Shown: positions 1 through 64,000 of the stretch, one piece after another
How positions within the stretch are numbered: position 1 is the stretch's first letter
Layout: each line of letters begins with the position of its first letter
NCBI GenBank assembly: GCA_050257855.1
Contig: JBLMXQ010000040.1
Span: 7,059-71,058 of the forward strand
Direction of reading: 5' to 3'
Length of the DNA: 64,000 nucleotides
Source: Betaproteobacteria bacterium
GTDB taxonomy: Bacteria; Acidobacteriota; Vicinamibacteria; Vicinamibacterales; CAVVIG01
Translations under genes and position numbers: made by a program
The notes under the pieces: generated by a model
The model's input: only the letters and a program-made list of their open reading frames with translations
Database searches by the model: none
What the model was told of the DNA's origin: nothing

Positions 1-576
1 AACGACCACGTCGGAGTCCTGAGGCGCGATGCGGCGGACCCGACTGTGCTCGACCACCTGTGCGCCATGACGGCGCGCCGCCGCCGCGAGCGCGCGCGTC
101 AGGTCGACGGCACCGACGAACCCGTGCACCGGCACGAGCAGCGCGCCCGTCACGTCGTCGGCAAGATGGGGCTCCTCGGCGTGCGCGGCGTTCCCTTCGA
201 GGAGACCGAGCGACACGCCCCGCGCCTCGAGCCGCGCGGCCAGATTGCGGAGCGCGGTCATGCGGTCAGCGTCGGTGACGACCGCGAGCGTGCCGGTGCG
301 ATGGTAGGCCACGGGGACGCCGCTGTCCGCGGTCACCCGGGCGATGAAGTCGTCGAACACACGGAGCCCGCGCACGGTCAGGTCGAGAAACGGACCGTTT
401 TCCCCGGCTTCGATGTACGGCGCCAGCACGCCGGCGGATGCCTGGGTCGCGCCCATGCCGACGCTGCGTTCGTCGACGATCTGCACCGAGGCGCCGCGCC
501 GCGCCAGCTCGTACGCTACGGCACAGCCAACGACGCCAGCACCGACGACAACGACGTCCGACGGGCCATCTCCCAT
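1..576 (-). CDS. FAD-dependent oxidoreductase, DAO / glycine-oxidase (ThiO)-like; the 3' end lies beyond the window start
   Basis: Minus-strand frame open from ATG (complement of 574-576) to the window edge; it is absent from the ORF track because there is no in-window stop. My translation is MGDGPSDVVVVGAGVVGCAVAYELARRGASVQIVDERSVGMGATQASAGVLAPY..., a classic GxGxxG FAD Rossmann N-terminus of the DAO family. Confidence 0.75.
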   Translation of the reverse strand, partial: MGDGPSDVVVVGAGVVGCAVAYELARRGASVQIVDERSVGMGATQASAGVLAPYIEAGENGPFLDLTVRGLRVFDDFIARVTADSGVPVAYHRTGTLAVVTDADRMTALRNLAARLEARGVSLGLLEGNAAHAEEPHLADDVTGALLVPVHGFVGAVDLTRALAAAARRHGAQVVEHSRVRRIAPQDSDVVV

Positions 577-646
577 GTCCAGTCAGCTTACTACGCGTTC
601 CGGCCCGCTCGAGCCTCGCCGATATCGGGTCGCCCGGGGGAGCGCG

Positions 647-1279
647 TCAGTCCTGCGGCGGGTTCCTTGGAGAAGTCACGAACGGCTTGAAGATCGGTCC
701 GACATGAAATGGCGACGGCGGCAGCTCGGGACCGACGTGAAACGGGGAGGGAAGCAGCTCGGGACCGACGTGAAACGGGGAGGGAGGCAGCCCTGAATCC
801 GGCAGCACGAAAGCGCCGGTCGCGGGGAATACAGTACGCCCCCTGTGACCATGCCCGCGGCGACTGCCGCCGACAGCGAGCGGTACGACCAGCGGGACGA
901 AGGCGACGACCGGCCCTCTGTATTCGATTCCTGTGTCCGGTGCGTCCGGGCCGTGCCCGACGATGACGAGATCGGCCGGGGGCGGCAGTATCGGCTCGGC
1001 CGTCTGCGCGGCGGGCGCGGCCGGCGTCTGTGCTCGGCCGCTGCGCAGCATCGCCAGAAGTACCGGTTCGCTGACGCCTGCGGATCGCAGTGCTATCAGA
1101 CCGTCGGCGTCAATGGAGAAGATGGTCTGGTCGCGGTCGATCATCGCGACGATCACTTGATCCGAGACGCCGGCCTCGGTGAGCGATACGACTTCGTCGA
1201 TCGTGATGGCGGACGCCGGCGCCGGGACCAGTGCAAGTCCGGCTGCCAGCAGGAAGAAGACGAGCGGGAATCGGCGCAC
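647..1279 (-). CDS. Secreted hypothetical protein with C-terminal 11-aa tandem repeats
   Basis: Part of track ORF 647..1393, whose first codon is TTG. The internal GTG at 1279 gives MRRFPLVFFLLAAGLALVPAPASA, a good signal peptide with an AxA site. An Ala/Pro-rich linker follows, and the C-terminus has three LPPSPFHVGPE-type repeats. The start is uncertain (1279 vs 1393). Confidence 0.6.
   Translation of the reverse strand: MRRFPLVFFLLAAGLALVPAPASAITIDEVVSLTEAGVSDQVIVAMIDRDQTIFSIDADGLIALRSAGVSEPVLLAMLRSGRAQTPAAPAAQTAEPILPPPADLVIVGHGPDAPDTGIEYRGPVVAFVPLVVPLAVGGSRRGHGHRGRTVFPATGAFVLPDSGLPPSPFHVGPELLPSPFHVGPELPPSPFHVGPIFKPFVTSPRNPPQD
692..790. repeat. In-frame 33-bp tandem repeat x3 inside the CDS 647..1279
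   Basis: Units 725-757 and 758-790 differ at one base (ctcgggaccgacgtgaaacggggagggaRgcag). Unit 692-724 is degenerate (about 22/33 matches). The repeats encode PSPFHVGPE repeats on the minus strand. Confidence 0.85.
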
Positions 1280-1529
1280 AGCGTATAAGGATCGTGCAAC
1301 GCGCTCGCCAGCCGGCAACGGCCGAAAACGGCCGATAAAAGCGCAAGGGGCGTCCCGGGGGCGCTCATCGACTGCTCTCGCCCCAGGACACAATCCGCCG
1401 GAGGGGACAGTCAGCCGGCACCGCGGTTCTTCGCAACCTGCTGTTTGACAGCGACTTGCGACCTGCCACAGAGGCTGAGCCCGGGCACGCCGCTTGCGTT
1501 CTCAGCCGGACGAGCAAGGAGATTCCGTC

Positions 1530-2483
1530 ATGCTGTCGAATCGACTCGCCTTTGCCGCGGTCGCGGTCGCGTGCGTCGCGGCGGCTGGCGTGGGCGGTTA
1601 CCTGGCGTCGCGCCAGAACGTCGCGCCCACCCCGGTCGCGGCAGCCGTCGCGCCGGCCTCTTCGCCGACGGCCGCGCCTCAGGCGGGTCCCGTCGACGCG
1701 ACCGAAGGCATCGTCAAGACCCCGGCAGCCGAGCCCGCGCCGGCAGCACCGGTCGCGCGCCCGGCGCGCCGTGCCGAGCCGACGCCGCGCGTGACGGCGC
1801 AGCGGACGTCCAGAACCGCACGCACGCAGCCGCCGGCCATTCCGGTCGAGCCCGTGTGGCCGACGGACACGGCCACGCCGCCGCCGCCCCCGCCCGCGAC
1901 CGCCGAAGCGAATTCGACGCAACCGGCCGCACCGGACGACGCTGAGTCCAGGGCCCAGTACGAAGAGCTCGTCGTCGCGGCGGATTCGGTGATCGGCCTG
2001 CAGATCGACCATTCGGTGTCGAGCGAGACCGCGCGCGTCGAGGACCGCGTCGAGGCGCGGGTGACGCGCGACGTAAGGGTCGGCAACGAGGTCGCGATCC
2101 CGGCCGGTACCGAAGCCATCGGGTCGGTGACGCAGGTCGAGCGCGGCGGCAAGTTCAAGGAGCGCGCGCGTCTCGGCATTCGATTCCACACGCTGGTACT
2201 CGCGGACGGCACGAGGCTGCCGATCAGCACCGAGACGATTTACCGTGAGGGCGAAGGCCCTGGCGATGCCGCGGCATCGCGCATCGGCGGCGGCGCCGTC
2301 GCGGGCGCGATTCTCGGCGCGATTCTCGGCGGCGCGCGAGGCGCGGCGATCGGCGCGACCACCGGCGCGGGTGCCGGAACGGCGGTGGTCGCCTCCGGCG
2401 ATCGCCGATTCGTGACGCTGCCCGCTGGCTCGCCCATGACCGTGCGCATCCTGGCGCCGGTCAGCGTCACGGTCGAAAAGTAG
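1530..2483 (+). CDS. Membrane-anchored hypothetical protein (N-terminal TM, Pro/Ala-rich linker, beta-rich domain, glycine-zipper-like segment)
   Basis: The track ORF 1494..2483 starts at TTG. I prefer ATG 1530, which is preceded by AAGGAG at 1516-1521. Supporting segments are the TM MLSNRLAFAAVAVACVAAAGVGGYL, a PAPAAP-rich linker and GGGAVAGAILGAILGGARGAAIGATTGAGAG near the C-terminus. A strong hairpin lies downstream. Confidence 0.65.
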   Translation: MLSNRLAFAAVAVACVAAAGVGGYLASRQNVAPTPVAAAVAPASSPTAAPQAGPVDATEGIVKTPAAEPAPAAPVARPARRAEPTPRVTAQRTSRTARTQPPAIPVEPVWPTDTATPPPPPPATAEANSTQPAAPDDAESRAQYEELVVAADSVIGLQIDHSVSSETARVEDRVEARVTRDVRVGNEVAIPAGTEAIGSVTQVERGGKFKERARLGIRFHTLVLADGTRLPISTETIYREGEGPGDAAASRIGGGAVAGAILGAILGGARGAAIGATTGAGAGTAVVASGDRRFVTLPAGSPMTVRILAPVSVTVEK

Positions 2484-2500
2484 ATCGAACAGCGGCGATC

Positions 2501-2525
2501 CGGCGGCCTGTTCGGCAGGCCGCCG
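2501..2525 (+). terminator. Intrinsic-terminator-like hairpin after CDS 1530..2483
   Basis: Perfect 10-bp stem cggcggcctg / caggccgccg with loop ttcgg. It starts 18 nt after the TAG stop and is followed by the T-containing tail tgtcgatttcc. Confidence 0.55.
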
Positions 2526-2584
2526 TGTCGATTTCCTGGTCTCCCGTGGACCAGTTGGAACATTCGAGGGTGGTGCCGCGTCAA

Positions 2585-2603
2585 TACCTTGTGACACAAG
2601 GTA
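2585..2603. promoter_or_regulatory. Perfect 19-bp palindrome, candidate PadR operator abutting the padR start codon
   Basis: TACCTTGTG-A-CACAAGGTA is a perfect inverted repeat around a central A. Its last base is the A of the ATG at 2603. Confidence 0.5.
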
Positions 2604-2977
2604 TGCCGCTGGACACCTGGCTGGAACAGCTTCGGCGCGGAGGACTCGACCTGGCCATCCTCCTTTCGGTCTCGGCCGGCCCCCGCTACGGCCTCGCCCT
2701 CATCCAGCATCTCGAAGAATTCACCGACCTGGTCGTCACCGAAGGCACGATCTACCCGATTCTGGCGAGGCTCACGCGGGAGGGGCTGCTCGCCGCCGAG
2801 TGGGTGGAGGGCGAAGCGGCGCACCCGCGCAAGTACTACCGGCTCACCCGCACGGGCGAGAAGCGGCTTGCCGCGATGACCGGCGAGTGGCGAACGTTCG
2901 CCGGAAAGATCGACCGCCTGATCGACGCCGCAGGGCGCGAGCGCGGCGCGAGGCCGCTGGGAGACCGCCACTCATGA
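2603..2977 (+). CDS. PadR family transcriptional regulator
   Basis: Contains LDLAILLSVSAGPRYGLALIQHLEEFTDLVVTEGTIYPILARLTREGLLAAEWVEGEAAHPRKYYRLTRTGEKRL, the PadR winged-helix signature. The track ORF start (GTG 2525) lies inside the upstream terminator hairpin, so I chose ATG 2603. Confidence 0.85.
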   Translation: MPLDTWLEQLRRGGLDLAILLSVSAGPRYGLALIQHLEEFTDLVVTEGTIYPILARLTREGLLAAEWVEGEAAHPRKYYRLTRTGEKRLAAMTGEWRTFAGKIDRLIDAAGRERGARPLGDRHS

Positions 2978-3597
2978 CGCTGAGCCAGACGGGGGAATCG
3001 CGCGTCAACGGCTACATGTTCGTGCTCCAGCGGTCGCTGTCGACCTTCCTGCCGCGCGACATCGTCAGCGACGCGGTACGCGAAATCGAATCGCATCTGC
3101 GCGAACGGATCGCCGCCTCGGACGGCACGCCGAACGAGCGCGACGCGCTCGAGCGTATTCTCGCCGAGCTCGGGCCGCCGCTCCGCGTGGCCCAGGCGTA
3201 TTCGACCGAACGGATCATCGATGAAGCGGTGACGACCGGACGAGTCGTGCCGATCCTGCGCGCCATCTGGCACATGGCCATGACGACCATCTCCGGTTTC
3301 TTCGTCGGCCTCGGACTACTCATCGGCTACGCGGTGGCCGGAGCACTGGTCCTGGTCGCGATCATGAAGCCGGTGTTTCCGGACAACACCGGGATCTGGG
3401 TGGGGCCTGACACGTTCGCCATCGGCGCCCATTTCCCGCCGCCGCCCGGCCTGACGTTGTACGGCGGCTACTGGTTCATTCCGTTCGCGCTCGCCGGAGG
3501 GCTCGCGATCCTGGTCCTGACGCACCGGCTTGCGCGCAGGCTGCTCGCCCGCTGGCAGGCGCGTCGCTCTGGCGCGTCGGGTGGGTTCGTAGGATGA
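2974..3597 (+). CDS. PadR-associated membrane protein (DUF1700/HAAS-like sensor-anchor)
   Basis: ATG 2974 overlaps the padR stop (ATGA). The N-terminal helical domain is VNGYMFVLQRSLSTFLPRDIVSDAVREIESHLRERI, followed by several TM segments. This architecture is typical of the partner genes of PadR regulators. Confidence 0.75.
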   Translation: MTLSQTGESRVNGYMFVLQRSLSTFLPRDIVSDAVREIESHLRERIAASDGTPNERDALERILAELGPPLRVAQAYSTERIIDEAVTTGRVVPILRAIWHMAMTTISGFFVGLGLLIGYAVAGALVLVAIMKPVFPDNTGIWVGPDTFAIGAHFPPPPGLTLYGGYWFIPFALAGGLAILVLTHRLARRLLARWQARRSGASGGFVG

Positions 3598-3628
3598 TGG
3601 ACCCTCCACGCGTATTCAGGAGGGACCC

Positions 3629-4171
3629 ATGACGCGTTCCCTGATCCTCGCAGCGGCCGTGGCCGTTGGTCTGTCCGCCGGACCAGCCGGCGCTCAGCAG
3701 GTCACCAGGGGCGAGATTCCCGGCATCCGGAATTTCGCACGGCTCGAAACGACGGTTGCGTGCGGCGGCGCCGTGAAGACCGACTCCGTGCCGGAGATCG
3801 AGAAGATGGGCTTCAAGGCCATCTTCAACCTGCGGCTCGCGAGCGAGCCCGGAGCGGACATCGCGGGCGAGGAAGCGGCGGCAAAGGCGGTCGGTCTGAA
3901 CTACATCCACGTGCCGTTCACGCCGAGATCACCCGATCCCGCCTCGGTCGACAAGTTCCTCGCTGCTATCAAGGACCCGGCCAACGATCCCGCGTTCATC
4001 CACTGCTCGGGCGGAAACCGTGCTGCCGGGTTCTGGCTGATCAAACGCGTGCTGGTCGATCACTGGGATACGGCCCGTGCCGTCAAGGAAGCCGAGACGC
4101 TCGGTTTGAACGACAAGGGCGCCATGAAACGATTCGCCCTCGAGTACATCAACTCACACAAAGCCCTGTGA
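3629..4171 (+). CDS. Secreted Cys-based (HCX5R) phosphatase-like protein (DSP/DUF442-like)
   Basis: Signal peptide MTRSLILAAAVAVGLSAGPAGAQQ and active-site-like motif FIHCSGGNRAAGFW (HCxxGxxR). The Shine-Dalgarno sequence GGAGGG lies at 3619-3624. Confidence 0.7.
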   Translation: MTRSLILAAAVAVGLSAGPAGAQQVTRGEIPGIRNFARLETTVACGGAVKTDSVPEIEKMGFKAIFNLRLASEPGADIAGEEAAAKAVGLNYIHVPFTPRSPDPASVDKFLAAIKDPANDPAFIHCSGGNRAAGFWLIKRVLVDHWDTARAVKEAETLGLNDKGAMKRFALEYINSHKAL

Positions 4172-5589
4172 CCGGCGACGAATTCCGCCGGGCAGGACAC
4201 GCGCTGGTCGACTGGATCGCCGACTACCTCGAGCACTCGGACAAGTACCCGGTCCTCGCGCGGGTCGCGCCGGGCGACATCCGTCAGGCGCTTCCGCGCG
4301 AGGCTCCCGAGCAGGGCGAGCCGTTCGAAGCGATCATGGCCGACTTCGAGCGCGTGATCGTGCCCGCCCTCACGCACTGGAACCACCCGGGGTTCTTCGC
4401 GTACTTCGCCATCACGGGCAGCGCGCCCGGCGTGCTCGCCGAATTCCTCTCCGCCGCGCTCAATCAGCAGGCGATGCTCTGGCGCACGTCGCCGGCCGCC
4501 ACCGAGCTCGAGGAAGTGACGCTCGGCTGGCTCCGCCGGCTGATCGGGCTGCCGGAGGCCTTCGAGGGCGTCATCTACGACACCGCGTCAATCGCGACGA
4601 TGCACGCGCTGGTCGCGGCACGCCAGGCCGCGATCCCCGATGTGCGCGCGAAAGGACTGTCCGGCCGGCCCGACGTTCCGCGGATCCGCGTGTACTGCTC
4701 CGAGCAGACGCACTCGTCGATCGACAAGTCCGTGATTGCCATCGGCCTCGGCCACGAGTCGCTCCGCAAGGTGCCGGTGGACGACGCGTTTCGGATGCGC
4801 GTCGACGCGCTCGCGGCCGCTGTCGCGGAAGATCGCGCCGCCGGCCTGCTGCCGATCGCCGTCGTCGCGACGGTCGGCACGACGTCGACGACGAGCGTCG
4901 ATCCGGTCGCGGCCATCGCGGACATCTGCGCGCGCGAGAAGCTGTGGCTGCACGTCGATGCCGCGTACGGCGGTGTGGCGGCCATGCTGCCGGAGCACCG
5001 CTACGTGCTCGACGGCGCGGAGCGCGCCGATTCCTTCGTCGTGAACCCGCACAAGTGGCTGTTCACGCCGTTCGACCTGAGCGCGTTCTACTGCCGCCGC
5101 ATGGACATCGTGCGCGCGGCGTTCTCGCTCACGCCGGAATACCTGCGGACGTCGGACCCGGGATCGGTGAAGAACCTCATGGACACGGGTGTCCAGCTCG
5201 GCCGCCGGTTCAGAGCGCTCAAGCTCTGGATGATCCTGCGCTCGTTCGGCGCCAGCGAGCTTCGCGCGCTCATCGCCGGGCACATGCGACTCGCGCAGGA
5301 ACTGGCGGGCTGGATCGACGCGCACCCCGACTTCGAGCGCATGGCGCCGGTCCCCTTCAGCGTCGTCTGCTTCCGGTGGAAGCCCGCGGGGGGCGCGATG
5401 TCCGACGAGGATCTGGATCGCGCGAACGAGAAGCTGATCGACGACGTCAACCGGACCGGGGAGGTGTTTCTGTCGCACACGCGGCTGCGCGGCCGCGTCG
5501 CGCTCCGCGTGGCGATCGGTCATCTCCGGACGACCAGGCAGCACGTCCGAAGGGCGTGGGAGCTGCTCCAGGAACGGGCAGGGGCATGA
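4168..5589 (+). CDS. Aromatic-L-amino-acid decarboxylase-like group II PLP-dependent decarboxylase
   Basis: GTG 4168 overlaps the upstream stop (GTGA). Motifs: THWNHPGFFAYF, SAALNQQAMLW, and NPHKWLF (PLP-lysine motif). The first 136 aa of track ORF 3760..5589 are an out-of-frame overlap with the phosphatase gene and were discarded. Confidence 0.85.
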   Translation: MTGDEFRRAGHALVDWIADYLEHSDKYPVLARVAPGDIRQALPREAPEQGEPFEAIMADFERVIVPALTHWNHPGFFAYFAITGSAPGVLAEFLSAALNQQAMLWRTSPAATELEEVTLGWLRRLIGLPEAFEGVIYDTASIATMHALVAARQAAIPDVRAKGLSGRPDVPRIRVYCSEQTHSSIDKSVIAIGLGHESLRKVPVDDAFRMRVDALAAAVAEDRAAGLLPIAVVATVGTTSTTSVDPVAAIADICAREKLWLHVDAAYGGVAAMLPEHRYVLDGAERADSFVVNPHKWLFTPFDLSAFYCRRMDIVRAAFSLTPEYLRTSDPGSVKNLMDTGVQLGRRFRALKLWMILRSFGASELRALIAGHMRLAQELAGWIDAHPDFERMAPVPFSVVCFRWKPAGGAMSDEDLDRANEKLIDDVNRTGEVFLSHTRLRGRVALRVAIGHLRTTRQHVRRAWELLQERAGA

Positions 5590-6284
5590 TCACCGTACGT
5601 CACGCCGGCCAGCGGCTGCACACGCACCTCGGCTGGCTCGACAGCTGGCACACGTTCTCGTTCGGCGAGCACTACGACCCTCGCTACATGGGGTTTCGCG
5701 CTCTTCGCGTCATCAACGACGATCGCGTGGCGCCGGGGCAGGGATTCGGCACGCATCCGCACCGCGACATGGAGATCCTGTCGTACGTGCTCGAAGGCGC
5801 GCTGAAACACCGCGACAGCCTCGGTACCGGATCGATGATCGGCGCAGGGGACGTGCAGCGGATGACGGCGGGCACCGGCGTGCTGCACAGCGAGTTCAAC
5901 GCGTCGGATACGGAGCCGGTGCACTTCATCCAGATCTGGATCGAGCCGGAGCGCCAGCGCCTCGAGCCCGAGTACGAACAGCGTCCGTTTCCACCGGCGG
6001 CGCGCCGCGGCCGGCTGACGCTGCTTGCGTCACGGGACGGGCGCGCTGACTCGCTGAGGATTCACCAGGACGTCGATCTCTTCTCGGCCGCGCTCGCGCC
6101 TTCCGACGGCGTTTCGCACTCGATGCGACCCGATCGCCACGCATGGGTGCAGGTCGCGCGCGGCGCCGTGCAACTCAACGGTGTGCGGCTGTCGGCCGGC
6201 GACGGCGCGGCGATCAGCAACGAGTCGGCGCTCGAACTGTCCTCATCGGAAGACAGCGAAGCGCTGCTGTTCGATCTCGTCTGA
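5586..6284 (+). CDS. Pirin family protein (bicupin)
   Basis: ATG 5586 overlaps the upstream stop (ATGA). MITVRHAGQRLHTHLGWLDSWHTFSFGEHYDP...GFGTHPHRDMEILSYVLEGAL is a canonical pirin N-terminal cupin with the HxH...E metal site. Confidence 0.9.
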   Translation: MITVRHAGQRLHTHLGWLDSWHTFSFGEHYDPRYMGFRALRVINDDRVAPGQGFGTHPHRDMEILSYVLEGALKHRDSLGTGSMIGAGDVQRMTAGTGVLHSEFNASDTEPVHFIQIWIEPERQRLEPEYEQRPFPPAARRGRLTLLASRDGRADSLRIHQDVDLFSAALAPSDGVSHSMRPDRHAWVQVARGAVQLNGVRLSAGDGAAISNESALELSSSEDSEALLFDLV

Positions 6285-6403
6285 GTTCCGGTGAGTTCCG
6301 GCGCGGGGCACATCCTTTGCACCGCCACACTCCGAACGCCTGAGCCTTGGGCAGTGACGCGCGTCGCGTCGCGTGCTCGGGCGGACCAAGGAGTGATGAG
6401 CCG

Positions 6404-6964
6404 ATGCGAAGTGCACACACGATGGTGATCGCGACGGCAGCGGCGGTGCTGCTCGTCGCTCCGCAGGCCCGCGCGGACGCATGGGTCAGTCCGTGGGCAG
6501 GCGTGAACTTCGGCAGCCGTGTGAACGACGGCCGTACAGCCCTCGGTCTCGACGCTGGCGGCATGGGGGCCGGAGTGTTCGGCGGCGAACTGGACTTCGG
6601 CTACAGCCCGAGCTTCTTCGGCACGTCCACCGACTTCGGAAACAACACCGTCGTCGATGTGATGGCGAACATCATCATCGGCGTCCCGATCGGCGGAACC
6701 CACGGCGTGGGCGTGCGCCCGTACGTGACCGGCGGCGTCGGCCTGATCCGGTCGCAGATCGACGGCGGCACGCTGTTCGACGTGAAGACGTCGAAGAACG
6801 ACTTCGGCTTCAATCTGGGCGGAGGCGTCATGGGGTTCATGTCCGATCACTTCGGCCTGCGCGGCGACCTCCGCTACTTCCGGACCACGAACAACAGCTT
6901 CGCGAATCTGGGCCTCGGCCAGATGAAGTTCTGGCGTATCTCGGGTGGGCTCGTCTTCAGATAG
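6404..6964 (+). CDS. Outer-membrane beta-barrel protein (OmpW/porin-like small OMP)
   Basis: ATG 6404 is preceded by AAGGAG. Signal peptide MRSAHTMVIATAAAVLLVAPQARADA, alternating Gly/aromatic beta-strand pattern, and a C-terminal ...WRISGGLVFR. Confidence 0.75.
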   Translation: MRSAHTMVIATAAAVLLVAPQARADAWVSPWAGVNFGSRVNDGRTALGLDAGGMGAGVFGGELDFGYSPSFFGTSTDFGNNTVVDVMANIIIGVPIGGTHGVGVRPYVTGGVGLIRSQIDGGTLFDVKTSKNDFGFNLGGGVMGFMSDHFGLRGDLRYFRTTNNSFANLGLGQMKFWRISGGLVFR

Positions 6965-7412
6965 ACAGCCGCCACGCCTCGCGCCACGTTTCCCCCGCAT
7001 CGTCGCTGACGAGCGCGACGGCGCCGTGCGGGGGGAACGTGACCTGGGGCGCGTCTGCTGCGCCAGCCGTCAGCAGCGCGAGCAGCCGCGGCAGATGGGG
7101 AAAATGCCCGGCGACCAGGATGTCGCGGGTTTCGCCGCGCAGCCGGTCGCGCATCCACTCGGGGTTGTCGTCCGGCTGCAGGTCGCGCGACGCGGCGAGC
7201 TCCGCGAACGGATTACACGCCCGCCGGAACGCTTCGGCCGTCTGGCGGGCGCGCAGCTTTCCGCTGTGCCAGATGACGTCCGGCTTCGCGCCGCGGGCGC
7301 CGGCCTCGCGCGCAAGCCGTTCGACCGCATTCCGTCCGGTCGCAGACAGCGGTCGGCGCGAATCGAGATCGGGCCCGACCGCATCGCCGTGGTGAACCAG
7401 ATAGAGGTGCAT
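6957..7412 (-). CDS. sixA: Phosphohistidine phosphatase SixA
   Basis: Internal ATG at 7412 gives MHLYLVHHGDAVGPDLDSRRPLSATG..., the SixA / histidine-phosphatase RHG-type N-terminus with a length of about 151 aa. The upstream extension in track ORF 6957..7508 is Arg/Ser-rich junk. The 3' end overlaps the convergent OMP gene by 8 bp. Confidence 0.8.
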   Translation of the reverse strand: MHLYLVHHGDAVGPDLDSRRPLSATGRNAVERLAREAGARGAKPDVIWHSGKLRARQTAEAFRRACNPFAELAASRDLQPDDNPEWMRDRLRGETRDILVAGHFPHLPRLLALLTAGAADAPQVTFPPHGAVALVSDDAGETWREAWRLSI

Positions 7413-7461
7413 CCGGGTGTCCGGACCGGGGCTGTGCTCGTGGGCCGGGTGCCGGCAGCTC

Positions 7462-8376
7462 CTACTGCGGCGCGAACTCCGCGTGGCGGCCGACGTAATC
7501 CTTCTCACCGGCGAGGACGCGCACTTTCATGCGGTTCTCGGGCGGCGGCAGCGGACACGTCGTGAACGGGTTGAACGAGCACGGCGGGTTGTACGCTTCG
7601 TTGAAGTCCAGGACCGTGGTGCCGTCCGGCTTCAGATCCGCGTAGAGAAAGCGTGCGGCATGGTAGGTCTCGTGGCCGGTCGTGCCGTCGGTGAAGATGA
7701 AGAAGAACCGGTTCGGCCTCGTCGTCATCGGGCGCATCCGGATCGTCTGGCCGTCCAGCGTGAACTCGACGAGCCCTTCGGTCTTGTACGTCGCGAAGTC
7801 TCCGGTGATCATCGGCACCTTCACCTCGCGGGCTTCCGGCTCGCGAATGAAGCGCCCGACGACGCGGTATTTCGGATCGATCGGGAACCAGGTGAAGCCG
7901 GCGAAGTTGCGGGCGACCTCGCCCTGCTCGTCGCGGATGCGGATGGCCCGGCGATCGCCGCTCGTGTGCACCCAGATCGCGACTGAGCCGATCGTCAGCT
8001 CGTCGGGCGGCTCCTTGCCGCCGTCGTTTCGCAGGGCGATTGGCGACGTGACCGGCTGGCCCTTCAGCGTGACGCCGGCGCCGGGCTTCGGCTCGAACCG
8101 CACGTCGGAGCCGTTGAGGACGAACGTGCCGATCTCGGCGGGGGTGGAGGCCGGCAGGCGCACGGCATTTCCTTCGGCGCTCCCGGCGCGGTTCTCACCC
8201 GGCTCGAGGAACGCGAGGCCGGCGAGCGACACGTATTCCTTGCGGTAGTCCGCTTCGTGCTTCGCGCGGAACTGCTCGACTTCCTGACGGTACGCCTCGG
8301 GCCGGGGCTCGTTCTTTCCGCAAGCCGCGGCGACGAGCGCCAGCGCTCCGGCCGCGATCACTGTTCCTGCGCGCAT
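7462..8376 (-). CDS. DUF1684 domain-containing lipoprotein
   Basis: MRAGTVIAAGALALVAAAC has a lipobox-like signal. The C-terminal LDFNEAYNPPCSFNPFTTCPLPPPENRM matches the DUF1684 signature. Confidence 0.8.
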   Translation of the reverse strand: MRAGTVIAAGALALVAAACGKNEPRPEAYRQEVEQFRAKHEADYRKEYVSLAGLAFLEPGENRAGSAEGNAVRLPASTPAEIGTFVLNGSDVRFEPKPGAGVTLKGQPVTSPIALRNDGGKEPPDELTIGSVAIWVHTSGDRRAIRIRDEQGEVARNFAGFTWFPIDPKYRVVGRFIREPEAREVKVPMITGDFATYKTEGLVEFTLDGQTIRMRPMTTRPNRFFFIFTDGTTGHETYHAARFLYADLKPDGTTVLDFNEAYNPPCSFNPFTTCPLPPPENRMKVRVLAGEKDYVGRHAEFAPQ

Positions 8377-8412
8377 GCATTCCCCCCGCAAGTGATGGCA
8401 TCCTAGTCCCCG

Positions 8413-8823
8413 TTGCGGAAACCGGTCAAATCGGGCGTGGGCGGCTGGTTGCTGCTGTTGTGCATCCTGCTGCTGGCATGGCAGCCGCTCAGCCTCGGCC
8501 TCGTGGCATCGAGCGCGGTGGACGCGATCGCGCTTCGCGGTCTGCCCCTCGCGCTCGTCCTTCTGACGCGCGTGCTCGTGGCAGGGTTCGGCATCGCCGC
8601 CGGCCTCGCGCTGCTGAGCCGACGCCCGGCGGCCGTGGCCATGGCGAAGCTGTCGTTGCTCCTGTCGGCGGCCACCGACCTGTTCGTCTACACCACACCA
8701 TACTGGCCGAACAACCGGTTGCCCGGCGACACGCCGATCTACATCGCCGGCTCGCTGCTCTACTGCGGCCTCTGGCTGGCGTACCTGTCCCGATCCGAGC
8801 GCGTGAAACGGACGTACGCATGA
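8413..8823 (+). CDS. Small polytopic membrane protein (DUF2569-like)
   Basis: GVGGWLLLLCILLLAWQPL N-terminus and four hydrophobic segments. The track start is TTG 8413, with GTG 8437 as an alternative. The family assignment is from memory of the GGWL motif. Confidence 0.6.
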   Translation: MRKPVKSGVGGWLLLLCILLLAWQPLSLGLVASSAVDAIALRGLPLALVLLTRVLVAGFGIAAGLALLSRRPAAVAMAKLSLLLSAATDLFVYTTPYWPNNRLPGDTPIYIAGSLLYCGLWLAYLSRSERVKRTYA

Positions 8824-8830
8824 AACAGCT

Positions 8831-9238
8831 ATCGGCTCTCGGCTCTCGGCCTGGCTCTCGGCCGTCTGCTCTCCGCTCTCGGCGTTGGCTCTCGGCCGTC
8901 CGCTCTCCGCTCTCGGCGTTGGCTCTCGGCCGTCCGCTCTCCGCTCTCGGCGTTGGCTCTCGGCCGTCTGCTCTCCGCTCTCGGCCTGGCTCTCGGCCGT
9001 CCGCTCTCGGCTCTCGGCTGGGCTCTCGGCCGTCCGCTCTCCGCTGTCGGCTTGGCTCCCGGCTGGCCGCTCGCGGCTGTCGGCCCGTCTCTCAGCCCAC
9101 TCCTCGGCCCGTCTCTCGGCCCACTCCTCGGCCGGTCTCTCGGCCCACTCCTCGGCCCGTCTCTCGGCCCGTCTCTCGGCCGAGAGCCGACGGCCGAGAG
9201 CCGACAGCCAAGCCGAGAGCCGACAGCCGACAGCCGAT
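8831..9238. repeat. Composite GC-rich tandem-repeat element with imperfect inverted termini
   Basis: About six contiguous 33-34-bp units of ggctctcggccgtcYgctctccgctctcggcgtt occupy 8853-9054 (units 8887-8920 and 8921-8954 are identical), followed by a degenerate unit. Next come 3.5 units of a 24-bp repeat cgtctctcggcccactcctcggcc (9086-9181). The motif then switches to its complement, with three copies of gccgagagccgac (9181-9236). The ends are inverted: ATCGGCTCTCGGCTCTCGGC at 8831 versus GCCGACAGCCGACAGCCGAT ending at 9238. Confidence 0.85.
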
Positions 9239-9247
9239 AACTGCTCT

Positions 9248-9253
9248 TATAAT
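9248..9253 (+). promoter_or_regulatory. Candidate -10 box (TATAAT) for the M28 peptidase gene, implying a near-leaderless mRNA
   Basis: A perfect TATAAT in a locally AT-rich patch lies 9 nt upstream of ATG 9263, with no Shine-Dalgarno sequence in between. Confidence 0.35.
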
Positions 9254-9262
9254 CTCTGCCGC

Positions 9263-10909
9263 ATGAAGAAGCTGCTGATTGCCCTCCTTCCGGCCGCTCT
9301 GCTGGTCGCGTCCCTTGCCGCGCAGCAGGAGCGGGCGCCGCAGAACGACTCGATCCGCCGGTCGGATCTCGAGGCCGACCTGTACTTCGTCGCCGGCGAC
9401 TCGATGCAGGGCCGGCTGACCAACACCGAGGGGAACCGCGCGGCCGCCGACTTCATCAAGTCGCGCTTCGAGCGCCTCGGCCTGACGCCGGCCGGTCCGA
9501 ACCATTCGTACTTCCAGCCGTTCAATCTGATGACGGCGACGCTCGGCCACGCCAACGCCCTCGACATCGAGAGCGACGCCGGCACTCGCCACCTGGACGA
9601 AGGGCAGGAGTTCTATCCGCACCGATACTCGGCGAGCGGACACGCCGCCGCTCCGGTCGTCTTCGCGGGCTACGGCATCCGCGCGCCCGGGCTCCAGTGG
9701 GACGACTACGGCGCGGGCACGGTGCGCGGCAGGATCGTCCTCGTGCTCGACCACGAACCGGGCGAGAAGGATCCGAACAGCCCGTTCGACGGCCTCATCA
9801 CGTCGGAATGGTCGACGCCCTGGCGGAAGGCGGTCGCCGCGCAGGCGCTCGGCGCCGCCGGCGTGCTGTTCGTGGCCGACGTGCAGAATCATCCAGGACC
9901 TTCGAACTTCGACGCCTCCGCGCGCGGCTACTGGCCTGCCGAGCCGCGGCGAATTCCGAGCTACACGCTCGAGAGCTGGGCGGATCGCGTCCGCATCCCG
10001 GTCGCGCAGATCTCGCCGGCACTCGCCGAATCGCTCGTCGCGGGCACCGGCAAATCCCTCGAGGACCTCGCGAAGGCTTCGGACGCGCATGCGTCCGCGC
10101 CGCTGGCGCTCCCGGGCGTCAAGATCGATCTCCGCACCGATGTCGCCCGTCACATCGTGCCCGATCACAACGTGGTCGCCCTGATCGAGGGGAGCGACCC
10201 GCAGCTGAAGGACCAGTGGGTGATCGTCTCGGCCCATTTCGATCACAACGGCGCCGACGGCAGCGAGGTGTTCAACGGCGCCGACGACAACGGATCGGGG
10301 ACGGTGGCGCTGCTCGAGATCGCGGAAGCCTATTCGCTCGCAGCGAAGGACGGACACCGGCCGAAACGCAGCGTGCTCTTCGCCGCGTGGAACTCCGAGG
10401 AGCGGGGCCTGCTCGGATCGTGGGCGTATACCGAGCATCCGCTCGCTCCGCTCACGTCGATCGCGGCGGTGCTGAACATGGACATGATCGGCCGCAACGA
10501 GGAGATACCCGTCGGCGGCGGACGCCGGTTCCTCGGCCTCGAGCCTCAGACTGCCGAGTCGAACGACAACGCGGTCAACGTCGGCGGCCTGAAATGGGCG
10601 GAGGATCTGCGCGCGCCGATCGTCGCGGCAGACAAGGGCATCGGCCTCGAGCTGAAGCCGCGCTACGACAACAACGCATCGAATCTGGTGCGCCGCAGCG
10701 ATCAGTGGCCCTTCCTGCAGCACGGCGTGCCGGCGGTCGGCTTCTTCACCGGCCTCCATCCCGACTACCACACGCCTTACGACCGGCCGGAGAAGATCAA
10801 CTACGTGAAGCTGGAGAAGATCGCGCGCCTCGTGCACCAGGCGAGCTGGGATCTCGCCAACGCGCCGGCGCGGCCGAAGTCCGCCACGAACGCGGCGGTG
10901 CCGCAATAG
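9263..10909 (+). CDS. Secreted M28 family metallopeptidase with PA domain
   Basis: MKKLLIALLPAALLVASLAAQQ signal peptide; M28 Zn-site context HFDHNGADG...NGADDNGSGTVALLEIA...WNSEERGLLGS...YHTPYD. The upstream part of track ORF 8885..10909 is a translation of the repeat element and was discarded. Confidence 0.85.
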   Translation: MKKLLIALLPAALLVASLAAQQERAPQNDSIRRSDLEADLYFVAGDSMQGRLTNTEGNRAAADFIKSRFERLGLTPAGPNHSYFQPFNLMTATLGHANALDIESDAGTRHLDEGQEFYPHRYSASGHAAAPVVFAGYGIRAPGLQWDDYGAGTVRGRIVLVLDHEPGEKDPNSPFDGLITSEWSTPWRKAVAAQALGAAGVLFVADVQNHPGPSNFDASARGYWPAEPRRIPSYTLESWADRVRIPVAQISPALAESLVAGTGKSLEDLAKASDAHASAPLALPGVKIDLRTDVARHIVPDHNVVALIEGSDPQLKDQWVIVSAHFDHNGADGSEVFNGADDNGSGTVALLEIAEAYSLAAKDGHRPKRSVLFAAWNSEERGLLGSWAYTEHPLAPLTSIAAVLNMDMIGRNEEIPVGGGRRFLGLEPQTAESNDNAVNVGGLKWAEDLRAPIVAADKGIGLELKPRYDNNASNLVRRSDQWPFLQHGVPAVGFFTGLHPDYHTPYDRPEKINYVKLEKIARLVHQASWDLANAPARPKSATNAAVPQ

Positions 10910-10946
10910 CCCGATCGGCCGCGAAGACCCGAAGCGATCCGGCGGG

Positions 10947-12284
10947 CTACAGCGTGACCGCCCTGTCGGTGATCTCCAGGCCGCGATCGATGATCGCGAA
11001 CGCCTCGCGCATCTCCGGTTCGGTGATGCAGAGCGGCGGGTTCGTGAAGAACGAGTTCCAGCGGACGAACGTGTAGAGCCCCTCCTGGCGGAAGAAGCGG
11101 CCGAGCGCCGCCATCTCCTCCGACGTGCCGTTGAACGGCGCCATCGGCTCCTTCGTCTGGCGGTTCCGGATCAGCTCCACGAGACCGAACAGCCCGATCG
11201 ACCGCACCGCGCCGACCGACGGGTGCCGCACGGCGATGTCGGTCATCAGGTCCGACATCAGCGATCCCATCCGCTTCGCGTTCTCGATCAGCCGGTCTTC
11301 CTCGTAGACCTGCAGCGTCGCGAGCGCCGCGGCGCAGGCCAGCGGATGGCTGTTGTAGGTCAGCCCGCCGTAGAACACCCGATCCCTGAACTGATCGGCG
11401 ACGCCGCGGCGCATGCCGACGGCGCCGAGCGGAACGTACGCGCTCGTCAGCCCCTTCGCCATCGTCATGATGTCGGGCACGACGTTCCAGTGGTTGACGG
11501 CGAACCACGCGCCGGTCCGGCCGAAGCCCGACATCACCTCGTCGCAGATCATCAGGATGCCGTGCTTCGTGCACAGTTCGCGGACGCCCTGCAGGTACCC
11601 ATCGGGCGGGACGAGCACGCCGTTGGTGCCGGTGACCGTCTCCAGGATGAAGGCGGCGATCGTCTGCGGTCCCTCCAGCTGGATGACCTCCTCGAGCATC
11701 CCGAGCGATTCGTCGGCCGAATCCCACCCGCGCTCGATGCCGTGGTACGGGTCGAGCACGTGGACGACGCCCGGCAGCCCCGGCTCGGCGGCCCAGCGGC
11801 GGGGATCCCCGGTCAGGGAGATCGCGCCGGCCGTGGCGCCGTGGTAGGAGCGGTAGCGGGCCAGGATCTTGTGACGACCGGTCGCCAGGCGCGCCAGCTT
11901 CATGGCGTTCTCGTTCGCCTCGGCGCCGCCGTTCGTGAAGAAGAACACGTCGATGTCGCCCGGCGCAATCGCCGCGAGCCGCGCGCCCAGGCGCGCGCGC
12001 ACCTCGGTGGCCATGAACGGGTTCGCATAGGCGAGCGTCGAGGCCTGCTCGTGAATGGCGCGCACGACGCGCTCGTCGCCGTGCCCGATGTTCACGCACA
12101 TCAACTGGCTGTTGAAGTCGATGAAGCGCTTGCCCTCAGGCGTCCAGAAGTAGATCCCCTTGGCGCGCGCCACGGGAATGGGATCCACCTTCGACTGCGC
12201 CGACCACTCGTAGAGCGTGTGCGCCTTCGATCCGGCGATCATCTCTTCGCCGGTCATCGTCTTTGCAGTCGTGTCAGTTGCCAT
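10947..12284 (-). CDS. Class-III (omega) aminotransferase, beta-alanine/taurine:pyruvate-type
   Basis: ATG 12284 has GAGG 8 nt upstream. Motifs: FTNGGAEANENAMKLAR, ICDEVMSGFGRTGAWFA, DIMTMAKGLTSAY (PLP-lysine), typical of PLP fold-type I class III enzymes. Confidence 0.9.
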   Translation of the reverse strand: MATDTTAKTMTGEEMIAGSKAHTLYEWSAQSKVDPIPVARAKGIYFWTPEGKRFIDFNSQLMCVNIGHGDERVVRAIHEQASTLAYANPFMATEVRARLGARLAAIAPGDIDVFFFTNGGAEANENAMKLARLATGRHKILARYRSYHGATAGAISLTGDPRRWAAEPGLPGVVHVLDPYHGIERGWDSADESLGMLEEVIQLEGPQTIAAFILETVTGTNGVLVPPDGYLQGVRELCTKHGILMICDEVMSGFGRTGAWFAVNHWNVVPDIMTMAKGLTSAYVPLGAVGMRRGVADQFRDRVFYGGLTYNSHPLACAAALATLQVYEEDRLIENAKRMGSLMSDLMTDIAVRHPSVGAVRSIGLFGLVELIRNRQTKEPMAPFNGTSEEMAALGRFFRQEGLYTFVRWNSFFTNPPLCITEPEMREAFAIIDRGLEITDRAVTL

Positions 12285-12304
12285 AGCAAGCCTCGTTCGG
12301 CAGC

Positions 12305-12326
12305 GGGACGGTCTGAAGACCGTCCC
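12305..12326 (-). terminator. Perfect 9-bp stem-loop between the M28 peptidase and aminotransferase genes
   Basis: gggacggtc-tgaa-gaccgtccc. There is no clear U-tract on either strand, so it could be an attenuator or processing/stability element rather than a full terminator. Confidence 0.45.
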
Positions 12327-12383
12327 CTACCGCTTTTCCAGCATCTACTACCGCTTTTCCAGCATCTACCGCCTCGCCAGCAT
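12327..12383 (-). repeat. Three tandem copies of an 18-nt module ATGCTGGnnAnGCGGTAG; the first copy is the end of the M28 CDS
   Basis: On the minus strand: ATGCTGGCGAGGCGGTAG (12383-12366, encoding ...MLARR*), ATGCTGGAAAAGCGGTAG (12365-12348), TAG, then ATGCTGGAAAAGCGGTAG (12344-12327). The hairpin at 12326-12305 follows directly. Confidence 0.85.
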
Positions 12384-14108
12384 CGCGTCGCGCGCCGCCT
12401 TGAACTCGTTGCCGGGTGCCCACTCGGGATACTTCTCCGCCTGGGCGACCCGATACCCGACGGCGAACAGCAGCTCGAGATCCTCGCGCGCGCCGCTCAG
12501 GTCCCAGTCCGGCCTCACCTCGTCGGACGGCTTGTGATAGTCGCGCTCGGTGAACTCCTCGCGCAGCTTCTCGCCGTAGCCGGCCGGCTTGCCGATGTAG
12601 TCGACGCCGGCGTCGGGATCGAGCGCCGGCACGCCCTGCTTCGCGAAATTGAAGTGGTCCGAGCGGTAGTAGAAGCCCTTCTCCGGCTCCGGATCCGGCC
12701 GGATGATGCGCCCCTGCTCGCCCGCCACGTCCTTCGTGTAATCGTCCAGATCGGACGCGCCGTAGCCGACGAGCGTCAGATCGCGCGTGCGTCCGTGCAC
12801 GTTCAGCGTGTCGATGTTGATGTCGGCCAGCGTCTTCGCCAGCGGATAGATCGGCGTCGTCGCGTAGTACTGCGACCCGAGCAGCCCCTGCTCCTCCGCC
12901 GTGACCGCCAGGAACAGGATGGATCGCTTCGGCGCGACCGGCAGCTTCGTGTACGCGCGCGCAATCTCCAGCATCCCGGCGACGCCGACCGCGTTGTCCA
13001 CCGCCCCGTTGTAGATGCGGTCGCCGTTGACCGGCTGGCCGACGCCGAGATGATCCCAGTGCGCCGAGTAGACGACGTACTCGTCGCGCAGCGTCGGATC
13101 GCTGCCCTGAAGCTTCGCCACGACGTTGCGCGAGTCGATCGTCCGCAGCTTGTTGTGCAGCGTCATCGACGCCGAGACGCCGAGCGGCACCGGCTTGAAG
13201 TCGCGCGTCGCCGCCTGCGCCTTCAGGGCATCGAAGTCCTGTCCGGCCATCTTGAACAGCTCCTTCGCGCTGTCCTCCGTGATCCACCCTTCGATCGCCG
13301 CACGGCTCATGTTCTTGTCCGGCGTCACCAGGTCGAACTTCTCGCCGAGGTTGCCCTGGACCACCGCGAACGGATACCCGGCCGGACCCGTCTCGTGCAC
13401 GATGAGCACGCCGGCCGCCCCCTTCTGCGCGCCGATCTCGTACTTGTAGGTCCACCGGCCGTAGTACGTCATCGCCTTGCCGCCGAAGGTCTTCGGATCG
13501 AGCTGGTCGGGGTTCGATGGATCGGGTACCGGAGGATCGTTCACGAGCATGACGAGCGTCTTGCCCTTGACGTCGAGCCCCTTGTAGTCGTCCCAGTTGA
13601 ACTCGGGCGCGACGACGCCGTACCCGACGAAGACCAGCTCCGAGTTGTCGATGTGCGCTTCGGGCGCCACGTGCTTCGTCCACGCAACGACTTCGTCCTT
13701 CCACTTGAGCTGCCGGGTCTGGGAGCCCTTCTTCAGCACGAGCGGCGCGGGCGAGGCGGTGATGCCGACGAGCGGCACCTTCTGGATGTAGCTCCCGTTG
13801 GTGTTGCCCGGCTTGAGCCCTATCTTCCTGAACTCGCTGACGATGTAGTTGACCGTCAGATCCTCGCCGCGGGTGCCGGGCGCACGCCCCTCGTACTCGT
13901 CCGACGCGAGCACTTTCGTGTGCGCGAGCACGGCGCCGGTGTCGACCTGCGGGAGTTGGCCGATCGGCACGCGCTCGCCCGACTGGGCCGCGGGCGCGGG
14001 TCCGGCCGCCTTCTGCGCCGGCGGCTGCGACCGGGAGCAGGCCGTGGACGAGATGGCGGCGAGCAGGAGGGCGGCGGAGACGGTGCGAAAGAAGCGGGCT
14101 GTACGCAT
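12366..14108 (-). CDS. M28 family metallopeptidase with PA domain, probable lipoprotein
   Basis: [24 protein letters not shown] signal; HWDHLG...[17 protein letters not shown]...AEEQGLLGS...YHKPSDE. It is a paralogue of 9263..10909. Confidence 0.85.
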
Positions 14109-14118
14109 AACGGGTCGA

Positions 14119-15396
14119 TTATCCCGCGCGCGCGCCCATCAGGTCGAGGGTGGCGAGCGCCAGAATCTTCGTCGCGTTGATCAGATCCTCGACCCGGCAC
14201 CACTCGTCCGGCTGGTGCGCCATCTCGAGCTCGCCGGGGCCGTACGCCACGCAGTGCGGCACCCCGGCGATGCGCGCGACGTGCTTGTGGTCGTAGGTGC
14301 CCGGGCTGGCCACGATCGCCGGCCGACGGCCGAGAACGCGCTCGATGGACGCCTCGAGCGCCGCGACGAGCGGCGACCCGTCCGGCGTCCGTGTAGGATG
14401 AACGACCATCAGGTCGCGGACGTCGAACCGGATCCCGTCGGTCCCGGCCTGCACGCGGCCGACGAGCTCGGCGATCTCCTGCCTCGTCGCCTCGAAGCCT
14501 TCCTCGAGGAGGAAGCGCCGATCGAACACGGCGCGGCAGAGGTCCGCCACGCACGGCGTCTGAATGCCGTCGACCGGCTGCCCGCCCTCGATTCCGTTGA
14601 TGTTGATCGTCGCCTGCCGCGCGCCCTCGGGCACCACGGGCACGTCGGTCCGCCGCGAGGCGAGCTTCGGCGCGAGATCCTCGCGCACGGACTGCAGCAG
14701 CCGCCCCATGCCGTCGATCGCGCTCCGGCCGAGGAACGGCATGCTGCCGTGGCCGATCCGTCCGTGCGCCGCGACCTCGAACCAGTACACGCCGCGGTGG
14801 CCGATGCAGATCCGGTCGACGTTGAGCGGCTCGGGGATGATGACGTAGTCGGTGCGGCCGCGGGCGATACGGCCCGACTCGGCGAGGTACGCGACGCCGG
14901 CAAAGCCGCCGCTCTCTTCGTCGACGGTGCCGCTGATCTCGATCGAGCCGGGCAGCTCGACGCCGGCGCGCGCAATCGCTTCTGCCGCGAACAGCGCGGC
15001 GGCGATTCCCGCCTTCATGTCGCAGACGCCGCGCCCGTAGATCTTCCCGCCGCGCACGAGCCCGCCGAACGGGTCGACCGTCCACCCGGCTCCTGCCGGC
15101 ACGACGTCGAAGTGCCCGTTCAGGTGCACGACGGGTCCCGCCCCTCCGCGCCGCGCCCCGACGACGTTGACGCGCGGGTACCGCGCGGTGTGCTCGGGGC
15201 GGCCAAGGGCGGCGATGTACTCGACGTCGAAGCGCGCGCGCGCCAGCCGATCGCCGATGAACCGGGCGCACTCCTCGTACGCCTCGCCCGGCGGGTTGAC
15301 GGTCGGGATGCGGACGAGATCGGCGGTGAAGGCGACGATCTCGTCCGCCGCGCGATCGACCTGCTCGACGATGCGGTCGATCGGGAGCGTGCTCAC
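14119..15396 (-). CDS. M20 family metallo-amidohydrolase/peptidase (ArgE/DapE/carnosinase-type), cytoplasmic
   Basis: GTG 15396 overlaps the receptor stop (GTGA). Motifs: [31 protein letters not shown], and a C-terminal [14 protein letters not shown]. No signal peptide. The rest of track ORF 14119..17637 is a shadow of the receptor gene. Confidence 0.85.
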
Positions 15397-18300
15397 TGCC
15401 CGAAGAAGTACCGGAGGCCGAACTGGATCTCGCGGCCTCCCAGATACGTCACCGGGGTCCCGAACTGCGGACCGGACACGTTCGACACGGTCGCGACGTT
15501 CGCGCGGTTCAGCAGGTTGAACGCCTCGACGAGGACGCTCGCCGCCTGGGTGCCGAAGGCGAACTTCTTCTCGACGCGCACGTCGACGTCGGCGTACGGC
15601 TTGATCCGGAACGAGTTGCGCGGCTGGGACAGGTCGCGCTGGTCGACGAGGCCGTCGCCGTCGCTGTCGATGAGGCCGCGCGGGTTGAACGCGGTGCCGC
15701 TCCGCCAGAACGCGATGCCGCTCACGTTGACGTCGTAGGGCAGCACGGCGACGCCGTTGGCCACGAAGATGTGCGGCGCCGACTGGTTCGACGGCCCGTA
15801 GTCGTACCCGGGGTGGTTGTTGTTGGCGAAGGTCGAACCGACGGTGCCGGTCAGCAGGTTGTCGCGCGCGCGCGAGCCGGTGTACGAGACGCCGAACTGG
15901 TACCGGTCGCTGAACCGCTTGCGCGCCGACAGCACGATGCCGTCGTAGTTGACGAGGCCGTCGTAGGTCACCTCGCTGATCTGGGGTCCGCCGTCGGTCG
16001 TCTTGCCGAAGTTCGGGTCGCCGGGCGGCACGTCGAACAGGTTGATGATGCGCCGCGTCAGCAGGTCGCGCGACCGCCGGCGCACGTACATCGCCGACAC
16101 GGCGAAGTCGCCGGCGAACTGATGATCGACGCCGACGCTGAAGGCGTTGGTGTAGGGCACCTTGTCGCCCGAGTACTGCGACACCTGCCGGGTCACGTCG
16201 AGCGGCCCGCGCGGGAAGAACGACAGGACCCGGTTGCCGACGATCGAGCCGCCGGGCACGTCGAAGAACCGCCAGTCGGTCCCCGGATATTTCTGCTCGA
16301 GCAGTGCAATCGCCTGGTCGGCCGTTTTGCCCGACAACTGCTGGATGTTGTCCGCCGTCACGAGCGGCGCGTGCGCCGGGTCGGTGACCGCGATGCCGAG
16401 CAGCTTGTACAGGGCCAGCGGATCGGCGCGCAGGTCGGCCGCCATCTGCTGGTACCGCTTGTTCTCCGGCGGCCCGAACGTGTTCGGACCGGTCGGGAAC
16501 CCGCTCGTGATGACGTAGTCGATGAGCGAGTTCGTATAGTCGGCGCCGAGACGCGGCAGCGCCACGTCGAACACGGACTTCGTGAACACGCCCCCCTTCT
16601 CCGGCACCGTCGACGCCGCGGCCAGCAGGTTCCGGTCGAAGAAGAGCCCGTAGTCGGCCTTCACGATCGTCTTGTGCGTGCCGCCCACGTCCCAGGCGAA
16701 CCCGAGCCTCGGCGCGAGCGCCTTCTTGTAGCCGCCGAACAGACTCGAGTAGTCGTAGCGCACGCCCGCGTTGATCGTCACGTCGGGCAGCACCTGCCAC
16801 TGGTCCTGCGCGAAGCCCGAGACGTCGTTGGTCCTGATGTTCTGGTTCAGGCTCCCGTCGGGATTCGACGACAGCGTGAAGAACCGCGCCGCCGACCACT
16901 CGAAGCCGTAGAGATTGAAGTCCTGCGCGAAGACGTCTGCCTGGTTCGGCGCCAGGAACGCCGGCGAGTACTCGACGTCGTTGGTCACCTGCTGGTACCC
17001 GGTGACGCCGATGTGGTTGTAGTCCCAGCCGAACTTGAAGCTGTGATCGCCGGCCTTGCCGGGCAGGTAGTAGCTGAGCGCCTGCGCAACCTGGTAGCGC
17101 TTGCTCACCTGGTCGGTCTGTCCGCCGAACGGCGCTCCGGTCTGGATGAATCCGCTGCGCAGCAGCATCAGCAGCGGCTCCGACCGCTGCGACTGCCCGA
17201 GGTTGTTGCCGGTCTCCCCCCGCGCGAAGCCGAACGTCGACTCGAGGAACGTCGAGCTGCCGAATACCGCCGTCTCGCGGACGGCGCCGCTCGTCGCCGG
17301 CGTCTCGCGGGTCGCCGCCGCGCTCGGCATCGCGATCGTTCCGGCGACCGGCGAGCTGATGAGGCCGCTGTTCGTGTTCGTGCTCCGGTTGAACGTCGCC
17401 ATGAGCCGGTTGGACGGCGTCAGGTTGGCGTCGACCTTGAAGTTCCCGGTGAACGCGGCCGTCTCGGGCGCGATGCCGAAGTCCTCGACGTGGCTCGGCG
17501 TCGCGAGCCCGCTCAGCACGAATGCCGGGATCTTGCTCTTGTCGAAGTTGACGCCGCGCGTCTCGTTCAGCTTCTCGAACGATCCGAAGAAGAACGCCTT
17601 GTCCTTCACGATCGGCCCGCCGAGAGTCCCGCCCCACTGGTAGCGCTCGAGCTGCGGCGGCTTCGGCGTGACGTAGTTCGCCGGCAGCGGGCTGGGGGCC
17701 GGGATGTTGTTGGAGTCGAACCGGTCGTTGCGCGTGAACCAGAACGCCCGGCCGCCGAAGTTGTCGGTCCCCGAGCGGGTGACGATGTTGGCGACGCCCC
17801 CCTGGGCGCGGCCGAACTCGGCGGCGTAGCCGGTCGTGATGACCTCGAATTCCTTGATCGAGTCCTGCGTGTAGCGCACCAGCGCGCCGCCGTTGACCGG
17901 ATCGTTGTTCTCGGCACCGTCCACGAGATACGACACGGCGCTCGCCCGCTCGCCGAAGATCTCGACGTTGGTCGTCGACGTCAGGTTCGGATCCGGCTTG
18001 GCGCCGGGGACGAGCGCCACCAGGTCGGTGAAGTTGCGTCCGTTGAGCGGCAGCGCGTCGATCGTCCGCTGCGAGACCGTCGTCGTGATGTCGGAGCGCG
18101 TCACCTCGACCAGCGGAGCCTCGGCCGAGACCTGCACCGACTCGGAGACGCCCGCGATCGGCAGCGTGAAGTCGAGCGTCGTCTGCTGGTTCAGGACGAC
18201 TTCGACGTCGTGCCGCGTCTGGGCGGTGAAGCCGCTCAGCTCGACGGTGATGTCATACGTGCCCGGCGGGACGAGCGGAATCCGGTACGTGCCGTCGGCC

Positions 18301-18491
18301 GTCGTCGTCGCCGTCGCGCTCTGGCGCTGGAGGGACGGCCCCTTGATGGTGACCGTGGCGCCCGGGAGCACGGCGCCGCTGGCATCCTTGATGGTGCCGG
18401 CCACCGAACCGGTCACCTGCGCCCACGCCGGCGCGGCGGCGACGAGCAGCACGACGAACAAGACCACCTGCAGAACGCGACTGCGCTGCAT
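15393..18491 (-). CDS. TonB-dependent receptor with N-terminal carboxypeptidase-regulatory-like domain
   Basis: ATG 18491 after GGAGGGG. Signal MQRSRVLQVVLFVVLLVAAAPAWAQ; CarboxypepD_reg-like GTIKDASGAVLPGATVTIKG...TTTADGTYRIPLVPPGTYDITVELSGF; plug-like IDALPLNGRNFTDLVALVPG; long barrel ending ...LRYFFGQ. Confidence 0.85.
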   Translation of the reverse strand: MQRSRVLQVVLFVVLLVAAAPAWAQVTGSVAGTIKDASGAVLPGATVTIKGPSLQRQSATATTTADGTYRIPLVPPGTYDITVELSGFTAQTRHDVEVVLNQQTTLDFTLPIAGVSESVQVSAEAPLVEVTRSDITTTVSQRTIDALPLNGRNFTDLVALVPGAKPDPNLTSTTNVEIFGERASAVSYLVDGAENNDPVNGGALVRYTQDSIKEFEVITTGYAAEFGRAQGGVANIVTRSGTDNFGGRAFWFTRNDRFDSNNIPAPSPLPANYVTPKPPQLERYQWGGTLGGPIVKDKAFFFGSFEKLNETRGVNFDKSKIPAFVLSGLATPSHVEDFGIAPETAAFTGNFKVDANLTPSNRLMATFNRSTNTNSGLISSPVAGTIAMPSAAATRETPATSGAVRETAVFGSSTFLESTFGFARGETGNNLGQSQRSEPLLMLLRSGFIQTGAPFGGQTDQVSKRYQVAQALSYYLPGKAGDHSFKFGWDYNHIGVTGYQQVTNDVEYSPAFLAPNQADVFAQDFNLYGFEWSAARFFTLSSNPDGSLNQNIRTNDVSGFAQDQWQVLPDVTINAGVRYDYSSLFGGYKKALAPRLGFAWDVGGTHKTIVKADYGLFFDRNLLAAASTVPEKGGVFTKSVFDVALPRLGADYTNSLIDYVITSGFPTGPNTFGPPENKRYQQMAADLRADPLALYKLLGIAVTDPAHAPLVTADNIQQLSGKTADQAIALLEQKYPGTDWRFFDVPGGSIVGNRVLSFFPRGPLDVTRQVSQYSGDKVPYTNAFSVGVDHQFAGDFAVSAMYVRRRSRDLLTRRIINLFDVPPGDPNFGKTTDGGPQISEVTYDGLVNYDGIVLSARKRFSDRYQFGVSYTGSRARDNLLTGTVGSTFANNNHPGYDYGPSNQSAPHIFVANGVAVLPYDVNVSGIAFWRSGTAFNPRGLIDSDGDGLVDQRDLSQPRNSFRIKPYADVDVRVEKKFAFGTQAASVLVEAFNLLNRANVATVSNVSGPQFGTPVTYLGGREIQFGLRYFFGQ

Positions 18492-18510
18492 GGCATCCCC
18501 CTCCCCTCTC

Positions 18511-19971
18511 CTACCGATATCGAGCCGTGACGACCTTCTGTTCCGTGTAGAACCGCACGCCGTCCTTGCCATGGGCGTGGAGATCACCGAAGAACGACCC
18601 TTTCCAGCCGCTGAACGGGAAGACTGCGTACGGCGCCGGCACGCCGACGTTCACCCCGACCATGCCCGCCTCGACCTCGCTGACGAACCGGCGGACGGCC
18701 GAGGCATCGCTCGTGAAGATCACCGCGCCGTTGCCGTGCGCCGACCGGTTCACGACCGCGAGCGCCTCGTCGAGGCTCGCCACGCGGATGATCGAGAGGA
18801 CCGGGCCGAAGATCTCCTCGCGCGCGATCCGCATCGACGGCGAGACGCGATCGAAGACCGTCGCCCCGACGAAGTACCCGCCCTCCGGTCCCTTCGCGCG
18901 CCCGTCGAGCGCCAGGCTCGCGCCCTCCTTCACGCCGATATCGATGTAGGAGAGCACTCGCTCGCGCTGGGCGGCGTTGACGACCGGCCCCATCTCGCAG
19001 CCGGGCGCGTCGCCGGGCCCTACCTTCAGCGACGCGGCACGCTCGGTCAGCCTCGCCACCAGCACGTCGTTCGGATCGACGACGACCGCCACGCTGCCCG
19101 CCATGCACCGCTGGCCGGAAGATCCGAACGCCGAACCGAGAATCGCGTCCACCGCCGGCTCCACGTCGGCGTCGGGCATCACGACCATGTGGTTCTTCGC
19201 GCCGCCGAGCGCCTGCACGCGCTTGCCGAGCCCGGCCGCGCGCGCGTAGACCGCGGCGGCCGCCGCGCTCGATCCGACGATCGACACGGCGCGCACGAGC
19301 GGATGATCGATGAGCTGCTCGACCTGCCGCGCGCTGCCGTGGACGAGGCTGACGACGCCGGGCGGAAGCCCGGTTTCGGCCAGGAGCTCCACCAGCCGCA
19401 CGGCGGTCAGCGGCACCTTCTCGGACGGCTTCAGCACGAACGAGTTGCCGCAGGCGATCGCAATCGGCAGCATCCAGAGCGGCACCATCGCCGGAAAGTT
19501 GAACGGTGTGATGCCGACGCAGACGCCGAGCGGCTGGCGCAGACTGTAGGCGTCGACGCCGGTCGCCACGTTCTCGAGGGTCTCGCCCATCATCAGCGTC
19601 GGAATGCCGCAGGCGAACTCGACGACCTCGATGCCGCGCTGCACCGAGCCGCGGGCATCCTCGAGCGCCTTGCCGTGCTCGCGCGTGATGAGCCGGGCGA
19701 TCTCCTCCTTGTGCGCGTCGAGCAGGTCGCGATACCTGAACAGGTACCTGGCGCGCGCCGGCGTCGGCACGCGCCGCCACTGCCGGAACGCGCGGTCGGC
19801 CGCCGCAACGGTCTCGTCTATTTCCGCGGCGGTGCACAGTGGCGCGGCGGCGATGACCTCGCCGGTCGCCGGGTTGTGCACGTCGAGGCGCTCGCCGGCC
19901 GACGACTCGCGCCAGACGCCGTTGCTGAAGAACCGGCACGCCGCCGCACCGGAGCGTGTGGCCACAGTCAT
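18511..19971 (-). CDS. mmsA: CoA-acylating methylmalonate/malonate-semialdehyde dehydrogenase
   Basis: ALDH superfamily with MmsA-type features: FNFPAMVPLWMLPIAIACGNSFVLKPSE, GSSGQRCMA (catalytic Cys), and the C-terminal FPFSGWKGSFFGDLHAHGKDGVRFYT typical of MmsA. GGAG lies 9 nt upstream of ATG 19971. Confidence 0.88.
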   Translation of the reverse strand: MTVATRSGAAACRFFSNGVWRESSAGERLDVHNPATGEVIAAAPLCTAAEIDETVAAADRAFRQWRRVPTPARARYLFRYRDLLDAHKEEIARLITREHGKALEDARGSVQRGIEVVEFACGIPTLMMGETLENVATGVDAYSLRQPLGVCVGITPFNFPAMVPLWMLPIAIACGNSFVLKPSEKVPLTAVRLVELLAETGLPPGVVSLVHGSARQVEQLIDHPLVRAVSIVGSSAAAAAVYARAAGLGKRVQALGGAKNHMVVMPDADVEPAVDAILGSAFGSSGQRCMAGSVAVVVDPNDVLVARLTERAASLKVGPGDAPGCEMGPVVNAAQRERVLSYIDIGVKEGASLALDGRAKGPEGGYFVGATVFDRVSPSMRIAREEIFGPVLSIIRVASLDEALAVVNRSAHGNGAVIFTSDASAVRRFVSEVEAGMVGVNVGVPAPYAVFPFSGWKGSFFGDLHAHGKDGVRFYTEQKVVTARYR

Positions 19972-19995
19972 GATGAAACTCCGAAGAACGGCAAG

Positions 19996-20024
19996 CTTTT
20001 ACTAGAAAGATGCAAGGTTGTCAA
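19996..20024 (-). promoter_or_regulatory. Candidate sigma70-type promoter of the mmsA-receptor-peptidase operon
   Basis: On the minus strand: TTGACA (20024-20019), 17 nt, TAAAAG (20001-19996). It lies in the AT-richest intergenic stretch, about 25 nt upstream of ATG 19971. Confidence 0.45.
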
Positions 20025-20032
20025 ACTTTGCA
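20011..20032. promoter_or_regulatory. Imperfect palindrome, candidate operator of the MerR-XRE-cupin regulator
   Basis: TGCAAGGTT-gtca-AACTTTGCA has 8 of 9 arm positions complementary. It is centred on the shared TTGTCAA/TTGACAA core that provides the -35 hexamers of both divergent promoters. Confidence 0.4.
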
Positions 20033-20047
20033 GCTTTCTTGTAGGAT
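20018..20047 (+). promoter_or_regulatory. Candidate promoter of the regulator/S58 operon
   Basis: TTGTCA (20018-20023), 18 nt, TAGGAT (20042-20047), 17 nt upstream of ATG 20065. Confidence 0.35.
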
Positions 20048-20064
20048 CCCGCCACCCGTTCGCC

Positions 20065-20862
20065 ATGCCCCGCCCAACCCGGCTCGGCTTCCTGACCGTC
20101 GGTCAGACGGCGCGCATCCTCGGGGTGAGCCCGTCCACGCTCCGCCTCTGGGAAAACGTCGGACTGGTCGTGCCCGCGCGGAGCGACGGCCGCTACCGGC
20201 TGTACAGCCCCGATCTGATCAAGGTCCTCAAGCGCATCAAGTACCTGCGGGACGTGAAGCAGCTCAACGTGCCCGGCATCAAGCAGGCGCTCGGGCGGCC
20301 GGCCGTCGCCAGCGGCCACGCCGCGCCGGCCAGTTTCGGCCCGAAGCTGCGGAAGCTGCGCCAGCGCAGCGGCCTCGGCATCGCCGCCGCCGCCAGGCGC
20401 GCCCAGATCTCGGCCGGCTTCCTGAGCGCCGTCGAGCGCGCCAACGCCAACCCGTCCGTCGCCACGCTGCAGCGGCTCGCCAAGGCGTACGGCACGACCG
20501 TGCTGGAGCTGTTCAACCTGCCGCGCCAGGCCTCGCGTCTGGTGCGCGCGCGCGACCGCCGCGCCCTCCAGACTCACGCCGGCGTTACGATGGAGCTGCT
20601 CTCCACCGGCACGACGATGCTGGAGTCGATGCTGTTCCGCGTCGCGCCGGGAGGCGGCAGCGACGGCGCCTACTCGCACCAGGGCGAGGAGTTCATCTAC
20701 ATGCTGAGCGGTACACTCGAGCTCTGGCTCGACGAGTTCGAATGTCACAAGCTCCAGGAAGGCGACAGCTTCTGGTTCGAGAGCACGCTCGGCCATCGGT
20801 GGTACAACCCGTCTAAAGAGGACGCGGTGCTGTTGTGGATCAACACACCGCCGACGTTCTAG
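20065..20862 (+). CDS. Three-domain transcriptional regulator: MerR-type HTH + XRE (Cro/C1) HTH + cupin
   Basis: Residues 1-70: LTVGQTARILGVSPSTLRLWENVGLVVPARSDGRYRLYSPDLIKVLKRIKYLR (MerR HTH). Middle: GPKLRKLRQRSGLGIAAAARRAQISAGFLSAVERANANPSVATLQRLAKAYGTTVLELF (HTH_3). C-terminus: SHQGEEFIYMLSGTLELWLDEFECHKLQEGDSFWFESTLGHRWYN (cupin_2). This is the in-frame tail of the shadow ORF 17893..20862. Confidence 0.8.
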   Translation: MPRPTRLGFLTVGQTARILGVSPSTLRLWENVGLVVPARSDGRYRLYSPDLIKVLKRIKYLRDVKQLNVPGIKQALGRPAVASGHAAPASFGPKLRKLRQRSGLGIAAAARRAQISAGFLSAVERANANPSVATLQRLAKAYGTTVLELFNLPRQASRLVRARDRRALQTHAGVTMELLSTGTTMLESMLFRVAPGGGSDGAYSHQGEEFIYMLSGTLELWLDEFECHKLQEGDSFWFESTLGHRWYNPSKEDAVLLWINTPPTF

Positions 20863-20883
20863 CGAAGAGACGAGGGTCCAGAC

Positions 20884-21981
<1,098 letters not shown>

Positions 21982-22044
21982 GCGCCTGCGGGTGTCCCGG
22001 GCCCCCCCGGCGCGGCAGCCGGGCAATCTAACGGCGCCTCGCAG

Positions 22045-23454
22045 ATGAACGCCCATCTCGTCCTGCTCTTCGTCTACTCGGGCCTGCTGATCGCGCTCGG
22101 GCTGTGGATCGGCCGGCGCGTGTCCGGCACCAGCGACTTCTTCGTGGCCGGCCGGCGCCTCGGGCCGGGCCTCCTCTTCTCGACGATGCTGGCCGCCAAC
22201 ATCGGGGCGGGGTCCACGGTGGGCGCCACCGGCCTCGGCTATCGCGACGGCGTCGCAGCGTGGTGGTGGGTCGGTTCGGCCGGCATCGGATCGATCGTGC
22301 TGGCGCTGTGGATCGGCCCCGCAATCCGCCGCGTCGCCGCGGAGCACGATCTCCGGACGGTGGGCGACTATCTCGAGCATCGCTACAGCCGCAGCGTTCG
22401 CGCGGTCGTGTCCGTGCTGCTGTGGCTCGGCTCGATTGCGATCCTCGCCGGGCAGCTCATCGCGGTCGCCTGGATCCTCAACGTCGTCACCGGCCTGCCG
22501 AAGTACGCGGGGTGTCTGGTGGCCGGCGTCGTGGTCACGGTGTACTTCACGGCGGGCGGCCTGCTCACCTCGGCGTGGGTGAACATGGTGCAGCTGACGG
22601 TCAAGCTGGCCGGCTTCGCGATCGCGGTGCCGCTCGCGCTGGCGGCGGCCGGGGGCTGGGGCGGGCTGCAGTCCGCCGGGGCGGGACACCAGGGCTACTG
22701 GAACCCGTGGCAGGGCGGCGCGTCGGGCTGGATGTACCTGGCGATGCTCGGCCCAGCGTTCGTGATCTCGCCCGGGCTGCTGCAGAAGATCTACGGCGCG
22801 CGCGACGACCGCACGGTGCGTCTCGGCGTGGGCGCGAACGCGATCGGCCTGCTGCTGTATGCGCCGATTCCGGCGCTGATGGGCATCATCGCACGGGCCA
22901 GGTTTCCCTCGCTCGGCAACAGCGAGCTGGCGCTGCCGATGGTGCTGATGTACGGCGTGCCGACGGCGATCGGGAGCCTCGGCCTCGCGGCGGTCTTCTC
23001 GGCGGAGATGAGCGCCGCCGACGCCGTGCTGTTCATGCTGACGACGTCGCTGTCCCAGGACCTCTACAAGCGGTTCCTGAATCCGGCGGCGACCGATCGG
23101 CGCGTGCTGGCGGTGACGCGGGGCGCGGCCGTCGCATCGGGGTCGCTCGGCGTGGCGCTCGCGATCGTCTCGCCGTCGATCATCGGCGTGCTGAGCATCT
23201 TCTACACGCTGCTCGGCGTCAGCCTCTTCGTCCCGATCGTCGCGGGTCTGTACCTGCGGCGCTCGTCGACGATCGAGGCGCTGGCGGCCATCGCGGCCGG
23301 CGTCGCCGCCATGCTCGCAGCGCAGCTGGCGACCGGCGGCCGGGGTGTCGGCCAGCTGACGCCGGCGATGATTGGCCTCGCTGCCGCGGCCGCAGGCTTT
23401 GCGATTGTGCTCGCAGCACGGACAGGGAAGAGGCAGGATCGGTTCCGGTCCTGA
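22045..23454 (+). CDS. Sodium:solute symporter family (SSF) transporter
   Basis: About 12-13 TM segments. The N-terminal DFFVAGRRLGPGLLFSTMLAANIGAGSTVG signature is typical of PutP/PanF/SglT-type SSF carriers. Confidence 0.88.
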   Translation: MNAHLVLLFVYSGLLIALGLWIGRRVSGTSDFFVAGRRLGPGLLFSTMLAANIGAGSTVGATGLGYRDGVAAWWWVGSAGIGSIVLALWIGPAIRRVAAEHDLRTVGDYLEHRYSRSVRAVVSVLLWLGSIAILAGQLIAVAWILNVVTGLPKYAGCLVAGVVVTVYFTAGGLLTSAWVNMVQLTVKLAGFAIAVPLALAAAGGWGGLQSAGAGHQGYWNPWQGGASGWMYLAMLGPAFVISPGLLQKIYGARDDRTVRLGVGANAIGLLLYAPIPALMGIIARARFPSLGNSELALPMVLMYGVPTAIGSLGLAAVFSAEMSAADAVLFMLTTSLSQDLYKRFLNPAATDRRVLAVTRGAAVASGSLGVALAIVSPSIIGVLSIFYTLLGVSLFVPIVAGLYLRRSSTIEALAAIAAGVAAMLAAQLATGGRGVGQLTPAMIGLAAAAAGFAIVLAARTGKRQDRFRS

Positions 23455-23472
23455 AGGATTCAGTCTCCAGAC

Positions 23473-24258
23473 ATGCCGACCGACAACATCTTCTCTCTCG
23501 CCAACAAGACGGCAGCAATCATCGGCGCCGGGTCGGGCATCGGCGAAGCGGTCGCGGCGGGCGCGGCCGCGCTGGGCGCGTTCGTCGCCTGTCTCGACAT
23601 GAACGGGACCGCCGCGAAAGCCGTTGCCGGCCGCATCGGGCCCGACACGGCGGCGGCGGCGCTCGACATCCGGGACGCGCGGGCCACGGGAGAGGCGCTG
23701 GAGGCAATCGCGCGCGAGCGAGGACGCCTCGACGTCGTCGTGTGCACGCCGGGCATCAACGTGCGCAAGCTGATTCTCCAGTACACGGAAGAGGAGTTCG
23801 ATCGCGTCGTCGCGGTGAATCTCAAGGGCAGCTTCAACGTGCTGCAGGCGGCCGGGCGCGTGATGACGAAGCAGGGCAGCGGGAGCATCGTGCTCTTCTC
23901 GTCGATTCGAGCGCAGGTCGTCGAGCCCGGACAGTCCGTGTACGCGATGTCGAAGGCGGGCATCCTGCAGCTCGTTCGCGCGGGCGCGGCCGAGTTCGGC
24001 GCGTCCGGCGTTCGTGTCAACGCGATCGGGCCCGGAGTGGTCGAAACGCCGCTCACCGAACCGATCAAGGCCAACCGTTCCTGGTACGACGCGTACGCGA
24101 ACAAGAGCGTCCTGAAGCGGTGGGCGCGGGCGGACGAGATGGTCGGCCCCACGCTGTTTCTCGCGTCCGACGCGGCGAGCTACGTGACCGGCACGATTCT
24201 GTTCGCCGACGGCGGCTGGCTGGCCGCCGACGGGCGGTTCACGCCGCCGGGGATGTAA
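23473..24258 (+). CDS. SDR family NAD(P)-dependent oxidoreductase
   Basis: TAAIIGAGSGIGEA (TGxxxGxG-like), catalytic YAMSKAG (YxxxK) and NAIGPGVVETP. Confidence 0.88.
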   Translation: MPTDNIFSLANKTAAIIGAGSGIGEAVAAGAAALGAFVACLDMNGTAAKAVAGRIGPDTAAAALDIRDARATGEALEAIARERGRLDVVVCTPGINVRKLILQYTEEEFDRVVAVNLKGSFNVLQAAGRVMTKQGSGSIVLFSSIRAQVVEPGQSVYAMSKAGILQLVRAGAAEFGASGVRVNAIGPGVVETPLTEPIKANRSWYDAYANKSVLKRWARADEMVGPTLFLASDAASYVTGTILFADGGWLAADGRFTPPGM

Positions 24259-24285
24259 TACCCGGGGCCGGGGGCTGGGACGACG

Positions 24286-25347
24286 ATGGGCCATTTCAGA
24301 ATCGCGGTGATCGCAGGTGACGGCATCGGACGCGAGGTGATCCCGGCGGGCATCGGCGTCCTCCGTGCGGCGGCGCGCGGGTCGGACGTCGAATTGCGTT
24401 TCACCGAGCTGCCGTGGGGCTGCGAGCACTACCTCGCCAGCGGCCGGATGATGGACGCGGACGGTCTCGACCGGCTCTCCGAATTCGACGCGATCTATCT
24501 CGGCGCGATCGGCGCGCCCGGCGTTCCCGACCACGTGTCGGTCTGGGAGCTCATCCTGCCGATCCGGCAGCACTTCGATCAATACGTCAACCTGCGGCCG
24601 ATGCGGCTCCTGCCCGGGCTCAGGTCGCCGCTCGCCGATCGGGGCGCGGCCGACATCGACATGGTGTGCGTGCGCGAGAACTCGGAGGGCGAGTACGCGG
24701 GGGTCGGCGGGCGGCTTCACGCGGGCACGCCGCACGAGGTCGCGGAGCAGACGGGGCTGTTCACGCGCCGCGGCATCGAGCGGATCCTCAGGTACGGGTT
24801 CGAGGCCGCTTCGTCGCGGCCGCGGCGGCTCCTCGCGAGCGCCACGAAGTCCAACGCGCTGCAGCATTCGATGGTGCTCTGGGACGAGGTTGCGGAGCAG
24901 GTGCGGGGCGACTATCCGGCGGTCGAGTACCGCAAGTATCACGTCGACGCACTCGCGGCGCGCATGGTGACGCATCCGCAGACGCTCGACGTCATCGTGG
25001 CGTCGAATCTCTTCGGCGACATCCTCACGGATCTCGGCGCGGCGATCTCGGGCAGCCTCGGCATCGCGCCCGGCGCGAACATCAACCCGGAGCGGAGGCA
25101 TCCGTCGATGTTCGAGCCGATTCACGGCTCGGCGCCCGACATCGCGGGGCGCGGCATCGCGAACCCGATCGGCGCCATCTGGGCCGGCGCGCTCATGCTC
25201 GATTACCTCGGCCGCCGCGATCTGCACGATCGCGTGCTGGCGGCGATCGAGCGGGTGGTCGCCGCCGGCAAGGTGCGAACGCCGGATCTCGGGGGCAGCG
25301 CGACGACGGCCGACGTGACGAGCGCCATCACTGCCGAGCTGCGATAG
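24286..25347 (+). CDS. Tartrate dehydrogenase/decarboxylase / D-malate dehydrogenase-like beta-hydroxyacid oxidative decarboxylase (IMDH/ICDH superfamily)
   Basis: RIAVIAGDGIGREV, WGCEHYLASGRMMDADGL, FDQYVNLRP, VRENSEGEYAG, NLFGDILTDLGA, EPIHGSAPDIAG. The order and spelling closely follow the TtuC/DmlA type. Confidence 0.85.
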   Translation: MGHFRIAVIAGDGIGREVIPAGIGVLRAAARGSDVELRFTELPWGCEHYLASGRMMDADGLDRLSEFDAIYLGAIGAPGVPDHVSVWELILPIRQHFDQYVNLRPMRLLPGLRSPLADRGAADIDMVCVRENSEGEYAGVGGRLHAGTPHEVAEQTGLFTRRGIERILRYGFEAASSRPRRLLASATKSNALQHSMVLWDEVAEQVRGDYPAVEYRKYHVDALAARMVTHPQTLDVIVASNLFGDILTDLGAAISGSLGIAPGANINPERRHPSMFEPIHGSAPDIAGRGIANPIGAIWAGALMLDYLGRRDLHDRVLAAIERVVAAGKVRTPDLGGSATTADVTSAITAELR

Positions 25348-25376
25348 AGCCCCCACACCGCGAGGGACGCATCGGA

Positions 25377-25402
25377 CGCGAAGGAAGGCGCTGTCCTTCG
25401 CG
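25377..25402 (+). other. Intercistronic 9-bp stem-loop between the TDH-like and amidohydrolase genes
   Basis: cgcgaagga-aggcgctg-tccttcgcg. It starts 30 nt after the stop at 25347 and ends 11 nt before ATG 25414. No U-tract. Confidence 0.35.
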
Positions 25403-25413
25403 GCAGGCCGCAC

Positions 25414-26310
25414 ATGTTGAACGACGCCCACTGCCACTTCTTCTCCACCAGCTTCTTTGCCTCGCTCGGCCGCGGGTTGAAAGACGCGCACGAGGCGCCG
25501 GCCGAGATCGCGCTGGCGAAGCTCGGATGGGAGCCGCCGGGATCGCCGGAGCAGCTCGCGGACCGCTGGGTGGCGGAGCTCGATCGCCACGGCGTCGGGC
25601 GCGCCGCGATCATGGCGAGCGTGCCCGGCGACGCGGCGTCGGTCGCCGCCGCGGTCAACCGCCATCCGGATCGCTTCGTCGGCATGTTCATGGTCGACCC
25701 GACCGACGCCGACGCGGCTCCCGGCGCGGCATCAGCGCTCGATACGGGACGGCTGCGGACGCTCTGCCTGTTTCCGGCGATGCACCGGTACTCGCTGCAC
25801 GACGACCGCGTCGGCCGGCTGCTTCAGCTCGCGACGGCGCGCCCCGGCACCGTGGTGTTCGTCCACTGCGGCGCACTGTCGGTCGGCGCGCGAACCAGGC
25901 TCGGACTGCCGAGCCCCTTCGACGTGCGGTTCGGCAATCCGCTCGACCTGCACGCGGTCGCCGCCGCGTTCCCCTCGGTGCCGTTCATCGTGCCGCACTT
26001 CGGCGCGGGTCTGCTGCGCGAAGCGCTGATGCTGGCCGACCTCTGCCCCAACGTGCACCTGGACACGTCGAGCTCCAACAAGTGGATCCGCTATCACCCG
26101 GGACTGACGATCGACGCCGTGTTCGCGCAGGCGCTCGCAGCGGCCGGGCCGGATCGGATTCTCTTCGGCACTGATTCGTCGTTCTTTCCGCGCGGCTGGG
26201 TGAAAGAGGTCTTCGACGAACAATCCGCCGCGCTTGATCGGCTCGGCGTCTCGCGGGAGATCCGGGAGAAGATCTTCAGGGGCAACTTCGACCGGCTTTT
26301 CGCCGCTTGA
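25414..26310 (+). CDS. Amidohydrolase_2-type TIM-barrel metal-dependent hydrolase (amidase/lactonase/decarboxylase superfamily)
   Basis: N-terminal MLNDAHCHFF (HxH metal motif), a later VFVHCG, PHFG and a C-terminal ILFGTDSSFFP (Asp ligand). Length about 298 aa. Confidence 0.75.
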   Translation: MLNDAHCHFFSTSFFASLGRGLKDAHEAPAEIALAKLGWEPPGSPEQLADRWVAELDRHGVGRAAIMASVPGDAASVAAAVNRHPDRFVGMFMVDPTDADAAPGAASALDTGRLRTLCLFPAMHRYSLHDDRVGRLLQLATARPGTVVFVHCGALSVGARTRLGLPSPFDVRFGNPLDLHAVAAAFPSVPFIVPHFGAGLLREALMLADLCPNVHLDTSSSNKWIRYHPGLTIDAVFAQALAAAGPDRILFGTDSSFFPRGWVKEVFDEQSAALDRLGVSREIREKIFRGNFDRLFAA

Positions 26311-26358
26311 TCAGGCCGTTTTCGTGTCCTCGGTGGTGGGTCAGCCCTGCAAGCGACG

Positions 26359-27306
26359 CTAGCGCGCGAACGAGACCGCCTCGGTGTTCCCCCCGCACAG
26401 CAGCACCGCGACACGCTCGCCGGGAACAGGACGGTACCGGCCGGACAGGAGCGCGGCGAATGCCGCCGCGCCGCCGGGCTCGACGACGACCCGCAGCGCA
26501 TCCCACAGCGTCTGCTGCGCGTCGCGGATGCTGTCGTCCGTGACGAGGACGGACTGCGCGACGAACGCCTGCGCGATCGGAAACATCAGCGCGCCGACCC
26601 GGCGGGGCGCGAGGGAATCGGCGGCGATGCCGCCGGCGGGGGCGTCGACCGGCCGGCCGGCGGCGAGCGCGGCGCTCAGCGTCGGCGCCGTTTCGGGCTC
26701 CACCGCGACGACGCGGACGCGGCCGCGATACCAGGCGGCGATGCCGCCGATCAGCCCGCCGCCGCCGACCGCGACGAGGAGGGTGTCGATGGCCGGCAGC
26801 TGCTGCTCGAGCTCGAGCCCCACCGAGCCCTGACCGAGCAGCGTCTCGGGCTGATCGTACGCGTGCACCGGCATCGCGCCCGATTCGGCCGCCCAGGCCT
26901 CGCTCGCGGCGAGCGCGTCGGCGTAACGATCCCCGCCGACGATCAGCCGGGCGCCGTAGCTTCGAATCCGGGCGATCTTGGCCGGCGAGGCGACGCTCGG
27001 CACGTAGATCCGCGCCGGCGTCCGCAGCCGCTCCGCGGCGAACGCAACGGCGGCGCCATGGTTCCCGCCCGAGGCCGCCACGACGCCGGCCGGCGGCACG
27101 GGACGGGTCAGCAGGCTGGCGAACGCCCCGCGCGCCTTGAACGACCCGGCGTGCTGCAGCGATTCCAGCTTGAACACCACGCTGGTAGAATCGAGCCCCA
27201 GGTCGCCGCCAGAGACCTCGACGAGCGGCGTCCGGCGGATATATGGTCGGATGATCCGTTCGGTGGCGGCGATCCGGTCCGGCGTGATGTCGGTAGTGGT
27301 CGTCAC
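26359..27306 (-). CDS. PLP-dependent threonine/serine dehydratase (Trp-synthase beta-like fold)
   Basis: GTG 27306 gives (M)TTTTDITPDRIAATERIIRPYIRRTPL...LQHAGSFKARGAF (PLP-lysine) ...ASGGNHGAAVA...AVGGGGLIGG. The N-terminal 188 aa of track ORF 26359..27870 are antisense to ku and were discarded. Confidence 0.8.
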   Translation of the reverse strand: MTTTTDITPDRIAATERIIRPYIRRTPLVEVSGGDLGLDSTSVVFKLESLQHAGSFKARGAFASLLTRPVPPAGVVAASGGNHGAAVAFAAERLRTPARIYVPSVASPAKIARIRSYGARLIVGGDRYADALAASEAWAAESGAMPVHAYDQPETLLGQGSVGLELEQQLPAIDTLLVAVGGGGLIGGIAAWYRGRVRVVAVEPETAPTLSAALAAGRPVDAPAGGIAADSLAPRRVGALMFPIAQAFVAQSVLVTDDSIRDAQQTLWDALRVVVEPGGAAAFAALLSGRYRPVPGERVAVLLCGGNTEAVSFAR

Positions 27307-27369
27307 GACCGATGATGGTACTCGCGGACGCCGCCGCCCACCACACTTCCGCTGAAGGAGCCGCTCATC

Positions 27370-28212
27370 ATGCCCGCGCGCCCGACCTGGAAGGGATACC
27401 TGAAGATCAGCCTCGTCAACATCCCGATCAAGGTCTTTCCGGCGACCGACTCGGCCGCCACGCTCAGCTTCAATCAGCTGCACGGCGAGTGCCGGACGCG
27501 GATTCAGCAGAAGCGCTGGTGTCCGCAATGCCAGCGCGAGGTGCCCAACACCGACCTGGTGAAGGGCTTCGAGTTCGAGAAAGGCAGGTACGTCGTCGTC
27601 GACGACGAGGACATCGAGAAGGTGCGCGTGCAGTCGACGCGCGTGATCAGCCTGGAACGGTTCACCGACGACACGGCGATCGATCCCATCTACCTCGAGC
27701 GCGCGTACTATCTGGCGCCCGACGGGCCGGTCGCGATGGAGGCCTTCGCCGTGATGCGCGAGGGCATGAAGGGAAAGGCGGGCATCGGGAAGGTCGCGCT
27801 CTACGGACGCGAATACCTGGTCAAGGTGCAGCCGCGCGAACGGGGCCTTGTCATGTACACCCTGCGGCATGCCGACGAGATCCGGAGCATGGAGGCCATC
27901 GACGAGCTGAACGGGATGCCCGATCGCGTCAAGCCGGCCGAAGTCGACCTGGCGCGCCAGGTGATCGGCACCTTCGAGGGCGACGTCGATTTCGCGTCCT
28001 ACCGCGACGAGTACCAGGACGGGCTGCGCGACATCATCAACGCGAAGATCGAGGGGCGCGAGATCGTCACGCAGGAAGTGGAGGCGCCACCGAAGGTGGT
28101 CAATCTGATGGAGGCGCTTCGCAAGAGCCTGGACACGATCAGCGCGAGCCGGAAGAAGGCGGTGCCCACGGCCCGGGAGTCACGGACGCCGGCGCGGCGG
28201 AAACGCGCCTGA
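27370..28212 (+). CDS. ku: Ku protein (non-homologous end joining)
   Basis: GAAGGAG lies upstream of the start. RPTWKGYLKISLVNIPIKVFPAT...FNQLH...KRWCPQC...VKGFEFEKGRYVVVDDEDI...IDPIYLERAYYLAPD is the canonical bacterial Ku core, followed by a basic C-terminal tail. Confidence 0.92.
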   Translation: MPARPTWKGYLKISLVNIPIKVFPATDSAATLSFNQLHGECRTRIQQKRWCPQCQREVPNTDLVKGFEFEKGRYVVVDDEDIEKVRVQSTRVISLERFTDDTAIDPIYLERAYYLAPDGPVAMEAFAVMREGMKGKAGIGKVALYGREYLVKVQPRERGLVMYTLRHADEIRSMEAIDELNGMPDRVKPAEVDLARQVIGTFEGDVDFASYRDEYQDGLRDIINAKIEGREIVTQEVEAPPKVVNLMEALRKSLDTISASRKKAVPTARESRTPARRKRA

Positions 28213-28235
28213 CCCGGGTTCACGGCGCCCGGCTC

Positions 28236-30659
28236 CTATCTGCCGCCCCACAGGATCTCGAACACGCTGCGCACCTCGCGCGGGACCGGGTTGTACGTGG
28301 ATCCGTAGTCGGGGCGGGCGACGTCGCGCTGGACGTCGCGCCAGTTGCCGGCGCCGGTCAGGTTGTACAGCTTGACGCCGACGCGCGCCTCCGGCAGTCC
28401 GCGCGGCAGCCTCACGAGCTTGTACACCGAGAAATCGAACGCCGCGAACGCCGGGAACCTGGCGCCGTTCCGCGGGCCGACGAATCGCCACTCGTCGTCG
28501 ATCGGCGAGTACGGGAAGCCGTTGCGGACCTCGAGGAACGGCGCGATCGTGATCCGCGCCGGCAGCCCCAGCACCGCCCACGTCAGCACGCGGTTCGGCA
28601 CGTCGGCCGGCAGCGGCCCCCAGGCGTTCGGCTGGACGAACGGCTCCGTCAGGTTGCCGAACAGCGACGCGAAATCGTTGAGATCGCCGGTCGTGGCCGA
28701 CCGCACGTACGACACATAGACCGACCGGCCGCTCCGCTTCGACCGGTACCCGACCGTCGTCTCCAGGCTGCGCGCGTGCGAGCGTCCGCTGCTCGTCAGA
28801 GCCAGCTCGCCCGCCGCCGGATCGACGTCGACGATCGGCTCGTCGGATCCCGCTCGCTCCTGGTAGGCGAGGCGGACGACGAACCCGCGATCGAACCGCC
28901 GATCGAGCTGCACGTTCCATGCAGCCGCCCGGGGCATTTCGAGGGGCGCGCCCACGACGTTCACGAACGTCTGCGCGGGCCCGATCGGCGCCCCGGCGGC
29001 ATCGTGCTCCGTGACCGCGCGCGAAGGAAACAGCGGGAACGCGGCCGCGGCGAGCATCATCTTGTCGCCGAACAGGCCGCCGCCGCCGCTGAGCGTGGTC
29101 CGATCGTCGATCTTCCAGGTGGCGCCGATCCGGGGCGCCAGCACTCCGCCCGCCGCGATCGTGGTCCGGTCGTACCTCACGCCCGCTTCGACCGACAGCG
29201 CCGGCCCGACTGTCCAGTCGTCCTGGACGAAGGCGTCACCTTCGATCGCGCTGGCGGCCAGGCGCGATCCGCCGATGAACTCGACGGCCCGCGCCGTCGT
29301 TCCGTCGGACCGCAGCTCGACGACCGGCGCCGCGACGTCCGTGCCGTCGAAGCCGAGCGCATCCACCGTCGCGCCCGCCTTCAGCAGGTGCGCGCCGATC
29401 GTGTGCGCGAACACACCGGTCGCTTCCTCGCGCGACGCCCGGCGGTCCTGCCGATCGAAGTAGGCGCCGGTCGCGACGTCGTGGCCGACGACGTACGGCT
29501 GGTCGCCGCTCGACGTGACGCGCGTCGGAAGCGACGCCACCTGCGCACCGACCTCCAGGCTCGAGCGCGACCCGAGGACCACGCGATCCTCGACCGCCGC
29601 CCGGAGTCCGCCGCGATGCAGTCCGGGCACTGATGCCGCCGGCGTGAATGCGCCGATGTCGACATGGTCCGTCGTCTGCGGATCGTCGTCGAGCCAGAGC
29701 GAAGCCTGGTGGCCGTCCCCGACGCGCCAGTCGATCGACGTCCACGAAAGCGCGGCGGTGTACTTGTTCGACTGCGGGCCCTCGACCGTCTGGAAGTAGT
29801 CCCTGACGAAGCGGTAGTCGAACCCCTGTGCGTACCACAGGCGTCCCTTCGCGATCGGACCGCTGAAGCCGAGGTTCGGCTCCCACGCCTCGACGCCGTC
29901 GATCCCGCCGTGAGCGAAGTGCAGGCGCGGATCGAAGCTGTTGAAGTTGAACCGGAACGCGTCGGTGCCCGGCCGCATCCGGACCAGCGTGACGCCGGCG
30001 GCCGCGCGGCCGTACTCCGCGGCGTATCCGTTCGACAGGACCTGCACGGACGCAATCGGATCCAGCGGCAGCTGGATGTCGGGCTCGCCGAACACGGGAT
30101 CGGTCTGGCTGAACCCGTTGACGAGCATCTGCCCCTGAGGCGCCCGCGCGCCGGCCACGCTGATGAGGCCGTCGGGACCGCGCACGACGTTCGGGACGAG
30201 CGGCAGCACGTCGTCGAAGGTGTTGTTCTGCAGCGGCGCCGCTTCGATCACCGGTCGCGACACGGTCGCCTGCGCGGCCGGCGTCGGGGCGCCCACAATC
30301 GGTTCCGGCGCGGCCGTCACGGCGATCTCTTCGCTCAGTGCGACGACCATGGTCAATTCGATCGATACGATGCCGGGCCCGACGACGACGGCGCGCTCGA
30401 CGTGCGTGAAGCCGGCCAGGTCGGCCGTCAGGCGGTAGATCCCGGGAGCGAGCCGGACGGAAAAGCGGCCGTCCGCATCGGTCGTGACCGCTGCAGGCGG
30501 ATTCGCGACGCCCGGCCGAACCGTCACCGTCACGCCAGGCAGTGGAAGGCCCGACTGATCGACGATACGGCCGGTCACTCCGGACGCGGTCGGGTCCGTG
30601 GCGGCTGCATCAGCCGAGAGCGCCAGAATCAGGCAGCAAGAAAGGGCGAAGATCCGCAT
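28236..30659 (-). CDS. TonB-dependent receptor-like outer-membrane protein with carboxypeptidase-regulatory-like domain
   Basis: ATG 30659 gives the MRIFALSCCLILALSADAAA signal. GVTGRIVDQSGLPLPGVTVTVRP...DADGRFSVRLAPGIYRLTADLAGF; plug-like VLPLVPNVVRGPDGLISVAGARAPQGQMLVNG...VQVLSNGYAAEYGRAAAGV; long beta-rich remainder. Confidence 0.75.
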   Translation of the reverse strand: MRIFALSCCLILALSADAAATDPTASGVTGRIVDQSGLPLPGVTVTVRPGVANPPAAVTTDADGRFSVRLAPGIYRLTADLAGFTHVERAVVVGPGIVSIELTMVVALSEEIAVTAAPEPIVGAPTPAAQATVSRPVIEAAPLQNNTFDDVLPLVPNVVRGPDGLISVAGARAPQGQMLVNGFSQTDPVFGEPDIQLPLDPIASVQVLSNGYAAEYGRAAAGVTLVRMRPGTDAFRFNFNSFDPRLHFAHGGIDGVEAWEPNLGFSGPIAKGRLWYAQGFDYRFVRDYFQTVEGPQSNKYTAALSWTSIDWRVGDGHQASLWLDDDPQTTDHVDIGAFTPAASVPGLHRGGLRAAVEDRVVLGSRSSLEVGAQVASLPTRVTSSGDQPYVVGHDVATGAYFDRQDRRASREEATGVFAHTIGAHLLKAGATVDALGFDGTDVAAPVVELRSDGTTARAVEFIGGSRLAASAIEGDAFVQDDWTVGPALSVEAGVRYDRTTIAAGGVLAPRIGATWKIDDRTTLSGGGGLFGDKMMLAAAAFPLFPSRAVTEHDAAGAPIGPAQTFVNVVGAPLEMPRAAAWNVQLDRRFDRGFVVRLAYQERAGSDEPIVDVDPAAGELALTSSGRSHARSLETTVGYRSKRSGRSVYVSYVRSATTGDLNDFASLFGNLTEPFVQPNAWGPLPADVPNRVLTWAVLGLPARITIAPFLEVRNGFPYSPIDDEWRFVGPRNGARFPAFAAFDFSVYKLVRLPRGLPEARVGVKLYNLTGAGNWRDVQRDVARPDYGSTYNPVPREVRSVFEILWGGR

Positions 30660-30815
30660 TCGGCGGCGGCGGCAGGCAACCCATGCACGTACGAAGCCCG
30701 CGCCACTCACGAGAAATACGCCCGGAGTCCGAGGACTGATTACGCGGCCGTCGCCAATGCCCGGAGGGACACCCGGGGCTGAAGTGTGCTCAGGAACCGC
30801 CGCCGGAAGCGACCC

Positions 30816-32081
30816 TCAACCGAGCAGGTCCTTCAGTCGGAAGTAGGCGCCGACCAGCGGCAGGAACCACGGACGTCCGCGGTAGAGCGGGATCGACGGG
30901 AAGCGACGGTCCATCAACGGATTTGTCACAGGCTCGCCCGACAGACGGCGCGCCACCGCCGTGCCGAGACAGGTCGCCAGGGCGATGCCGTGGCCGCAGT
31001 ACCCCAGACTGTAGTACGCGTCCCGTTGCCCCGCGTGCGGCAGCCTGTCGCGCGTGAAGGCGACAGCCCCTCCCCATGCGTGCGTGACCCGCACGTCTGC
31101 CAGCTGGGGAAACACGCGCAGGAGGTCCCTGTGGAGGACAGAGGCTGCCCGCCGCGTCGTCTCCGGTGCGGGCGACGCGAAGGCCGCACGGCCACCGAAC
31201 ACCAGACGGCGGGTGGCGGTCAGCCGGAAGTAGTGGAGAAGATGCTTCGAGTCGAACGCCGTGCGGCCGTGCGGCAGCAGATCGGCTGCCTGCGCCCCGG
31301 ACAGCGGCTCGGTGGCGATCGCGTAGCTGCCGATCGGCACGACGCGCGACCGCAGCCACGGCGTCGCCGGACCGGTGTAGCCGTTCGTGGCGACGAGCGC
31401 GTCGGCGGCGTCCACGTTGCCGTGCGGCGTCGCGACCGTCCAGCGGGCTCCATTTCGCAGGAGTTCGCTCACCTCGCACCGCTCGATGATCTGCGCCCCG
31501 GCCCGCTCGGCCGCCGCGGCGAGGCCTTCCACGTATCGCGCGGGATTGAGTGCGGCGCCGCACTCGTCGACGAGCAGGCCATGGTAGGCATCGGTCCCGA
31601 TCTCGGACCGCTGCCGGGAGCGCGGGACGAGCTCCACGCGATGCGAGAACGTTCGCGCGAGCAGCGCCTGCTCGTGCCGGAATGCCTCGAAGTGCTGCGG
31701 CCTGGCCGCCGCCTGCACGTGGCCGGTCCGCTGGTAGGCGCAGTCGATCCCTTCCCCGGCGATCAGCTGCTCGAGCTGCGCGATGGCTTCCTTCGACAGC
31801 TCGAACAGCTCCCTGGCGCCGACCTCACCGTTCGTCCGGACGAGCGTCTCGGCGTCGACGGACAGTCCCGGAAGGACCTGGCCGCCGTTCCGGGAGCTCG
31901 CGCCCCACCCGACGCGCTCGCGCTCGAGCACGACGACGGCCGCACCGGTTCGCGCGAGGTGCCGGGCGGCAGCCAATCCGGTGTACCCCGCGCCGACCAC
32001 GACCACGTCCGCGCGCCGGGGCGGTTCGTGGGGCCTGTCGCCCTGCCCGACGGTCTCCCACCAGTATGGCTGTTCGATCAC
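30816..32081 (-). CDS. FAD-dependent oxidoreductase (DAO family, gamma-glutamylputrescine-oxidase/amine-oxidase-like)
   Basis: GTG start. ADVVVVGAGYTGLAAARHLARTGAAVVVLE Rossmann motif, and a C-terminal GYCGHGIALA typical of the DAO family. Confidence 0.85.
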   Translation of the reverse strand: MIEQPYWWETVGQGDRPHEPPRRADVVVVGAGYTGLAAARHLARTGAAVVVLERERVGWGASSRNGGQVLPGLSVDAETLVRTNGEVGARELFELSKEAIAQLEQLIAGEGIDCAYQRTGHVQAAARPQHFEAFRHEQALLARTFSHRVELVPRSRQRSEIGTDAYHGLLVDECGAALNPARYVEGLAAAAERAGAQIIERCEVSELLRNGARWTVATPHGNVDAADALVATNGYTGPATPWLRSRVVPIGSYAIATEPLSGAQAADLLPHGRTAFDSKHLLHYFRLTATRRLVFGGRAAFASPAPETTRRAASVLHRDLLRVFPQLADVRVTHAWGGAVAFTRDRLPHAGQRDAYYSLGYCGHGIALATCLGTAVARRLSGEPVTNPLMDRRFPSIPLYRGRPWFLPLVGAYFRLKDLLG

Positions 32082-32108
32082 GTCGTGACGCAGCGCGTGC
32101 TCATCCGA

Positions 32109-32705
32109 TCATCGGATCCGCTTCTCCATCCGGATCTCGTCCCGCACGGGAATGCCGGCGAATCCGGCCGCGTCCTGCCCGGTGTGCTCGATGACGCTCT
32201 CGGGAACGAGGCCGGTGAGGCGGTAGCCGCGCCGCTGATAGAAGTAGAGCGAGGGAAGGTTGTCATTGGTGGTGGCGACGACGACGCGCGGCAGCTGCAG
32301 GCGGCGGGCGAGCAGCTCGGCTTCGGCGACGAGGTGGCCGCCGACGCCCGAACGCTGCCACATCGGATCGGTCGCGAGCGCGACGATGTGCAGCGCGTCG
32401 CCGAGCAGCCGGTACGCGAGAGCGCCGGATGGATCGGCCCGCATGACGGCGACGAGAGCCGGGATCTGATCGAGGTCCATCACCTCGTCGAACGCGACAA
32501 CCCTGGCCCGCCCGAAGTCGCGCTCGAACAGCTCTCGCACGGCGTTCCGGTCGGCGTCGGTCGCCTCGCGGACCAGAACGGGAGGCAGATCCAGGTGAGG
32601 ACGGCAGGTGCAGACGATCTGGAGCTGGGCCTCGGCCCAGTCCACGAACCGCCCGCACCGCGCGCACCGAAGCACGGCCGGTTTGGCGCCAAACGGTATC
32701 GACAT
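32109..32705 (-). CDS. GNAT family N-acetyltransferase with N-terminal Cys-rich (zinc-ribbon-like) extension
   Basis: N-terminus LRCARCGRFVDWAEAQLQIVCTCRPH (CxxC...CxC). GNAT core ALATDPMWQRSGVGGHLVAEAELLARR...YFYQRRGYR (acetyl-CoA Q/RxxGxG/A motif). Confidence 0.8.
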   Translation of the reverse strand: MSIPFGAKPAVLRCARCGRFVDWAEAQLQIVCTCRPHLDLPPVLVREATDADRNAVRELFERDFGRARVVAFDEVMDLDQIPALVAVMRADPSGALAYRLLGDALHIVALATDPMWQRSGVGGHLVAEAELLARRLQLPRVVVATTNDNLPSLYFYQRRGYRLTGLVPESVIEHTGQDAAGFAGIPVRDEIRMEKRIR

Positions 32706-32715
32706 GGCCCAATCC

Positions 32716-33471
32716 TCAGGGCGTCGCCGCGTGCTCGGCTCTCGCGCCGTGCCGCAGCACCCACCAGATGACGACTCCGAACGTGAGTCCGACCGCGAGC
32801 AACGTCAAGCCGAACAGCCACAGGGTGCGGTAGAGAATCGACTCCGTTTCCATCCGCGCGACGAGCGTGAGCGGGACGCCGCGGAGCCGGTCCGCGAGCG
32901 GCTGTTCCCAGACCAGGATGTTGCCGCGCCTCACGCCGTCCGTGTTGTGATACTCGATGCGGCTCGGCAGGTGCAGCCGGAACGCCACGAGCTCGCGTCC
33001 GTTCCACCCGACGTCGCCGACCGCCTTGCCCGCCGACGCTCCGATCGCCTGGCGATAGTCGAACAGGCCGTCCTTCCGGCCGAACTGGTAGTCCGACCAG
33101 GCGAACGGCTTCGTCTCGCTCAGCCGGCGGACGTCGGAGACTTCGAGGCGGACGTACACGAAGCGCCGGCCGTCGCGCAGCGACGAGCTCACCCGGACGA
33201 CGTGGGTCACCGGCGACTCGAAGAACGCGCGTACGGCCGCGCGATTCACGCGCGCGGTGGGCCTCGTGTCGAACGATGCGCCACGCAGCGCATCGAGCGC
33301 CGGGATCGAGCTGTTCACGTAGATGGTCGCAGTCCGGTCGAGCGAAAGGTAGACGTCCTCCTCGTATTCGTACTGGCGGAACAGGCCGGTGCCGCGGCAG
33401 CCGGCCGTCGTCGCGAGCATCGCGCCGACCATTCCGGACAGCAGGAGCGCGGACACCGCGCGGACCTTCAT
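32716..33471 (-). CDS. Hypothetical lipoprotein with C-terminal TM anchor
   Basis: MKVRAVSALLLSGMVGAMLATTAGC lipobox and a C-terminal TM LWLFGLTLLAVGLTFGVVIWWVL. I recognise no domain. It lies 10 nt upstream of the GNAT gene. Confidence 0.6.
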   Translation of the reverse strand: MKVRAVSALLLSGMVGAMLATTAGCRGTGLFRQYEYEEDVYLSLDRTATIYVNSSIPALDALRGASFDTRPTARVNRAAVRAFFESPVTHVVRVSSSLRDGRRFVYVRLEVSDVRRLSETKPFAWSDYQFGRKDGLFDYRQAIGASAGKAVGDVGWNGRELVAFRLHLPSRIEYHNTDGVRRGNILVWEQPLADRLRGVPLTLVARMETESILYRTLWLFGLTLLAVGLTFGVVIWWVLRHGARAEHAATP

Positions 33472-33481
33472 AGCCGAATGA

Positions 33482-33488
33482 TATAGTA
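33482..33488. promoter_or_regulatory. Overlapping divergent -10 candidates in the 34-bp AT-rich polA/lipoprotein intergenic region
   Basis: TATAGT on the plus strand (33482-33487, 18 nt before polA ATG 33506). TACTAT on the minus strand (33488-33483, 11 nt before ATG 33471). This is the lowest-GC stretch of the window (gatatagtaaaaattt). Confidence 0.35.
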
Positions 33489-33505
33489 AAAATTTCTCCA
33501 GTCTG

Positions 33506-36205
33506 ATGCCCGCCAGCCCCGTGCTCTATCTCATCGACGGCAGTTCGCAGATGTACCGCGCGTACCACGCACCGGTCCGCACGGCCGAAGGCGGACTGCT
33601 GCGCAATGCGCAGGGCCGGCCGACGAACGCCGTCTACATCTTCGTCACGATGCTGCGGAAGCTGCTCAACGAGCACCGGCCCGCGTACATCGCCGCCTCC
33701 TTCGATCTGCCCGGCCGCACGTTCCGGGACGAGCTGTCGGCCGAGTACAAGGCCAATCGCGCGCCGATGCCGGACGAGCTCGCCGAGCAGATTCCGATGG
33801 TGCACGCCGCCTGCGAGGCGCTCGGCGTGCCGATCCTCACCTCCGAGCGCTACGAAGCCGACGACGTGATCGGCACGCTGGCGACGCAGGCGGCGGCTCA
33901 GGGATTCACGGTCGTGATCGTCACGGGCGACAAGGATTTCTTCCAGCTGGTGCACGACGGGATTCGCGTGTTCAACCCGCGCGACGAGGGCATCTGGTAC
34001 GACGCGGCGGGCGTCGTCGAGAAATTCGGCGTCGCACCCGGGCACGTCGTCGACGTCCTGGCGCTGATGGGCGACACGATCGACAACATCAGGGGCGTGC
34101 CGGGCATCGGCGAGAAGGGCGCCCGCGAGCTCGTCGCGAAGTACGGCGACCTCGAGAATCTGATCGCGCACGCCGCCGAAATCCCGCAGAAGCGGTATCG
34201 CGAGGCGCTCGCCGCCCACGCGGAGGAGGCGCGCCAGAGCCGCGAGCTCGCCCGCATCCGCACCGACGTGCCGGTCACGTTCGATCCGGAGGCACTGCGC
34301 TACCGGGGCGCCACGCGCGAGCGGTGCTTCGAGATCTTCTCGGAGCTGGGATTCCGGACGCTCGTGACGGAGTACGCCCCCACCGCCGGGACCGTCAGCA
34401 AGAGCTACCGGGTCGTGAACACGCCCGAGGCGCTCGCCGCGCTGACCGCCCGGCTCGCCGCCGCGCCGCGATTCGCGCTGCGCGTCATCGCCGACCGGCC
34501 GACCGCGATGCTGGCCGGCGTGGTCGGCCTGTCGTTCTCGACCGCGCCCCGCGAGGCCGACTACATCCCGACCGGCCACCGCGCGCTCGGCGAAGTCTCC
34601 TGCGTGCCGCTCCGGCAGGCGCTCGACGCGGTGCGGCCGGTCCTCGAGAACGCGGCGGTCGGCAAGATCGGACACGACCTCAAGTTCGACGCCATCGTGC
34701 TGGCGCGCCACGGCGTGGCCCTCAGCGGCCTCGATCTCGACACGATGATCGCCAGCTACCTGCTCGACGCCACCCGATCCACGCACCGTCTCGAAGACCT
34801 CGCGCTCGAGCACACCAGCTACAAGGCGCTCAGCGAGGAAGACGTCTGCGGCCGCGGCGTCAAGGCCGTGTCGCTCGCCGAGCTGCCGCCCGAGGCGGTC
34901 CTCGACTACGCCGCCGAGCGCTCGGACATCGCGGGCCAGCTCGCGCCCGTTTTCGAGCAGCTGCTGGACCGCGAAGAGGTCGCCGCCGTCTACCGGGACA
35001 TCGAGCGGCCGCTCATCCCCGTTCTCGTCGACGTGGAGCGCGCCGGGGTCAGGCTCGACGCTCCCGCGCTCGCGGCGCAGTCGCAGGCCGTGCAGCAGGA
35101 GCTGACGCGCCGCACGGCCGAGATCTACGCGCTGGCGGGCGGGGAGTTCAACATCAACTCGCCCAAGCAGCTCGCCGAGATCCTGTTCGACAAGCTGAAG
35201 CTGCCGGTCATCAGGCGCACGGGCGGCACGAAGACGGCGTCCACCGCCGTCGAGGTACTCGAAGAGCTCGCGCTGGCGCACGACCTGCCGCGGATGATTC
35301 TCGAATGGCGCGCCCTGACGAAGCTGAAGGGCACCTACATCGACGCGCTCCCGCAGCTCGTGAACCCGGAGACCGGCCGCGTGCACACCTGCTTCAACCA
35401 GGCCGTGGCGGCGACGGGACGGCTGAGCAGCAGCGACCCGAACCTCCAGAACATCCCGATCCGCACCGACCTCGGCCGCGAGATTCGGCGCGCGTTCGTC
35501 GCCGAACCGGGGCACCTGCTGATTTCGGCCGACTACTCGCAGATCGAACTGCGCGTCCTGGCGCACCTCGCGGAGGACGAAGCGCTCATCGAAGCGTTCC
35601 GCGGCGGAGAAGACATCCACGACCGGACCGCGCTGCAGGTGTTCGGCCCCGACAGCAGCCTCTCGAAGCGCGAGCTCCGCCGGCGCGCGAAGATCATCAA
35701 CTACGCGCTGCTGTACGGGAAGACGCCGTTCACGCTGGCGAAGGACATCGGCGTCACGCCCCAGGCGGCGCAGGCGTTCATCGACGCCTACTTCGCCGGC
35801 TTCCCGCGGGTGCGCGCGTTCATCGACCGCACGCTCGAGGAGGCCCGCTCCACGGGCGTCGTGAAGACGATGTACGGGCGGCGGCGCCTGGTGCCCGACC
35901 TGAACAGCCGGAACGGACAGATGCGGGCGGCCGCCGAGCGCGTGGCGATCAACCTGCCGATTCAGGGCACGGCCGCCGACATCATGAAGCGCGCGATGAT
36001 CGACGTGCACGCCGCGCTCGCGGGGCGTCCCGACGCGCGGATGATTCTCACCGTGCACGACGAGCTGCTGTTCGAGGTCCGCCGCGAGGCCGCCGACGAG
36101 ATCGCCGCGCTCGTGCGCGACCGGATGCAGTCGGCGGCCGACCTTCACGTGCCGCTCACCGTCGACGTCGGCATCGGCGGGAACTGGAAGGACGCGAAGC
36201 CGTAG
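33506..36205 (+). CDS. polA: DNA polymerase I
   Basis: Full three-domain PolA: the 5'-nuclease (LIDGSSQMYRAYHA...TGDKDFFQL), the 3'-5' exo-like middle, and pol motifs A (LISADYSQIELRVLAH), B (RRRAKIINYALLYG) and C (LTVHDELLFE). Confidence 0.97.
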   Translation: MPASPVLYLIDGSSQMYRAYHAPVRTAEGGLLRNAQGRPTNAVYIFVTMLRKLLNEHRPAYIAASFDLPGRTFRDELSAEYKANRAPMPDELAEQIPMVHAACEALGVPILTSERYEADDVIGTLATQAAAQGFTVVIVTGDKDFFQLVHDGIRVFNPRDEGIWYDAAGVVEKFGVAPGHVVDVLALMGDTIDNIRGVPGIGEKGARELVAKYGDLENLIAHAAEIPQKRYREALAAHAEEARQSRELARIRTDVPVTFDPEALRYRGATRERCFEIFSELGFRTLVTEYAPTAGTVSKSYRVVNTPEALAALTARLAAAPRFALRVIADRPTAMLAGVVGLSFSTAPREADYIPTGHRALGEVSCVPLRQALDAVRPVLENAAVGKIGHDLKFDAIVLARHGVALSGLDLDTMIASYLLDATRSTHRLEDLALEHTSYKALSEEDVCGRGVKAVSLAELPPEAVLDYAAERSDIAGQLAPVFEQLLDREEVAAVYRDIERPLIPVLVDVERAGVRLDAPALAAQSQAVQQELTRRTAEIYALAGGEFNINSPKQLAEILFDKLKLPVIRRTGGTKTASTAVEVLEELALAHDLPRMILEWRALTKLKGTYIDALPQLVNPETGRVHTCFNQAVAATGRLSSSDPNLQNIPIRTDLGREIRRAFVAEPGHLLISADYSQIELRVLAHLAEDEALIEAFRGGEDIHDRTALQVFGPDSSLSKRELRRRAKIINYALLYGKTPFTLAKDIGVTPQAAQAFIDAYFAGFPRVRAFIDRTLEEARSTGVVKTMYGRRRLVPDLNSRNGQMRAAAERVAINLPIQGTAADIMKRAMIDVHAALAGRPDARMILTVHDELLFEVRREAADEIAALVRDRMQSAADLHVPLTVDVGIGGNWKDAKP

Positions 36206-36208
36206 CGG

Positions 36209-37000
36209 CTACTTCGACCACTGTTCCTTGAACTGATCCCAGGCCGCGACCAGCGCGTCAGCCGGCTGCGCGAGCGCCTTGGCGCGATCGGGAATGATCG
36301 CGCGCCTGACGAGGCGGTCGAGATCAGCGCGCAGCGCGGCGCCGTGATCGGGCGCGAGCGTGGCGCGCACCCACCCGGCCTTCGCCGATTCCCACGCGCC
36401 CTGCAGGTCGCCGGCGCCTCGCGCGGCGGCGGCAATCCAGTACGCGGCCGCGCCGCTGCCGGGGTGCACGAGCAGTTCCGCCCGCATGCGATCCCGGATG
36501 CGCTGGTACACCGCCTGTCGGTCGAGGTCCGGCCGCGGCGCGGCATCCCGCTCCAGAGCGCTCGCCCACCAGTCGAGCACGCGCTCGCGGTCAGGAACGT
36601 CGACCGGTCCGTCGACGACGGTGCGGAAGGTGTCGGCCGCCGCACCGTAGTCACGCTCGTAGTACAGCGCCTCGCCAAAGCCGACGATGAGCTCGGAGCG
36701 CTCGCGGTCCGTGAAGCGCTGCGGATCGAGGCGCCGCAGCCGGATGCGGGCGCTCGACAGATCATCGTCCGAGGCGCTCTCGCGATATTTCTCGAGAAAC
36801 GCGCGCGCCGCGACCAGGTCGGCCCGGTCCGCGAGCGCCGGCTGGCGGCGCGCTTCGTCCGCCGCGCTGATCGCGGCCTGATAGTGCGCCTGGTTGTACA
36901 GCTCGCGCGCGCGGCTGAGCGCATCCCACTCGTCGCCGGCGGCCGGACGCACGGCCGCGACCAGTCCAAGCAGGACGAGGACAGAGCGCCACCGTTTCAT
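36209..37000 (-). CDS. Secreted all-helical hypothetical protein (TPR-like)
   Basis: ATG 37000 gives the MKRWRSVLVLLGLVAAVRPAAG signal. The rest is Ala/Arg/Asp-rich and helical. No recognised catalytic motif. Confidence 0.6.
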   Translation of the reverse strand: MKRWRSVLVLLGLVAAVRPAAGDEWDALSRARELYNQAHYQAAISAADEARRQPALADRADLVAARAFLEKYRESASDDDLSSARIRLRRLDPQRFTDRERSELIVGFGEALYYERDYGAAADTFRTVVDGPVDVPDRERVLDWWASALERDAAPRPDLDRQAVYQRIRDRMRAELLVHPGSGAAAYWIAAAARGAGDLQGAWESAKAGWVRATLAPDHGAALRADLDRLVRRAIIPDRAKALAQPADALVAAWDQFKEQWSK

Positions 37001-37077
37001 GCCGCGATGGTAGCATAGCCGGTTGATCACGCTAAGCGCCTGTAAACAGGGCCCTTATGCGGCGCCTTCGGCGCATT

Positions 37078-37086
37078 TGGTACAAT
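37078..37086 (+). promoter_or_regulatory. Extended -10 candidate (TGgTACAAT) for pcnB, near-leaderless
   Basis: TGGTACAAT ends 8 nt before ATG 37095, with no Shine-Dalgarno sequence in between. Confidence 0.4.
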
Positions 37087-37094
37087 GCCGTGCG

Positions 37095-38417
37095 ATGGTC
37101 GAACCGAGGGTCATCCCGCGCGCGGAGCACTCAGTGTCGCGGCGCGACATCGATCCGGACGCGCTGAAGGTGCTCTACCGACTGCGCCAGTTCGACCACA
37201 TCGCCTATCTGGTGGGCGGCAGCGTGCGCGATCTGCTGCTCGGGCGTCGGCCGAAGGACTTCGACATCGGCACCTCGGCCCATCCCTACCAGGTCAAGAA
37301 GCTGTTCCGGAACTGCTGGATCATCGGGCGGCGCTTCCGGCTCGCGCACGTGAAGTTCGGTCCGAAGACGGTCGAGGTCGCCACGTTCCGGCGCCAGGTG
37401 CAGCCGGGCGAGGAAGTGGTGCAGGACGGCGTGCCGGCGCCCGACCCGACCGAGCCGGCCGGCGAGCTGCTGATTCATCGCGACAACACGTTCGGCACGC
37501 CGGAAGAGGACGCCTTCCGGCGCGACTTCACCATCAACGCGCTGTTCTACGACATCGCGACGTTTTCGATCATCGACTACGTCGGCGGCCTCGAGGATCT
37601 ACGCGCCGGCATCGTGCGCTCGATCGGCGATCCCGACGTGCGCTTCCGCGAAGATCCGGTGCGCATGATGCGTGCGGTCGCGCTCGCGGCGCGGCTCGGT
37701 TTCACCATCGACGAGCCGGTCGTCGAGGCCATCGGCCGGCACCGGCACGAAATCGCGGCCAGCTCGCCGCCGCGCCTGCTCGAGGAGTACTACAAGATCC
37801 TGCGCTCCGGCGCGGCCGAACGGACCTTCCGCGCGCTGGCCGCGGCGGGCCTGCTCGAACCGATTTCGACGGAGCTGCACGAAGGGGCGGCCGATCCCCT
37901 CTGGCGGGCGCTCGCCGAGATCGATGCATACCGCGGGCGGTTCGAGACGATACCCGAGACGCTGACGAACCCGATCCTGCTCGGCACGCTGCTCGTGCCG
38001 CTCGGACTGCGGCCGCACGACGGGCATCGCGAACCGGCGCGGCCGCGACCGGAGGATGGAACGGCGGAGGGCGCGCGTCGGCCGGGGCCCCGGCTCGGCG
38101 AGCTGCCGCTCGCGCGCCGCGACGTCGAGCGGCTCCGTCAGCTGCTCGGACTCCAGCGGCGGCTGCGCGAGGTCGGGGCCGGCCAGCGGGCGCAGCGCGG
38201 GCTCGTGCATCGCAGCAGCTTCCGCGACGCGCTCACCTGGCTCGAGATCCATGGGGGCGCGGCCGATGTCACGGAGCACTGGGCGGCGCTCGCCGCCTCC
38301 GGCGCGCCGGCCGAGGCGGCCGAGGCGGCCGGCCAGCCTCCTCCCGGACCGCGCCGGCGCCGTCGTCGCAGGAGGCGCCGCGGCCCGCGCAAGGATCACC
38401 CCACCACGGAGCAGTAG
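37095..38417 (+). CDS. pcnB: Poly(A) polymerase I / CCA-adding-enzyme-family nucleotidyltransferase
   Basis: LVGGSVRDLLLGRRPKDFDIGT (GG...DxD nucleotidyltransferase motif), RRDFTINALFYD, EDPVRMMRAVALAARLGF, and a poly-Arg basic C-terminal tail. Confidence 0.85.
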   Translation: MVEPRVIPRAEHSVSRRDIDPDALKVLYRLRQFDHIAYLVGGSVRDLLLGRRPKDFDIGTSAHPYQVKKLFRNCWIIGRRFRLAHVKFGPKTVEVATFRRQVQPGEEVVQDGVPAPDPTEPAGELLIHRDNTFGTPEEDAFRRDFTINALFYDIATFSIIDYVGGLEDLRAGIVRSIGDPDVRFREDPVRMMRAVALAARLGFTIDEPVVEAIGRHRHEIAASSPPRLLEEYYKILRSGAAERTFRALAAAGLLEPISTELHEGAADPLWRALAEIDAYRGRFETIPETLTNPILLGTLLVPLGLRPHDGHREPARPRPEDGTAEGARRPGPRLGELPLARRDVERLRQLLGLQRRLREVGAGQRAQRGLVHRSSFRDALTWLEIHGGAADVTEHWAALAASGAPAEAAEAAGQPPPGPRRRRRRRRRRGPRKDHPTTEQ

Positions 38418-38441
38418 GGCGACGCTCTCAGGACCGCGCGA

Positions 38442-39200
38442 TCACGCCGCGGCGCTTTCGGCGATCGTCTTGTACGGCTTGGCGAGCTTGAGGGCGATCA
38501 GCAGCTTGATCAGCGGCCACGCCGGATCGATTTCGCTGGCGCGGAAGCTGAACTTCGGCGAGCGCGGGTACCCGTGGTGGTTGTTGTGCAGGCCCTCGCC
38601 GCCCGTCAGAAGGGCGATGAAACGGATGTTGGTCGCGGTGTTGTCGAAGTTCCTGTAGCCGACCTGATGGCAGAGGCCGTTGATCGACGAGGAGAGGACG
38701 AAGACGTACATCACGGCGTGAATCGCCGCGGCCAGAAGTCCCCACCAGAGGCCGAGCAGGGCGCAGAGGCCGACGATCCCGATCGCCAGTCCGAGCACGC
38801 CGTGGACGAACACATGACGGTCCCACCATCCTTCGTCGATATCGCGCGCGTAGCGCTCGATCACGTCCGGATTCTTGAGCTCGCGCAAGTAGTAGAACAC
38901 GTTCCCGAGCTGGACCTGCCAGAACCCTTCCAGCTTGGGGCTGTGCGGGTCGCCTTCTTCGTCGGTGAAGGCGTGGTGCTTGCGGTGCACGGCCACCCAT
39001 TCCTTCGTGGACAGCCCCGTAGTCAGCCAGAGCGCGAACTTGAACATCCAGGCGACCCGCGGGTCGAGCGCCAGCGCCTTGTGCGTGGCCGTTCGATGCA
39101 GGTAGATGGTGGTGCTGAACACGGCAACCTGGATGACGATGGCCGAGACGATGAGCGTCAGTACGAGCGGGAAAAGCACTACGCTACCCTCCGAAAACAC
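38442..39200 (-). CDS. Membrane fatty-acid (acyl-CoA/lipid delta-9-type) desaturase
   Basis: GTG start. Three His boxes HRTATH, HRKHH and HNNHH with TM segments. A candidate -10 TATAAT lies on the minus strand at 39247-39242. Confidence 0.85.
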   Translation of the reverse strand: MFSEGSVVLFPLVLTLIVSAIVIQVAVFSTTIYLHRTATHKALALDPRVAWMFKFALWLTTGLSTKEWVAVHRKHHAFTDEEGDPHSPKLEGFWQVQLGNVFYYLRELKNPDVIERYARDIDEGWWDRHVFVHGVLGLAIGIVGLCALLGLWWGLLAAAIHAVMYVFVLSSSINGLCHQVGYRNFDNTATNIRFIALLTGGEGLHNNHHGYPRSPKFSFRASEIDPAWPLIKLLIALKLAKPYKTIAESAAA

Positions 39201-39258
39201 TTGCCTGAAAAACCGTGACCGAGGGGAGGCCGAAACCCCAGATTATATCACGAATTCC

Positions 39259-40359
39259 TTATCCCCCGGTCCGCTCGAACTCCTTCATGAACGCGACGAG
39301 CGCGTCCACGCCGTCCTCCGGAAACGCGTTGTAGATGGACGCGCGGATGCCGCCGACCGACCGGTGCCCCTTCAGGCCGTCGAGTCCGGCCTTCGTCGCG
39401 TCGGCGACGAACCGTTTTTCGAGCTCCTCGCTCGGAAGCCGGAACGTGACGTTCATCAGGGAGCGGCAGTCCTTGTTCGCCGTGCCGCGGTAGAAGCCGG
39501 ACCGGTCGATTTCGGCATACAACTTCGCGGCCTTGCGCTCGTTGACACTCGCCGCCGCCTCGAGGCCGCCGTGCGCGCGCAGCCACTTCATGACGAGCCC
39601 GAGCGTGTAGACGGCGAAGGCCGGCGGCGTGTTGTAGAGCGATCCGTTTTCCGCGTGGACCGCGTAGTCGAGCATCGTCGGGAGCGACGCTCTCTTCCCG
39701 GCCGACCGCGGCAGCAAATCGTCCCTGATGATGACGAGCGTGACGCCGGCCGGCCCGAGGTTCTTCTGAGCGCCTGCGTAGATGAGCGCGTGCCGCGCGA
39801 CGTCGATCGGCCGGCTGAACATGTCCGACGAGGTGTCGCTGACGAGCGGCGCTTCTCCGACGTCCGGAAGCCGCTTGTACTCGGTGCCTTCGATCGTGTT
39901 GTTCGACGTCATGTGCACGTACGCGGCGCCGGGCGTGAGCTTCAGCTCCGACTGTGCGGGAATGCGTGAATAGCCCTCGGATCTGGTCGACGCGGCGACG
40001 TTCACGGTGCCGACCTTCTTCGCTTCCTTGATCGCCTTGTCCGCCCACGTACCCGTGTCGATGTAGTCTGCCGTCGCGCCGGGGCCGAGCAGGTTCATCG
40101 GGACCATGGAGAACTGCAGGCTGGCTCCTCCCTGAAGGAACAGCACCTTGTAGCCGGCCGGGATGTTCGCCAGCGCGCGGATGTCCTCCTCGGCCTGCCC
40201 GAGGATGGACTCGAACGGCTTCGAGCGGTGGCTGATCTCGAGGACGGACATGCCGACGCCCGGCAGCGCCAGCAGGTCGCGCTGGATCTCCTCGAGCACG
40301 GGCAGCGGCAGGACGGCGGGTCCGGCGGCGAAGTTGTAGACGCGATGGACTATCGGCAT
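39259..40359 (-). CDS. serC: Phosphoserine aminotransferase
   Basis: ATG 40359 gives MPIVHRVYNFAAGPAVLPLPVLEEIQRDL...ISHRSKPF...GAQKNLGPAGVT...GGIRASIYNA, the canonical SerC sequence. The upstream part of track ORF 39259..41217 is a shadow of serA. Confidence 0.93.
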   Translation of the reverse strand: MPIVHRVYNFAAGPAVLPLPVLEEIQRDLLALPGVGMSVLEISHRSKPFESILGQAEEDIRALANIPAGYKVLFLQGGASLQFSMVPMNLLGPGATADYIDTGTWADKAIKEAKKVGTVNVAASTRSEGYSRIPAQSELKLTPGAAYVHMTSNNTIEGTEYKRLPDVGEAPLVSDTSSDMFSRPIDVARHALIYAGAQKNLGPAGVTLVIIRDDLLPRSAGKRASLPTMLDYAVHAENGSLYNTPPAFAVYTLGLVMKWLRAHGGLEAAASVNERKAAKLYAEIDRSGFYRGTANKDCRSLMNVTFRLPSEELEKRFVADATKAGLDGLKGHRSVGGIRASIYNAFPEDGVDALVAFMKEFERTGG

Positions 40360-40382
40360 GGCGTGGGGTCCTCGAGGCGCGC

Positions 40383-41594
40383 TCAGATGTTCACGAGATG
40401 CAGATCGATGATGTCCGGACTGCCGTCCTTCATCTGGTGGAGCACGTCGGCGGACGGCTCGCCGTCGACGTTGATCCGCGCGACGGCCGCCTGGGCGCCG
40501 TCGAAGATGATGTTCTCCGTCTCCTGCACGTTGATTGCGCCGGCGCGCAGGCACGCGAAGACATGCGCCAGCACGCCCGGCCGATCGCGGTGACGGACGA
40601 CGAGCATGTGCGTCGCCGGCGTCTTCTTCGCGAGGTTCACGACGTTCGGCACGCGTCCGGAGTCCTTGTAGGCGGTGATGATGCGGACCGTCTCGGCCGC
40701 GATCGCCTCCTGGGCCTGATCCGTCGAGGCGCCGATGTGGTGCGTGCCGTAGACCTCCGGCATCGACACGAGGGCGTCGGAGAACTCGCCGGCGCCGGCG
40801 GCCGGTTCGGCGGCGAACACGTCGAGGCCGACGCGGAGCCGGCGCTCGCGGACGGCGCGCTCGAGCGCCGCGTAGTCGACGACCTCGGCGCGGGCCGTGT
40901 TGACGAAGCAGGATCCGGGCCTCAGCCGATCGAGCACGGAAGCGTTCACGAGGCCGCGCGTGTCGGCGTTGAGCGCGAGGTGAACGCTCAGGACGTCGGC
41001 GCGGTCGGCGACCTCCGCCGGCGACGCCGCGATGGTCATCGGCACCTCGTCCGGGGCCGGCGCGCCTCCCGCCGAGAACCGGCGGCTCCAGACGACCAGC
41101 GGCATGCCGAAGGCGTGCGCGCGGCGGGCCACCTCCTGGCCGATGTTGCCGTAGCCGAGCAGCCCCAGCGTGCGCCCGTACAGTCCGCGCGCCTTCGCGT
41201 ACTCCTTCTTGTTCCATCGCCCGGCTCGCAGATCTGCGACGTTGTCGGGCACGCGGCGATCGAGCGCGAGGATCAGCGCAAACGTCAGCTCCGCGACCGC
41301 GATGGCGTTCTTGCCGGGGCAGTTCGAGACGTAGATCCCGCGCCGCGACGCCGTGGCCACGTCGATGGTGTTGTAGCCGGCGCCGGCGCGAACGACGAGC
41401 GAGAGCGAGCCCCCTTCGAGCATCGCGCCGGTGACCGTCGTGCCGCGGACGACGAGCACATCGGCGGCGGAGACGCGAATCGCATGCTGCAGCGCCTCGT
41501 CCTTGAGATCCGGCTGATAGACGACGTCACACCCCGCGGCCTTCAGGCCGTCGAGGCCGCTCTGTTCGAACTTGTCGGCGACGAGTATGCGCAT
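40383..41594 (-). CDS. serA: D-3-phosphoglycerate dehydrogenase (with C-terminal ACT-like domain)
   Basis: MRILVADKF..., NAD-binding GLLGYGNIGQEVARRA, catalytic region HIGAST, and a C-terminal regulatory domain. Adjacent to serC. Confidence 0.9.
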   Translation of the reverse strand: MRILVADKFEQSGLDGLKAAGCDVVYQPDLKDEALQHAIRVSAADVLVVRGTTVTGAMLEGGSLSLVVRAGAGYNTIDVATASRRGIYVSNCPGKNAIAVAELTFALILALDRRVPDNVADLRAGRWNKKEYAKARGLYGRTLGLLGYGNIGQEVARRAHAFGMPLVVWSRRFSAGGAPAPDEVPMTIAASPAEVADRADVLSVHLALNADTRGLVNASVLDRLRPGSCFVNTARAEVVDYAALERAVRERRLRVGLDVFAAEPAAGAGEFSDALVSMPEVYGTHHIGASTDQAQEAIAAETVRIITAYKDSGRVPNVVNLAKKTPATHMLVVRHRDRPGVLAHVFACLRAGAINVQETENIIFDGAQAAVARINVDGEPSADVLHQMKDGSPDIIDLHLVNI

Positions 41595-41646
41595 CTCTCG
41601 GTTTGACGCCTCGCTTCGGATCCTGATGTCCTCGGCCCGGCCTGGA

Positions 41647-42879
41647 TCAGATCACATGGATCAGCAGCCCGTCCCTCAGCTTCGGCTCGAACCACGTGCT
41701 CTTGGGCGGCATGATCGCGCCGGCGTCGGACACCTTCATCAGGTCCGCGACGCTGACCGGGTACATCGAGAACGCCACCGCCGCCCGACCGCCGGCGACC
41801 AGCGCCTCCAGGGCCGCGGGGCCGCGAATGCCTCCGACGAAGTCGATCCGTTTGTCGGTCCGGACGTCCGCAACCTTGAGCACCGGCGCGAGGAGCTGCT
41901 CCTGCAGGATGCTGACGTCCAGCGACCCGATGGGATCGCCCGCGCCCGGGCCGCTCCGCGGCCGAAGCGTGTGCCAGCTGCCGCGAAAGTACATCGAAAT
42001 CTCGCCCCGGCGCACGGGGGACGCGGGGCCGGGCCCGACGTCGAACCGCTCGCGGACCGCCTGCAGGAACGCCTCGGGCGTCAGCCCCGCGAGGTCCTTC
42101 ACGATCCTGTTGTACGGCAGGACCTGCATCTGATCGTGCGGGAACGCGACGCCAAGCATCGTCGCGTACCCCGCGCCGTCGCCAAGCGGATCGGACGGCG
42201 CGCCGCGAGCCGCCAGCTCGGTGCGCGCGCGTGCGGCGCTCGCGGCGCGGTGGTGCCCATCCGCGATGTAAAGGGCCGGAATGCGCCCGAACGCCTGCAC
42301 GAGCCGCTTCCGGTCGCCTGCTCCGGCGCGCCAGATCGTGTGGCGCACGCCGTCGGCGGCCTCGAAATCGTACAACGGCGCGCCGGCAGCGGCCTGGCGG
42401 GCGACCTCGTCGATATCGCCCGATGCCCGGTAGGTCAGGAAGACGGGACCAGTCTGGGCGCCGAGCGCAATCATGTGCTGCGTGCGGTCGTCTTCCTTGT
42501 CGCGACGCGTGCGCTCGTGCTTCCTGATGACGTCCGAGTCGTACTCCGCCAGCGAATAGCAGGCGGCGAGCCCGGTCTGCTCGTGCGCGGCCATGCGCAG
42601 CCGGTAGAAGTACACGCTCGGCTCGTCCTCGAGGACGAGCGTGGTCTCCCTCAGGCGTGCGAAGTTCCGCCGCGCCCGCTCGTAGACCTCTGGCGCGTAG
42701 GGATCGATGCCGGCCGGCAGATCGATCTCCGCGCGCGAGACGTGAAGAAAGCTCAACGGATTGTCTGCAGCGAGCGCCCGCGCTTCGTCTGCGGTCACGA
42801 CGTCGTACGGAACGGCTGAGACCCGCGCGGCGTCGGCCGGCCCCGGCCGGAGCGCGCGAAACGGGTGAAGCGTGGCCAT
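41647..42879 (-). CDS. DUF1015 domain-containing protein
   Basis: MATLHPFRALRPGP...VPYDVV...LYIADGHHR are hallmark DUF1015 motifs. The common serA/serC neighbourhood also fits. Confidence 0.88.
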   Translation of the reverse strand: MATLHPFRALRPGPADAARVSAVPYDVVTADEARALAADNPLSFLHVSRAEIDLPAGIDPYAPEVYERARRNFARLRETTLVLEDEPSVYFYRLRMAAHEQTGLAACYSLAEYDSDVIRKHERTRRDKEDDRTQHMIALGAQTGPVFLTYRASGDIDEVARQAAAGAPLYDFEAADGVRHTIWRAGAGDRKRLVQAFGRIPALYIADGHHRAASAARARTELAARGAPSDPLGDGAGYATMLGVAFPHDQMQVLPYNRIVKDLAGLTPEAFLQAVRERFDVGPGPASPVRRGEISMYFRGSWHTLRPRSGPGAGDPIGSLDVSILQEQLLAPVLKVADVRTDKRIDFVGGIRGPAALEALVAGGRAAVAFSMYPVSVADLMKVSDAGAIMPPKSTWFEPKLRDGLLIHVI

Positions 42880-42948
42880 GAAGTGGAATTATGTCGTACC
42901 CGGGCCGGCGGTCGAACGGCGATGGCGGAGGTCGGACGCGGAGCGGGT

Positions 42949-44286
42949 TCAGGGCCGATGGTCCGCCACCGCGGCGGCGTTCTGGACGGACGGCGCGAGC
43001 TGAGCGACAAAGCGATCGCGAAGACCGACGAAGGTCGCCATCTCGCCCGGCGGGATCGGCTCGCCCGGCGGGAGCTGCCGCTGCACGGTCAGCGGATTGA
43101 CGAACGCGCCGTTCTTCTTCAGGCGGAAATCGAGGTGCGGGCCGGTGGCGAGCCCGCTCATGCCGACGCGTCCGATCACGTCACCCTGGTCGACGCGCTC
43201 GCCGACGTGCACGAGAATCCGCGAGAGGTGGAGGTACTCGGATTCGAAGCCGTTGTTGTGCCGGAGATGCACGAGCCGGCCGGCGCCGCCGAACCGCCCG
43301 GCCTGCACGACGACGCCCCCGGCCACCGCGATGACCGGCGCGCCGATGGGCGCCCGGTAGTCGATGCCGAGGTGCGGCCGGTAGATGCGCAGGATGGGAT
43401 GAAACCGGTGGCGCGAGAAGCCGGAGGTGACGACCGGCGTGAACTTGAGCGGCGAGCGCAGGAAGAAGCGGCGCAGCGAGCGCCCGTGCTCGTCGTAGTA
43501 CGCGGCCGGACCGTGCTCCGGCGCGAAGCGAATCGCGCGGTACGCGCGGCCGTCGTTGTCGAACTCGGCGGCGAGAATGGGGCCGTAGCCGGCGAGCAAC
43601 CGCCGCCCACGCCGGCCGCCGTCGTCGCATTCCGGCGTCAGCTCGTCGCAGCGCCGGTACTGCTTCTCGACGACGACCTCGAAGGTGTCGCCCGGCTGGA
43701 CGTCGGTGCTGAAGTCGATGTCGCCGCCGAACACGTCGGCGAGGGCGATGGACAGATCCACTGTTTCGCCGGCGGCGTCCATCGCGGCGAACAGCGAGGA
43801 GGTGTCCTGGTCAATCGTGCCGCGAACCACTTCCACGGATCGGGTCTTCTCGATCGGCACCATGGTCGCGACGAACGGCGGGTCGTCGTCCGACGAGCGG
43901 CTGACGCGCAGGATGCTGTCGCCGTCCACTTCGTAGTCGAACCGCTCGAGCTCGCCGTCCTCGGTCTGCTCGAGGCGGTAGGGCTGGGCCGCGCGCATTC
44001 TCCGCAGGTCGAACACCGAGCTGACCCGGCTGACGATCTCCGCGACCGTGCCGGCCGCGACGTTGTTCGCGCGCAGCAGGGAGGCCAGCGTCGCTCCCGG
44101 GGCAAGGCGCGCCGCGACGACGCGGAGTTCAGACGGCAGATCCACGTCCCGGGCAGCGGCCGGCGTTCTGCCCGGAGGCGGGGGATCTTGCTGACGGGCG
44201 CAGCCGCTCGAGGCCAGAGCGAACGTGAGGGCGAGCGCGGGCGCCAGGCGCGGCCAGACCGTTCGTCCTCCGACGTTTCGCGTCAT
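42949..44286 (-). CDS. M23 family peptidoglycan metalloendopeptidase, lipoprotein (MepM-like)
   Basis: ATG 44286 gives MTRNVGGRTVWPRLAPALALTFALASSGC (lipobox). M23 motifs HLGIDYRAP, and GNSGLATGPHLHF-like GMSGLATGPHLDF. Confidence 0.85.
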   Translation of the reverse strand: MTRNVGGRTVWPRLAPALALTFALASSGCARQQDPPPPGRTPAAARDVDLPSELRVVAARLAPGATLASLLRANNVAAGTVAEIVSRVSSVFDLRRMRAAQPYRLEQTEDGELERFDYEVDGDSILRVSRSSDDDPPFVATMVPIEKTRSVEVVRGTIDQDTSSLFAAMDAAGETVDLSIALADVFGGDIDFSTDVQPGDTFEVVVEKQYRRCDELTPECDDGGRRGRRLLAGYGPILAAEFDNDGRAYRAIRFAPEHGPAAYYDEHGRSLRRFFLRSPLKFTPVVTSGFSRHRFHPILRIYRPHLGIDYRAPIGAPVIAVAGGVVVQAGRFGGAGRLVHLRHNNGFESEYLHLSRILVHVGERVDQGDVIGRVGMSGLATGPHLDFRLKKNGAFVNPLTVQRQLPPGEPIPPGEMATFVGLRDRFVAQLAPSVQNAAAVADHRP

Positions 44287-44435
44287 CGAGCGTCCCCTCT
44301 CCAGGATTTGCGCGTTCCGGTGTTTATCGGCCCGACCCGCCAGGATGGACATCCCGCGGCGGACCGGGCATGGTATCACGCGGTTGACCGGAACCGGCTC
44401 AGCCGCTTACAGTCCGGGGCCGGGAGGTTGTCCGT

Positions 44436-45995
44436 ATGAAGACCCGCCGCACGTTCGCGCTCGCCGCCGTCCTCTCGGTGCTGGTCGCCCTGCCCCTGGC
44501 GGCCCAGTGGCCGCTGGCCGAGAAGGTCGACCTCGACGCGGTGTACCGCATCAAGGACGAGGGCTTCCATCACTCGAAGGTGATGGAGATCGAAAGCTAC
44601 CTGACCGACGTCTACGGCCCGCGGCTCACGAACTCGCCGGATATGCGCGAAGCGGCCGAGTGGGCCGAGACGACGATGAAAGGGTGGGGGCTGGCCAACG
44701 TCCACACCGAGGCCTGGCCGTTCGGCCGCGGCTGGCAGAACGACCGGTTCGTCGCGATGGCGCTGAAGCCGCGCGCGTATCCGCTCATCGGGTTCACGAA
44801 GGCGTGGACGCCCGGCACCAGCGGCCCGGTGACCGGCGAGGCGATCCTGGCGGTGATCGACACCGAGAAGGATTTCGACCAGTGGCGCGGCAAGCTGCAT
44901 GGCAAGTTCGTGCTGACCGCCCCGATGCCGGAGGTCGATGCGCATTTCGAGCCGCTCGGTCACCGTTACACCGGCGAAGACCTCGAGAAGCTCGCGATGC
45001 AGCCCGACGTGTCGAAGCCTCCGCGGCGGTTCTTCTTCTCGCCGGAGCGGCGCGAGTTCGAGAAGAAGAAGATGGCATTCTTCGTCAGCGAAGGCGTCGC
45101 CGCGCTCGTCGACCCGGGCCGCCACGACGGCGGCACGTACATCGTCGCGTCCGGAGGCTCACGCGATCCGAAGGATCCGCCGGTGCCGCCGCAGGTCGTC
45201 CTCGCGGTCGAGCACTACGGCCGCATCGTCCGCACGCTCGAGAAGAAGATTCCGGTGACGCTGGAGATGGATATTCAGAACAAGTTCTACGACCAGGATC
45301 TGAACTCGTTCAACATCGTCGCGGAGATTCCAGGCACCGACAAGGCGGACGAGGTGGTGATGCTCGGCGCCCACTTCGACTCGTGGCACGGCGGCACCGG
45401 CGCGACCGACAACGCCGCCGGGTCGGCGGTCATGATGGAGGCGATGCGCATCCTGAAGGAGAGCGGCCTGAAGCTGCGCCGCACGGTGCGCCTGGGGCTG
45501 TGGACCGGCGAGGAGCAGGGACTGCTCGGCTCGAAGGCGTACGTCAAGGCTCACTTCGGCGACCCGGAGACGATGCAGCTGAAGCCGGAGCACGAGAAGC
45601 TCGACGCATACTTCAACGTCGACAACGGGACGGGGCTGATTCGCGGCGTCTACCTGCAGGGCAACGAGGCGGTGGCGCCGATCTTCCAGGCCTGGATGGA
45701 GCCGTTCAGGAACGTGGGCATGACAACGCTGTCGATCCGCAACACCGGCGGCACCGACCATTTGTCGTTCGACGCGGTCGGTCTTCCGGGGTTCCAGTTC
45801 ATCCAGGATCCGGTCGAATACGAGACGCGCACGCACCACACCAACATGGACGTGTTCGAGCGCATCCAGCCGAACGACATGATGAACAACGCGGTCATCG
45901 TCGCATCGTTCGTGTACGACGCCGCCAACCGCGACGAGAAGCTGCCGAGGAAGGCGCTGCCGAAGCCTGCGCCGAAAACCACGTCGCAGCAGTAG
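44436..45995 (+). CDS. Secreted M28 family metallopeptidase
   Basis: GGGAGG Shine-Dalgarno sequence; signal MKTRRTFALAAVLSVLVALPLAAQ; HFDSWHGGTGATDNAAGSAVMMEA...[10 protein letters not shown]...HHTNMD. Confidence 0.85.
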   Translation: MKTRRTFALAAVLSVLVALPLAAQWPLAEKVDLDAVYRIKDEGFHHSKVMEIESYLTDVYGPRLTNSPDMREAAEWAETTMKGWGLANVHTEAWPFGRGWQNDRFVAMALKPRAYPLIGFTKAWTPGTSGPVTGEAILAVIDTEKDFDQWRGKLHGKFVLTAPMPEVDAHFEPLGHRYTGEDLEKLAMQPDVSKPPRRFFFSPERREFEKKKMAFFVSEGVAALVDPGRHDGGTYIVASGGSRDPKDPPVPPQVVLAVEHYGRIVRTLEKKIPVTLEMDIQNKFYDQDLNSFNIVAEIPGTDKADEVVMLGAHFDSWHGGTGATDNAAGSAVMMEAMRILKESGLKLRRTVRLGLWTGEEQGLLGSKAYVKAHFGDPETMQLKPEHEKLDAYFNVDNGTGLIRGVYLQGNEAVAPIFQAWMEPFRNVGMTTLSIRNTGGTDHLSFDAVGLPGFQFIQDPVEYETRTHHTNMDVFERIQPNDMMNNAVIVASFVYDAANRDEKLPRKALPKPAPKTTSQQ

Positions 45996-46009
45996 CGCCT
46001 TCGGTGAGC

Positions 46010-47596
46010 TCATAGACGACCGTAACGGGATGCCCAGGCGCGCAGAGCGTCGCGGCGCTCGCGCGCCTCGGGAATCTCGTCGAGCCGGTCGATCGGCCAC
46101 GGCAGCCGGTAGGTCCAGTTGTCGTCGGAGATCGTCGCGGGGTCGTTGATCCGATCGCGCCACCCGAACACGTCGCACAGGGGCAGCACGAGCAGGCTGG
46201 ATCCCGACGCGAACAGCGCCTCGAGCAGCGTGTCGCGCAAAGCCGGCGTGAACGGCTGATCGGCGACGTCGCGGCCGCCCGCGAGGCGGCGGACGGTCTC
46301 GAGCGCGGCGAGCTCCCGACGCTCCTCTGCGGGCGCTGCATCCCACCAGACCGCCAGCGGCTCCGTATCGTGGGTCCCCGACGTGGCCACCGAGGCAGGA
46401 GGGTATTCAGCGGGATCGACGAACGGCTGGCCCTCCTCGTTCCACCGCCGCTCCCACCGCAGCACGCGGTAGCCCGGGATGCCGAGCCGGCGCAGCGAGG
46501 CGCGCACGAAGTCGGGCACCGTGCCCAGATCCTCGGCGATGATCTCCGGACCCGGCTCGCGGAAGATCGTCAGCACGCGCTCGCCGAGCTCCGTCTGCGC
46601 AGACTCCTCGTCGGGAGTGAAGAACGGCTCCCCCTCGCGATGCGGGCGTCCGTACGTTCGATAGAACCCGACGAGGTGGTCGACGCGGTACCCGTCGTAG
46701 AGATCCGCGCTGCGCCGCGCCCGATCGCGAAGCCACCGGAAGCCGTCGGCTTCGACGGCCTCCCAGCGATACACCGGCATGCCCCAGTCCTGACCCGCAG
46801 CGCTGAAGGCATCCGGCGGGGCGCCGACCGAGGCGTCGAGGCGGAACTGTCCCTGCCTCGCCCACACGTCCGCGCTGTCGCCGTCGACCATGAACGGCAG
46901 ATCCCCGAACAGCGCCACACGCCGCGCTCTGGCAGCCGCGCGCGCCGCGTGCCACTGCGAATCGGCAATCCACTGCAGGTACTGATAGTGGAGGATTTCG
47001 CCGGCGAGCTCGCGGCGCGCGCGATCGAGCGCCCCCGCCTCGCGCTGCCGGAGCGCGTCGGGCCACTCGGTCCAGGGCCGCTCGCCGTCGCGCCCGTGGA
47101 GGGCGCGAAAGAGCGCGTAGTCCTCGACCCACCACGCCTGCGCGGCCAGAAAGCTTCGCAGACCGGCCGCGCGCGCGGTATCGCGGCTCCACTCCGCAGC
47201 GCGGAAACGCTCGAAGGCCGAGCGCAGCGCACGCCCCTTGGCGGCGCGCACGCGGGAATAGTCGATGCGCCCGGATCGCCGCGCGGCTTCGAGCATCGAC
47301 CGGACGTCGTCGTCGAGCGCGTCCTCCCCTCCAGCCGCGCGGAACTCGGGCACGTCGGGCACGCGGATGTAGATCGGATCGATCGCCATCGCGCTGATCG
47401 CCGAGTACGGCGACGGCAGCCCCGGCGCCATCTCGTTCATCGGCAGCAGCTGCAGGACGCGCTGGCCGGCAGCGGCGAGCCACGCGGCGAGCGTCGCGAT
47501 GTCGCCGATGTCGCCGATCCCCCAGCTCGCATCCGAAGGGCAGGAGAACAGCGGAACGAGCACACCCGCGCGACGGGTACCGCCCGCGTCACTCAT
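46010..47596 (-). CDS. malQ: 4-alpha-glucanotransferase (GH77 amylomaltase)
   Basis: GVLVPLFS...SWGIGDIGD, DYALFRAL, LFGDLPFMV, GAPPDAFSAAGQDWG, YRVDHLVGF, IAEDLGTVP, and TSGTHDT are GH77 signature blocks in the canonical order. Confidence 0.9.
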   Translation of the reverse strand: MSDAGGTRRAGVLVPLFSCPSDASWGIGDIGDIATLAAWLAAAGQRVLQLLPMNEMAPGLPSPYSAISAMAIDPIYIRVPDVPEFRAAGGEDALDDDVRSMLEAARRSGRIDYSRVRAAKGRALRSAFERFRAAEWSRDTARAAGLRSFLAAQAWWVEDYALFRALHGRDGERPWTEWPDALRQREAGALDRARRELAGEILHYQYLQWIADSQWHAARAAARARRVALFGDLPFMVDGDSADVWARQGQFRLDASVGAPPDAFSAAGQDWGMPVYRWEAVEADGFRWLRDRARRSADLYDGYRVDHLVGFYRTYGRPHREGEPFFTPDEESAQTELGERVLTIFREPGPEIIAEDLGTVPDFVRASLRRLGIPGYRVLRWERRWNEEGQPFVDPAEYPPASVATSGTHDTEPLAVWWDAAPAEERRELAALETVRRLAGGRDVADQPFTPALRDTLLEALFASGSSLLVLPLCDVFGWRDRINDPATISDDNWTYRLPWPIDRLDEIPEARERRDALRAWASRYGRL

Positions 47597-48782
47597 GCGG
47601 GCCGGCCGTGCGATCGAAGTGCCGCAGGATGTGTTCGACCGCGGTGCCGAAGACCGCCGGCGGCGGAAGCAGGCTCACGATCAGGAACGCTTCGCTCGGA
47701 AAATCGAAGAAGTACCCGGGATGCACGACGACGTCCGCGCGTTCGAGGAGATCGAGCACCAGCTCCTCTTCGCTCTGGAGACGCGGCACCTGCACCACCG
47801 CATACCAGCCGCCCTCGGCCGTCAGCACCCGGCAGGAAGGCGTCGCGACCGCCCGCGTGACGAGATATTCGTGATTCGCCGCAATCCGCGCCTGGATGCG
47901 GGCGCGGATTGCGGCTCCGCGCTCGAGCAGCTCGGCCGCCGCCGCCTGCACCGGCGTGGCCACCGACAGATACGTATCGCACGCGAGCTCCAGGCGCTCG
48001 AGCGCCGATGCCACGATCGCGTCGGGCCCGGAGACGGCGATCCACCCGAGCTTCACCTGGGGAAGACCGACCGCCTTCGACAGGCCGCCGAGTGCGAACA
48101 CGAGCGCGTCGGGCCGATCGAGCACGCGCGCGGCGGACGCCCGCGCCCCCGGCAGGAGCTCGTAGTCCGCGAACACTTCGTCGACGACGAGCGCGACGCC
48201 GGAAGCGGCGCCGAGGCGCGCGAGCGCCTCCAGCTCGCCGGGCTTCACATACGAGCCGGTCGGATTGTTCGGACTGACCAGCAGCACGGCGCGCGTGCGC
48301 GGAGACAGGGCGCGTTCGATCCCCGCGACGTCGACCGCCCAGCCGCCGTGCAGATCGAGATCATACGGGCGGGGCACGAGCGCATCGAGGCGCGTCAGGT
48401 GCTCGAACAGCGGATAGCTCGGCCGCGGCACCAGAATCTCGTCGCCGGGATCGGCCAGCAGCTTGAACAGGAGGGAGTACGCCTCGCTCGTGCTCGCCGT
48501 CAGCGCTATCCGGTCGGGCGCGATCGTCACGCCCCGGCGTGCGTACTCGGCCGCGACTGCCGCGCGCGCGCTCGCGAGCCCGAACGGCTGCGGCTCGTAC
48601 CGGAGGCCGCGCGGATCGGCCAGCGGCGCGAGCAGGTCCGGCGGATACTCGAAGCCGGCGCGGGTGGGATTCGATTCCGTCAGGTCGAGCAGGCGGCGTC
48701 CCTCGCGCCGCGCGCGCACGAGCGCCTGCGCCAGGCGGTTCGGCGCCAGGCTGGACGGCATCCGCGTGGAGAACCAGATCAC
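47589..48782 (-). CDS. Class I/II PLP-dependent aminotransferase (alanine/aspartate-type)
   Basis: GTG 48782 overlaps the upstream stop (GTGA). DLTESNPT, SPNNPTG, and GGLSKAVGLPQVKLGW (PLP-lysine). The 3' end overlaps the malQ start by 8 nt. Confidence 0.85.
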   Translation of the reverse strand: MIWFSTRMPSSLAPNRLAQALVRARREGRRLLDLTESNPTRAGFEYPPDLLAPLADPRGLRYEPQPFGLASARAAVAAEYARRGVTIAPDRIALTASTSEAYSLLFKLLADPGDEILVPRPSYPLFEHLTRLDALVPRPYDLDLHGGWAVDVAGIERALSPRTRAVLLVSPNNPTGSYVKPGELEALARLGAASGVALVVDEVFADYELLPGARASAARVLDRPDALVFALGGLSKAVGLPQVKLGWIAVSGPDAIVASALERLELACDTYLSVATPVQAAAAELLERGAAIRARIQARIAANHEYLVTRAVATPSCRVLTAEGGWYAVVQVPRLQSEEELVLDLLERADVVVHPGYFFDFPSEAFLIVSLLPPPAVFGTAVEHILRHFDRTAGPHE

Positions 48783-50815
48783 GGCGTCAGGATTTCAATC
48801 TTGTCGATCACGTCGCCTTCCAGGATCCGGTCGACGACGTCGATGCCGTTCAGCACCTGCCCGAAAACCGTGTATTCGTGGTCGAGTCGAGGGTTGTCGA
48901 CGAGGTCGATGAAGATCTGCGCGTCTCCCGTGTCGCGGCCGCGCGTCGAGATGCCGACCGCTCCGCGCACGTGCGGCCAGAGGCCCAGCTCGTCGCGCAT
49001 GAAGGACGGGTAGCCGATGTACTCGTTCGCGCCAGGGCTGCCGCCCTGCACGACGAAGTCCGGCACGACGCGGTGGAAGGTCAGGCCGTTGTAATAGCCC
49101 GACTCGGCGAGGGAGACGAACCGCACGACGGTCGCCGGCGCCTCGAGCGTGAACAGGGCGAGATCGAACGTCCCGACGCCCCGGACCGTGACTCGCGCCC
49201 GGGCGCCGGCCAGCCGGTCCAGCTCTTCTGCCGTCACCGACGATGCGATGGCCGTCCGCCTGGCCGGTTCCTTCACGGGCGATCCGGCCTTCGCGAGCGC
49301 ATCGGCAACCGCCTGGCGGGCGTCGTGCGAGTTGTCGTGCCCCTCGTCGATCAGCCGCTGCCATGCCGACCGCAACGCATTCACCGCGTCGGACGACTTC
49401 GTGCCGGCCAGCGCCAGCGCGGCGGCGCGAATCGCCTGGTACCCGTGCCGGCCGAGCGCCCGCACGTACACCGCATCCGCGTCATGTCCGGCCAACCTGC
49501 CGAGCGCGTCGATGGCGGCCTCGACCACGTTGTCGTCGGGATCGGCTGCGAGGCGCTCGAGCGTCGCGCGGTCCCGCAGCACCGCCGCCGCCCGCGCTGC
49601 GTACATCCGCAACTGCCAGATCGACGAGCCGGTGAACCGTGCGAGGTCGGCCGAGGCGCGCGGCGGATCGGCCGACGCCAGCGCGACGATGGCGTGGGCG
49701 GCGCGATGCCAGGCCCGCGGAACCATCGCGGCGGACGGCCTGGTGACTTCGCGGGCGAGCAGGTCGACGGCATCGGGATCCGCGCCGCAGGCGCCGAGCA
49801 GGTCGATCGCGAGCAGCGCGACGTGCGCGTCCTCGTCGCCGGTCCAGACGAACGCCGTCTTGCACGCGGCCGCGCCGCCGTTCGCGCTGAGCGCGCGCAG
49901 CGCCTCGAACCGCACCATGCCGGCTTCGTCGCGAAGACCGGCCCGAATTGCGCCGGCGGCAACATCCGTATCCGCGCCCGCGGCCGCGCGCATCGCCAGC
50001 CGCCTCACCTGCGGGTCCGGATCCGAGAGCGCACGCGTCAGCGTCGCCGCGCCGACCGTGTCGGCGTCGACCAGCGCCTGAAGCGCGAGCCGTCGCACGC
50101 GGGCGTCGCGCGGCAGGTCGTTGCGGAAATTCTCCTGGAGCCCGTCTCCCGACGTGGTCGGCATGGCGGCCGATCCGGCCGGCGGCGCCGGGGCGGCCAC
50201 TTCCGACAACGCCGCCACCGTCCCGGCGCCGGGTCGATGAACCTTTCCCCGTAGGCGGATGAGAGCCTCGAAGCCCTTCGCAGCGCCGAGCCGATCGGTG
50301 ACCGTGGCATCGTCTCCCGTCAGCGCGCCGAGCAGGGTGCGCTCGGCCCGCTGGTCCTGATCCGCCGTGGCGTACGGCAGGCGCCCGATGGTTTCCAGGA
50401 TCGCCGCGCGGACGTCGGCGTCGGTGTCGACGCCCAGGCGGGTCGTGAGCAGATCCGCGACCTGATCGACCTGGGCCGTCGCGCGCGCGGCGTCGTGCTC
50501 GAGCGGCTCCACCGCCTGCCCGAGCGCGTTGGCGGCTTCCGCCCGCACTTCCGGAAACGTCGATCGGAGCGAGACCGCGATGTCACGAACGAGCGCAGGG
50601 CGCTCGAGACGACCGAGCGCGCGTACGGCGACGCGCGCCGTATCACGATCGCCGCGGCGGGCGCCGCTCAGGATGAGCGACAGGTCGCGCGGCGTCGGCG
50701 CGCGGCGGTCCTCCGCCTGGATGATGGCGGCGCGCCGGGCGGGCTGCGCCCCGGCGCGCGCGGCGAGCACGAGCAGGATCGCCGCCGTCGCCCGCGCCAT
50801 CCCGGCCGCCCGCAT
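48779..50815 (-). CDS. Secreted HEAT-repeat protein fused to a C-terminal cyclophilin-type peptidyl-prolyl isomerase
   Basis: Signal MRAAGMARATAAILLVLAARAGAQ. About 480 aa of repeated ...D.DV.VR..A..ALG... HEAT/PBS-lyase-like repeats. C-terminal GYYNGLTFHRVVPDFVVQGGSP...HVRGAVGISTRGRDTGDAQIFI...LDHEYTVFGQV is a cyclophilin core. Confidence 0.8.
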   Translation of the reverse strand: MRAAGMARATAAILLVLAARAGAQPARRAAIIQAEDRRAPTPRDLSLILSGARRGDRDTARVAVRALGRLERPALVRDIAVSLRSTFPEVRAEAANALGQAVEPLEHDAARATAQVDQVADLLTTRLGVDTDADVRAAILETIGRLPYATADQDQRAERTLLGALTGDDATVTDRLGAAKGFEALIRLRGKVHRPGAGTVAALSEVAAPAPPAGSAAMPTTSGDGLQENFRNDLPRDARVRRLALQALVDADTVGAATLTRALSDPDPQVRRLAMRAAAGADTDVAAGAIRAGLRDEAGMVRFEALRALSANGGAAACKTAFVWTGDEDAHVALLAIDLLGACGADPDAVDLLAREVTRPSAAMVPRAWHRAAHAIVALASADPPRASADLARFTGSSIWQLRMYAARAAAVLRDRATLERLAADPDDNVVEAAIDALGRLAGHDADAVYVRALGRHGYQAIRAAALALAGTKSSDAVNALRSAWQRLIDEGHDNSHDARQAVADALAKAGSPVKEPARRTAIASSVTAEELDRLAGARARVTVRGVGTFDLALFTLEAPATVVRFVSLAESGYYNGLTFHRVVPDFVVQGGSPGANEYIGYPSFMRDELGLWPHVRGAVGISTRGRDTGDAQIFIDLVDNPRLDHEYTVFGQVLNGIDVVDRILEGDVIDKIEILTP

Positions 50816-50821
50816 CGTGCC

Positions 50822-52780
50822 CTACCTCCTGAGCTCCCGGGTCATCGCCGAGTACTCGAGCATCTGCGCCGCCAGATCCTGCGGATGCGTGATGGCGACG
50901 TCCACGATTCCGCCGCTCGCGTCGACGACCGGCTCGAGCCGCGGCATCACGAATCCGGTGTACGAGGGCAGGTGCAGCCGATCCACCCGTTCCACGACCT
51001 CGTCGCGCAGCGCGGGGTCGAAATGCACGCCGTAGGTCTCGAACAGCTGCCGCGCGGCGTCGTAGTCGCCCTCGGCCTTGATCCGCTGCACGTGCGCGAG
51101 CAGGCGTCCGACGCCCTCGCGGAACGCCGGCACGCTGGCCAGGACGTAGTACGTCCGGCCGTCGCGCTCGCGGATCTCGATCGCACCGGTGTGCGCCATC
51201 AGCCAGTGGACGATCATCTGGCGGTTCCGCATGTGATCTTCTTCGATCGTCGTTCCCTGCCGGACGCGCCGGAGCTGCACGAGCGCGTTCCGTGCGTACC
51301 CCTCGTACTCGGCGCGCACGATCTCGTCGTGGTCGGACTCCGCCACGAGCCCCAGCTCCACGAGCTTTCGATCGGCGACGAAGTAGAGCGCGACGAGATC
51401 GGCGCGCGACTCCTCCAGCGCCGAGTACTGCTCGCGCAGCGCCGCCTGCGGATTGCCCATCAGGCGCTCGTCGACCTTGCCGGATCCGTGGCCGATCACC
51501 TCGTGCAGGTCCGTCGTCAGCTCCGAGGCGAAGGCGCTCCACTTTTCGGCGCGCGCCGCCTCCTCTGCGCTCCAGGAGAATTCGCGCCTGAACTCCGGCA
51601 GCATCGACTTCTCGTACGCCTCGTTGACGTTGGACAGCGACACCGACTTGCTGCCGTATTGCTCGCGGATCGACTGGTCGTTCGGCAGGTTGATGCCCAC
51701 CGGCGTCACGGGGCCCGAGTCGCCGGTCTCGACGATGACGTCGATCGCGCGGGCCGTGACGCCGCGGACGCCGGCCTTGCGGTACTTCGGATCCCACGGC
51801 ATGCGGTCTTCGAACCACTGCGCGTGGTCGGCGATCGTGCGGATCTGCGCCGTCTTCTCGTGGTTCACGAAATAGACGAGCGCCTCCCAGGCGCCCTTGA
51901 CGCCCCGCGCGTCCAGGTACACCTCGACGAAGCCGTTGATCGTGTCGACCGCCGCCCCGGCGTCGCGCACCCAGGCGACGTCGTACGCTTCGCGGTCCGC
52001 GGTCTCGCCCGTTCGATAAAAGCGAATCAGCGCGCGGAGCGCCGCGGCGGTCGGTTCGGCAGCGAACGGAAGGGCAGCCTCCAGGTGGCCGACGATAGCG
52101 GCGATGTGACGGCCGTACCGGCCGCCGACGCGGTACACCTCCTCGACGAGGCGTCCCTCGCGCTTCACCAGACGGGAGTTGAGCGGATGCGCTTCAGTGA
52201 ACCCGTCCAGATCCTCCAGCGTCACGCCGTCGTAGAGGTTGTTGGCGCTCGCCGCGAGGATGTCGGTGTCAGGCGGGGGCGTCTTGCACGTCACCATCGG
52301 ATCGGTGTCCGGATCGAAGAACAGGGGCTGCAGGCGCGCGAGCAGGGTGTCGAGCGTCTCGCCGGAACGCAGGTGCATCTCGGCGCCGTTGCGCACGGCG
52401 ATGCGCGCGGCCGCCGCGAACGCTTCCGGCGTGCACGTGAGCACGAACTTGCGCGCCGTCAGGTTGTTGTACGGCCCGGTATTGATCCAGAACAGCTTCG
52501 TGTAGCGCTCGATCTCCGCGAGCGTCGCGGAACCGATTCCATGCGGACGACTGAGGATGGCCTCGAGCAGATCGCGCATCTCGAGATTGTGCGCGTAGCG
52601 CTGGTCGTAGAAGATGTCGCGCCCCGCAATCGCCGCCTGGTACAGGTGCCAGGCGAGCCGCTTCTCCCCGGGCGACAGATTCGCGAACCCGTCTGCGTAC
52701 ACCTGCACGACCGCGGCGTCGTCGACCCGCTCGAGGAGGTAGCGCCGCGTGTCCGGGACGGCCGGCGTGACGAGCGTCAT
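50822..52780 (-). CDS. Dipeptidyl-peptidase III (M49 family)
   Basis: The M49-specific hexapeptide zinc motif HEVIGH (HExxGH) and the second motif EESRAD (EExR/KAE/D) are present with appropriate spacing. No signal peptide. Confidence 0.85.
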   Translation of the reverse strand: MTLVTPAVPDTRRYLLERVDDAAVVQVYADGFANLSPGEKRLAWHLYQAAIAGRDIFYDQRYAHNLEMRDLLEAILSRPHGIGSATLAEIERYTKLFWINTGPYNNLTARKFVLTCTPEAFAAAARIAVRNGAEMHLRSGETLDTLLARLQPLFFDPDTDPMVTCKTPPPDTDILAASANNLYDGVTLEDLDGFTEAHPLNSRLVKREGRLVEEVYRVGGRYGRHIAAIVGHLEAALPFAAEPTAAALRALIRFYRTGETADREAYDVAWVRDAGAAVDTINGFVEVYLDARGVKGAWEALVYFVNHEKTAQIRTIADHAQWFEDRMPWDPKYRKAGVRGVTARAIDVIVETGDSGPVTPVGINLPNDQSIREQYGSKSVSLSNVNEAYEKSMLPEFRREFSWSAEEAARAEKWSAFASELTTDLHEVIGHGSGKVDERLMGNPQAALREQYSALEESRADLVALYFVADRKLVELGLVAESDHDEIVRAEYEGYARNALVQLRRVRQGTTIEEDHMRNRQMIVHWLMAHTGAIEIRERDGRTYYVLASVPAFREGVGRLLAHVQRIKAEGDYDAARQLFETYGVHFDPALRDEVVERVDRLHLPSYTGFVMPRLEPVVDASGGIVDVAITHPQDLAAQMLEYSAMTRELRR

Positions 52781-52841
52781 CTCGCGGCGAGCCCCGCGTC
52801 AGCCGCGATCAGCGGCAGTCCCGGTCCCATGCGGTCAATTG

Positions 52842-54221
52842 TCACAGATTGACCGCGACCGATTCCAGGTAGTCCGCGATGTGCGTGGGCCAGCCCCGCT
52901 CCTTCGCGATGCGGGCCTGCAGCCCTTCGAGCCCGCTCGGCTCGCCGTGCACGAGGTAGGTGATCGACGGAGGCCGCGTGAAGCCGGAGAGCCAGCGCAT
53001 GATCTCCGCCGCGTCGGCGTGCGCCGACATCGACTCGATGCGATCGATGCGGGCGGCGACGCGGACCATCTGCCCGTGCATCTTGATCTCTCGTGCGCCG
53101 TCCACCAGGAGCCGGCCGCGCGTGCCCGCCGCCTGAAAACCCACGAACAGCACGGTGTTCCGCTCGTCGGGTAACGCCGCCTCGAGATGGTGCAGCACGC
53201 GGCCGCCGGTCGCCATCCCGCTCGCCGCGATGACGATGGCCGGGCCGTGCGAGGCGACGAGCGCCTTGGACTGCTCGACGGAGTCGACGGTCTGGAGGCG
53301 TTCGGTGCAGAACGCACAGACTTCGCGCGCCCCGGAGGTCATCTCGGGATCCAGCTCGCTGGCGCGGGCGCGGTAGAACTTCAGCGCCCCGATGGCCATC
53401 GGGCTGTCGACGTACACCGGCAGCGCCGGAATCCGATGCGCCAGCTCGAGCCGTCTGAGCCAATAGAGCAGTTCCTCGACGCGGCCGATCGCGAACGACG
53501 GGACGATCAGCCGCCCGCCGCGCTGGATCGTGTCGTTGACGACCTTCGCCAGCCGCGAGGCGTCGTCGTCGGCCTCGTGCAGGCGGTCGCCGTACGTCGA
53601 CTCCACCAGGAGCACGTCCGCCTCGGCGATCGGCGACGGATCGGGCAGCACCGGCCGGCCATATCGGCCGAGGTCGCCGCCGAAGAGCAGCGTTTTGCCG
53701 TTGACGTGCAGCCGCGCGTACGCGGACCCGAGCAGATGCCCCGCGTTGACGAAGTCCATCTCGACGCCCGGGACGATCTGAATCGGACGGTCGTAGCCGA
53801 CCGGCTGGAGCCGATCCAGAGCCCGCGCGGCGTCGGCCTCCGTGTACAGGGGAAGCGCCGGTGCGTGCTTCGAGTAGCCGTGGCGATTCGCCTGCCGCGC
53901 GTCCTCCTCCTGGATGCGTGCGGAGTCGGGCAGCACGAGCGTGCAGAGATCGCGCGTGCCCGGCGTGCAATACACGCGTCCTTTGAATCCCTGCGCGACC
54001 AGGCGAGGCAGGTACCCGCAGTGATCGAGATGGGCATGGGTCAGGACCACGGCGTCGATCGTCGAGGGATCGACGGGCAGAGGCGCCCAGTTGCGCAGGC
54101 GGAGTTCCTTCAGTCCCTGGAACAGACCGCAATCCACCAGCACGCGATGCGCGCCGGTGTCGAGCAGGTGCTTGGAGCCGGTGACCGTGCGCGCGGCCCC
54201 GAGGAAGGTCAGCGTCGGCAT
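52842..54221 (-). CDS. MBL-fold beta-CASP family RNA-metabolising hydrolase
   Basis: ATG 54221 gives MPTLTFLGAARTVTGSKHLL...LVDCG...THAHLDHCG (HxHxDH), then beta-CASP motifs ESTYG and a C-terminal SAHAD...VHGE. The longer track start at 54308 would cross the divergent gene's start. Confidence 0.85.
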   Translation of the reverse strand: MPTLTFLGAARTVTGSKHLLDTGAHRVLVDCGLFQGLKELRLRNWAPLPVDPSTIDAVVLTHAHLDHCGYLPRLVAQGFKGRVYCTPGTRDLCTLVLPDSARIQEEDARQANRHGYSKHAPALPLYTEADAARALDRLQPVGYDRPIQIVPGVEMDFVNAGHLLGSAYARLHVNGKTLLFGGDLGRYGRPVLPDPSPIAEADVLLVESTYGDRLHEADDDASRLAKVVNDTIQRGGRLIVPSFAIGRVEELLYWLRRLELAHRIPALPVYVDSPMAIGALKFYRARASELDPEMTSGAREVCAFCTERLQTVDSVEQSKALVASHGPAIVIAASGMATGGRVLHHLEAALPDERNTVLFVGFQAAGTRGRLLVDGAREIKMHGQMVRVAARIDRIESMSAHADAAEIMRWLSGFTRPPSITYLVHGEPSGLEGLQARIAKERGWPTHIADYLESVAVNL

Positions 54222-54227
54222 CTGATG

Positions 54228-54235
54228 ACTATACT
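54228..54235. promoter_or_regulatory. Overlapping divergent -10 candidates for the beta-CASP (leaderless) and DPP-IV genes
   Basis: Minus strand TATAGT (54233-54228) ends 6 nt before ATG 54221, so the predicted TSS is about at the A of the ATG. Plus strand TATACT (54230-54235). The DPP-IV gene has AAGGAG (54285-54290) 8 nt before ATG 54299. Confidence 0.4.
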
Positions 54236-54298
54236 GGATGGGCGCGTCCTTCGTATTCATCGTGGGCGCGTGACGCCAGGCGTCGAAGGAGATCGTTG

Positions 54299-56530
54299 AT
54301 GCGCGCATCCCGCGGACGTCTTTGCCTGCCGATCGTCCTGCTGCTCGCGACAGCCGCGTCCGCCCAGCAGAAGCAGCTCACCATCGACGACATCTACGAT
54401 CCGCAGGCGAAGATCGCCTTCGGCGGCCACCCGGCAGGCGGATTCGTGTGGATTGACGGCTCGCACTACGCGTGGCCGCGGACCACCGACCCGGACGTCC
54501 CGACCGCGCCGGTCGACTGGATGCGCGTGGACGCGGCGACCGGCGCGGCCGGCGCGCTGTTCGACGCCGCGAAGATGCAGGCGGCGCTCGCGCAGCAGCC
54601 CGGCGTCGGGTCGGACGAGGCCGGGCGGATCGCGCACAGCCGGACCCTCGTCTTCGACGGCCGGTTCACGGAAGCGCTCGCGACGATAGCCGGCGATCTG
54701 TACGTCTACACGTTCGCGGCCGACCGCGCCGCGCGCCTCACCTACGCGCCGGGCGAGGAGCTGCTGGCCTCGTTCAGCCCGGACGGCCGGCTCGTCGCGT
54801 TCGTCCGCGACAACAACCTGTTCGTCGTCGACGTGGCGACGGGGCGCGAGAACGCGCTGACGACCGATGGCACCGGCCTCGTCCTGAACGGCCGTCTCGA
54901 CTGGGTCTACGAGGAGGAAATCTACGGGCGCGGCAAGAATCGCGCGTACTGGTGGAGTCCCGACTCCTCGCGGATCGCCTTCCTGCAGATCGACGATCGA
55001 CCGGTCCCGGACTTCGTGACCGTCGACGACATTCCCTACGATCCCGACGTCGAACACTGGAGGTATCCGCGGGCCGGCGACCCGAATCCGATCGCGAAGC
55101 TCGGCGTGGTGCGCGTGGCCGGCGGCGGCCCTCGGTGGATCGACACGTCGCGCTACTCCGCGTCGGATCATCTCATCGTCAGCGTCGAATGGACGCCGGA
55201 CAGCGCGCGGATCGCCTACGCCGTGCAGAACCGGACGCAGACATGGCTCGACCTGAATGTCGCCGACGCGCAGTCGGGCGACGGCCATGCGATTCTGCGG
55301 GAGACCAGCCGCACCTGGGTCGATTCGAACGACCTCGACCCGCCGCACTGGCTCAAGGACGGATCGTTCCTCTGGCTGAGCGAGCGTTCCGGGTGGAAGC
55401 ACCTCTATCACTACGGAGCCGACGGAAGGCTCATCAAGCAGGTGACCGACGGCCGCTGGGAGCTTCGCGATCTCCACGGCATCGACGAGTCGAGCGGCTG
55501 GATCTATTTCGCCGGCACGGAGCGCAGCCCGATCGGCGTCGACGTGTACCGGATCCGGCTGGACGGCACCGGGATGGAGCGTCTGTCGAAGGACGAGGGG
55601 ACGCACGCAGCCGTCTTCAGTCCGACGTTCGCGTACTACATCGATCGCTGGAGCGACGCGTCCACGCCTCCGCAGGTCCGGCTGCACGCCAGCGACGGCC
55701 GCGAGATCCGCGTCGTCGACGCCAACAAGGTGCCGGCGCTCGCCGCGTACCGGCTGTCGAAGCCGGAGTTCCTGCACGTCACCACGCGGGACGGCTTCGT
55801 GATGGAGGCGGAGATGATCAAGCCGCCCGACTTCGATCCGTCGCGCCGGTACCCGGTGTACCAGTTCACGTACGGCGGCCCCCACGCCCCGATGGTGCGC
55901 AATGCGTGGGGCGGCGAGTCGTACATGTACCACCAGCTCCTCGCTCAGCACGGGATCATCGTCTGGATCTGCGACAACCGGACCGCGAGCGGGAAGGGCA
56001 TCGAGTCGACGTGGCCGCTGTACCGGCATTTCGGCGATCTGGAGCTGCGGGACATCGAGGACGGACTGGGCTGGCTGAAACAGCAGCCGTACGTCGACGG
56101 CTCGCGCATCGGGATCCACGGCTGGAGCTACGGCGGGTTCATGACCAGCTACGCGCTCACGCACAGCACGAGCTTCGTGATGGGCATCGCGGGCGGCACG
56201 GTTGCCGACTGGCGCGACTACGACAGCGTCTACACGGAGCGCTACATGGGGCTGCCGCAGGAGAATCCTGACGGCTACCGGAACAGCTCGCCGCGGTGGG
56301 CGGCCCAGAAGCTGCACGGAGACCTGCTGCTGATCCACGGCGTCATCGACGACAACGTGCACGTGCAGAACACACTGCAGTTCGCCTACGAGCTGCAGAA
56401 GGCGCAGAAACCGCTCCGCCTGATGCTCTACCCGAAGTCGCGGCACGGCGTGACCGATCCGCTGCTCGTCAAACAGATGCGGACGATGATGCTGGATTTC
56501 ACGCTGCGGCACCTGCAGCCGTCGGAGTGA
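54299..56530 (+). CDS. Secreted dipeptidyl-peptidase IV (S9B prolyl oligopeptidase family)
   Basis: Signal MRASRGRLCLPIVLLLATAASAQQ; beta-propeller motif LDWVYEEEIYG; catalytic GWSYGG, a later Asp region and HGVIDDNVH. The track start 54296 is TTG, so I use the adjacent ATG 54299. Confidence 0.9.
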   Translation: MRASRGRLCLPIVLLLATAASAQQKQLTIDDIYDPQAKIAFGGHPAGGFVWIDGSHYAWPRTTDPDVPTAPVDWMRVDAATGAAGALFDAAKMQAALAQQPGVGSDEAGRIAHSRTLVFDGRFTEALATIAGDLYVYTFAADRAARLTYAPGEELLASFSPDGRLVAFVRDNNLFVVDVATGRENALTTDGTGLVLNGRLDWVYEEEIYGRGKNRAYWWSPDSSRIAFLQIDDRPVPDFVTVDDIPYDPDVEHWRYPRAGDPNPIAKLGVVRVAGGGPRWIDTSRYSASDHLIVSVEWTPDSARIAYAVQNRTQTWLDLNVADAQSGDGHAILRETSRTWVDSNDLDPPHWLKDGSFLWLSERSGWKHLYHYGADGRLIKQVTDGRWELRDLHGIDESSGWIYFAGTERSPIGVDVYRIRLDGTGMERLSKDEGTHAAVFSPTFAYYIDRWSDASTPPQVRLHASDGREIRVVDANKVPALAAYRLSKPEFLHVTTRDGFVMEAEMIKPPDFDPSRRYPVYQFTYGGPHAPMVRNAWGGESYMYHQLLAQHGIIVWICDNRTASGKGIESTWPLYRHFGDLELRDIEDGLGWLKQQPYVDGSRIGIHGWSYGGFMTSYALTHSTSFVMGIAGGTVADWRDYDSVYTERYMGLPQENPDGYRNSSPRWAAQKLHGDLLLIHGVIDDNVHVQNTLQFAYELQKAQKPLRLMLYPKSRHGVTDPLLVKQMRTMMLDFTLRHLQPSE

Positions 56531-57360
56531 TGGATCTTCATCGCCTGGTCGATCGGCACTACGGCGGCGTGGACCTTCGCGCGCGCATCCTCGACCGGCT
56601 GCGCGAGGGGGGCAGGGATCTGCGGGCGCTGACACGCGACGATCTGGCGGAGTTCGACGAGCTGCACACGGGCGGCCGTCCGTCCACCCGTGCGCTGGCG
56701 ACGCTCGCCGGCCTCCGGCCCGGCGCCCGCGTCCTCGATGTCGGCAGCGGAGTCGGCGGCCCGGCCCGGACGATTGCGGCTGAATTCGGCTGCGCGGTCG
56801 TCGGCATCGACCTGACCGACGAATTCTGCCGCGCGGCGGTGATGCTGACCGGACTCGTCGGCCTGTCCGACCGCGTGGTCTTCGTCCGCGGCACGGCGAT
56901 CGCGCTGCCCTTCCGCACCGGCGCCTTCGATGCGGCCTGGTCGCAGAACGCCATCATGAACGTCGACGACAAGGCGGCGGTCTTCCGCGAGGTTCGCCGC
57001 GTGCTCGCCCCGGGCGGCGTCTTCGCGCTCGAGGTCGCGCTCGCCGGTCCGGTGGCGGCGCCGCACTACCCGACGTTCTGGGCCTCGTCTCCCGCATTCA
57101 GCTTCCTCGTGACACCGGCGGAACTCCGTGCGCACCTGGCCGCAGCCGGATGGCGCGAAGCGGTGTGGGACGACACGACCGCGGAAGTGCTCGCCCGGTC
57201 GCGCGCGCGCCGCGATGCCGCCGCTGGCGGCGATGCCCCGCCGCTCGGGCGGTCGGTCGTCATCGTCGAAGACCTGGAAGCGAAGATCGAGAACGGGTTC
57301 CGCAACCTCGACGAGGGCCGCGTGGTTACCGCGAGGCTCGTGCTCCGGGCGAACCGGTGA
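56530..57360 (+). CDS. Class I SAM-dependent methyltransferase
   Basis: ATG shares one base with the upstream TGA (TGATG). Motif I is VLDVGSGVGGPAR, followed by an acidic loop GIDLT and post-I/II motifs. Confidence 0.8.
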   Translation: MDLHRLVDRHYGGVDLRARILDRLREGGRDLRALTRDDLAEFDELHTGGRPSTRALATLAGLRPGARVLDVGSGVGGPARTIAAEFGCAVVGIDLTDEFCRAAVMLTGLVGLSDRVVFVRGTAIALPFRTGAFDAAWSQNAIMNVDDKAAVFREVRRVLAPGGVFALEVALAGPVAAPHYPTFWASSPAFSFLVTPAELRAHLAAAGWREAVWDDTTAEVLARSRARRDAAAGGDAPPLGRSVVIVEDLEAKIENGFRNLDEGRVVTARLVLRANR

Positions 57361-57382
57361 GGCCGGCGCAGGCCCGTCGCGC

Positions 57383-58363
57383 TCACGCAAACAGCCCGAC
57401 CTGCCCGCCCGTGTGCCAGAAGAGAACCGTTTCCCTGTCCGTGAACCGCTGCCGGCGCACGTAGGCCACGAGACCGGCCATGGCCTTGCCCGTGTAGGTC
57501 GGATCGAGGAACAGCGCCTCGGTCCGCGCGGCGATCTGGATGGCCTCGCGCGACGCCTCCGTCGGCACGCCGTAGCCTCCGCCGACGAACCGGTCGTCGA
57601 CCTCGATGGCGGTGCCGCGCGCGAGCAGGCCATCCGGCGCCTGCAGCAGCTCGCCGACGCCTTCGACGATCGTCCGCACGGTCGCCTGAATCGCAGCGGC
57701 CGGATCGTCGGCGCTGACGCCGACGATCCTGGTGTGGAGTCCGAGCAGCCGGGCGGCCGCGACGAGCCCCGCCTGCGTGCCGCCGGACGAGGTGGCGTGA
57801 ACGATCACGTCCGGCGGCGGAATCTGATCGAGGAGCTCCAGCATCGCGTGGACGAAGCCGAGCGCGCCGAGCGGCGTCGACGCGCCGATCGGAACGACGA
57901 ACGGGCGCCGTCCGTCCGCGCTGAGGCGCGACGCGAGCTCGACCATCTTCGGACCGCGATCGTCGCGTGACTCGACGTACACGATCTCGGCGCCGAGGAG
58001 CGCGTCGAGGAGCGCGTTGGCCGTCTGCCTCTCCGGCGGCGCGCCGTTGGCGACGAGCACCGCGCGCATGCCGAGCCTCGCCGCAGCGGCCGCGGTGACG
58101 CGCGCGTGATTCGACTGCACGCCGCCGGCGGTGATCAGCGTGTCGGCACCCTCCGCCTGCGCGCGGGCCGCGACGAACGACAGCTTGCGGACCTTGTTGC
58201 CTCCGAATGCGAACGGCAGCGCATCGTCGCGCTTGACGAGGAGGCGAGGCCCGCCGCCGACGAGCGCGGAGAGGCGGAGCAGCGGATCGACCGGGCTGGG
58301 CTGAGGCGACAGCGGAACGGTCGCGAACCGCGCAAGCGCTTCGCGCAGGGAGTGGCGATTCAC
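57383..58363 (-). CDS. D-cysteine desulfhydrase / ACC deaminase family PLP enzyme
   Basis: GTG start. LLVKRDDALPFAFGGNKVRKLSF (PLP-lysine), GGVQSNHARVTAAAAA, and a C-terminal FLDPTYTGKAM...WHTGG. Confidence 0.85.
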   Translation of the reverse strand: MNRHSLREALARFATVPLSPQPSPVDPLLRLSALVGGGPRLLVKRDDALPFAFGGNKVRKLSFVAARAQAEGADTLITAGGVQSNHARVTAAAAARLGMRAVLVANGAPPERQTANALLDALLGAEIVYVESRDDRGPKMVELASRLSADGRRPFVVPIGASTPLGALGFVHAMLELLDQIPPPDVIVHATSSGGTQAGLVAAARLLGLHTRIVGVSADDPAAAIQATVRTIVEGVGELLQAPDGLLARGTAIEVDDRFVGGGYGVPTEASREAIQIAARTEALFLDPTYTGKAMAGLVAYVRRQRFTDRETVLFWHTGGQVGLFA

Positions 58364-58415
58364 TTGTCCTCACTCACGTGTCCGAACGCTCGCATGACCG
58401 CGGGCGCCCGCATTG

Positions 58416-58421
58416 TATAGT
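58416..58421 (+). promoter_or_regulatory. Candidate -10 box (TATAGT) upstream of the MTHFR-like gene
   Basis: ttgTATAGT lies 14 nt upstream of ATG 58436, with no obvious Shine-Dalgarno sequence. Confidence 0.3.
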
Positions 58422-58435
58422 AGCGACTGCGGCTG

Positions 58436-59296
58436 ATGGCACCAGCTGATCTGATTACGGCGCTGCGATCGGGCGAGTCGGTGTTCGCTGCCGAGCTGCG
58501 GCCGCCGCGGGCGGAGCTCGCGCTGGGCGAGGGCATGGACGCGTGGATCGACACGTATCACGCCGTTCGCCGCCTGACGCGCCAGGGAACGTTCGTGTTC
58601 CTCACCGACAGCGCGGTCGGGGCGCGGGAAGAGGACAACCTGCGCCACCTGGTGATCAACCTCGGCAGGGACGTCCCCCGCGAGCGGATCGTGCCGTTCC
58701 TGACGGCCAAGCACCCGCTGGACTACTGCCTGTCGTACGCGGAGCGCGCGCACCAGAGCGGCTTTCCGGCCCTCGTGGTTCTCGGCGGCGACCGGACCGT
58801 GGGCGCGCCGCGCTCGGTCGAGCACGCGTGGCAGCTCCGCGAGATGCTGCGCGCGCGCGATCACGGGCTCGTCCTCGGCGGCTGGGCGAATCCGCACGCC
58901 GACCCCGAGCGGCAGGTCGATTTCCTCTCGGCCCATACCTTCAACGCCGAGTTCTTCCTGACTCAGGTCGTCAGCCACCACGACCTGAAGAGCGTGTCGC
59001 GCTTCGTCGCCGCCGCCGAGCGCCGCGGCGTCACGCTGCCCGGCGTCTTCGGCGTGTTCTTCTATCGCAGCGCGAACCCCAGGACGCTGGATCTCCTGCG
59101 GCAGTTCCTGCCGGTGCCGGCCGAGGCGCTCGCGCGGGAGTTCGCCGCCGGGGCGACACCCGAAGACGTCTGCGCCCGCTCCATCCGCGGGCTGCTCGAC
59201 GCCGGCGCGCGGCACTTCTACATCAGCAACCTGCCAATCGGCCGGGCCCAGACGGTCCTGACGGACATCCTGCAGCGCGTGGGAGTCACCGCATGA
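58436..59296 (+). CDS. Methylenetetrahydrofolate reductase (MetF/MTHFR)-like TIM-barrel protein, divergent
   Basis: Colinear resemblance to MetF blocks: FAAELRPPR (compare FSFEFFPPR), PFLTAKH (PHLTC), VVLGGD (ALRGD), FFLTQVV (ITQFFFD), and HFYISNL (HFYTLN). The call comes from manual comparison with my memory of E. coli MetF. Confidence 0.6.
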   Translation: MAPADLITALRSGESVFAAELRPPRAELALGEGMDAWIDTYHAVRRLTRQGTFVFLTDSAVGAREEDNLRHLVINLGRDVPRERIVPFLTAKHPLDYCLSYAERAHQSGFPALVVLGGDRTVGAPRSVEHAWQLREMLRARDHGLVLGGWANPHADPERQVDFLSAHTFNAEFFLTQVVSHHDLKSVSRFVAAAERRGVTLPGVFGVFFYRSANPRTLDLLRQFLPVPAEALAREFAAGATPEDVCARSIRGLLDAGARHFYISNLPIGRAQTVLTDILQRVGVTA

Positions 59297-59386
59297 TCGG
59301 GCGATTCGCGGGCCGGACCCTGCCCGCAGCCGCGCTCGTCGCGGAGGATGTAGCGGATTATTTTGCGTTCAGATAGCATTTGAGTC

Positions 59387-60571
59387 ATGGCGTCGTTTCT
59401 GGACAGCGTCCCCTTCTCCGGCATCATTCGCATCCGCGACATGATGTACACCGTCGAGAACCCCTATCGCCTCGATCAGGGCGACGTCAGCTTCGACGCG
59501 CCCGACACGGTCAAGCAGGCGTTGATCCGCGCCGTCGAGGAGAACCGGACGCATTACCTGCAGACCAACGGCGTGCCGCGCCTGCGCGAGCTCATCGCGC
59601 GGAAGCTGCGCGAGAAGAACGGCATCCCGGTCGAGGATCCGGACGACGTGCTCGTCACGACGGGCGGCATCCACGGCGTCTACATGCTCGCTCACGCCCT
59701 GCTCGAGCCGGGCGACGAGGTGCTCATCCCCGACCCGGAGTGGCCGCCGTGCGCCGGCAACATCATGACGGCGAGAGGCGTCCCCGTCGGGGTGCCGCTC
59801 CACGAGTCGCTCGAGTGGCGCTACGACCTCGACGAGCTCGAGCGCCTGATCACCCCGCGCACGCGCGTCCTCTACATCAACTCGCCGAACAACCCGACCG
59901 GCGGCGTGCTCCGGCGCGTGGATCTGGAGCGGATCGCCGACATCGCCCGCGAGCGCGACCTCTGGGTGATCTCGGACGAGGCGTACGAAGACGTCGTGTT
60001 CGAAGGCGAGCACATCAGCATCGCGTCGCTCCCGGGGATGTACGAGCGGACGGTTCCGCTCTACACGTTCAGCAAGTCGTATGCGATGACCGGGCTGCGT
60101 CTCGGGTATATCGCGATCCGCGACGCGACCATCCGCGAGCGCGCGAAGAAGATCCTGCTCTACACCGCCAGCAACGTCTCGTCGATCGTGCAGTTCGGCG
60201 GCATCGGGGCGCTCGAGGGCTCGCAGGCGTGCATCGCCGGGTTCCGGCAGGAGCTGGCCCGCCGGCGCGACCTGTTCTACGAGGGCATCAACGACGTTGC
60301 GCACGGCGTGCTGACGGGGAACCCGCCGCACGGCGCCTTCTACGCGTTCCTGCGAATCGATCCGTCGTGGCCCGAGGGCGATCTGACGAACAAATCGCTT
60401 TCGTGGCGCATGGCGGAGTACCTCATCAGGCACGGCCGGATCGGCTGCGTGCCGGGCGCCGACTTCGGATCACGGGGCGAGGGCTACATCCGCTTCTGCT
60501 TCGCGCGCGACCCGAAGGACATCAGCGGCGCGCTCGACTCGATGCGGCAGCTCTTCGGCGTCACGGTCTGA
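59387..60571 (+). CDS. Class I PLP-dependent aminotransferase (aspartate/aromatic-type)
   Basis: LDQGDVSFDAP, NSPNNPTGGV, FSKSYAMTGLRLGY (PLP-lysine), and IRFCFA at the C-terminus. Confidence 0.88.
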   Translation: MASFLDSVPFSGIIRIRDMMYTVENPYRLDQGDVSFDAPDTVKQALIRAVEENRTHYLQTNGVPRLRELIARKLREKNGIPVEDPDDVLVTTGGIHGVYMLAHALLEPGDEVLIPDPEWPPCAGNIMTARGVPVGVPLHESLEWRYDLDELERLITPRTRVLYINSPNNPTGGVLRRVDLERIADIARERDLWVISDEAYEDVVFEGEHISIASLPGMYERTVPLYTFSKSYAMTGLRLGYIAIRDATIRERAKKILLYTASNVSSIVQFGGIGALEGSQACIAGFRQELARRRDLFYEGINDVAHGVLTGNPPHGAFYAFLRIDPSWPEGDLTNKSLSWRMAEYLIRHGRIGCVPGADFGSRGEGYIRFCFARDPKDISGALDSMRQLFGVTV

Positions 60572-60607
60572 TCGACGCCCGGCGGGACCCGGGAACGGCC
60601 CGGCACA

Positions 60608-62305
60608 CTACTCCTCCGGCGGAACGATCGGCAGGCAGACCGTGGCGGCGGTGCCCTGGCCGGACGCGCTCGTCAGCCATACGAATCCGCCGCTCTGCTT
60701 CACGATCCCGTACACCGTGGACAGGCCGAGGCCGGTGCCCTTGCCGACCGGCTTCGTCGTGAAGAACGGCTCGAATGCGCGGGCGCACGTCGCCTCGTCC
60801 ATCCCCACGCCGGTGTCCCGCACCGTAATCGAGACGTAGCGGCCGGGCTGCACGTACGCGTGCTCGCCGCGGTCGGCGGCCGTGAGGATCCGGTTGCCCG
60901 TGCTGAGCGTCACCGTGCCGCCGTCCGGCATGGCGTCGCCCGCGTTGATCACGAGGTTCACGATCACCTGATCGAGCTGGCCCGGATCGACCCGAACCTG
61001 CGGAATGCCGGGATCGAGATCCAGCACCAGAACGATGTTCTCGCGCGTGAGCCGCCGCAGCATCGAATGGATGCCCCTCAGCGCCCCGTTGACGTCGAGC
61101 GTCCGGGGCTGGAGCACCTGCCGACGCGAGAACGCCAGCAGTTGGTGCGTGAGGGTCGCGGCGTGCTGCGCCGCTTTTCGCAGCTCCTCCAGCGGATCGC
61201 CGGACGCGGCCGGCGGCGCGGCACGTTCCAGCTGGAGCAGCTCCGAGCAGCCGATGATGACGGTCAGCAGGTTGTTGAAATCGTGCGCGATGCCGCCGGC
61301 GAGCTGTCCGATCGCCTCGAGCCGCTGCGCCTGCTGCAGCCGCTGGTCGAGCGCCCGTTCCGCGGTGCGGTCGACGATGAACCCGGTGAGCTTGACCAGC
61401 TCGCCGCGGTCGTTGAACGTGCCGACGACGTTCTCCGACACCGTGAGCGGTTGGCCGTCGCGGCGCCGAATCGTGAGCTCGAATCCGGTCAACCGCCTGT
61501 TGACGCGCAACGCGTTGAGGAAGCGCTCTCGTTCGGCGGCGTCCGTGTAGAAGCTCGACGCCGGCGCGTTCAGTGCCTCTTCGACCGAGCCGAGTCCGAG
61601 CAGCTCCGCGAACGGCCGGTTGCACGCCAGGACGCGGCCGTCCGGGGTGCTGACGAAGTTGGCGCTGATCGTCTGCTCGAACAGATCGCGCGCTTCCGCG
61701 TACAGACGCGCGTTCTCCAGTGCGAGCCCGATGCGGTGGCCGACGTCCTGCGCCCAGGCCATGTCGTCTTCCTCGAACGGCGCGCGCCGCCGGCTCCGCG
61801 CCAGCGTGAAGGCGCCGACCGTCGCCTGGCGCGCCTTGAGCGGCACCGTGACCCAGGAGCAAAGATCGACGAATTTCGCCAGTTCCCGCAGGTGGGGCGC
61901 CTGACGCGCCAGGATCTCGGGCGTCATCGGGCCGGCGAGTTCGCCCTTGCCGCTGCGGATCACGCGGGCCGGGCCGCTGGCTCCTTCGGGATCGAACTGG
62001 AACTCCGAGAACCTGCGGACGAGCTCGCGTTCCATCTCCGGATCGGCGTGCACCAGCGCGGCACGGCGCGGTCCCTGGTCGTCGACCAGGTGCAGCGCGC
62101 ACCAGTCGGCGAAGGTCGGCACGAACAGGCGGATCGCGTCCGGCAGAACCGCTTCGACGTCGAGCGATTCGGCGAGCACGCCGGTAACCTGCGCGGTAAC
62201 GGCCCATCGCGCCGCCCTCTCGGCGGCGGCGGCGTTGCGGCGCACGAGAACGGCGATCGCGACCGCTTCGGCCGCGGCGACCGCCACGAGCAGTCCGATC
62301 AGCAT
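60608..62305 (-). CDS. Sensor histidine kinase (TM - GAF - PAS - HisKA - HATPase_c)
   Basis: N-terminal TM MLIGLLVAVAAAEAVAIAVLV. GAF-like region ending IGLALENARLY. PAS-like FVSTPDGRVLACN. H-box LAGGIAHDFNNLL. N, G1 and G2 boxes NLVINAGDAM, DTGVGM and GKGTGLGLS. No response regulator lies nearby. Confidence 0.88.
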   Translation of the reverse strand: MLIGLLVAVAAAEAVAIAVLVRRNAAAAERAARWAVTAQVTGVLAESLDVEAVLPDAIRLFVPTFADWCALHLVDDQGPRRAALVHADPEMERELVRRFSEFQFDPEGASGPARVIRSGKGELAGPMTPEILARQAPHLRELAKFVDLCSWVTVPLKARQATVGAFTLARSRRRAPFEEDDMAWAQDVGHRIGLALENARLYAEARDLFEQTISANFVSTPDGRVLACNRPFAELLGLGSVEEALNAPASSFYTDAAERERFLNALRVNRRLTGFELTIRRRDGQPLTVSENVVGTFNDRGELVKLTGFIVDRTAERALDQRLQQAQRLEAIGQLAGGIAHDFNNLLTVIIGCSELLQLERAAPPAASGDPLEELRKAAQHAATLTHQLLAFSRRQVLQPRTLDVNGALRGIHSMLRRLTRENIVLVLDLDPGIPQVRVDPGQLDQVIVNLVINAGDAMPDGGTVTLSTGNRILTAADRGEHAYVQPGRYVSITVRDTGVGMDEATCARAFEPFFTTKPVGKGTGLGLSTVYGIVKQSGGFVWLTSASGQGTAATVCLPIVPPEE

Positions 62306-62315
62306 CGACCCGGCG

Positions 62316-63056
62316 TCATTTCAGGTGCCGGCCGCCATCGATCCGAATCGTCTCCCCGGTCATGAAATCGGAGTGGACGATGGCGAGCACGGCTTTGGCG
62401 ATCTCCAGCTCGCCGCCCCAGCGGCCGAGCGGCGTCGCCTGCTCGACGGCGCGCGACTCTTCGTCGGTCGTCGACGGCGGCGGCAGAATGGGGCCGGGCG
62501 CGATGGCATTGACGAGGATGTCGTCGGCCGCCAGCTCCAGCGCCAGCGCCTCGGTCAGCCCGACGACGCCCGCTTTGGCGACGTAGTACGGCAGGAAACC
62601 CTTGTAGCGCGGCCGGCCGCTCGCCGCAATCCAGTCACTGAAGTTGACGATGCGTCCGCCCTCCCGGGCGCGCATGTGGGGCACCGCGGCCAGCGCGCAG
62701 AGAAACGCCGCCCGCAGGTCGACGCTCATCACGGCATCCCACGACGCGGGCGTCAGCTCCTCGAAGGGCTCGTGCACGTAGACCGACGCCATGTTGACCA
62801 GGACGTCGAGCGCGCCGAGGCTTCGCACCGCTTCGTCGACGAGCCGCGCGCACTCTTCCGGTCGCGAGAGATCGGCCTGCACGAGGGCAGCCCGGCGTCC
62901 GAGCGCCCGCACCCGCGCCGCGGCGTTCTCGGCTTCCGCCCGCGATCGCGCGTACCCGAGCGCGACGTCCGCCCCTTCCCGGGCCAGCTCTTCGGCCACG
63001 ACGGCGCCGATGCGCCTGCCGCCGGTCACGAGTGCAACCCGGTCGTCGAGCTTCAT
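62316..63056 (-). CDS. SDR family oxidoreductase
   Basis: VALVTGGRRIGAVV, NMAS, YYVAKAG (YxxxK), and NAIAPGPI. Confidence 0.88.
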   Translation of the reverse strand: MKLDDRVALVTGGRRIGAVVAEELAREGADVALGYARSRAEAENAAARVRALGRRAALVQADLSRPEECARLVDEAVRSLGALDVLVNMASVYVHEPFEELTPASWDAVMSVDLRAAFLCALAAVPHMRAREGGRIVNFSDWIAASGRPRYKGFLPYYVAKAGVVGLTEALALELAADDILVNAIAPGPILPPPSTTDEESRAVEQATPLGRWGGELEIAKAVLAIVHSDFMTGETIRIDGGRHLK

Positions 63057-63059
63057 CGA

Positions 63060-63716
63060 TCAGGACTGAATCGTGCCCGCGAGGATGAGGCCGAACCGCA
63101 GCGTGCCGGCGTCCTTCCCCGCCCGCGAAACCGCGACCGAGAACACGACGCCCTGCTGACCTGCGTCGTTCGTGTACACCGATCCGGGATCGCTCGACGC
63201 AACCGGCGGATCGAGGCTCCACACGGCCGGGTGAGATGTCCCGTTCGCCTGCTTGGACAGGTTCACGGTGTCGTCGTGCGACAGCGGCGAGGGGCCCGTA
63301 TCCGACTGCGCCGGGACGAGCAGCAGGAACTCCCGATAGGGCGACACGCCGAGGTGATCGCCGTTTTCGGGCTGCAGCGCGTATCGCAGCGTGTAAACGC
63401 CGGGCGCAACCGGCTTCCCCCGCACGTCCGTGTAAGAGCTCGAGAGCCGTACGGCGCCGACGATCGTGCCTTCCTGGACCGACGCCCACGAGATGTCGGC
63501 AGTGGCGGCCTCTAGGGACAGCGACTTCACCCACCAGAACTCCAGCGTCTTGCCGGCAACGGACACCGTCTGGCCGCCCGTGGCCATCACGGCGCGGACC
63601 GGCCCCGCGAGCGCATCGGGCGGCGCGTCGCCGTGCGCGGATACGGCCGGAGTCTGGGCCAGGACGAGCGGAGAGGCGAAGACGCCGAGCAGGAACGCGA
63701 GCAGGAAACGGCGCAT
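63060..63716 (-). CDS. Secreted hypothetical protein
   Basis: The internal ATG 63716 gives the MRRFLLAFLLGVFASPLVLAQ signal peptide. The rest is beta-rich with no recognised motif. Its stop lies 3 nt before the SDR start. Confidence 0.55.
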   Translation of the reverse strand: MRRFLLAFLLGVFASPLVLAQTPAVSAHGDAPPDALAGPVRAVMATGGQTVSVAGKTLEFWWVKSLSLEAATADISWASVQEGTIVGAVRLSSSYTDVRGKPVAPGVYTLRYALQPENGDHLGVSPYREFLLLVPAQSDTGPSPLSHDDTVNLSKQANGTSHPAVWSLDPPVASSDPGSVYTNDAGQQGVVFSVAVSRAGKDAGTLRFGLILAGTIQS

Positions 63717-63746
63717 GGGCGGAACGAATCCGGTCATCTGGTCAGC

Positions 63747-63786
63747 CGGTCATCTGGCGGGCGGCCGCGAGTCCGCCAGATGACCG
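63747..63786 (-). terminator. Perfect 14-bp stem hairpin downstream of the partial CDS at the window end
   Basis: cggtcatctggcgg - gcggccgcgagt - ccgccagatgaccg. It starts 32 nt after the TGA at 63819-63821 (minus strand). No clear U-tract. Confidence 0.5.
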
Positions 63787-63818
63787 TCTGACAAATGACC
63801 AGACGACCAAATCGCAGT

Positions 63819-64000
63819 TCAGTAGCTGAAGCGTCCGAAGAACGCGGAGCGCTTGTCAGGATCGCTCCACTTCGTTCCGAGCGCGCTGCCCGAGAACGCG
63901 TTCTGCAGGGCCACGCCCATCGTCGCGTTGTCGACCGACGAGAGCGGGTGGAACCACTGCATCGCTCCGCAGCTCGGATCGTGGATCATGTGCTTGTTGA
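63819..64000 (-). CDS. C-terminal fragment of an unidentified protein (5' end beyond the window)
   Basis: Minus-strand frame open from the window edge to TGA (complement of 63819-63821). My translation is ...NKHMIHDPSCGAMQWFHPLSSVDNATMGVALQNAFSGSALGTKWSDPDKRSAFFGRFSY*. It is not in the ORF track (edge-truncated) and I do not recognise the family. Confidence 0.45.
   Translation of the reverse strand, partial: NKHMIHDPSCGAMQWFHPLSSVDNATMGVALQNAFSGSALGTKWSDPDKRSAFFGRFSY

Follow-up and report, generated by a model that had tools for sequence, protein, structure and literature searches.

A candidate pantetheine/pantothenate utilisation locus within a modular gene island of Vicinamibacterales

Pantothenate, or vitamin B5, forms the core of coenzyme A. 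Pantoate is reportedly converted via dimethylmalate to 2-oxoisovalerate, in a Pseudomonas pathway said to date from the 1960s, and the valine route below 2-oxoisovalerate also ends at MmsA. Among described enzymes, ThnT cuts the amide of a pantetheinyl group, leaving cysteamine (PMC6097109). Pantetheine is not phosphorylated by CoaX (PMC11487621), and therefore CoaX-only organisms would need a hydrolase that makes pantothenate. We found no use of pantothenate-catabolism terms in the literature searched, and the protein behind pantothenase activity is described as unknown (PMC10393543).

Here we analysed a divergent locus of 11 genes in a 64,000-nt stretch of DNA (the window) from a MAG of the order Vicinamibacterales (Acidobacteriota). 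A preliminary description had called the locus PUL-like; PULs have a SusD-like partner, whereas this locus has none and so falls outside the strict definition of a PUL. It is best explained as a version of a modular gene island, present in Vicinamibacterales, that handles the vitamin B5 part of coenzyme A, and we propose that in the window this island has been extended into an inducible catabolic system. To the full reading, in which the locus would take up pantetheine/pantothenate, cleave it in the periplasm and catabolise it, we give an even chance.

Layout and conservation of the locus

Profile searches and direct reading of the sequence and its junctions confirmed all open reading frames (Table 1), together with the families and spacers described earlier. 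On the minus strand, mmsA and the receptor are 19 nt apart (GAGAGGGGAGGGGGATGCC), the receptor ends in a stop codon that overlaps the M20 start (GTGA), and 10 nt separate M20 from M28a; the plus-strand spacers, from coordinates, are 21, 63, 18, 27 and 66 nt. Localisation was called by visual reading of N-termini: S58, M28b and the receptor carry signal peptides, M28a begins like a lipoprotein, and no signal peptide was seen in M20, AT, mmsA, SDR, TtuC or AH2. The multi-compartment system envisaged previously was supported: its receptor belongs to the outer membrane and its symporter to the inner membrane, with exported hydrolases and cytoplasmic enzymes completing the set.

Table 1. Features of the locus, with positions in the window (TtuC, tartrate-dehydrogenase-like enzyme; AH2, Amidohydro_2 protein; AT, aminotransferase)
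Feature	Position	Strand	Basis
M28b, exported M28 metallopeptidase, convergent on the locus	9263-10909	+	Pfam M28, 1.4e-40
AT, class-III omega-aminotransferase	10947-12284	-	Aminotran_3; NCBIfam PRK06062, 536 bits vs cut-off 472
M28a-AT spacer, 81 nt	12285-12365	-	sequence read directly
M28a, lipoprotein-type M28 aminopeptidase-like	12366-14108	-	Pfam M28, 9e-48
M20, cytoplasmic ArgE/DapE-type N-acyl-amino-acid deacylase	14119-15396	-	NCBIfam PRK13013, 628 bits vs 428
TonB-dependent outer-membrane receptor	15393-18491	-	CarboxypepD_reg + Plug + OMP_b-brl_4 (Pfam)
mmsA, CoA-acylating (methyl)malonate-semialdehyde dehydrogenase	18511-19971	-	TIGR01722, 652 bits vs 448
Dyad-symmetric element, 20-nt arms + 4-nt centre	20000-20043	.	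DNA fold z = -6.6
Regulator, MerR + XRE-type HTH + cupin fusion	20065-20862	+	Pfam MerR + HTH_3/31 + Cupin_2
S58, exported P1-family Ntn (N-terminal-nucleophile) hydrolase	20884-21981	+	PDB matches; N-terminus
SSF, sodium:solute symporter	22045-23454	+	Pfam SSF
SDR, short-chain dehydrogenase	23473-24258	+	Pfam adh_short
TtuC, beta-decarboxylating dehydrogenase, tartrate/D-malate dehydrogenase family	24286-25347	+	TIGR02089, 524 bits vs 470
AH2, Amidohydrolase_2 TIM-barrel protein	25414-26310	+	Pfam Amidohydro_2

The genes are largely kept across soil Acidobacteria of the order Vicinamibacterales, and comparison of related contigs showed the 11 genes to be a mosaic with no fixed unit. The expected conservation of the locus held for a core, AT-M28a-M20 diverging from S58-SSF-SDR-TtuC-AH2, which recurs in dozens of related contigs. 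The receptor-M20-M28a-AT block faces S58...TtuC in at least 8 distinct contigs (receptor identity 71-100%), a recurrence that is more than chance. M28a belongs to the invariant backbone of related loci and its pairing with AT is constant in the locus variants. Counting against the model proposed below, AT-M28a and TtuC-AH2 also stand back-to-back with nothing between in three contigs (L141, L173, L122), and they could be mere backbone neighbours. M28b is a conserved neighbour with a weak PA-domain match of its own; L001 and L002 have 74-84% identical orthologues at the equivalent place, and M28+PA genes hold it in L081, L191 and L192. The M28a-AT spacer carries a 19-nt direct repeat, present twice, followed by a 9-bp hairpin (GGGACGGTC-ttca-GACCGTCCC) without a T-run, and no terminator-like site was called there. 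The spacer is missing in some relatives, and in L112 AT and M28a abut.

The receptor, mmsA and the regulator are more narrowly distributed. The receptor is restricted to one sub-clade, and many loci are without it; locus-linked copies are at least about 71% identical (L001, L002, L081, L101, L190-L192), and copies of 72% identity or less (L003-L008, L083, L084) stand in unrelated contexts. Both mmsA and the regulator occupy their locus position in three contigs only, namely the window, L001 and L190, the latter two being its nearest relatives; mmsA is not at the corresponding position in L002, L081, L191 or L192, and no copy of the regulator occurred among 80 TtuC-seeded loci. Because of this distribution, cotranscription of mmsA with the receptor, previously described as unusual, is lineage-specific and not defining. 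Both genes are a recent, lineage-specific insertion.

The regulator scored only 63.6 bits against the PuuR model (cut-off 211). Its full-length homologues in Shinella and Sinorhizobium (42-44% identity) are divergent from gabT-gabD, in support of the earlier link to amine catabolism. In the window, mmsA and the regulator diverge from a spacer of 93 bp (read directly), whose dyad overlaps -35/-10-like hexamers of both strands. L001 and L190 keep the dyad; L081 and L002, without the regulator, retain it too, with arms that differ yet are still self-complementary. It is probably an operator.

The exported hydrolase and its pan-gene contexts

S58 had been described as DmpA/BapA-like. A PDB search matched nylon-6,6 hydrolase best (9cxr, 8.6e-67), followed by ThnT (1e-47), and returned no DmpA or BapA structure even at E <= 10; that assignment was rejected, and by these matches S58 is a member of the ThnT/NylC branch. 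The N-T/S-T motif is invariant across its homologues. In C. difficile, Anaerotruncus and E. eligens, S58 homologues (38-49% identity) adjoin an ECF S component, with a type III pantothenate kinase beside both genes in two of these three Firmicutes lineages (C. difficile and Anaerotruncus). The C. difficile S component matched only PDB chains 4rfs_S and 6zg3_C, which we take to be PanT, a pantothenate transporter subunit. S58 is thus placed as a candidate periplasmic pantetheine hydrolase; against pantetheine specificity counts its best match, a nylon-oligomer hydrolase whose natural substrate is unknown.

In sister genomes, panB, panC and panD replace or join the middle genes of the locus. DUF2520-panB-panC-panD stands exactly in place of the window's M20...SDR in L098, with TtuC 52 nt after panD; panB-panC-S58-SSF-TtuC-AH2 forms a tight operon in L167; DUF2520-panC-panB-TtuC are joined by 4-nt overlaps in L175; and L142 has panC-TtuC-AH2. 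The beta-alanyl or beta-peptide substrate proposed earlier is less specifically indicated, given that these mosaics and the PanT/CoaX contexts point to pantetheine/pantothenate over beta-peptides. Cotranscription of pan genes with S58, SSF and TtuC speaks for salvage or vitamin homeostasis instead of catabolism, and part of the imported pantothenate may just supply CoA synthesis.

A proposed route for pantetheine and pantothenate

In the catabolic reading, the TonB-dependent receptor would bring in through the outer membrane a compound that contains pantetheine, with pantethine and pantetheine as candidate ligands and phosphopantetheine or CoA fragments as further possibilities. Homology and context suggest that the ThnT-like S58 would then cut the pantothenoyl-cysteamine amide in the periplasm. 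SSF is tentatively proposed to import the product, pantothenate or an amino compound. It lies immediately 3' of S58 in most related loci; its best named subfamily, PanF, falls far under the cut-off (88 bits vs 328), and its distant homologues occur in amine-catabolic gene contexts, both of which count against the model.

M20 is a candidate pantothenate amidohydrolase that would yield pantoate and beta-alanine in the cytoplasm, as its operon partners elsewhere suggest. A 50%-identical orthologue heads a Qingshengfaniella operon (M20-ABC transporter-ALDH-SDR-S58), and a 47%-identical one in Roseobacter is divergent from panC-panB; SDR-cupin-S58 lies roughly 5 kb away there. In haloarchaea, M20 orthologues (37-39%) come after ALDH-SDR, and these sets are accompanied by AT, mmsA, SSF and a C45 Ntn-hydrolase. 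The logic of the preliminary description (Ntn-type amidase, SSF, M20, SDR, AT, mmsA) is found again in haloarchaea and, in part, in Rhodobacterales. The uninformative neighbours of M20 orthologues in Azospirillum, Paracoccus and Ideonella count against the model.

The lower pathway recognised earlier, omega-amino-acid (beta-alanine) transamination plus MmsA, was supported, and MmsA and TtuC pass curated cut-offs. AT would form malonate semialdehyde from beta-alanine (and might also accept hypotaurine or taurine), and MmsA would take the semialdehyde on to acetyl-CoA; here the families are assigned and the substrates presumed. The top PDB match of AT is taurine:2-oxoglutarate aminotransferase (6jix, 4.8e-111), and a 46%-identical Natronorubrum orthologue diverges from mmsA.

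Pantoate would be oxidised by SDR and TtuC via dimethylmalate to 2-oxoisovalerate, with SDR a candidate pantoate or pantolactone dehydrogenase and TtuC (PDB match 3flk, 2e-119) a candidate 3,3-dimethylmalate dehydrogenase. TtuC is the invariant anchor: S58, SSF, SDR or pan genes directly precede it in 46 of 53 loci, SDR itself in 21, and permutations include SDR-TtuC-mmsA-like (L177, L178) and SDR-TtuC-AT (L171). Against these assignments stand the varied contexts of alphaproteobacterial TtuC orthologues, the identity of only 30-35% between the window SDR and its counterpart in the M20-SDR-ALDH sets of Rhodobacterales and haloarchaea, and the lack in the window of a non-MmsA ALDH for the aldopantoate step. 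AH2, which is contiguous or overlapping with TtuC in L167 and L121, may hydrolyse (keto)pantolactone or help decarboxylation; its AF2 model (pLDDT 82) resembles lactonases (LigI, COG3618) and decarboxylases (LigW, ACMSD) alike (TM ~0.6), making it a candidate for either. The regulator, acting on the dyad, would control both operons.

This model leaves both M28 peptidases and the receptor ligand unexplained; M28a has an uncharacterised N-terminal region of ~300 aa and only distant PDB matches (Vibrio leucyl aminopeptidase, 4e-13). It also counts against the model that a TonB-dependent catabolic system would be dedicated to a nutrient as scarce as pantothenate. If the model is true, the locus would comprise genes for pantetheine/pantothenate breakdown, a pathway for which no genes have been identified so far.

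Composition and conservation of the divergent locus

Profile searches recovered all twelve ORFs named in the preliminary description, with the coordinates and families that it had given them (see the table), and direct reading of the sequence bore out its account of the junctions. The genes of the TonB-dependent receptor and the M20 deacylase overlap in a GTGA stop/start, and mmsA is separated from the receptor gene by a purine-rich spacer of 19 nt. The N-termini of the receptor, the S58 hydrolase, M28b and M28a point to export, with M28a being lipoprotein-like, while the remaining locus proteins look cytoplasmic. G+C content is about 70% throughout the window. Rfam (gathering threshold) and tRNA scans of the whole window returned no matches, and the window therefore holds no known riboswitch. 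A terminator scan gave no convincing site at the operon junctions, and its sole plus-strand call in the divergent spacer was the dyad itself. A 19-nt direct repeat, GATGCTGGAAAAGCGGTAG, is present in two copies overlapping the M28a stop codon, with a 9-bp G+C-rich hairpin without a T-run 3' of it; the spacer is missing in some relatives.

Features of the locus, its surroundings and related loci, with bit scores and model cut-offs
Feature	Sequence	Position	Strand	Assignment	Bits (cut-off)
M28b	window		plus	M28 peptidase	
AT	window		minus	class-III aminotransferase, PRK06062	536 (472)
M28a	window		minus	M28 peptidase	
M20	window		minus	ArgE/DapE-type deacylase, PRK13013 subgroup	628 (428)
Receptor	window	15393-18491	minus	CarboxypepD_reg, Plug and OMP_b-brl_4 domains	
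MmsA	window		minus	CoA-acylating methylmalonate-semialdehyde dehydrogenase, TIGR01722	652 (448.5)
Regulator	window	20065-20862, in frame of a longer ORF	plus	MerR, HTH_3/31 and Cupin_2 domains	
S58	window		plus	S58 family	
SSF	window		plus	SSF symporter	
SDR	window		plus	SDR	
TtuC	window		plus	tartrate/D-malate dehydrogenase family, TIGR02089	524 (470)
AH2	window		plus	Amidohydro_2	
Dyad	window	20000-20043			
Dyad	L001	8283-8346			
Dyad	L190	8452-8515			
Dyad	L081	9915-9978			
Dyad	L002	9914-9977			
Direct repeat and hairpin	window	12285-12365			
Decarboxylase gene	window	3760-5589	plus	group II PLP decarboxylase	
Second receptor to polA	window	28236-36205			
Peptidase-rich stretch	window	42949-56530			
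Third M28 paralogue	window	44436-45995		M28 peptidase	
Split mmsA orthologue	L001	8365-9817			
Second S58 paralogue	L081	5405-6454		S58 family	
PhoD/receptor insertion	L150	10668-15792			
Palindromes	L098	5500-5595		REP-like	

The full arrangement, including mmsA and the regulator, recurs in two relatives, L001 (receptor 91% identical) and L190 (87%). Five loci with receptors 71–78% identical (L002, L081, L101, L191 and L192) carry S58-(SSF)-SDR-(S58')-TtuC opposite receptor-M20-M28a-AT, with M28b and a DUF1684 gene beyond; mmsA and the regulator are absent from all five. The preliminary description had named a lack of conserved gene order as grounds for refutation; most of the arrangement is conserved, and the mmsA-receptor junction is confined to the window and these two closest relatives. 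When metagenome contigs were scanned for TtuC, the tartrate-dehydrogenase-like enzyme, 80 loci were obtained, none of which had the regulator. Their commonest long form lacks the receptor and has AT-M28a-M20 opposite S58(-S58')-SSF-SDR-TtuC(-AH2) (e.g., L120, L121, L139, L143, L148, L150, and L174), and the receptor was found in 1 of the 11 loci showing both M20 and the plus-strand operon. Directly upstream of TtuC, in the 53 loci with enough sequence, we found SDR (21), S58 (10), SSF (10), panB or panC (5), the divergent M28a (3), or another gene (4). The genes at the two ends, AT-M28a and TtuC-AH2, make up an invariant backbone that encloses a variable set of genes.

The receptor family is unusually conserved, and copies at 51–72% identity (L003–L008, L083, and L084) lie in unrelated neighbourhoods, for instance beside sigma factor, rhamnosidase, or succinate dehydrogenase genes; linkage to the locus is limited to copies of at least about 71% identity. 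The mmsA orthologue of L001, the nearest relative in the genome collection, matches in two pieces (amino acids 1–227 and 250–484), a split that might come from a frameshift, a local misassembly, or decay into a pseudogene. Many sister loci (L081, L120, L128, L143, L148, L150, and L174 among them) carry a second exported S58 paralogue, about 57–60% identical and usually just upstream of TtuC, where the window has one S58; this paralogue might cleave another amide bond, such as that of pantothenate itself. In L150 and L143, TtuC and AH2 are separated by opposite-strand genes for a PhoD-like phosphatase and a distinct TonB receptor; the pair might remove phosphate from phosphopantetheine or CoA, or might form a phosphate-scavenging module with no relation to the locus. 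Within the window, a second CarboxypepD_reg-type TonB receptor gene is followed by genes for a DAO-family (pipecolate-oxidase-like) oxidoreductase, a GNAT protein, a 251-aa protein that matched no family, and PolA, and L098 is syntenic with the window over this DAO-GNAT-x-PolA block. An NCBI MAG labelled 'Betaproteobacteria' encodes receptor and AH2 proteins identical to those of the locus; all close relatives are Vicinamibacterales/Acidobacteriota, and the label of the source MAG is probably a taxonomic error.

Pantothenate genes at the same site and relatives of the S58 hydrolase

L098 is syntenic with the window's backbone from the DUF1684 gene to DAO-GNAT-x-PolA, and between its orthologues of M28a (68% identical) and TtuC (80%) lie genes for a DUF2520/Rossmann protein (PanG-like), panB, panC, and panD, in the exact place of the window's M20, receptor, mmsA, regulator, S58, SSF, and SDR. 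L167 contains a tight operon panB-panC-S58-SSF-TtuC-AH2, L175 has DUF2520-panC-panB-TtuC with 4-nt overlaps, and L142 has panC-TtuC-AH2. At least three different pan arrangements therefore occur at one site, one of them fused to S58-SSF, and we regard these mosaics as the evidence that most strongly ties the island to pantothenate. The 64-kb window itself contains no pan genes. Repeated G+C-rich palindromes (AGGCGGAC...GTCCGCCT), REP-like in character, separate the DUF2520 gene and panB of L098. TtuC was also considered as a ketopantoate reductase and rejected, given that pan-type loci already have a DUF2520/PanG-like gene.

Cotranscription with pan genes agrees no less well with salvage or homeostasis than with catabolism. 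The locus might serve vitamin B5 acquisition and homeostasis only, with the receptor, S58, and SSF scavenging pantetheine or pantothenate for CoA so as to replace or supplement panBCD, AT making beta-alanine from malonate semialdehyde, and TtuC and AH2 having an unrecognised role in pantoate supply. Such a function would accommodate the tight operons of L167 and L175, the alternation of pan genes with the uptake module at a single site, and the presence of S58 homologues in PanT/CoaX salvage operons of Firmicutes. However, the window adds the irreversible, catabolic MmsA and a regulator of the gabT-gabD-associated type, its haloarchaeal counterparts are M20-SDR-ALDH with AT facing mmsA, and M20, SDR, and TtuC would be superfluous for salvage, TtuC not being required for a reduction that the PanG-like protein of pan-type loci already covers. 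We regard a role restricted to B5 supply as unlikely.

The S58 protein has a Pfam S58 score of 7e-43, and its matches in the PDB were nylon-6,6 hydrolase (8.6e-67), ThnT (1e-47, residues 20–337), and NylC-type enzymes. In a phmmer search against all PDB chains, neither DmpA nor BapA was among the matches, even with E ≤ 10 as the limit; the DmpA/BapA-like assignment proposed earlier was consequently abandoned, and a beta-aminopeptidase was ruled out as a candidate on the same grounds. A tblastn search of the S. cattleya megaplasmid put the identity between S58 and ThnT at about 39%. Eight aligned homologues, a set that does not include ThnT, all have N271 and T273, with Thr or Ser at position 272; we take this Asn-Thr motif to be the ThnT autoproteolytic cleavage site. 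Sequence similarity and the conserved Asn-Thr site place S58 among the ThnT-type hydrolases. ThnT splits the pantothenoyl part from the pantetheinyl group at the amide (PMC6097109).

S58 homologues (38–49% identical) adjoin an ECF S component in three families, namely in C. difficile (49%), Anaerotruncus colihominis, and E. eligens, and in the first two also a type III pantothenate kinase (CoaX). The three S components are mutually homologous, and that of C. difficile matches only 4rfs_S and 6zg3_C in the whole PDB, which are presumably the PanT chains of ECF pantothenate transporters. Because of these PanT/CoaX contexts, S58 is, on indirect evidence only, a candidate for hydrolysis of the pantothenoyl-cysteamine bond. 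Given that CoaX does not phosphorylate pantetheine (PMC11487621), a pantothenate-making hydrolase would fit the Firmicutes operon. The best plasmid match of S58 is a Microvirga record that carries no annotation. Our literature search found no gene-level work on bacterial pantetheinases and no link between nylon hydrolase and ThnT.

These results bear on the model of the preliminary description, a PUL-like system in which the receptor would import beta-alanyl or other beta-amino peptides, M28 peptidases and a BapA/DmpA-type S58 would trim them, and, in the cytoplasm, a carnosinase-like M20 dipeptidase would precede the burning of beta-alanine by AT and MmsA. Two exported M28 aminopeptidase-like proteins in or beside the operon, together with the TonB receptor, agree with it, as do the membership of beta-aminopeptidases in the S58 superfamily, the suitability of AT and MmsA for beta-alanine, and the abundance of peptidases in the window. 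It nevertheless leaves SDR, TtuC, and AH2 without a role, it does not predict the pan mosaics and PanT/CoaX contexts, the S58 protein has no detectable similarity to DmpA/BapA structures, and M28 paralogues are common in the genome (three in 64 kb), which weakens their specificity. The likeness to a PUL did not hold either: a receptor is present, but no SusD family member was found among the locus proteins, the nearby lipoprotein being an M28 peptidase, and the SusC/SusD pairing is thus missing. We consider peptide utilisation of this kind improbable. Elsewhere, the window has a peptidase-rich stretch with M23, the third M28 paralogue, M49, and a DPP-IV/S9 peptidase, which fits a proteolytic lifestyle and also weakens a specific reading of the two locus M28 genes.

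M20, the aminotransferase-MmsA pair and the regulator

From its contexts only, M20 is a candidate amidase releasing beta-alanine and pantoate. Its orthologue in Qingshengfaniella (50% identical) is first in an operon M20-peptide-type ABC transporter-ALDH-SDR-S58, and that of Roseobacter litoralis (47%) is divergent from panC-panB, with SDR-cupin-S58 about 5 kb off. ALDH-SDR-M20 also occurs on four haloarchaeal plasmids, from Natronorubrum (L096), Halocatena (L183), and Haladaptatus (L097 and L184), with a C45 Ntn-hydrolase, an SSF transporter, and a second M20. In Natronorubrum and Halocatena, mmsA faces a class-III aminotransferase gene, whose product in Natronorubrum shares 46% identity with the window's AT, and the two Haladaptatus plasmids have a class-III aminotransferase and no mmsA within the stretch seen. 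The haloarchaeal islands look like an archaeal counterpart of the window's system. They also carry an Lrp regulator and, in Natronorubrum and Halocatena, a beta-ureidopropionase-like 'Zn-dependent hydrolase'. The sole ALDH of the window locus is of the MmsA type, and a dedicated ALDH for 4-dehydropantoate was not found there; the Qingshengfaniella and haloarchaeal counterparts do encode a separate ALDH. For the ALDHs that accompany M20 in other genomes, the best-scoring models were those of aminoaldehyde and betaine-aldehyde dehydrogenases. M20 neighbourhoods in Azospirillum, Paracoccus, and Ideonella were uninformative.

AT and MmsA are compatible with beta-alanine catabolism, and TtuC-linked permutations include SDR-TtuC-mmsA-like (L177 and L178) and SDR-TtuC-AT (L171). 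The best PDB match of AT is taurine aminotransferase, which would suit catabolism of some other amide containing an omega-amino acid or amine (nylon-like oligoamides, N-acyl polyamines, or taurine/hypotaurine conjugates), with S58 as an endo- or exo-amidase and AT acting on the freed amine. The nylon-6,6 hydrolase and NylC-type matches of S58, the aminoaldehyde/betaine-aldehyde affinities of the M20-partner ALDHs, and the amine contexts of distant SSF homologues point the same way. However, the pan linkage, the PanT/CoaX linkage, and TtuC would go unexplained, and the activity on nylon comes from a screen with a synthetic polymer. We judge a substrate of this kind highly improbable. The window also contains a group II PLP decarboxylase gene, nearest to DABA decarboxylase and PanP aspartate decarboxylase yet far below both cut-offs; it is a conserved island neighbour in L081, L098, and L192, and could be a source of beta-alanine.

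The regulator scored 63.6 bits against the PuuR model (cut-off 211) and has an extra N-terminal MerR domain. Full-length homologues (42–44% identical) are divergent from gabT-gabD in Shinella and Sinorhizobium, neighbours that therefore suggest a regulator type controlling transaminase/semialdehyde-dehydrogenase pairs; by analogy, the window's regulator would work like a local regulator of omega-amino-acid catabolism. The 93-bp divergent spacer contains a dyad (arms of 20 nt) whose centre coincides with overlapping -35-like hexamers for the two directions, with the motif TTCTACTAGAAA-arm-GT(T/A)GTCAAAC-arm'-TTCTT(G/A)TAG(G/T)AT. Its skeleton is kept in L001 and L190, and in L081 and L002, both of which lack the regulator and mmsA; the inner arms of the latter two differ from those of the window yet remain self-complementary. 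Insertion of mmsA and the regulator therefore took place to the two sides of an older control element, which could serve as the operator of lineage-specific regulators or form a structural hairpin. RNAalifold detected no compensatory pairs in the dyad because the L081-type arms are shifted by 1 nt, and folds were made on single sequences instead of the alignment. TGCAAG-like half-sites are common to the window's dyad arms and the Shinella gabT spacer, which is weak evidence.

A pre-existing dyad flanked by later insertions would also be expected if the locus had no single substrate, and consisted of a conserved chromosomal backbone (AT-M28a opposite TtuC-AH2) whose divergent spacer was a hot spot for insertions, filled by unrelated modules (a peptide-uptake receptor, S58-SSF, SDR, pan genes, and mmsA with the regulator). 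The genes between M28a and TtuC differ greatly from locus to locus and are lacking altogether in L141, L173, and L122; this variation, the insertion of PhoD and a TonB-dependent receptor between TtuC and AH2 (L150 and L143), and the unrelated contexts of the closest receptor paralogues are consistent with such a mosaic. On the other hand, the cargo is thematically coherent, being pan genes or genes tied independently to pantothenate or beta-alanine in other phyla, modules are joined by overlapping stop/start codons, and the M20-S58 and AT-mmsA links recur in Rhodobacterales and haloarchaea. A collection of unrelated modules is, in our view, as improbable as peptide utilisation.

A candidate route for pantetheine and pantothenate

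Some of the other locus proteins are weak points of a pantothenate reading. SSF scored 88 bits against PanF (TIGR02119, cut-off 328), still its best named SSF subfamily, and its distant homologues lie in amine rather than pantothenate contexts. SDR is not clearly orthologous to the SDR partnering M20 elsewhere. The closest structure to TtuC is tartrate dehydrogenase (PDB 3flk, 2e-119), and its orthologues on alphaproteobacterial plasmids have heterogeneous neighbourhoods. AH2 had no NCBIfam match, and its sole PDB match was the uncharacterised BB4693; its plasmid matches are at most 30% identical, its best 120 database relatives are all at least 68% identical and uninformative on function, and an AF2 model with Foldseek did not separate lactonase from decarboxylase. 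Named receptor models, PqqU among them, gave the receptor scores under 20 bits.

We favour, at about even chances, a catabolic system for pantetheine and pantothenate, with all substrates inferred from the observed family memberships, gene order, conservation, and contexts. The receptor would import a pantetheine-type compound, from which exported S58 would release pantothenate and cysteamine, and SSF would import the product. M20 would then split pantothenate, AT and MmsA would convert beta-alanine to acetyl-CoA, and SDR and TtuC would take pantoate via dimethylmalate to 2-oxoisovalerate, whose valine route would again need MmsA; the regulator would make the system inducible. The two M28 peptidases have no step in this scheme.

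Pantothenate degradation in Pseudomonas P-2, described in the 1960s, involves pantothenase (EC 3.5.1.22), pantoate 4-dehydrogenase (1.1.1.106), dehydropantoate dehydrogenase (1.2.1.33), and dimethylmalate dehydrogenase (1.1.1.84), and to our knowledge no genes have ever been assigned to it. Enzyme classes of the window match its steps: M20 amidase, SDR alcohol dehydrogenase, and TtuC as a decarboxylating dehydrogenase of the D-malate dehydrogenase family. The ALDH step is present in the Rhodobacterales and haloarchaeal counterparts, whereas the window has no dedicated ALDH but covers beta-alanine disposal by AT and MmsA and adds outer-membrane uptake and a periplasmic pantetheinase-like step. 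A literature search on pantothenate catabolism found no gene-level work, and a 2023 study of pantothenate cleavage in E. coli and other isolates described the pantothenase protein as 'currently unknown' (PMC10393543). We tentatively propose, with rather more doubt than confidence, that the window locus and the M20-SDR-ALDH(-S58/C45)-AT-mmsA islands of Rhodobacterales and haloarchaea encode the orphan pathway by which bacteria and archaea break down pantothenate. The pantothenase would be the PRK13013-type M20 or an S58 paralogue, the pantoate dehydrogenase SDR, and the dimethylmalate dehydrogenase a TtuC-type enzyme. Vicinamibacterales would feed the pathway by a hitherto undescribed route, in which pantetheine compounds derived from CoA enter through TonB-dependent uptake and are then cleaved by a ThnT-like pantetheinase in the periplasm, and S58/P1-family 'peptidases' might be general bacterial pantetheinases of primary metabolism.

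Several known systems share parts with the locus. ThnT, which acts with ThnR and ThnH in the CoA-to-cysteamine processing of Streptomyces cattleya thienamycin synthesis, belongs to the same Ntn-hydrolase family as S58. In contrast, S58 of the window has a signal peptide and lies in a nutrient-uptake/catabolic locus rather than an antibiotic cluster, and no ThnR (Nudix) or ThnH (phosphatase) homologue adjoins it, although L150 and L143 have the PhoD-like phosphatase. The PanT/CoaX salvage operons of Firmicutes also contain an S58 homologue, but without a signal peptide and without catabolic genes, and they use an ECF transporter instead of SSF and a TonB receptor. Lower pathways of beta-alanine and GABA combine an omega-aminotransferase with MmsA, or gabT with gabD, under a local regulator; AT and MmsA of the window exceed their model cut-offs but stand at opposite ends of a five-gene operon with the receptor and peptidases. 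As in TonB-dependent uptake of vitamins and cofactors (BtuB for B12, PqqU for PQQ, thiamine in Bacteroides) and in PUL-type nutrient loci, a receptor is coupled to processing enzymes, but here it lacks a SusD partner and is of the CarboxypepD_reg/OMP_b-brl_4 type common in Acidobacteria. We know of no described receptor for pantothenate-type compounds. The locus is not a SusC/D PUL, S58 is not DmpA/BapA, SSF is not a PanF equivalog, and the regulator is not a PuuR equivalog. We class the locus with nutrient or vitamin utilisation loci, and there is a substantial chance that it closes the old gap in gene assignment.

Environmental turnover of pantothenate and CoA is poorly understood, and the degradation enzymology of the 1960s has, as far as we know, been left without an assigned gene. 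With panBCD and an uptake/cleavage module alternating in situ, the site offers a clear natural case of one locus exchanging biosynthesis for scavenging. If true, our reading would provide testable gene candidates for four orphan EC numbers and give the widespread 'P1/S58 peptidase' family a role in primary metabolism, as bacterial pantetheinases, which would account for pantetheine salvage in CoaX-only organisms. It would also represent the first TonB-dependent B5-vitamer uptake system, in an abundant, barely cultured soil order.

What the first reader, a model, noticed from the sequence alone, without database searches (positions are those of the whole stretch)
18511..26310. Hypothesis: the locus encodes the genetically poorly assigned pantothenate/pantoate degradation route
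ESTABLISHED (classical Pseudomonas enzymology):
- Pantothenase (EC 3.5.1.22) splits pantothenate into pantoate and beta-alanine.
- Pantoate 4-dehydrogenase (EC 1.1.1.106) and dehydropantoate dehydrogenase (EC 1.2.1.33) then give (R)-3,3-dimethylmalate.
- Dimethylmalate dehydrogenase (EC 1.1.1.84) converts that to 2-oxoisovalerate + CO2. This enzyme also acts on D-malate and needs Mn2+ and K+, as TtuC/DmlA-type enzymes do.
- Beta-alanine goes via the transaminase and malonate-semialdehyde dehydrogenase.
- PanF, the pantothenate carrier, is an SSF-family symporter.

SEEN, every enzyme class needed is clustered here:
- SSF symporter (22045-23454).
- SDR (23473-24258).
- TtuC/DmlA-like oxidative decarboxylase (24286-25347).
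- Amidohydrolase_2 protein (25414-26310), a superfamily that includes amidases and lactonases, so a pantothenase or pantolactonase candidate.
- M20 amidase (14119-15396).
- ALDH (18511-19971).
- Omega-aminotransferase (10947-12284).

INFERENCE: this is a candidate gene set for enzymes that, to my knowledge, largely lack assigned sequences.

WEAKNESSES: there is only one ALDH for two aldehyde oxidations. The receptor and the M28/S58 peptidases are not explained by free pantothenate, although they might act on pantetheine, CoA fragments or peptides. A tartrate/D-malate route is a simpler alternative for the TtuC-like gene.
Basis: inference. Interest (0 to 1): 0.62.

Follow-up and report, generated by a model that had tools for sequence, protein, structure and literature searches.

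The report
Probable pantetheine/vitamin B5 breakdown locus
A soil acidobacterium carries two back-to-back operons that most likely import and break down coenzyme A fragments (pantetheine and pantothenate, vitamin B5), a pathway known from 1960s enzymology whose genes have not been identified; the beta-alanine half is well supported, the pantoate half is only plausible.

Summary
The window is from an uncultured Vicinamibacterales (Acidobacteriota) bacterium.

New evidence partly supports the pantothenate idea:
- The exported S58/P1 hydrolase is 40% identical to ThnT, the only characterised bacterial pantetheine hydrolase.
- Its homologues sit beside a PanT-like ECF component and type III pantothenate kinase in Clostridia, and near panB/panC in Roseobacter.
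- In related Vicinamibacterales, a panG-like gene, panB and panC occupy the slot that S58-SSF-SDR fills here, directly upstream of the TtuC gene.
- The aminotransferase is closest to taurine/beta-alanine-type enzymes and is paired with a bona fide methylmalonate-semialdehyde dehydrogenase.

Weak points:
- The Amidohydrolase_2 gene looks like a conserved backbone gene, not a pathway member.
- The symporter is not a PanF orthologue.
- No aldehyde dehydrogenase for aldopantoate is present.
- TtuC-type enzymes elsewhere serve D-malate routes.
- Much of the synteny is shared chromosomal backbone (Ku is conserved too).

Verdict: about 0.4 for a pantetheine/pantothenate utilisation locus, and about 0.25 for the full route to 2-oxoisovalerate.

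The parts
10947..12284 (-). Class III (omega) aminotransferase, last gene of the minus operon. Proposed role: transamination of beta-alanine (or hypotaurine/taurine).
   Evidence: PF00202 2.7e-88. NCBIfam PRK06062 536 bits, above the 472 cut-off. Best solved relative is taurine:2-oxoglutarate aminotransferase 6JIX at 4.8e-111; the next hit is 2.6e-84.
12366..14108 (-). M28 metallopeptidase with a signal/lipoprotein-like N-terminus. Its role in the pathway is unexplained.
   Evidence: PF04389 9e-48. N-terminus [24 protein letters not shown]. Conserved next to the aminotransferase in related loci as part of the backbone.
14119..15396 (-). Cytoplasmic M20 ArgE/DapE-type N-acyl-amino-acid deacylase. 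It is the candidate pantothenase (N-pantoyl-beta-alanine amidohydrolase). This is inferred, not shown.
   Evidence: PF01546 plus M20_dimer. PRK13013 628 bits against a 428 cut-off. Nearest solved structures are DapE at only 3e-29. It lies next to and divergent from S58 in L008, L013, L019, L024 and L033, and is in the same locus in L012, L016 and L018.
15393..18491 (-). TonB-dependent outer-membrane receptor with a CarboxypepD_reg N-terminal domain and a signal peptide.
   Evidence: PF25183, PF13620, PF07715 and PF00593. The true start, MQRSRVLQVV...AWA|QV, is at 18491. Orthologues are in L001, L012 and L018. Other receptors are inserted beside TtuC or SDR in L010, L026 and L032.
18511..19971 (-). 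CoA-acylating (methyl)malonate-semialdehyde dehydrogenase, first gene of the minus operon.
   Evidence: TIGR01722 652 bits against a 448 cut-off. Present only in the window and in L001 among related loci.
19972..20064 (.). Shared divergent control region. It holds a 9+9-bp palindrome, TGCAAGGTTgtcaAACTTTGCA (20011-20032), that overlaps a -35-like TTGTCA.
   Evidence: It is the only such site in the 64-kb window, with 0.01 expected by chance. It is nearly conserved in L001.
20065..20862 (+). Transcription regulator with a MerR HTH, an XRE HTH and a cupin sensor domain.
   Evidence: PF13411 1.6e-18, PF13560/PF01381, and PF07883 1.7e-18. PuuR-like over the C-terminal two thirds. Conserved in L001 (88%) and L030 (75%).
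20884..21981 (+). Exported S58/P1-family Ntn hydrolase. It is the candidate periplasmic pantetheine hydrolase (pantetheine to pantothenate plus cysteamine).
   Evidence: PF03576 7e-43. It has a signal peptide. PDB matches: an NylC-like nylon hydrolase at 8.6e-67, then ThnT at 1e-47. It is 40% identical to the S. cattleya ThnT locus, with the NT|T..VVAT self-cleavage motif conserved. Homologues lie beside a PanT-like ECF component plus type III PanK, or near panB/panC.
22045..23454 (+). Sodium:solute symporter. It is the proposed inner-membrane importer of the S58 product (pantothenate). Its specificity is not established.
   Evidence: PF00474 2e-24. PanF is the best equivalog but scores 88 bits against a 328 cut-off. 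27% identity to E. coli PanF.
23473..24258 (+). Classical SDR of the hydroxy-acid/gluconate 5-dehydrogenase type. It is the candidate pantoate 4-dehydrogenase (inferred).
   Evidence: PF13561 3e-58. The nearest solved structures are uncharacterised SDRs (3gvc, 4j2h), followed by gluconate 5-dehydrogenase and hexonate dehydrogenases. It lies 27 nt upstream of the TtuC gene.
24286..25347 (+). TtuC/DmlA-family beta-decarboxylating (R)-2-hydroxy-dicarboxylate dehydrogenase. It is the candidate 3,3-dimethylmalate dehydrogenase; D-malate or tartrate are equally possible substrates.
   Evidence: TIGR02089 524 bits against a 470 cut-off. 3FLK 2e-119. 56% identity to E. coli DmlA. Catalytic Arg/Tyr/Lys/Asp motifs are conserved.
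25414..26310 (+). Amidohydrolase_2 TIM-barrel metal hydrolase of unknown function. It is probably a conserved backbone gene and not part of the pathway.
   Evidence: PF04909 6.5e-31. More than 7,900 unnamed homologues. The only remote solved relatives have E 5e-6 or weaker. Fold TM-scores are 0.6-0.68 to lactonases and decarboxylases. Homologues at 57-65% identity lie in unrelated contexts.

Best explanation
The two divergent operons (10947-19971 minus strand, 20065-25347 plus strand), under one MerR/XRE/cupin regulator, form an uptake and breakdown system for beta-alanine amides of the coenzyme A family. The most likely substrates are pantetheine and pantothenate.

Proposed flow:
1. The TonB-dependent receptor brings the substrate into the periplasm.
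2. The exported S58/P1 Ntn hydrolase (ThnT-like) cleaves pantetheine to pantothenate and cysteamine. This step rests on homology and on the context of homologues.
3. The SSF symporter imports pantothenate (inferred).
4. The cytoplasmic ArgE/DapE-type M20 deacylase splits pantothenate into pantoate and beta-alanine (inferred).
5. The taurine/beta-alanine-type aminotransferase and the CoA-acylating malonate/methylmalonate-semialdehyde dehydrogenase turn beta-alanine into acetyl-CoA (family-level support).
6. The SDR and the TtuC-type enzyme oxidise pantoate through 3,3-dimethylmalate to 2-oxoisovalerate. This is the weakest step. The aldopantoate dehydrogenase is missing from the locus.

The Amidohydrolase_2 gene is probably not part of the system.
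For: - S58 homology. It matches ThnT at 1e-47 with 40% identity over the full length and a conserved nucleophile motif. A 2026 review says ThnT is the only microbial pantetheine hydrolase known (PMC13602198).
- Context of S58 homologues in other phyla. C. difficile and Acetoanaerobium have birA - P1 peptidase - ECF S component - type III pantothenate kinase. Anaerotruncus has PanK - ECF S - P1 peptidase. That S component matches only chains 4RFS_S and 6ZG3_C in the PDB; from my own knowledge these are the PanT subunits. Roseobacter has panC-panB, then SDR-cupin-P1 peptidase about 4.6 kb away. Qingshengfaniella has a Dpp-like ABC - ALDH - SDR - P1 peptidase operon.
- Related Vicinamibacterales. 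A DUF2520 (PanG-type) gene, panC and panB lie co-directionally upstream of TtuC-AH2. They occur in two different gene orders and share only 43-55% identity, while the TtuC proteins are each 77-85% identical to the window's (the PanG link is from PMC4572677).
- L011 carries panC, then malonyl-CoA decarboxylase divergent from S58-SSF-SDR-TtuC.
- The aminotransferase is closest to taurine:2-oxoglutarate aminotransferase. The ALDH is an MMSDH above its cut-off.
- The genes are tightly spaced, and the shared control region holds the only such palindrome in the window.
- Literature held here reports no genes for pantothenase. Its identity was 'currently unknown' in 2023 (PMC10393543; searches).
Against: - Ku, an unrelated gene, is conserved 1-2 kb downstream of AH2. 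The aminotransferase, M28, DUF1684 and a PLP decarboxylase are conserved on the left. Much of the synteny is therefore shared backbone within one bacterial order, not functional clustering.
- TtuC-AH2 also stands alone next to M28 in L006. In several pan-type loci TtuC is 100-440 nt from panC and could have its own promoter.
- The SSF protein fails PanF membership.
- No ALDH suited to aldopantoate is present.
- TtuC-type genes in P. putida, a P. fluorescens-group strain, Rhizobium binae and Cereibacter lie with succinate-semialdehyde-type ALDHs and aminotransferases. That pattern points to D-malate-semialdehyde routes.
- The best solved match of S58 is an NylC-like nylon hydrolase, not ThnT.
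- Two M28 peptidases and a TonB-dependent receptor are not needed for a 219-Da vitamin.
- The SDRs next to S58 in Rhodobacterales are only 30% identical to this one.
Confidence: 0.4

Rival explanations
1. This is a general scavenging locus for beta-/omega-aminoacyl amides and peptides. The receptor, the M28, M20 and S58 hydrolases release beta-amino acids. The aminotransferase and MMSDH degrade them. SDR-TtuC is an independent D-malate/tartrate module that happens to be fused downstream.
For: - S58 relatives include beta-aminopeptidases, the L-aminopeptidase/D-esterase type and nylon-oligomer hydrolases.
- The locus holds three or four peptidase genes plus a peptide-type receptor.
- TtuC meets the tartrate dehydrogenase equivalog cut-off.
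- TtuC-AH2 stands alone in L006.
- The synteny is backbone-like, with Ku conserved.
Against: - It does not explain why S58 homologues sit with a PanT-like component and CoaX or near panB/panC in other phyla.
- It does not explain why pan genes fill the same slot in relatives.
- SDR and TtuC are separated by only 15-37 nt in S58-type loci.
Confidence: 0.25
2. This is vitamin salvage, not catabolism. The periplasmic S58 protein frees pantothenate from pantetheine, and the SSF protein imports it for CoA synthesis. This is the functional counterpart of the panG-panB-panC cassette that relatives carry at the same place. The aminotransferase and MMSDH dispose of cysteamine-derived or other amines. 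TtuC, SDR and AH2 are unrelated.
For: - In Clostridia the homologous peptidase pairs with an uptake component (PanT-like) and a kinase (CoaX), which is a salvage arrangement.
- The biosynthetic pan cassette and the S58-SSF cassette occupy the same slot in different genomes.
- The aminotransferase is closest to a taurine enzyme.
Against: - L011 has both panC and the S58 cassette.
- Salvage needs neither MMSDH, nor M20, nor a TonB receptor.
- The catabolic genes share one control region with S58.
- No pantothenate kinase gene lies in the window or in the related loci.
Confidence: 0.15
3. The locus catabolises an amide-bound amino-hydroxy acid, for example a 4-amino-3-hydroxybutyrate-type residue. 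Hydrolases free it. The aminotransferase gives a malate-semialdehyde-type aldehyde. That is oxidised to D-malate, which TtuC decarboxylates to pyruvate.
For: - Rhizobium binae has ABC - Xaa-Pro peptidase - D-2-hydroxyacid dehydrogenase - gamma-glutamyl-GABA hydrolase family - class III aminotransferase - SSADH-like ALDH - tartrate dehydrogenase.
- P. putida has LysR - TDH - ABC - GabD-like ALDH - GabT-like aminotransferase.
- E. coli dmlA lies next to the carnitine monooxygenase genes.
Against: - The ALDH here is an MMSDH, not an SSADH type.
- The aminotransferase is of the taurine/beta-alanine type, not GabT.
- It does not explain the pantothenate contexts of S58 homologues.
Confidence: 0.1

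Closest known systems
ThnT of Streptomyces (Streptantibioticus) cattleya, the pantetheine hydrolase of thienamycin biosynthesis (PDB 3S3U, 3TM1)
   Same: Same S58/P1 (DmpA/OAT-fold) self-cleaving Ntn hydrolase family. 40% identity over the full length. The NT|T..VVAT cleavage/nucleophile motif is conserved.
   Different: ThnT is cytoplasmic and works in secondary metabolism with ThnR and ThnH. The protein here has a signal peptide and sits in a transport/catabolic operon. No Nudix or HAD partner is present. An NylC-like nylon hydrolase of unknown native function is a closer solved relative (8.6e-67).
Classical Pseudomonas pantothenate degradation: pantothenase EC 3.5.1.22, pantoate 4-dehydrogenase 1.1.1.106, dehydropantoate dehydrogenase 1.2.1.33, dimethylmalate dehydrogenase 1.1.1.84 (own knowledge; Nurmikko 1966 and Airas 1979 as cited in PMC10393543)
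   Same: Candidate enzyme classes for hydrolysis (M20), alcohol oxidation (SDR) and oxidative decarboxylation (TtuC type) are clustered with a beta-alanine lower pathway.
   Different: No sequences exist for the classical enzymes, so nothing can be compared directly. An aldehyde dehydrogenase for dehydropantoate is absent. The Pseudomonas TtuC-type genes examined lie in other contexts.
TtuC / DmlA tartrate and D-malate dehydrogenases (P. putida TDH 3FLK; E. coli DmlA)
   Same: Meets the TIGR02089 cut-off. 56-60% identity. All catalytic motifs are conserved.
   Different: The loop before the first substrate arginine reads VWELILPIRQ here, against LWGSLLKFRRE in the gammaproteobacterial enzymes. 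The genomic partners are S58-SSF-SDR or pan genes, not LysR/ABC/SSADH-type ALDH.
Beta-alanine catabolism: omega-aminotransferase plus malonate-semialdehyde dehydrogenase (BauA/BauC-type; MmsA/IolA family)
   Same: A class III aminotransferase and a TIGR01722 MMSDH lie in one operon.
   Different: The aminotransferase belongs to the PRK06062 / taurine:2-oxoglutarate subfamily, not the BauA type. It is embedded with a TonB receptor and peptidases.
PanF, the sodium/pantothenate symporter of E. coli
   Same: Same SSF superfamily. PanF is the best-scoring equivalog model.
   Different: 88 bits against a cut-off of 328. 27% identity. No YhdT-like partner. It is not an orthologue.

Membership tests
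TtuC/DmlA tartrate/D-malate dehydrogenase (TIGR02089) | Whole-protein score above the curated equivalog cut-off | tested here: met
   524.1 bits against a 470.4 cut-off
TtuC/DmlA tartrate/D-malate dehydrogenase (TIGR02089) | Conserved substrate/metal residues of beta-decarboxylating dehydrogenases (Arg x3, Tyr, Lys, Asp x3 motifs) | tested here: met
   The IRQ, LRP, VRENSEGEY, TKSN, HVDA and NLFGDILTD motifs are conserved in an alignment with TDH, DmlA and LeuB
Dimethylmalate dehydrogenase EC 1.1.1.84 | NAD-dependent oxidative decarboxylation of (R)-3,3-dimethylmalate to 2-oxoisovalerate | not testable with these tools
   No reference sequence exists. The literature searches found no gene assignment.
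ThnT-type pantetheine hydrolase (S58/P1 Ntn hydrolase) | S58 fold and full-length homology to ThnT | tested here: met
   PF03576 7e-43. ThnT 1e-47. 40% identity.
ThnT-type pantetheine hydrolase (S58/P1 Ntn hydrolase) | Self-cleavage site with a Thr nucleophile | tested here: met
   ENTTIGVVATNA aligns with LNTTLAVVATDA of the S. cattleya protein
ThnT-type pantetheine hydrolase (S58/P1 Ntn hydrolase) | Hydrolysis of pantetheine to pantothenate and cysteamine | not testable with these tools
   Only contextual support exists: homologues lie beside a PanT-like component plus CoaX, or near panB/panC
PanF sodium/pantothenate symporter (TIGR02119) | Score above the equivalog cut-off | tested here: not met
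   88.4 bits against a 328 cut-off. 27% identity to E. coli PanF.
CoA-acylating methylmalonate/malonate-semialdehyde dehydrogenase (TIGR01722) | Score above the subfamily cut-off | tested here: met
   652.3 bits against a 448.5 cut-off
ArgE/DapE M20 deacylase (PRK13013, TIGR01910) | Score above the cut-offs; M20 catalytic and dimerisation domains | tested here: met
   627.9 against 428 bits, and 284.6 against 217.6 bits. PF01546 plus PF07687.
Pantothenase EC 3.5.1.22 | Hydrolysis of pantothenate to pantoate and beta-alanine | not testable with these tools
   The protein identity is unknown in the literature (PMC10393543). M20 is only a chemically sensible candidate.
Amidohydrolase_2 lactonases/decarboxylases (LigI, fuconolactonase, LigW, ACMSD) | Close sequence or fold relation to a characterised member | tested here: not met
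   The best sequence match is an uncharacterised protein, 3IRS, at 5e-6. The profile search gives 8e-5 or weaker. Foldseek TM-scores are 0.56-0.68 with rmsd 5-7 A.
Taurine/beta-alanine-type class III aminotransferase | Closest characterised relative acts on beta-amino sulfonates/acids | tested here: met
   6JIX taurine:2-oxoglutarate aminotransferase at 4.8e-111, 27 orders of magnitude better than the next hit

The most novel reading that the evidence does not exclude
The locus is the first gene set for the 1960s pantothenate degradation pathway. In this reading:
- an M20 ArgE/DapE-type enzyme is the long-sought pantothenase;
- an SDR is pantoate 4-dehydrogenase;
- a TtuC-type enzyme is dimethylmalate dehydrogenase.

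The ThnT-like S58/P1 peptidase clade would then be the general bacterial pantetheinase of primary metabolism. It would be periplasmic here. In Clostridia it would be cytoplasmic, letting organisms whose type III pantothenate kinase presumably cannot use pantetheine (my own recollection, not checked here) salvage it through a PanT-like ECF component.
Probability: 0.25. Interest if true: 0.75.

Novelty: new variant of a known kind. Interest (0 to 1): 0.6.

Why it matters
Four enzyme activities of pantothenate breakdown (EC 3.5.1.22, 1.1.1.106, 1.2.1.33, 1.1.1.84) have had no gene for about sixty years. A 2023 paper that showed pantothenate cleavage and rebuilding in prototrophs states that the pantothenase protein is unknown. 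A 2026 review states that ThnT is the only microbial pantetheine hydrolase known.

This locus gives concrete proteins to express and assay. So do the P1-peptidase operons with a PanT-like component and CoaX in Clostridia that were noticed here.

If confirmed, thousands of 'P1 family peptidase', 'DapE-like' and 'tartrate dehydrogenase' genes would be re-annotated. It would also show how abundant soil Acidobacteriota recycle coenzyme A fragments as vitamin, carbon and nitrogen sources.

Tried and rejected
- Amidohydrolase_2 as pantothenase or pantolactonase. No characterised relative by sequence, profile or fold. Homologues at 57-65% identity lie beside MoxR/BatA genes, two-component systems, aspartokinase-dapB or polyphosphate kinase. 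It tracks Ku, not the pathway genes.
- SSF as a PanF orthologue: rejected.
- The nearby group II PLP decarboxylase (3760-5589) as a PanP-type aspartate decarboxylase. It scores 124 bits against a 606 cut-off, so this is not supported.
- Pseudomonas, where the pathway was first described. The TDH genes of P. putida and of a fluorescens-group strain lie with ABC/permease, GabD-like ALDH and aminotransferase genes. There is no amidase/S58/SDR set resembling this locus.
- TtuC specificity loop. It varies within Vicinamibacterales but does not correlate with pan-type or S58-type neighbours.
- S58 homologues on Microvirga and Shinella replicons have uninformative contexts.
- Rfam found no riboswitch or other RNA family in the window.
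- Sequencing runs: those with an organism label are soil metagenomes and probably DNA; none was marked as RNA. Operon structure could therefore not be checked by transcripts.
- Neither pantothenate kinase (CoaX), the PanT-like ECF component, panB nor panC is in the window.
The rest of the genome could not be searched for pan, coa or extra ALDH genes.

Full report
**1. Observation**

The window has about 70% G+C and many spurious long ORFs.

- Aminotransferase 10947-12284(-), class III.
- M20 14119-15396(-).
- ALDH 18511-19971(-).
- SSF 22045-23454(+).
- SDR 23473-24258(+).
- TtuC-like 24286-25347(+).
- Amidohydro_2 25414-26310(+).

Some details sharpen the picture.

- The ALDH is a CoA-acylating methylmalonate/malonate-semialdehyde dehydrogenase: TIGR01722, 652 bits against a cut-off of 448.
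- The M20 is an ArgE/DapE-type N-acyl-amino-acid deacylase: PRK13013, 628 bits.
- The TtuC-like protein passes the tartrate dehydrogenase equivalog cut-off (524 against 470 bits). It is 56% identical to E. coli DmlA. Its catalytic motifs are intact.
- A 265-aa regulator with MerR HTH, XRE HTH and cupin domains lies at 20065-20862, hidden in a long false ORF.
- The TonB-dependent receptor really starts at 18491 and has a signal peptide.

The genes form two divergent operons with short gaps.

- Minus strand: MMSDH, receptor, M20, M28, aminotransferase.
- Plus strand: regulator, S58, SSF, SDR, TtuC, (AH2).

They share a 93-nt control region. It holds a promoter-like site and the only copy in the window of a 9+9-bp palindrome. 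The palindrome is nearly conserved in the closest relative, L001.

**2. Organism and synteny**

The Amidohydro_2 protein recovered 80 loci, almost all from Vicinamibacterales/Acidobacteriota MAGs.

- In the 27 or so loci with the closest AH2 proteins, TtuC lies upstream of AH2.
- Many of these carry S58-SSF-SDR-TtuC-AH2 with M20, M28 and the aminotransferase on the other strand.
- MMSDH occurs only in the window and L001. The regulator also occurs in L030.

A caution follows from the same table. Ku, which is functionally unrelated, lies 1-2 kb downstream of AH2 in most of these loci. DUF1684, a PLP decarboxylase, the aminotransferase and M28 are conserved on the left. Much of the conservation is therefore chromosomal backbone within one order. 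The informative part is the variable slot between M28 and TtuC.

**3. What fills the slot**

Three contents were found.

- (a) M20 | S58-SSF-SDR, as here. Some loci add a second S58 or a receptor.
- (b) A Rossmann/DUF2520 gene plus panC and panB (L084, L004). The same genes occur in the order DUF2520, panB, panC in L007 and L020. L003 and L009 carry panB-panC or panC in that orientation at a contig edge.
- (c) Nothing (L006).

DUF2520 proteins are the PanG type of ketopantoate reductase (PMC4572677).

The two pan arrangements differ in gene order and share only 43-55% identity. The TtuC proteins beside them are each 77-85% identical to the window's. This suggests that the pan genes were recruited to this position twice.

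L011 has both cassettes: panC, a MacB-like permease, a malonyl-CoA decarboxylase on the other strand, then S58-SSF-SDR-TtuC-AH2.

Pantothenate biosynthesis genes, and a second enzyme of malonate-semialdehyde/malonyl-CoA metabolism, thus recur at exactly this place.

**4. The S58 protein**

This is the strongest new evidence.

- It has a signal peptide.
- Its best solved relatives are an NylC-like nylon hydrolase of unknown native function (8.6e-67) and then ThnT, the pantetheine hydrolase of thienamycin biosynthesis (1e-47).
- Against the S. cattleya locus it is 40% identical over the full length, with the self-cleavage/nucleophile motif conserved.

A tblastn search of annotated replicons gave only ten hits. 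Their contexts are telling.

- C. difficile and Acetoanaerobium: birA - P1 peptidase (49% identity) - ECF S component - type III pantothenate kinase.
- Anaerotruncus: pantothenate kinase - ECF S component - P1 peptidase, in another order.
- Roseobacter litoralis: panC-panB, then about 4.6 kb away GNAT-SDR-cupin-P1 peptidase.
- Qingshengfaniella: a Dpp-like ABC - ALDH - SDR - P1 peptidase operon.
- Two hits are the S. cattleya ThnT locus itself.
- Microvirga and Shinella are uninformative.

The clostridial S component matches only two solved chains, 4RFS_S and 6ZG3_C. From my own knowledge these are the pantothenate-specific PanT subunits.

A 2026 review states that ThnT is the only microbial pantetheine hydrolase known (PMC13602198).

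I infer that this S58 clade cleaves pantetheine-type amides to give pantothenate. This is inference from homology and context. No activity has been shown.

**5. Beta-alanine branch**

- The best solved relative of the aminotransferase is taurine:2-oxoglutarate aminotransferase (4.8e-111). The next hit is 2.6e-84.
- From my own knowledge, enzymes of that class (EC 2.6.1.55) also accept beta-alanine and hypotaurine.
- With MMSDH in the same operon, beta-alanine to malonate semialdehyde to acetyl-CoA is a standard reading.
- MMSDH would also serve methylmalonate semialdehyde arising from 2-oxoisovalerate catabolism.

**6. Pantoate branch**

This is the weak half.

- The SDR is a generic hydroxy-acid-type SDR.
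- No ALDH for aldopantoate is present.
- TtuC-type enzymes elsewhere are typically paired with succinate-semialdehyde-type ALDHs and aminotransferases:
  - P. putida: LysR-TDH-ABC-ALDH-aminotransferase.
  - A fluorescens-group strain.
  - Rhizobium binae: peptidase, amidase, aminotransferase, ALDH, TDH.
  - Cereibacter: ADH, ALDH, TDH.
  - E. coli: dmlA next to the carnitine monooxygenase genes.
- That pattern fits malate-semialdehyde to D-malate to pyruvate.
- Aldopantoate is the gem-dimethyl analogue of malate semialdehyde. A TtuC-type dimethylmalate dehydrogenase is therefore chemically natural, but D-malate or tartrate cannot be excluded.
- The loop preceding the first substrate arginine differs from the gammaproteobacterial enzymes. 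It does not correlate with neighbour type.

**7. Amidohydrolase_2**

- The model is confident (pLDDT 90) and shows an HxH...H...H...D metal site.
- It has no close characterised relative by sequence, profile or fold.
- The family has more than 7,900 unnamed homologues.
- Homologues at 57-65% identity lie in unrelated housekeeping neighbourhoods.
- I therefore do not count it as part of the pathway. L020 does have panB-panC-AH2 without TtuC.

**8. Symporter**

PanF is the best equivalog model but scores far below its cut-off (88 against 328 bits). Identity to E. coli PanF is 27%. The protein works like a candidate importer, but it is not a PanF family member.

**9. Literature**

Full-text searches found no gene assignment for pantothenase, pantoate 4-dehydrogenase, dehydropantoate dehydrogenase or dimethylmalate dehydrogenase. 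A 2023 paper says the pantothenase protein is unknown (PMC10393543).

Two earlier AI follow-ups in other genomes reached a similar reading. I treat them as leads, not as evidence.

**10. Verdict**

- A pantetheine/pantothenate-type substrate is the best single explanation: about 0.4.
- The beta-alanine half and a pantetheinase-like first step are reasonably supported.
- The complete classical route through dimethylmalate is plausible but unproven: about 0.25.

- No run marked as RNA was found.
- All related loci with the full module come from one bacterial order.

Noticed in passing
L092 5995-8525 (C. difficile replicon), L095 5986-8538 (Acetoanaerobium), L093 4554-6924 (Anaerotruncus): Cytoplasmic P1/S58 peptidases (44-49% identical to the window's) sit in operons with a PanT-like ECF S component and a type III pantothenate kinase. 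They may be pantetheinases that let these bacteria salvage pantetheine. I did not find this described in the papers searched.
   Followed up: partly
L084 6359-9877; L004; L007 about 6200-8784; L020 7562-9916; L003 263-1911: In related Vicinamibacterales a panG-like (DUF2520) gene, panB and panC lie co-directionally just upstream of the TtuC-like and/or Amidohydrolase_2 genes. They occur in two different gene orders.
   Followed up: yes
window 25414-26310 and A1: The Amidohydrolase_2 family is very abundant in soil metagenomes (more than 7,900 homologues at E<=1e-10), with no name and no characterised relative. Invariant D4, H6, H8, H151, H195 and D254, plus many invariant arginines, suggest a metal-dependent enzyme acting on a carboxylate substrate.
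   Followed up: partly
L089/L090 9001-17386; L100 2318-9071; L099 5449-9038: Tartrate/D-malate dehydrogenase genes in Pseudomonas, Rhizobium and Cereibacter lie beside succinate-semialdehyde-type ALDH genes: immediately downstream in Rhizobium and Cereibacter, about 3 kb away in Pseudomonas. Class III aminotransferases are often present too. This suggests a common route from malate semialdehyde to D-malate to pyruvate for amino-hydroxy acids or polyols.
   Followed up: partly
window 27370-28212; most related loci: A stand-alone Ku gene is conserved 1-2 kb downstream of the Amidohydrolase_2 gene across Vicinamibacterales. This shows that synteny in this group is partly backbone conservation.
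   Followed up: partly
L084 8805-9877; L001 3213-4665: The TtuC-like gene of L084 is called as two ORFs. The MMSDH of L001 aligns as two pieces. These are frameshifts, either real or errors of long-read assembly.
   Followed up: no
L011 3665-5170: A malonyl-CoA decarboxylase gene is transcribed divergently from S58-SSF-SDR-TtuC in one relative, at the place that MMSDH or M20 holds elsewhere.
   Followed up: partly
window 20011-20032: A perfect 9+9-bp palindrome overlaps the -35-like hexamer of the divergent promoters. It is the only copy in the window and a probable operator of the MerR/XRE/cupin regulator.
   Followed up: partly
L096 1-7975 (Qingshengfaniella plasmid): A Dpp-like ABC transporter, ALDH, SDR and P1 peptidase form one operon. 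This could be a proteobacterial version of the same catabolic idea, and it includes the ALDH that is missing here.
   Followed up: no

Follow-up and report, generated by a model that had tools for sequence, protein, structure and literature searches.

A multi-phylum family of PuuR-like XRE–cupin regulators with an added N-terminal MerR-type winged helix–turn–helix

Main

What does a bacterial regulator do with a pair of unrelated DNA-binding domains on a single chain, and which genes does it serve? Bacterial transcription factors of this kind are rarely studied, and one of them is encoded in the 64,000-nucleotide stretch of DNA analysed here (the window), where an open reading frame (ORF) on the plus strand at 20065..20862 combines a MerR-type winged helix–turn–helix (HTH), an XRE-type HTH and a cupin sensor. 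Here, we bring together profile searches, structure prediction, homologue comparison and promoter analysis to place this protein among known regulators, and weigh how it may act on the divergent promoters beside its gene.

Results

The ORF (P0001) runs from an ATG at 20065 to a TAG stop at 20860–20862 and encodes a product of 265 aa, with full-length homologues at 61–91% identity; read from the sequence, no alternative in-frame start lies upstream between the start of mmsA (19971) and 20065. Three domains follow one another along the chain, all of them above the Pfam gathering cut-offs. The MerR-type winged HTH occupies aa 11–76 (plus strand, 20095..20292; α1–α2, wing, α3–α4) and is recognised by MerR_1 over that range (E 1.6e-18, 67 bits against a cut-off of 21.6) and by MerR at aa 11–47 (47.5 bits against 28.2). 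After a linker comes an XRE, or Cro/C1-type, HTH at aa 91–149 (plus strand, 20335..20511), delimited by HTH_31 (aa 91–146, E 5e-15, 56 bits against 27), by HTH_3 (aa 95–149, E 1.8e-12, 47.5 bits against 23) and by alignment with the PuuR HTH. The cupin β-barrel sensor at aa 160–261 (plus strand, 20542..20847) is defined by Cupin_2 (aa 190–259, E 1.7e-18, 66.5 bits against 27.2), by Foldseek and by the strands of the AlphaFold2 (AF2) model, which span residues 167–261.

This model (pLDDT 91.3, pTM 0.73) builds the MerR module from helices 12–19, 23–31, 49–63 and 69–75 with a wing at 38–47. The last of these helices ends at residue 75, from where a low-confidence linker (76–91) leads directly into the five helices of the XRE domain. 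Its stretch aa 77–90 (plus strand, 20293..20334) is marked as unconserved and flexible by pLDDT (mean 60 for the 10-residue block 81–90), by conservation and by its varying length among homologues. The classical MerR dimerisation helix α5, which forms a long antiparallel coiled coil, is absent from the model, and the MerR_1 alignment stops at profile position 66 of 69. Residues 1–9 are coil at low confidence, with 10 residues before the first helix, and an N-terminal helix α1′ of the TnrA/GlnR type is not predicted in this protein. Many homologues carry 10–25 extra N-terminal residues, and the AF2 result concerns the protein of the window alone. The earlier note on this DNA had described the same ORF as a MerR HTH, an XRE HTH and a cupin in one chain that lacks the MerR coiled coil. 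All of this holds, every peptide stretch quoted there is present in the translation, and a spurious N-terminal match is countered by the MerR_1 score and by an AF2 secondary structure consistent with such a domain.

The three-domain order is shared by the best 120 of 3252 homologues. It is complete in 76 of 76 cluster representatives, down to 30% identity, although these were picked by length and coverage to be full-length only, and apparent two-domain relatives among representatives are indistinguishable from truncated gene calls. Family members occur in Acidobacteriota, in Rhizobiaceae (including pSymB of S. meliloti 1021) and in a clostridium, and a Gemmatimonadales MAG holds one copy that is truncated by the contig end. 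Among complete plasmid records of Rhizobiaceae and relatives in culture, 130 have the three domains in one frame, and of 300 further genomes sampled from the phylum, 12 contain an orthologue. The chance that a small MerR gene and an XRE–cupin gene were joined here by a sequencing or assembly error is practically nil: it is ruled out by the breadth of independent assemblies that hold the same architecture, and no point was found in its favour.

Sequence records name the members of this family only as ‘MerR family transcriptional regulator’. The earlier note had allowed for an architecture both abundant and already characterised; abundant it is, across several phyla, but neither a characterised member with all three domains (MerR, XRE and cupin) was found in the literature, including that on Rhizobium and S. 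meliloti gabT regulators, nor a solved structure of one in the PDB. A 2002 paper on R. leguminosarum gabT may deal with an adjacent regulator. We conclude that the protein belongs to a real, widespread but unstudied multi-phylum subfamily, in which a PuuR-like XRE–cupin protein carries an N-terminal MerR winged HTH.

Across the 76 representatives, R27 and R45 of the MerR module are invariant, with W29, E30 and R39 conserved in at least 90%; in the XRE module E124 is invariant, with R99 and S121 likewise conserved in at least 90%, and in the cupin residues H205, E209 and H244 are conserved. The top-residue frequency is 0.53 in the MerR module, 0.50 in the XRE module and 0.53 in the cupin, compared to 0.17 in the linker, whose length differs widely between homologues. 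Because both HTHs are equally conserved, neither appears to be a decayed module, DNA contact by both being a separate matter. When recognition helices were compared with operator variants across 46 orthologues, MerR α2 proved almost invariant and XRE α3 tracked phylogeny only, so that the comparison linked neither HTH to a part of the operator.

The part of the protein behind the linker resembles PuuR. Residues 92–265 align end to end with residues 9–185 of the Klebsiella protein (29% identity, E 1e-20), the two having in common HxGEE, the His of the second motif and a C-terminal TPxTF, and the regulator covers positions 7–185 of the 185 in the NCBIfam PuuR model NF007408. It is not a PuuR equivalog, because it scores 63.6 bits against a curated cut-off of 211. 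PuuR is the repressor of putrescine utilisation and binds a divergent intergenic region, from which it is freed by putrescine (PMC9951944). Both genes belong to clusters for amine catabolism that also encode an aldehyde dehydrogenase and an aminotransferase, whereas the regulator studied here is longer by an N-terminal MerR winged HTH and tether of 90 residues, and its context is a beta-alanine/GABA-type transaminase route with peptidases and a TonB receptor; the ligand is probably different too. Among solved structures, the best sequence match (E 5e-20) is 1y9q, a Vibrio cholerae HTH_3 family regulator from structural genomics, which is also the best Foldseek match (E 6e-14, TM 0.73 on the target, residues about 90–265) and differs in having no MerR domain and no known function. 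Experimentally studied XRE–cupin regulators are local repressors that act on palindromes in core promoters beside their own gene (PMC7901475), and those of Pseudomonas (PauR, PsdR, ErfA and others) are dimers, with autoregulation suspected for some (Trouillon et al. 2021, PMC7901475). The Pseudomonas proteins are specialised local regulators encoded beside their metabolic targets, and the regulator has a single candidate operator region in its genome, next to its own gene; they have two domains, with none reported to carry a MerR module, whereas it has three.

For residues about 3–113 of the family profile, the best solved match is GlnR, with CarH and TnrA next. The TnrA/GlnR branch and the regulator share a MerR-type winged HTH that lacks the coiled coil, and promoters with optimal spacing. 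TnrA and GlnR dimerise through an extra N-terminal helix α1′ of 11–20 residues and bind 17-bp TGTNA-N7-TNACA sites in promoters of optimal spacing (Schumacher et al. 2015, PMC4335299). Their glutamine-synthetase-binding tail is absent from the regulator, which has an XRE–cupin body instead. Other MerR-type winged HTHs that can bind DNA without a coiled coil are those of BldC, where oligomerisation is supplied by DNA repeats (PMC5859096), and of CarH, where it comes from another domain. A second, unrelated HTH is found in the regulator only and sets it apart from both. The eukaryotic POU domain also joins two different HTHs, one of them λ/434-repressor-like, through a flexible linker and places them on adjacent subsites; the likeness is an analogy only, with no whole-protein homology, and POU has no sensor domain.

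The regulator gene is the first of a plus-strand operon. A co-directional gene for a peptidase of family S58 (DmpA/BapA; plus strand, 20884..21981) lies 21 nt 3′ of it, and Pfam matches behind that gene identify a sodium:solute symporter (SSF), a short-chain dehydrogenase (SDR), Iso_dh and Amidohydro_2. In one metagenomic homologue (P0224), the regulator and the S58 peptidase are fused as a single polypeptide. The first divergent gene (minus strand, 18511..19971) is mmsA, which encodes a CoA-acylating methylmalonate/malonate-semialdehyde dehydrogenase (652 bits to TIGR01722, cut-off 448.5), and behind it on the same strand Pfam identifies a TonB-dependent receptor (TBDR), an M20 peptidase, an M28 peptidase and a class-III aminotransferase (10947–12284). 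A class-III aminotransferase or an mmsA-like dehydrogenase lies within 6 kb of the regulator gene at 34 of 42 genome loci, and the neighbourhood of aminotransferase and semialdehyde dehydrogenase recurs across phyla. Homologues in Rhizobiaceae (~43% identity) point away from gabT, which is accompanied by a semialdehyde dehydrogenase at some loci but not at others, and the homologue on pSymB of S. meliloti 1021 (NC_003078.1, 936864–937646) adjoins gabT; more distant members adjoin further genes of amine or amide catabolism, one example being an amine oxidase–ALDH–aminotransferase cluster. Most likely, the regulator controls the adjoining genes for the breakdown of beta-alanine/GABA-like amino compounds.

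The promoter region shared by the two operons holds a 44-bp inverted repeat at 20000..20043, a candidate composite operator with 20-nt arms (85% complementary) and a 4-nt centre, centred on a −35 box common to both divergent promoters. On the plus strand, a consensus scanner places the promoter of the regulator operon at 20018..20047 (−35 TTGTCA, 18-nt spacer, −10 TAGGAT; one site found compared to 0.0 expected in shuffles), and in orthologous loci with a recognisable downstream −10 this box likewise stands 17–18 nt after TTGTCA. The putative mmsA promoter on the minus strand (19996..20024), read by eye, would consist of −35 TTGACA (20024–20019), a 17-nt spacer and −10 TAAAAG (20001–19996). 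Its −10 box is weak, with no call there from the scanner, and its −35 box and the TA of its −10 are conserved in 24 aligned loci. Since both spacers are normal (17–18 nt), a MerR-style promoter distortion is unlikely. Each promoter contains, in its spacer and −10 box, one 17-bp unit of 5-N7-5 form: TTGCA-GCTTTCT-TGTAG for the regulator (plus strand, 20028..20044) and TTGCA-TCTTTCT-AGTAA for mmsA (minus strand, 19999..20015). The inner pentamers of the operator lie at 20011–20015 and 20028–20032, its outer pentamers at 19999–20003 and 20040–20044, and its centre at 20016–20027. The half-sites of the units, TTRCA-N7-WGYAR at the regulator loci, differ from the TGTNA-N7-TNACA of TnrA/GlnR, both being 17 bp in a 5-N7-5 arrangement.

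The central dyad of the repeat, TGCAAGGTTGTCAAACTTTGCA (20011..20032), is conserved in its left half, whereas its right-hand half is not conserved in many orthologous loci. The left 14-mer, TGCAAGGTTGTCAA (20011–20024), is the motif kept in these loci; it occurs once in the window, and its degenerate form, TGYANNGYTGTCAA, once in the whole 4.72-Mb genome. The operator motifs are found nowhere in that genome but at this promoter, a uniqueness that is partly circular because the patterns were partly derived from the window. With at most one mismatch, the core GTTGTCAA is present in 25 of 38 orthologous upstream regions, and the 24 alignable ones give the consensus aTGyAAgGTTGTCAA; as operator and promoter elements overlap, some of this conservation may belong to the promoter. 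In 10 of the 38 regions (0 in 200 shuffles), TTGACA has a 17-bp 5-N7-5 unit next to it, and many orthologous loci have one such unit only. TTGCA-N7-TGCAA is present in four of the five gabT-linked Rhizobiaceae loci examined, with the variant CTACATTTTTTCGGTAG in A. vitis, and the N7 spacer has an asymmetric, T-rich character in Acidobacteriota and Rhizobiaceae alike. At the distant loci L043, L044, L063 and L065 the 17-bp unit was not clearly found, and a partial resemblance was seen at the distant locus L064 and in Microvirga. The looser pattern TTRCA-N7-TGYAR is not enriched (3 matches compared to 34 for the reversed control).

The regulator had earlier been proposed to sit between two divergent catabolic operons as the likely master switch of the locus. 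It does lie at the operon junction, but as the head of the plus-strand operon and not as a free-standing gene, and the shared promoter region does hold the sole operator-like element of its kind in the genome. The regulator looks local, like other XRE–cupin regulators, and not like a master switch of anything wider.

Discussion

With modest confidence, we favour a model in which the protein is a PuuR-like, local, ligand-released repressor that carries an added MerR winged HTH on a flexible tether. The regulator would dimerise through its XRE–cupin body, and the dimer would bind the 44-bp inverted repeat over the shared −35 box, where it would block RNA polymerase at both the mmsA-TBDR-M20-M28-aminotransferase and the regulator-S58-SSF-SDR operons. 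Release would follow when a pathway inducer, most likely an omega-amino acid (beta-alanine, for example) or the corresponding semialdehyde, enters the cupin pocket (H205/E209/H244), possibly with the assistance of a metal. Both HTH modules would contact DNA, the MerR module adding contacts within the extended operator and acting without the classical MerR promoter distortion. The parts of this model that we infer are repression, which only analogy suggests over activation, the dimeric state, the inducer and the assignment of HTHs to subsites. As a counterpoint to repression, the weak −10 box of mmsA could point to an activator-dependent promoter.

We further propose, tentatively and as a possible rather than a probable arrangement, that within one protomer the two HTHs recognise neighbouring but different subsites of the asymmetric TTRCA-T-rich N7-WGYAR 17-bp unit, such that a cupin-mediated dimer would set four HTHs on the 44-bp repeat. 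This is consistent with the T-rich, asymmetric N7 of Acidobacteriota and Rhizobiaceae, with a flexible tether of varying length and with the equal conservation of both HTHs. If true, bacteria would have a ligand-gated equivalent of the bipartite recognition seen in POU domains.

It seems to us unlikely that DNA is bound by a single HTH module while the second has been recruited for a different role. Either a MerR-like winged HTH pair would recognise the 17-bp 5-N7-5 units in the manner of TnrA/GlnR, with the XRE part as a structural α-domain of the cupin as in HppE, or operator recognition would fall to an XRE pair as in PuuR, with the MerR module oligomerising or contacting RNA polymerase. 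HppE enzymes, non-regulatory proteins with an XRE-like α-domain and a cupin, are indeed among the top fold matches in Foldseek, and the best matches of the MerR part (GlnR, then CarH and TnrA) all work without a coiled coil. The 17-bp units stand, moreover, at promoters with 17–18 nt spacers like GlnR/TnrA sites (PMC4335299), and the one unit present at many orthologous loci would be enough for a single HTH pair. What speaks for two readers is that the equal conservation of the HTHs extends to canonical DNA-contact positions (MerR R27, R39 and R45; XRE R99, S121 and E124) and that the XRE recognition helix (residues 116–122) resembles that of PuuR, which binds DNA. The dimerisation helix that TnrA/GlnR use is, in turn, not predicted by AF2, which models residues 1–9 as coil.

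That the protein could be a classical MerR-type activator, sitting in the promoter spacer and, once ligand-bound, untwisting the DNA to realign −35 and −10, we regard as very improbable, even though its MerR_1 domain is genuine, the 17-bp units are placed between −35 and −10 of both promoters and the putative mmsA −10 box is weak. The spacers measure 18 and 17 nt, in contrast to the 19–20 nt of MerR-dependent promoters (PMC5859096, PMC4335299), and the coiled coil for the allosteric twist is absent from the AF2 model. An unconserved tether of varying length between the MerR module and the sensor would also be a poor conduit for torsion.

The repressor model bears on how the family is read in databases. 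The label ‘MerR family transcriptional regulator’ on thousands of such proteins suggests a metal- or stress-responsive, DNA-twisting activator, whereas the evidence favours a local repressor of the PuuR type that acts on amine and omega-amino-acid catabolism. Because S. meliloti 1021 is genetically amenable and has a homologue beside gabT on its pSymB, the family is a tractable case for transcription factors with two unrelated DNA-binding domains. Once its ligand and operator logic are worked out, regulons in Acidobacteriota and rhizobia would be predicted better, and the family could provide a new scaffold for biosensors of beta-alanine/GABA-type compounds.

The regulator and its three domains

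The regulator gene P0001 (20065-20862, plus strand) starts at an ATG at 20065, stops at 20860-20862 and encodes a product of 265 residues, and on reading the sequence no other in-frame start was found from the start of the divergent mmsA gene (19971) to 20065. The earlier note had read a MerR-type HTH, an XRE HTH and a cupin in this one ORF, and all the peptide strings that it quoted are found there. This reading holds at the profile level, where the regulator has three non-overlapping Pfam domains, each well over its gathering score: MerR_1 (residues 11-76, E = 1.6e-18), HTH_31/HTH_3 (residues 91-149, E = 5e-15 and 1.8e-12) and Cupin_2 (residues 190-259, E = 1.7e-18). The AlphaFold2 model, built with 76 homologues as input, is confident (pLDDT 91.3, pTM 0.73) and has a MerR winged HTH (helices 12-19, 23-31, 49-63 and 69-75; wing 38-47), a low-confidence linker (residues 76-91), a five-helix XRE domain and a beta-barrel. 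The model has no long a5 helix after the MerR module, so the regulator lacks the canonical MerR coiled coil, just as had been noticed from the sequence alone. The best solved match of the MerR part is GlnR, with CarH and TnrA close behind; all three have MerR-like DNA-binding domains that function without a coiled coil (PMC4335299), as does that of BldC (PMC5859096).

The remainder of the protein (residues 92-265) aligns end to end with residues 9-185 of Klebsiella PuuR (29% identity, E = 1e-20), sharing its HxGEE motif, the histidine of the second motif and a C-terminal TPxTF. The regulator covers positions 7-185 of the 185 in the NCBIfam PuuR model, yet its score of 63.6 bits falls under the cut-off of 211, so by sequence it is PuuR-like but not PuuR. 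Of the solved structures, 1y9q is its best relative by sequence and by fold alike; this is an XRE-cupin protein without a known function. No PDB entry with all three domains was found among the sequence and fold matches to solved structures.

A conserved subfamily in several phyla

There are 3,252 homologues of the regulator in a 90%-clustered collection, of which the best 120 (70-91% identity) all share its three-domain architecture; only a few have a name, either 'MerR family transcriptional regulator' or a MerR/cupin composite. When 1.84 billion 50%-cluster representatives were scanned exhaustively with HMMER, 151 clusters were obtained at E <= 1e-30. From these, 76 full-length representatives were chosen for their length and coverage, and at 63% down to 30% identity to the regulator all of them have MerR_1, HTH_3 and Cupin_2. 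Together, these two sets rule out the assembly error that the earlier note had considered, and the architecture, whose taxonomic spread it had proposed to count, is not rare and covers several phyla.

Within Acidobacteriota, homologues occur in Vicinamibacterales, Bryobacteraceae, Acidobacteriaceae and Solibacteraceae, with a patchy distribution: the gene, single copy in the source genome, is found in 12 of the 300 further genomes sampled (13 of 301 with the source genome). Alphaproteobacteria contribute 130 records, all of plasmids or chromids, with coverage of 80% or more and roughly 43% identity; they come from, for example, Sinorhizobium (S. meliloti 1021 pSymB included), Shinella, Agrobacterium vitis, Neorhizobium and Microvirga. 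Bacillota is represented by Acidaminobacter hydrogenoformans. In Gemmatimonadota, a single Gemmatimonadales MAG carries a copy whose N-terminal domain is not visible because a contig edge truncates it to residues 116-265. The three-domain regulators are thus a real, conserved, multi-phylum subfamily with generic annotation only, and no characterised member or solved structure was found in the searchable literature and structures.

Over the 76 representatives, the mean top-residue frequency is 0.53 for the MerR domain (0.61 for a1-a2 only), 0.50 for the XRE domain, 0.53 for the cupin and 0.17 for the linker. R27 (a2) and R45 (wing) of the MerR domain and E124 of the XRE domain are invariant, and R39, W29 and E30 in the former, R99 and S121 in the latter and H205, E209 and H244 in the cupin reach at least 90%; by motif, the cupin residues would occupy three of the four canonical metal-ligand positions. 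Judged by this conservation, neither HTH looks vestigial. The linker can be as short as about 14 residues or reach several tens among the representatives, and about 90 in some homologues, and the tether between the MerR and XRE modules looks flexible.

Other arrangements were also seen. In the HMMER scan, P0264 (391 residues) has one cupin preceded by two XRE HTH domains, a homotypic counterpart of the MerR and XRE arrangement, and P0230 (623 residues) has about eight MerR-HTH repeats in tandem. A further stretch of DNA, on the R. leguminosarum plasmid pPR4 (L062:4001-4270), has no annotation and encodes the MerR part alone (residues 12-100, 42% identity), with attM and an alcohol dehydrogenase gene about 2 kb away; it could be what remains of a gene for a three-domain regulator.

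Gene neighbourhood

The regulator is the first gene of a plus-strand operon with intergenic gaps of 18-66 nt, followed after 21 nt by a peptidase S58 gene of the DmpA/BapA family (20884-21981) and then by genes for an SSF transporter, an SDR, an Iso_dh-family dehydrogenase and an Amidohydro_2 protein. Upstream by 93 bp, mmsA (18511-19971; TIGR01722, 652 bits against a cut-off of 448.5) heads the minus-strand genes, which continue with a TonB-dependent receptor, an M20 deacylase/peptidase, an M28 peptidase and a class-III aminotransferase. In 34 of 42 genome loci, a gene for a class-III aminotransferase or mmsA-like dehydrogenase lies no more than 6 kb away, and the immediate divergent neighbour is an aminotransferase in nine, mmsA in eight and M20 in four. 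The homologues of Shinella and S. meliloti are divergent from an aminotransferase and a semialdehyde dehydrogenase (annotated in Shinella as gabT and succinate-semialdehyde dehydrogenase), and that of A. vitis from gabT alone. Other genes for amine or amide catabolism lie beside more distant members: a cluster of amine oxidase, ALDH and aminotransferase, a hydantoinase with a D-amino-acid-oxidase-family (DAO) flavoprotein, amidohydrolases, or peptidase S9 and arginase. Amine and omega-amino-acid catabolism is the theme common to these loci, and transaminase with semialdehyde dehydrogenase forms the core that is kept between phyla.

At one locus (L063:6001-7682), two tandem three-domain paralogues (275 and 271 residues) lie 38 nt apart, with genes for a peptidase S9, an amidohydrolase and an arginase on either side of the pair. 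Five metagenomic proteins from the HMMER scan are putative fusions of the whole regulator, with Peptidase_S58 in P0224 (640 residues) and with a proline-racemase-family domain in P0216, P0248, P0255 and P0220 (554-634 residues); the former parallels the S58 gene next to the regulator in the window.

A candidate operator over two predicted divergent promoters

The 93-bp intergenic region has 47% G+C, compared to roughly 70% in its flanks, and contains a 44-bp inverted repeat with 85% complementary arms (20000-20019 and 20024-20043) centred on TTGTCA/TTGACA (20018-20024). On the plus strand, the scanner placed the regulator promoter here (-35 TTGTCA, 18 nt, -10 TAGGAT; one site against 0.0 expected), and by our own reading the same hexamer region would double as the -35 of a minus-strand mmsA promoter (TTGACA, 17 nt, TAAAAG). 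Two 17-bp units in mirror orientation, one per promoter, occupy the spacer and -10 region of mmsA (19999-20015, minus strand) and of the regulator (20028-20044, plus strand). The unit pattern is absent from the rest of the 64-kb window (<= 2 mismatches) and of the 4.72-Mb genome (<= 1 mismatch), where a conserved 14-mer in the degenerate form TGYANNGYTGTCAA also occurs only once, although these patterns were partly derived from the window itself.

The core GTTGTCAA (<= 1 mismatch) is found in 25 of 38 orthologous upstream regions, irrespective of the divergent catabolic gene, and 24 alignable regions give the consensus aTGyAAgGTTGTCAA. Ten of the 38 have the 17-bp unit, WTRCA-N7-WGYAR, after TTGACA, compared to none in 200 shuffles. 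An identical TTGCATTTTTTCTGCAA lies upstream of the aminotransferase in four of five gabT-linked Rhizobiaceae loci examined, with a second, direct copy in Shinella; A. vitis has the variant CTACATTTTTTCGGTAG, and Microvirga also has a close variant. Given these matches in Acidobacteriota and Rhizobiaceae, a 5-N7-5 unit whose core is TGCA and whose centre is T-rich goes with the regulator in two phyla.

An Acidobacteriaceae locus (L033:1-45) has the core twice in direct tandem (TGCAAGGTTGTCAATAGTATGCAAGGTTGTCAATAATAT). Upstream of another orthologue (L008, about 5840-5940), the conserved operator is missing, and tandem GGCTAAT-like heptamers followed by reverse-complement repeats (CCATTAG) form a long inverted array. 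In the window, the regulator -10 box (20042-20047) ends 17 nt ahead of the ATG, so the mRNA leader should be only about 10 nt, and the sequence between them has no Shine-Dalgarno; the homologous locus L001 has the same -10/ATG layout.

Proposed mode of action

The best-supported reading is that the regulator would be a local repressor of both divergent operons, freed by a ligand and also acting on its own expression. It is favoured because the body of the protein is PuuR-like, because the XRE-cupin regulators tested so far are local repressors with palindromes in core promoters beside their own gene (PMC7901475), because the candidate operator sits on the common -35 box and in both spacers, and because the motif is confined to one locus. 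Putrescine frees PuuR from a divergent intergenic region (PMC9951944); here, gene context suggests that the inducer may be beta-alanine or a similar omega-amino acid, the corresponding semialdehyde, or a beta-alanyl peptide. Classical MerR activation is unlikely, given the lack of a coiled coil, a floppy tether between the MerR module and the rest, and spacers of 17-18 nt, not 19-20 nt.

How a local repressor of this kind would use its second HTH can be modelled in three ways, all of which remain after a comparison of recognition helices with operator variants that did not separate them. A homodimeric XRE pair could read a dyad while the MerR modules give flanking contacts; or a MerR-like pair could read the 17-bp units like TnrA/GlnR, with the XRE domain serving mainly as a structural element, as it does in HppE, one of the top fold matches of the regulator; or the two HTHs of each protomer could read differing halves of an asymmetric unit, such that a dimer would set four HTHs on the 44-bp repeat.

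The subfamily is one of XRE-cupin local regulators with a grafted MerR-type DNA-binding domain, not a categorically new system. Its interest lies in the thousands of genes that are likely mis-annotated, in the dual-HTH logic and in S. meliloti 1021 as a ready experimental system.
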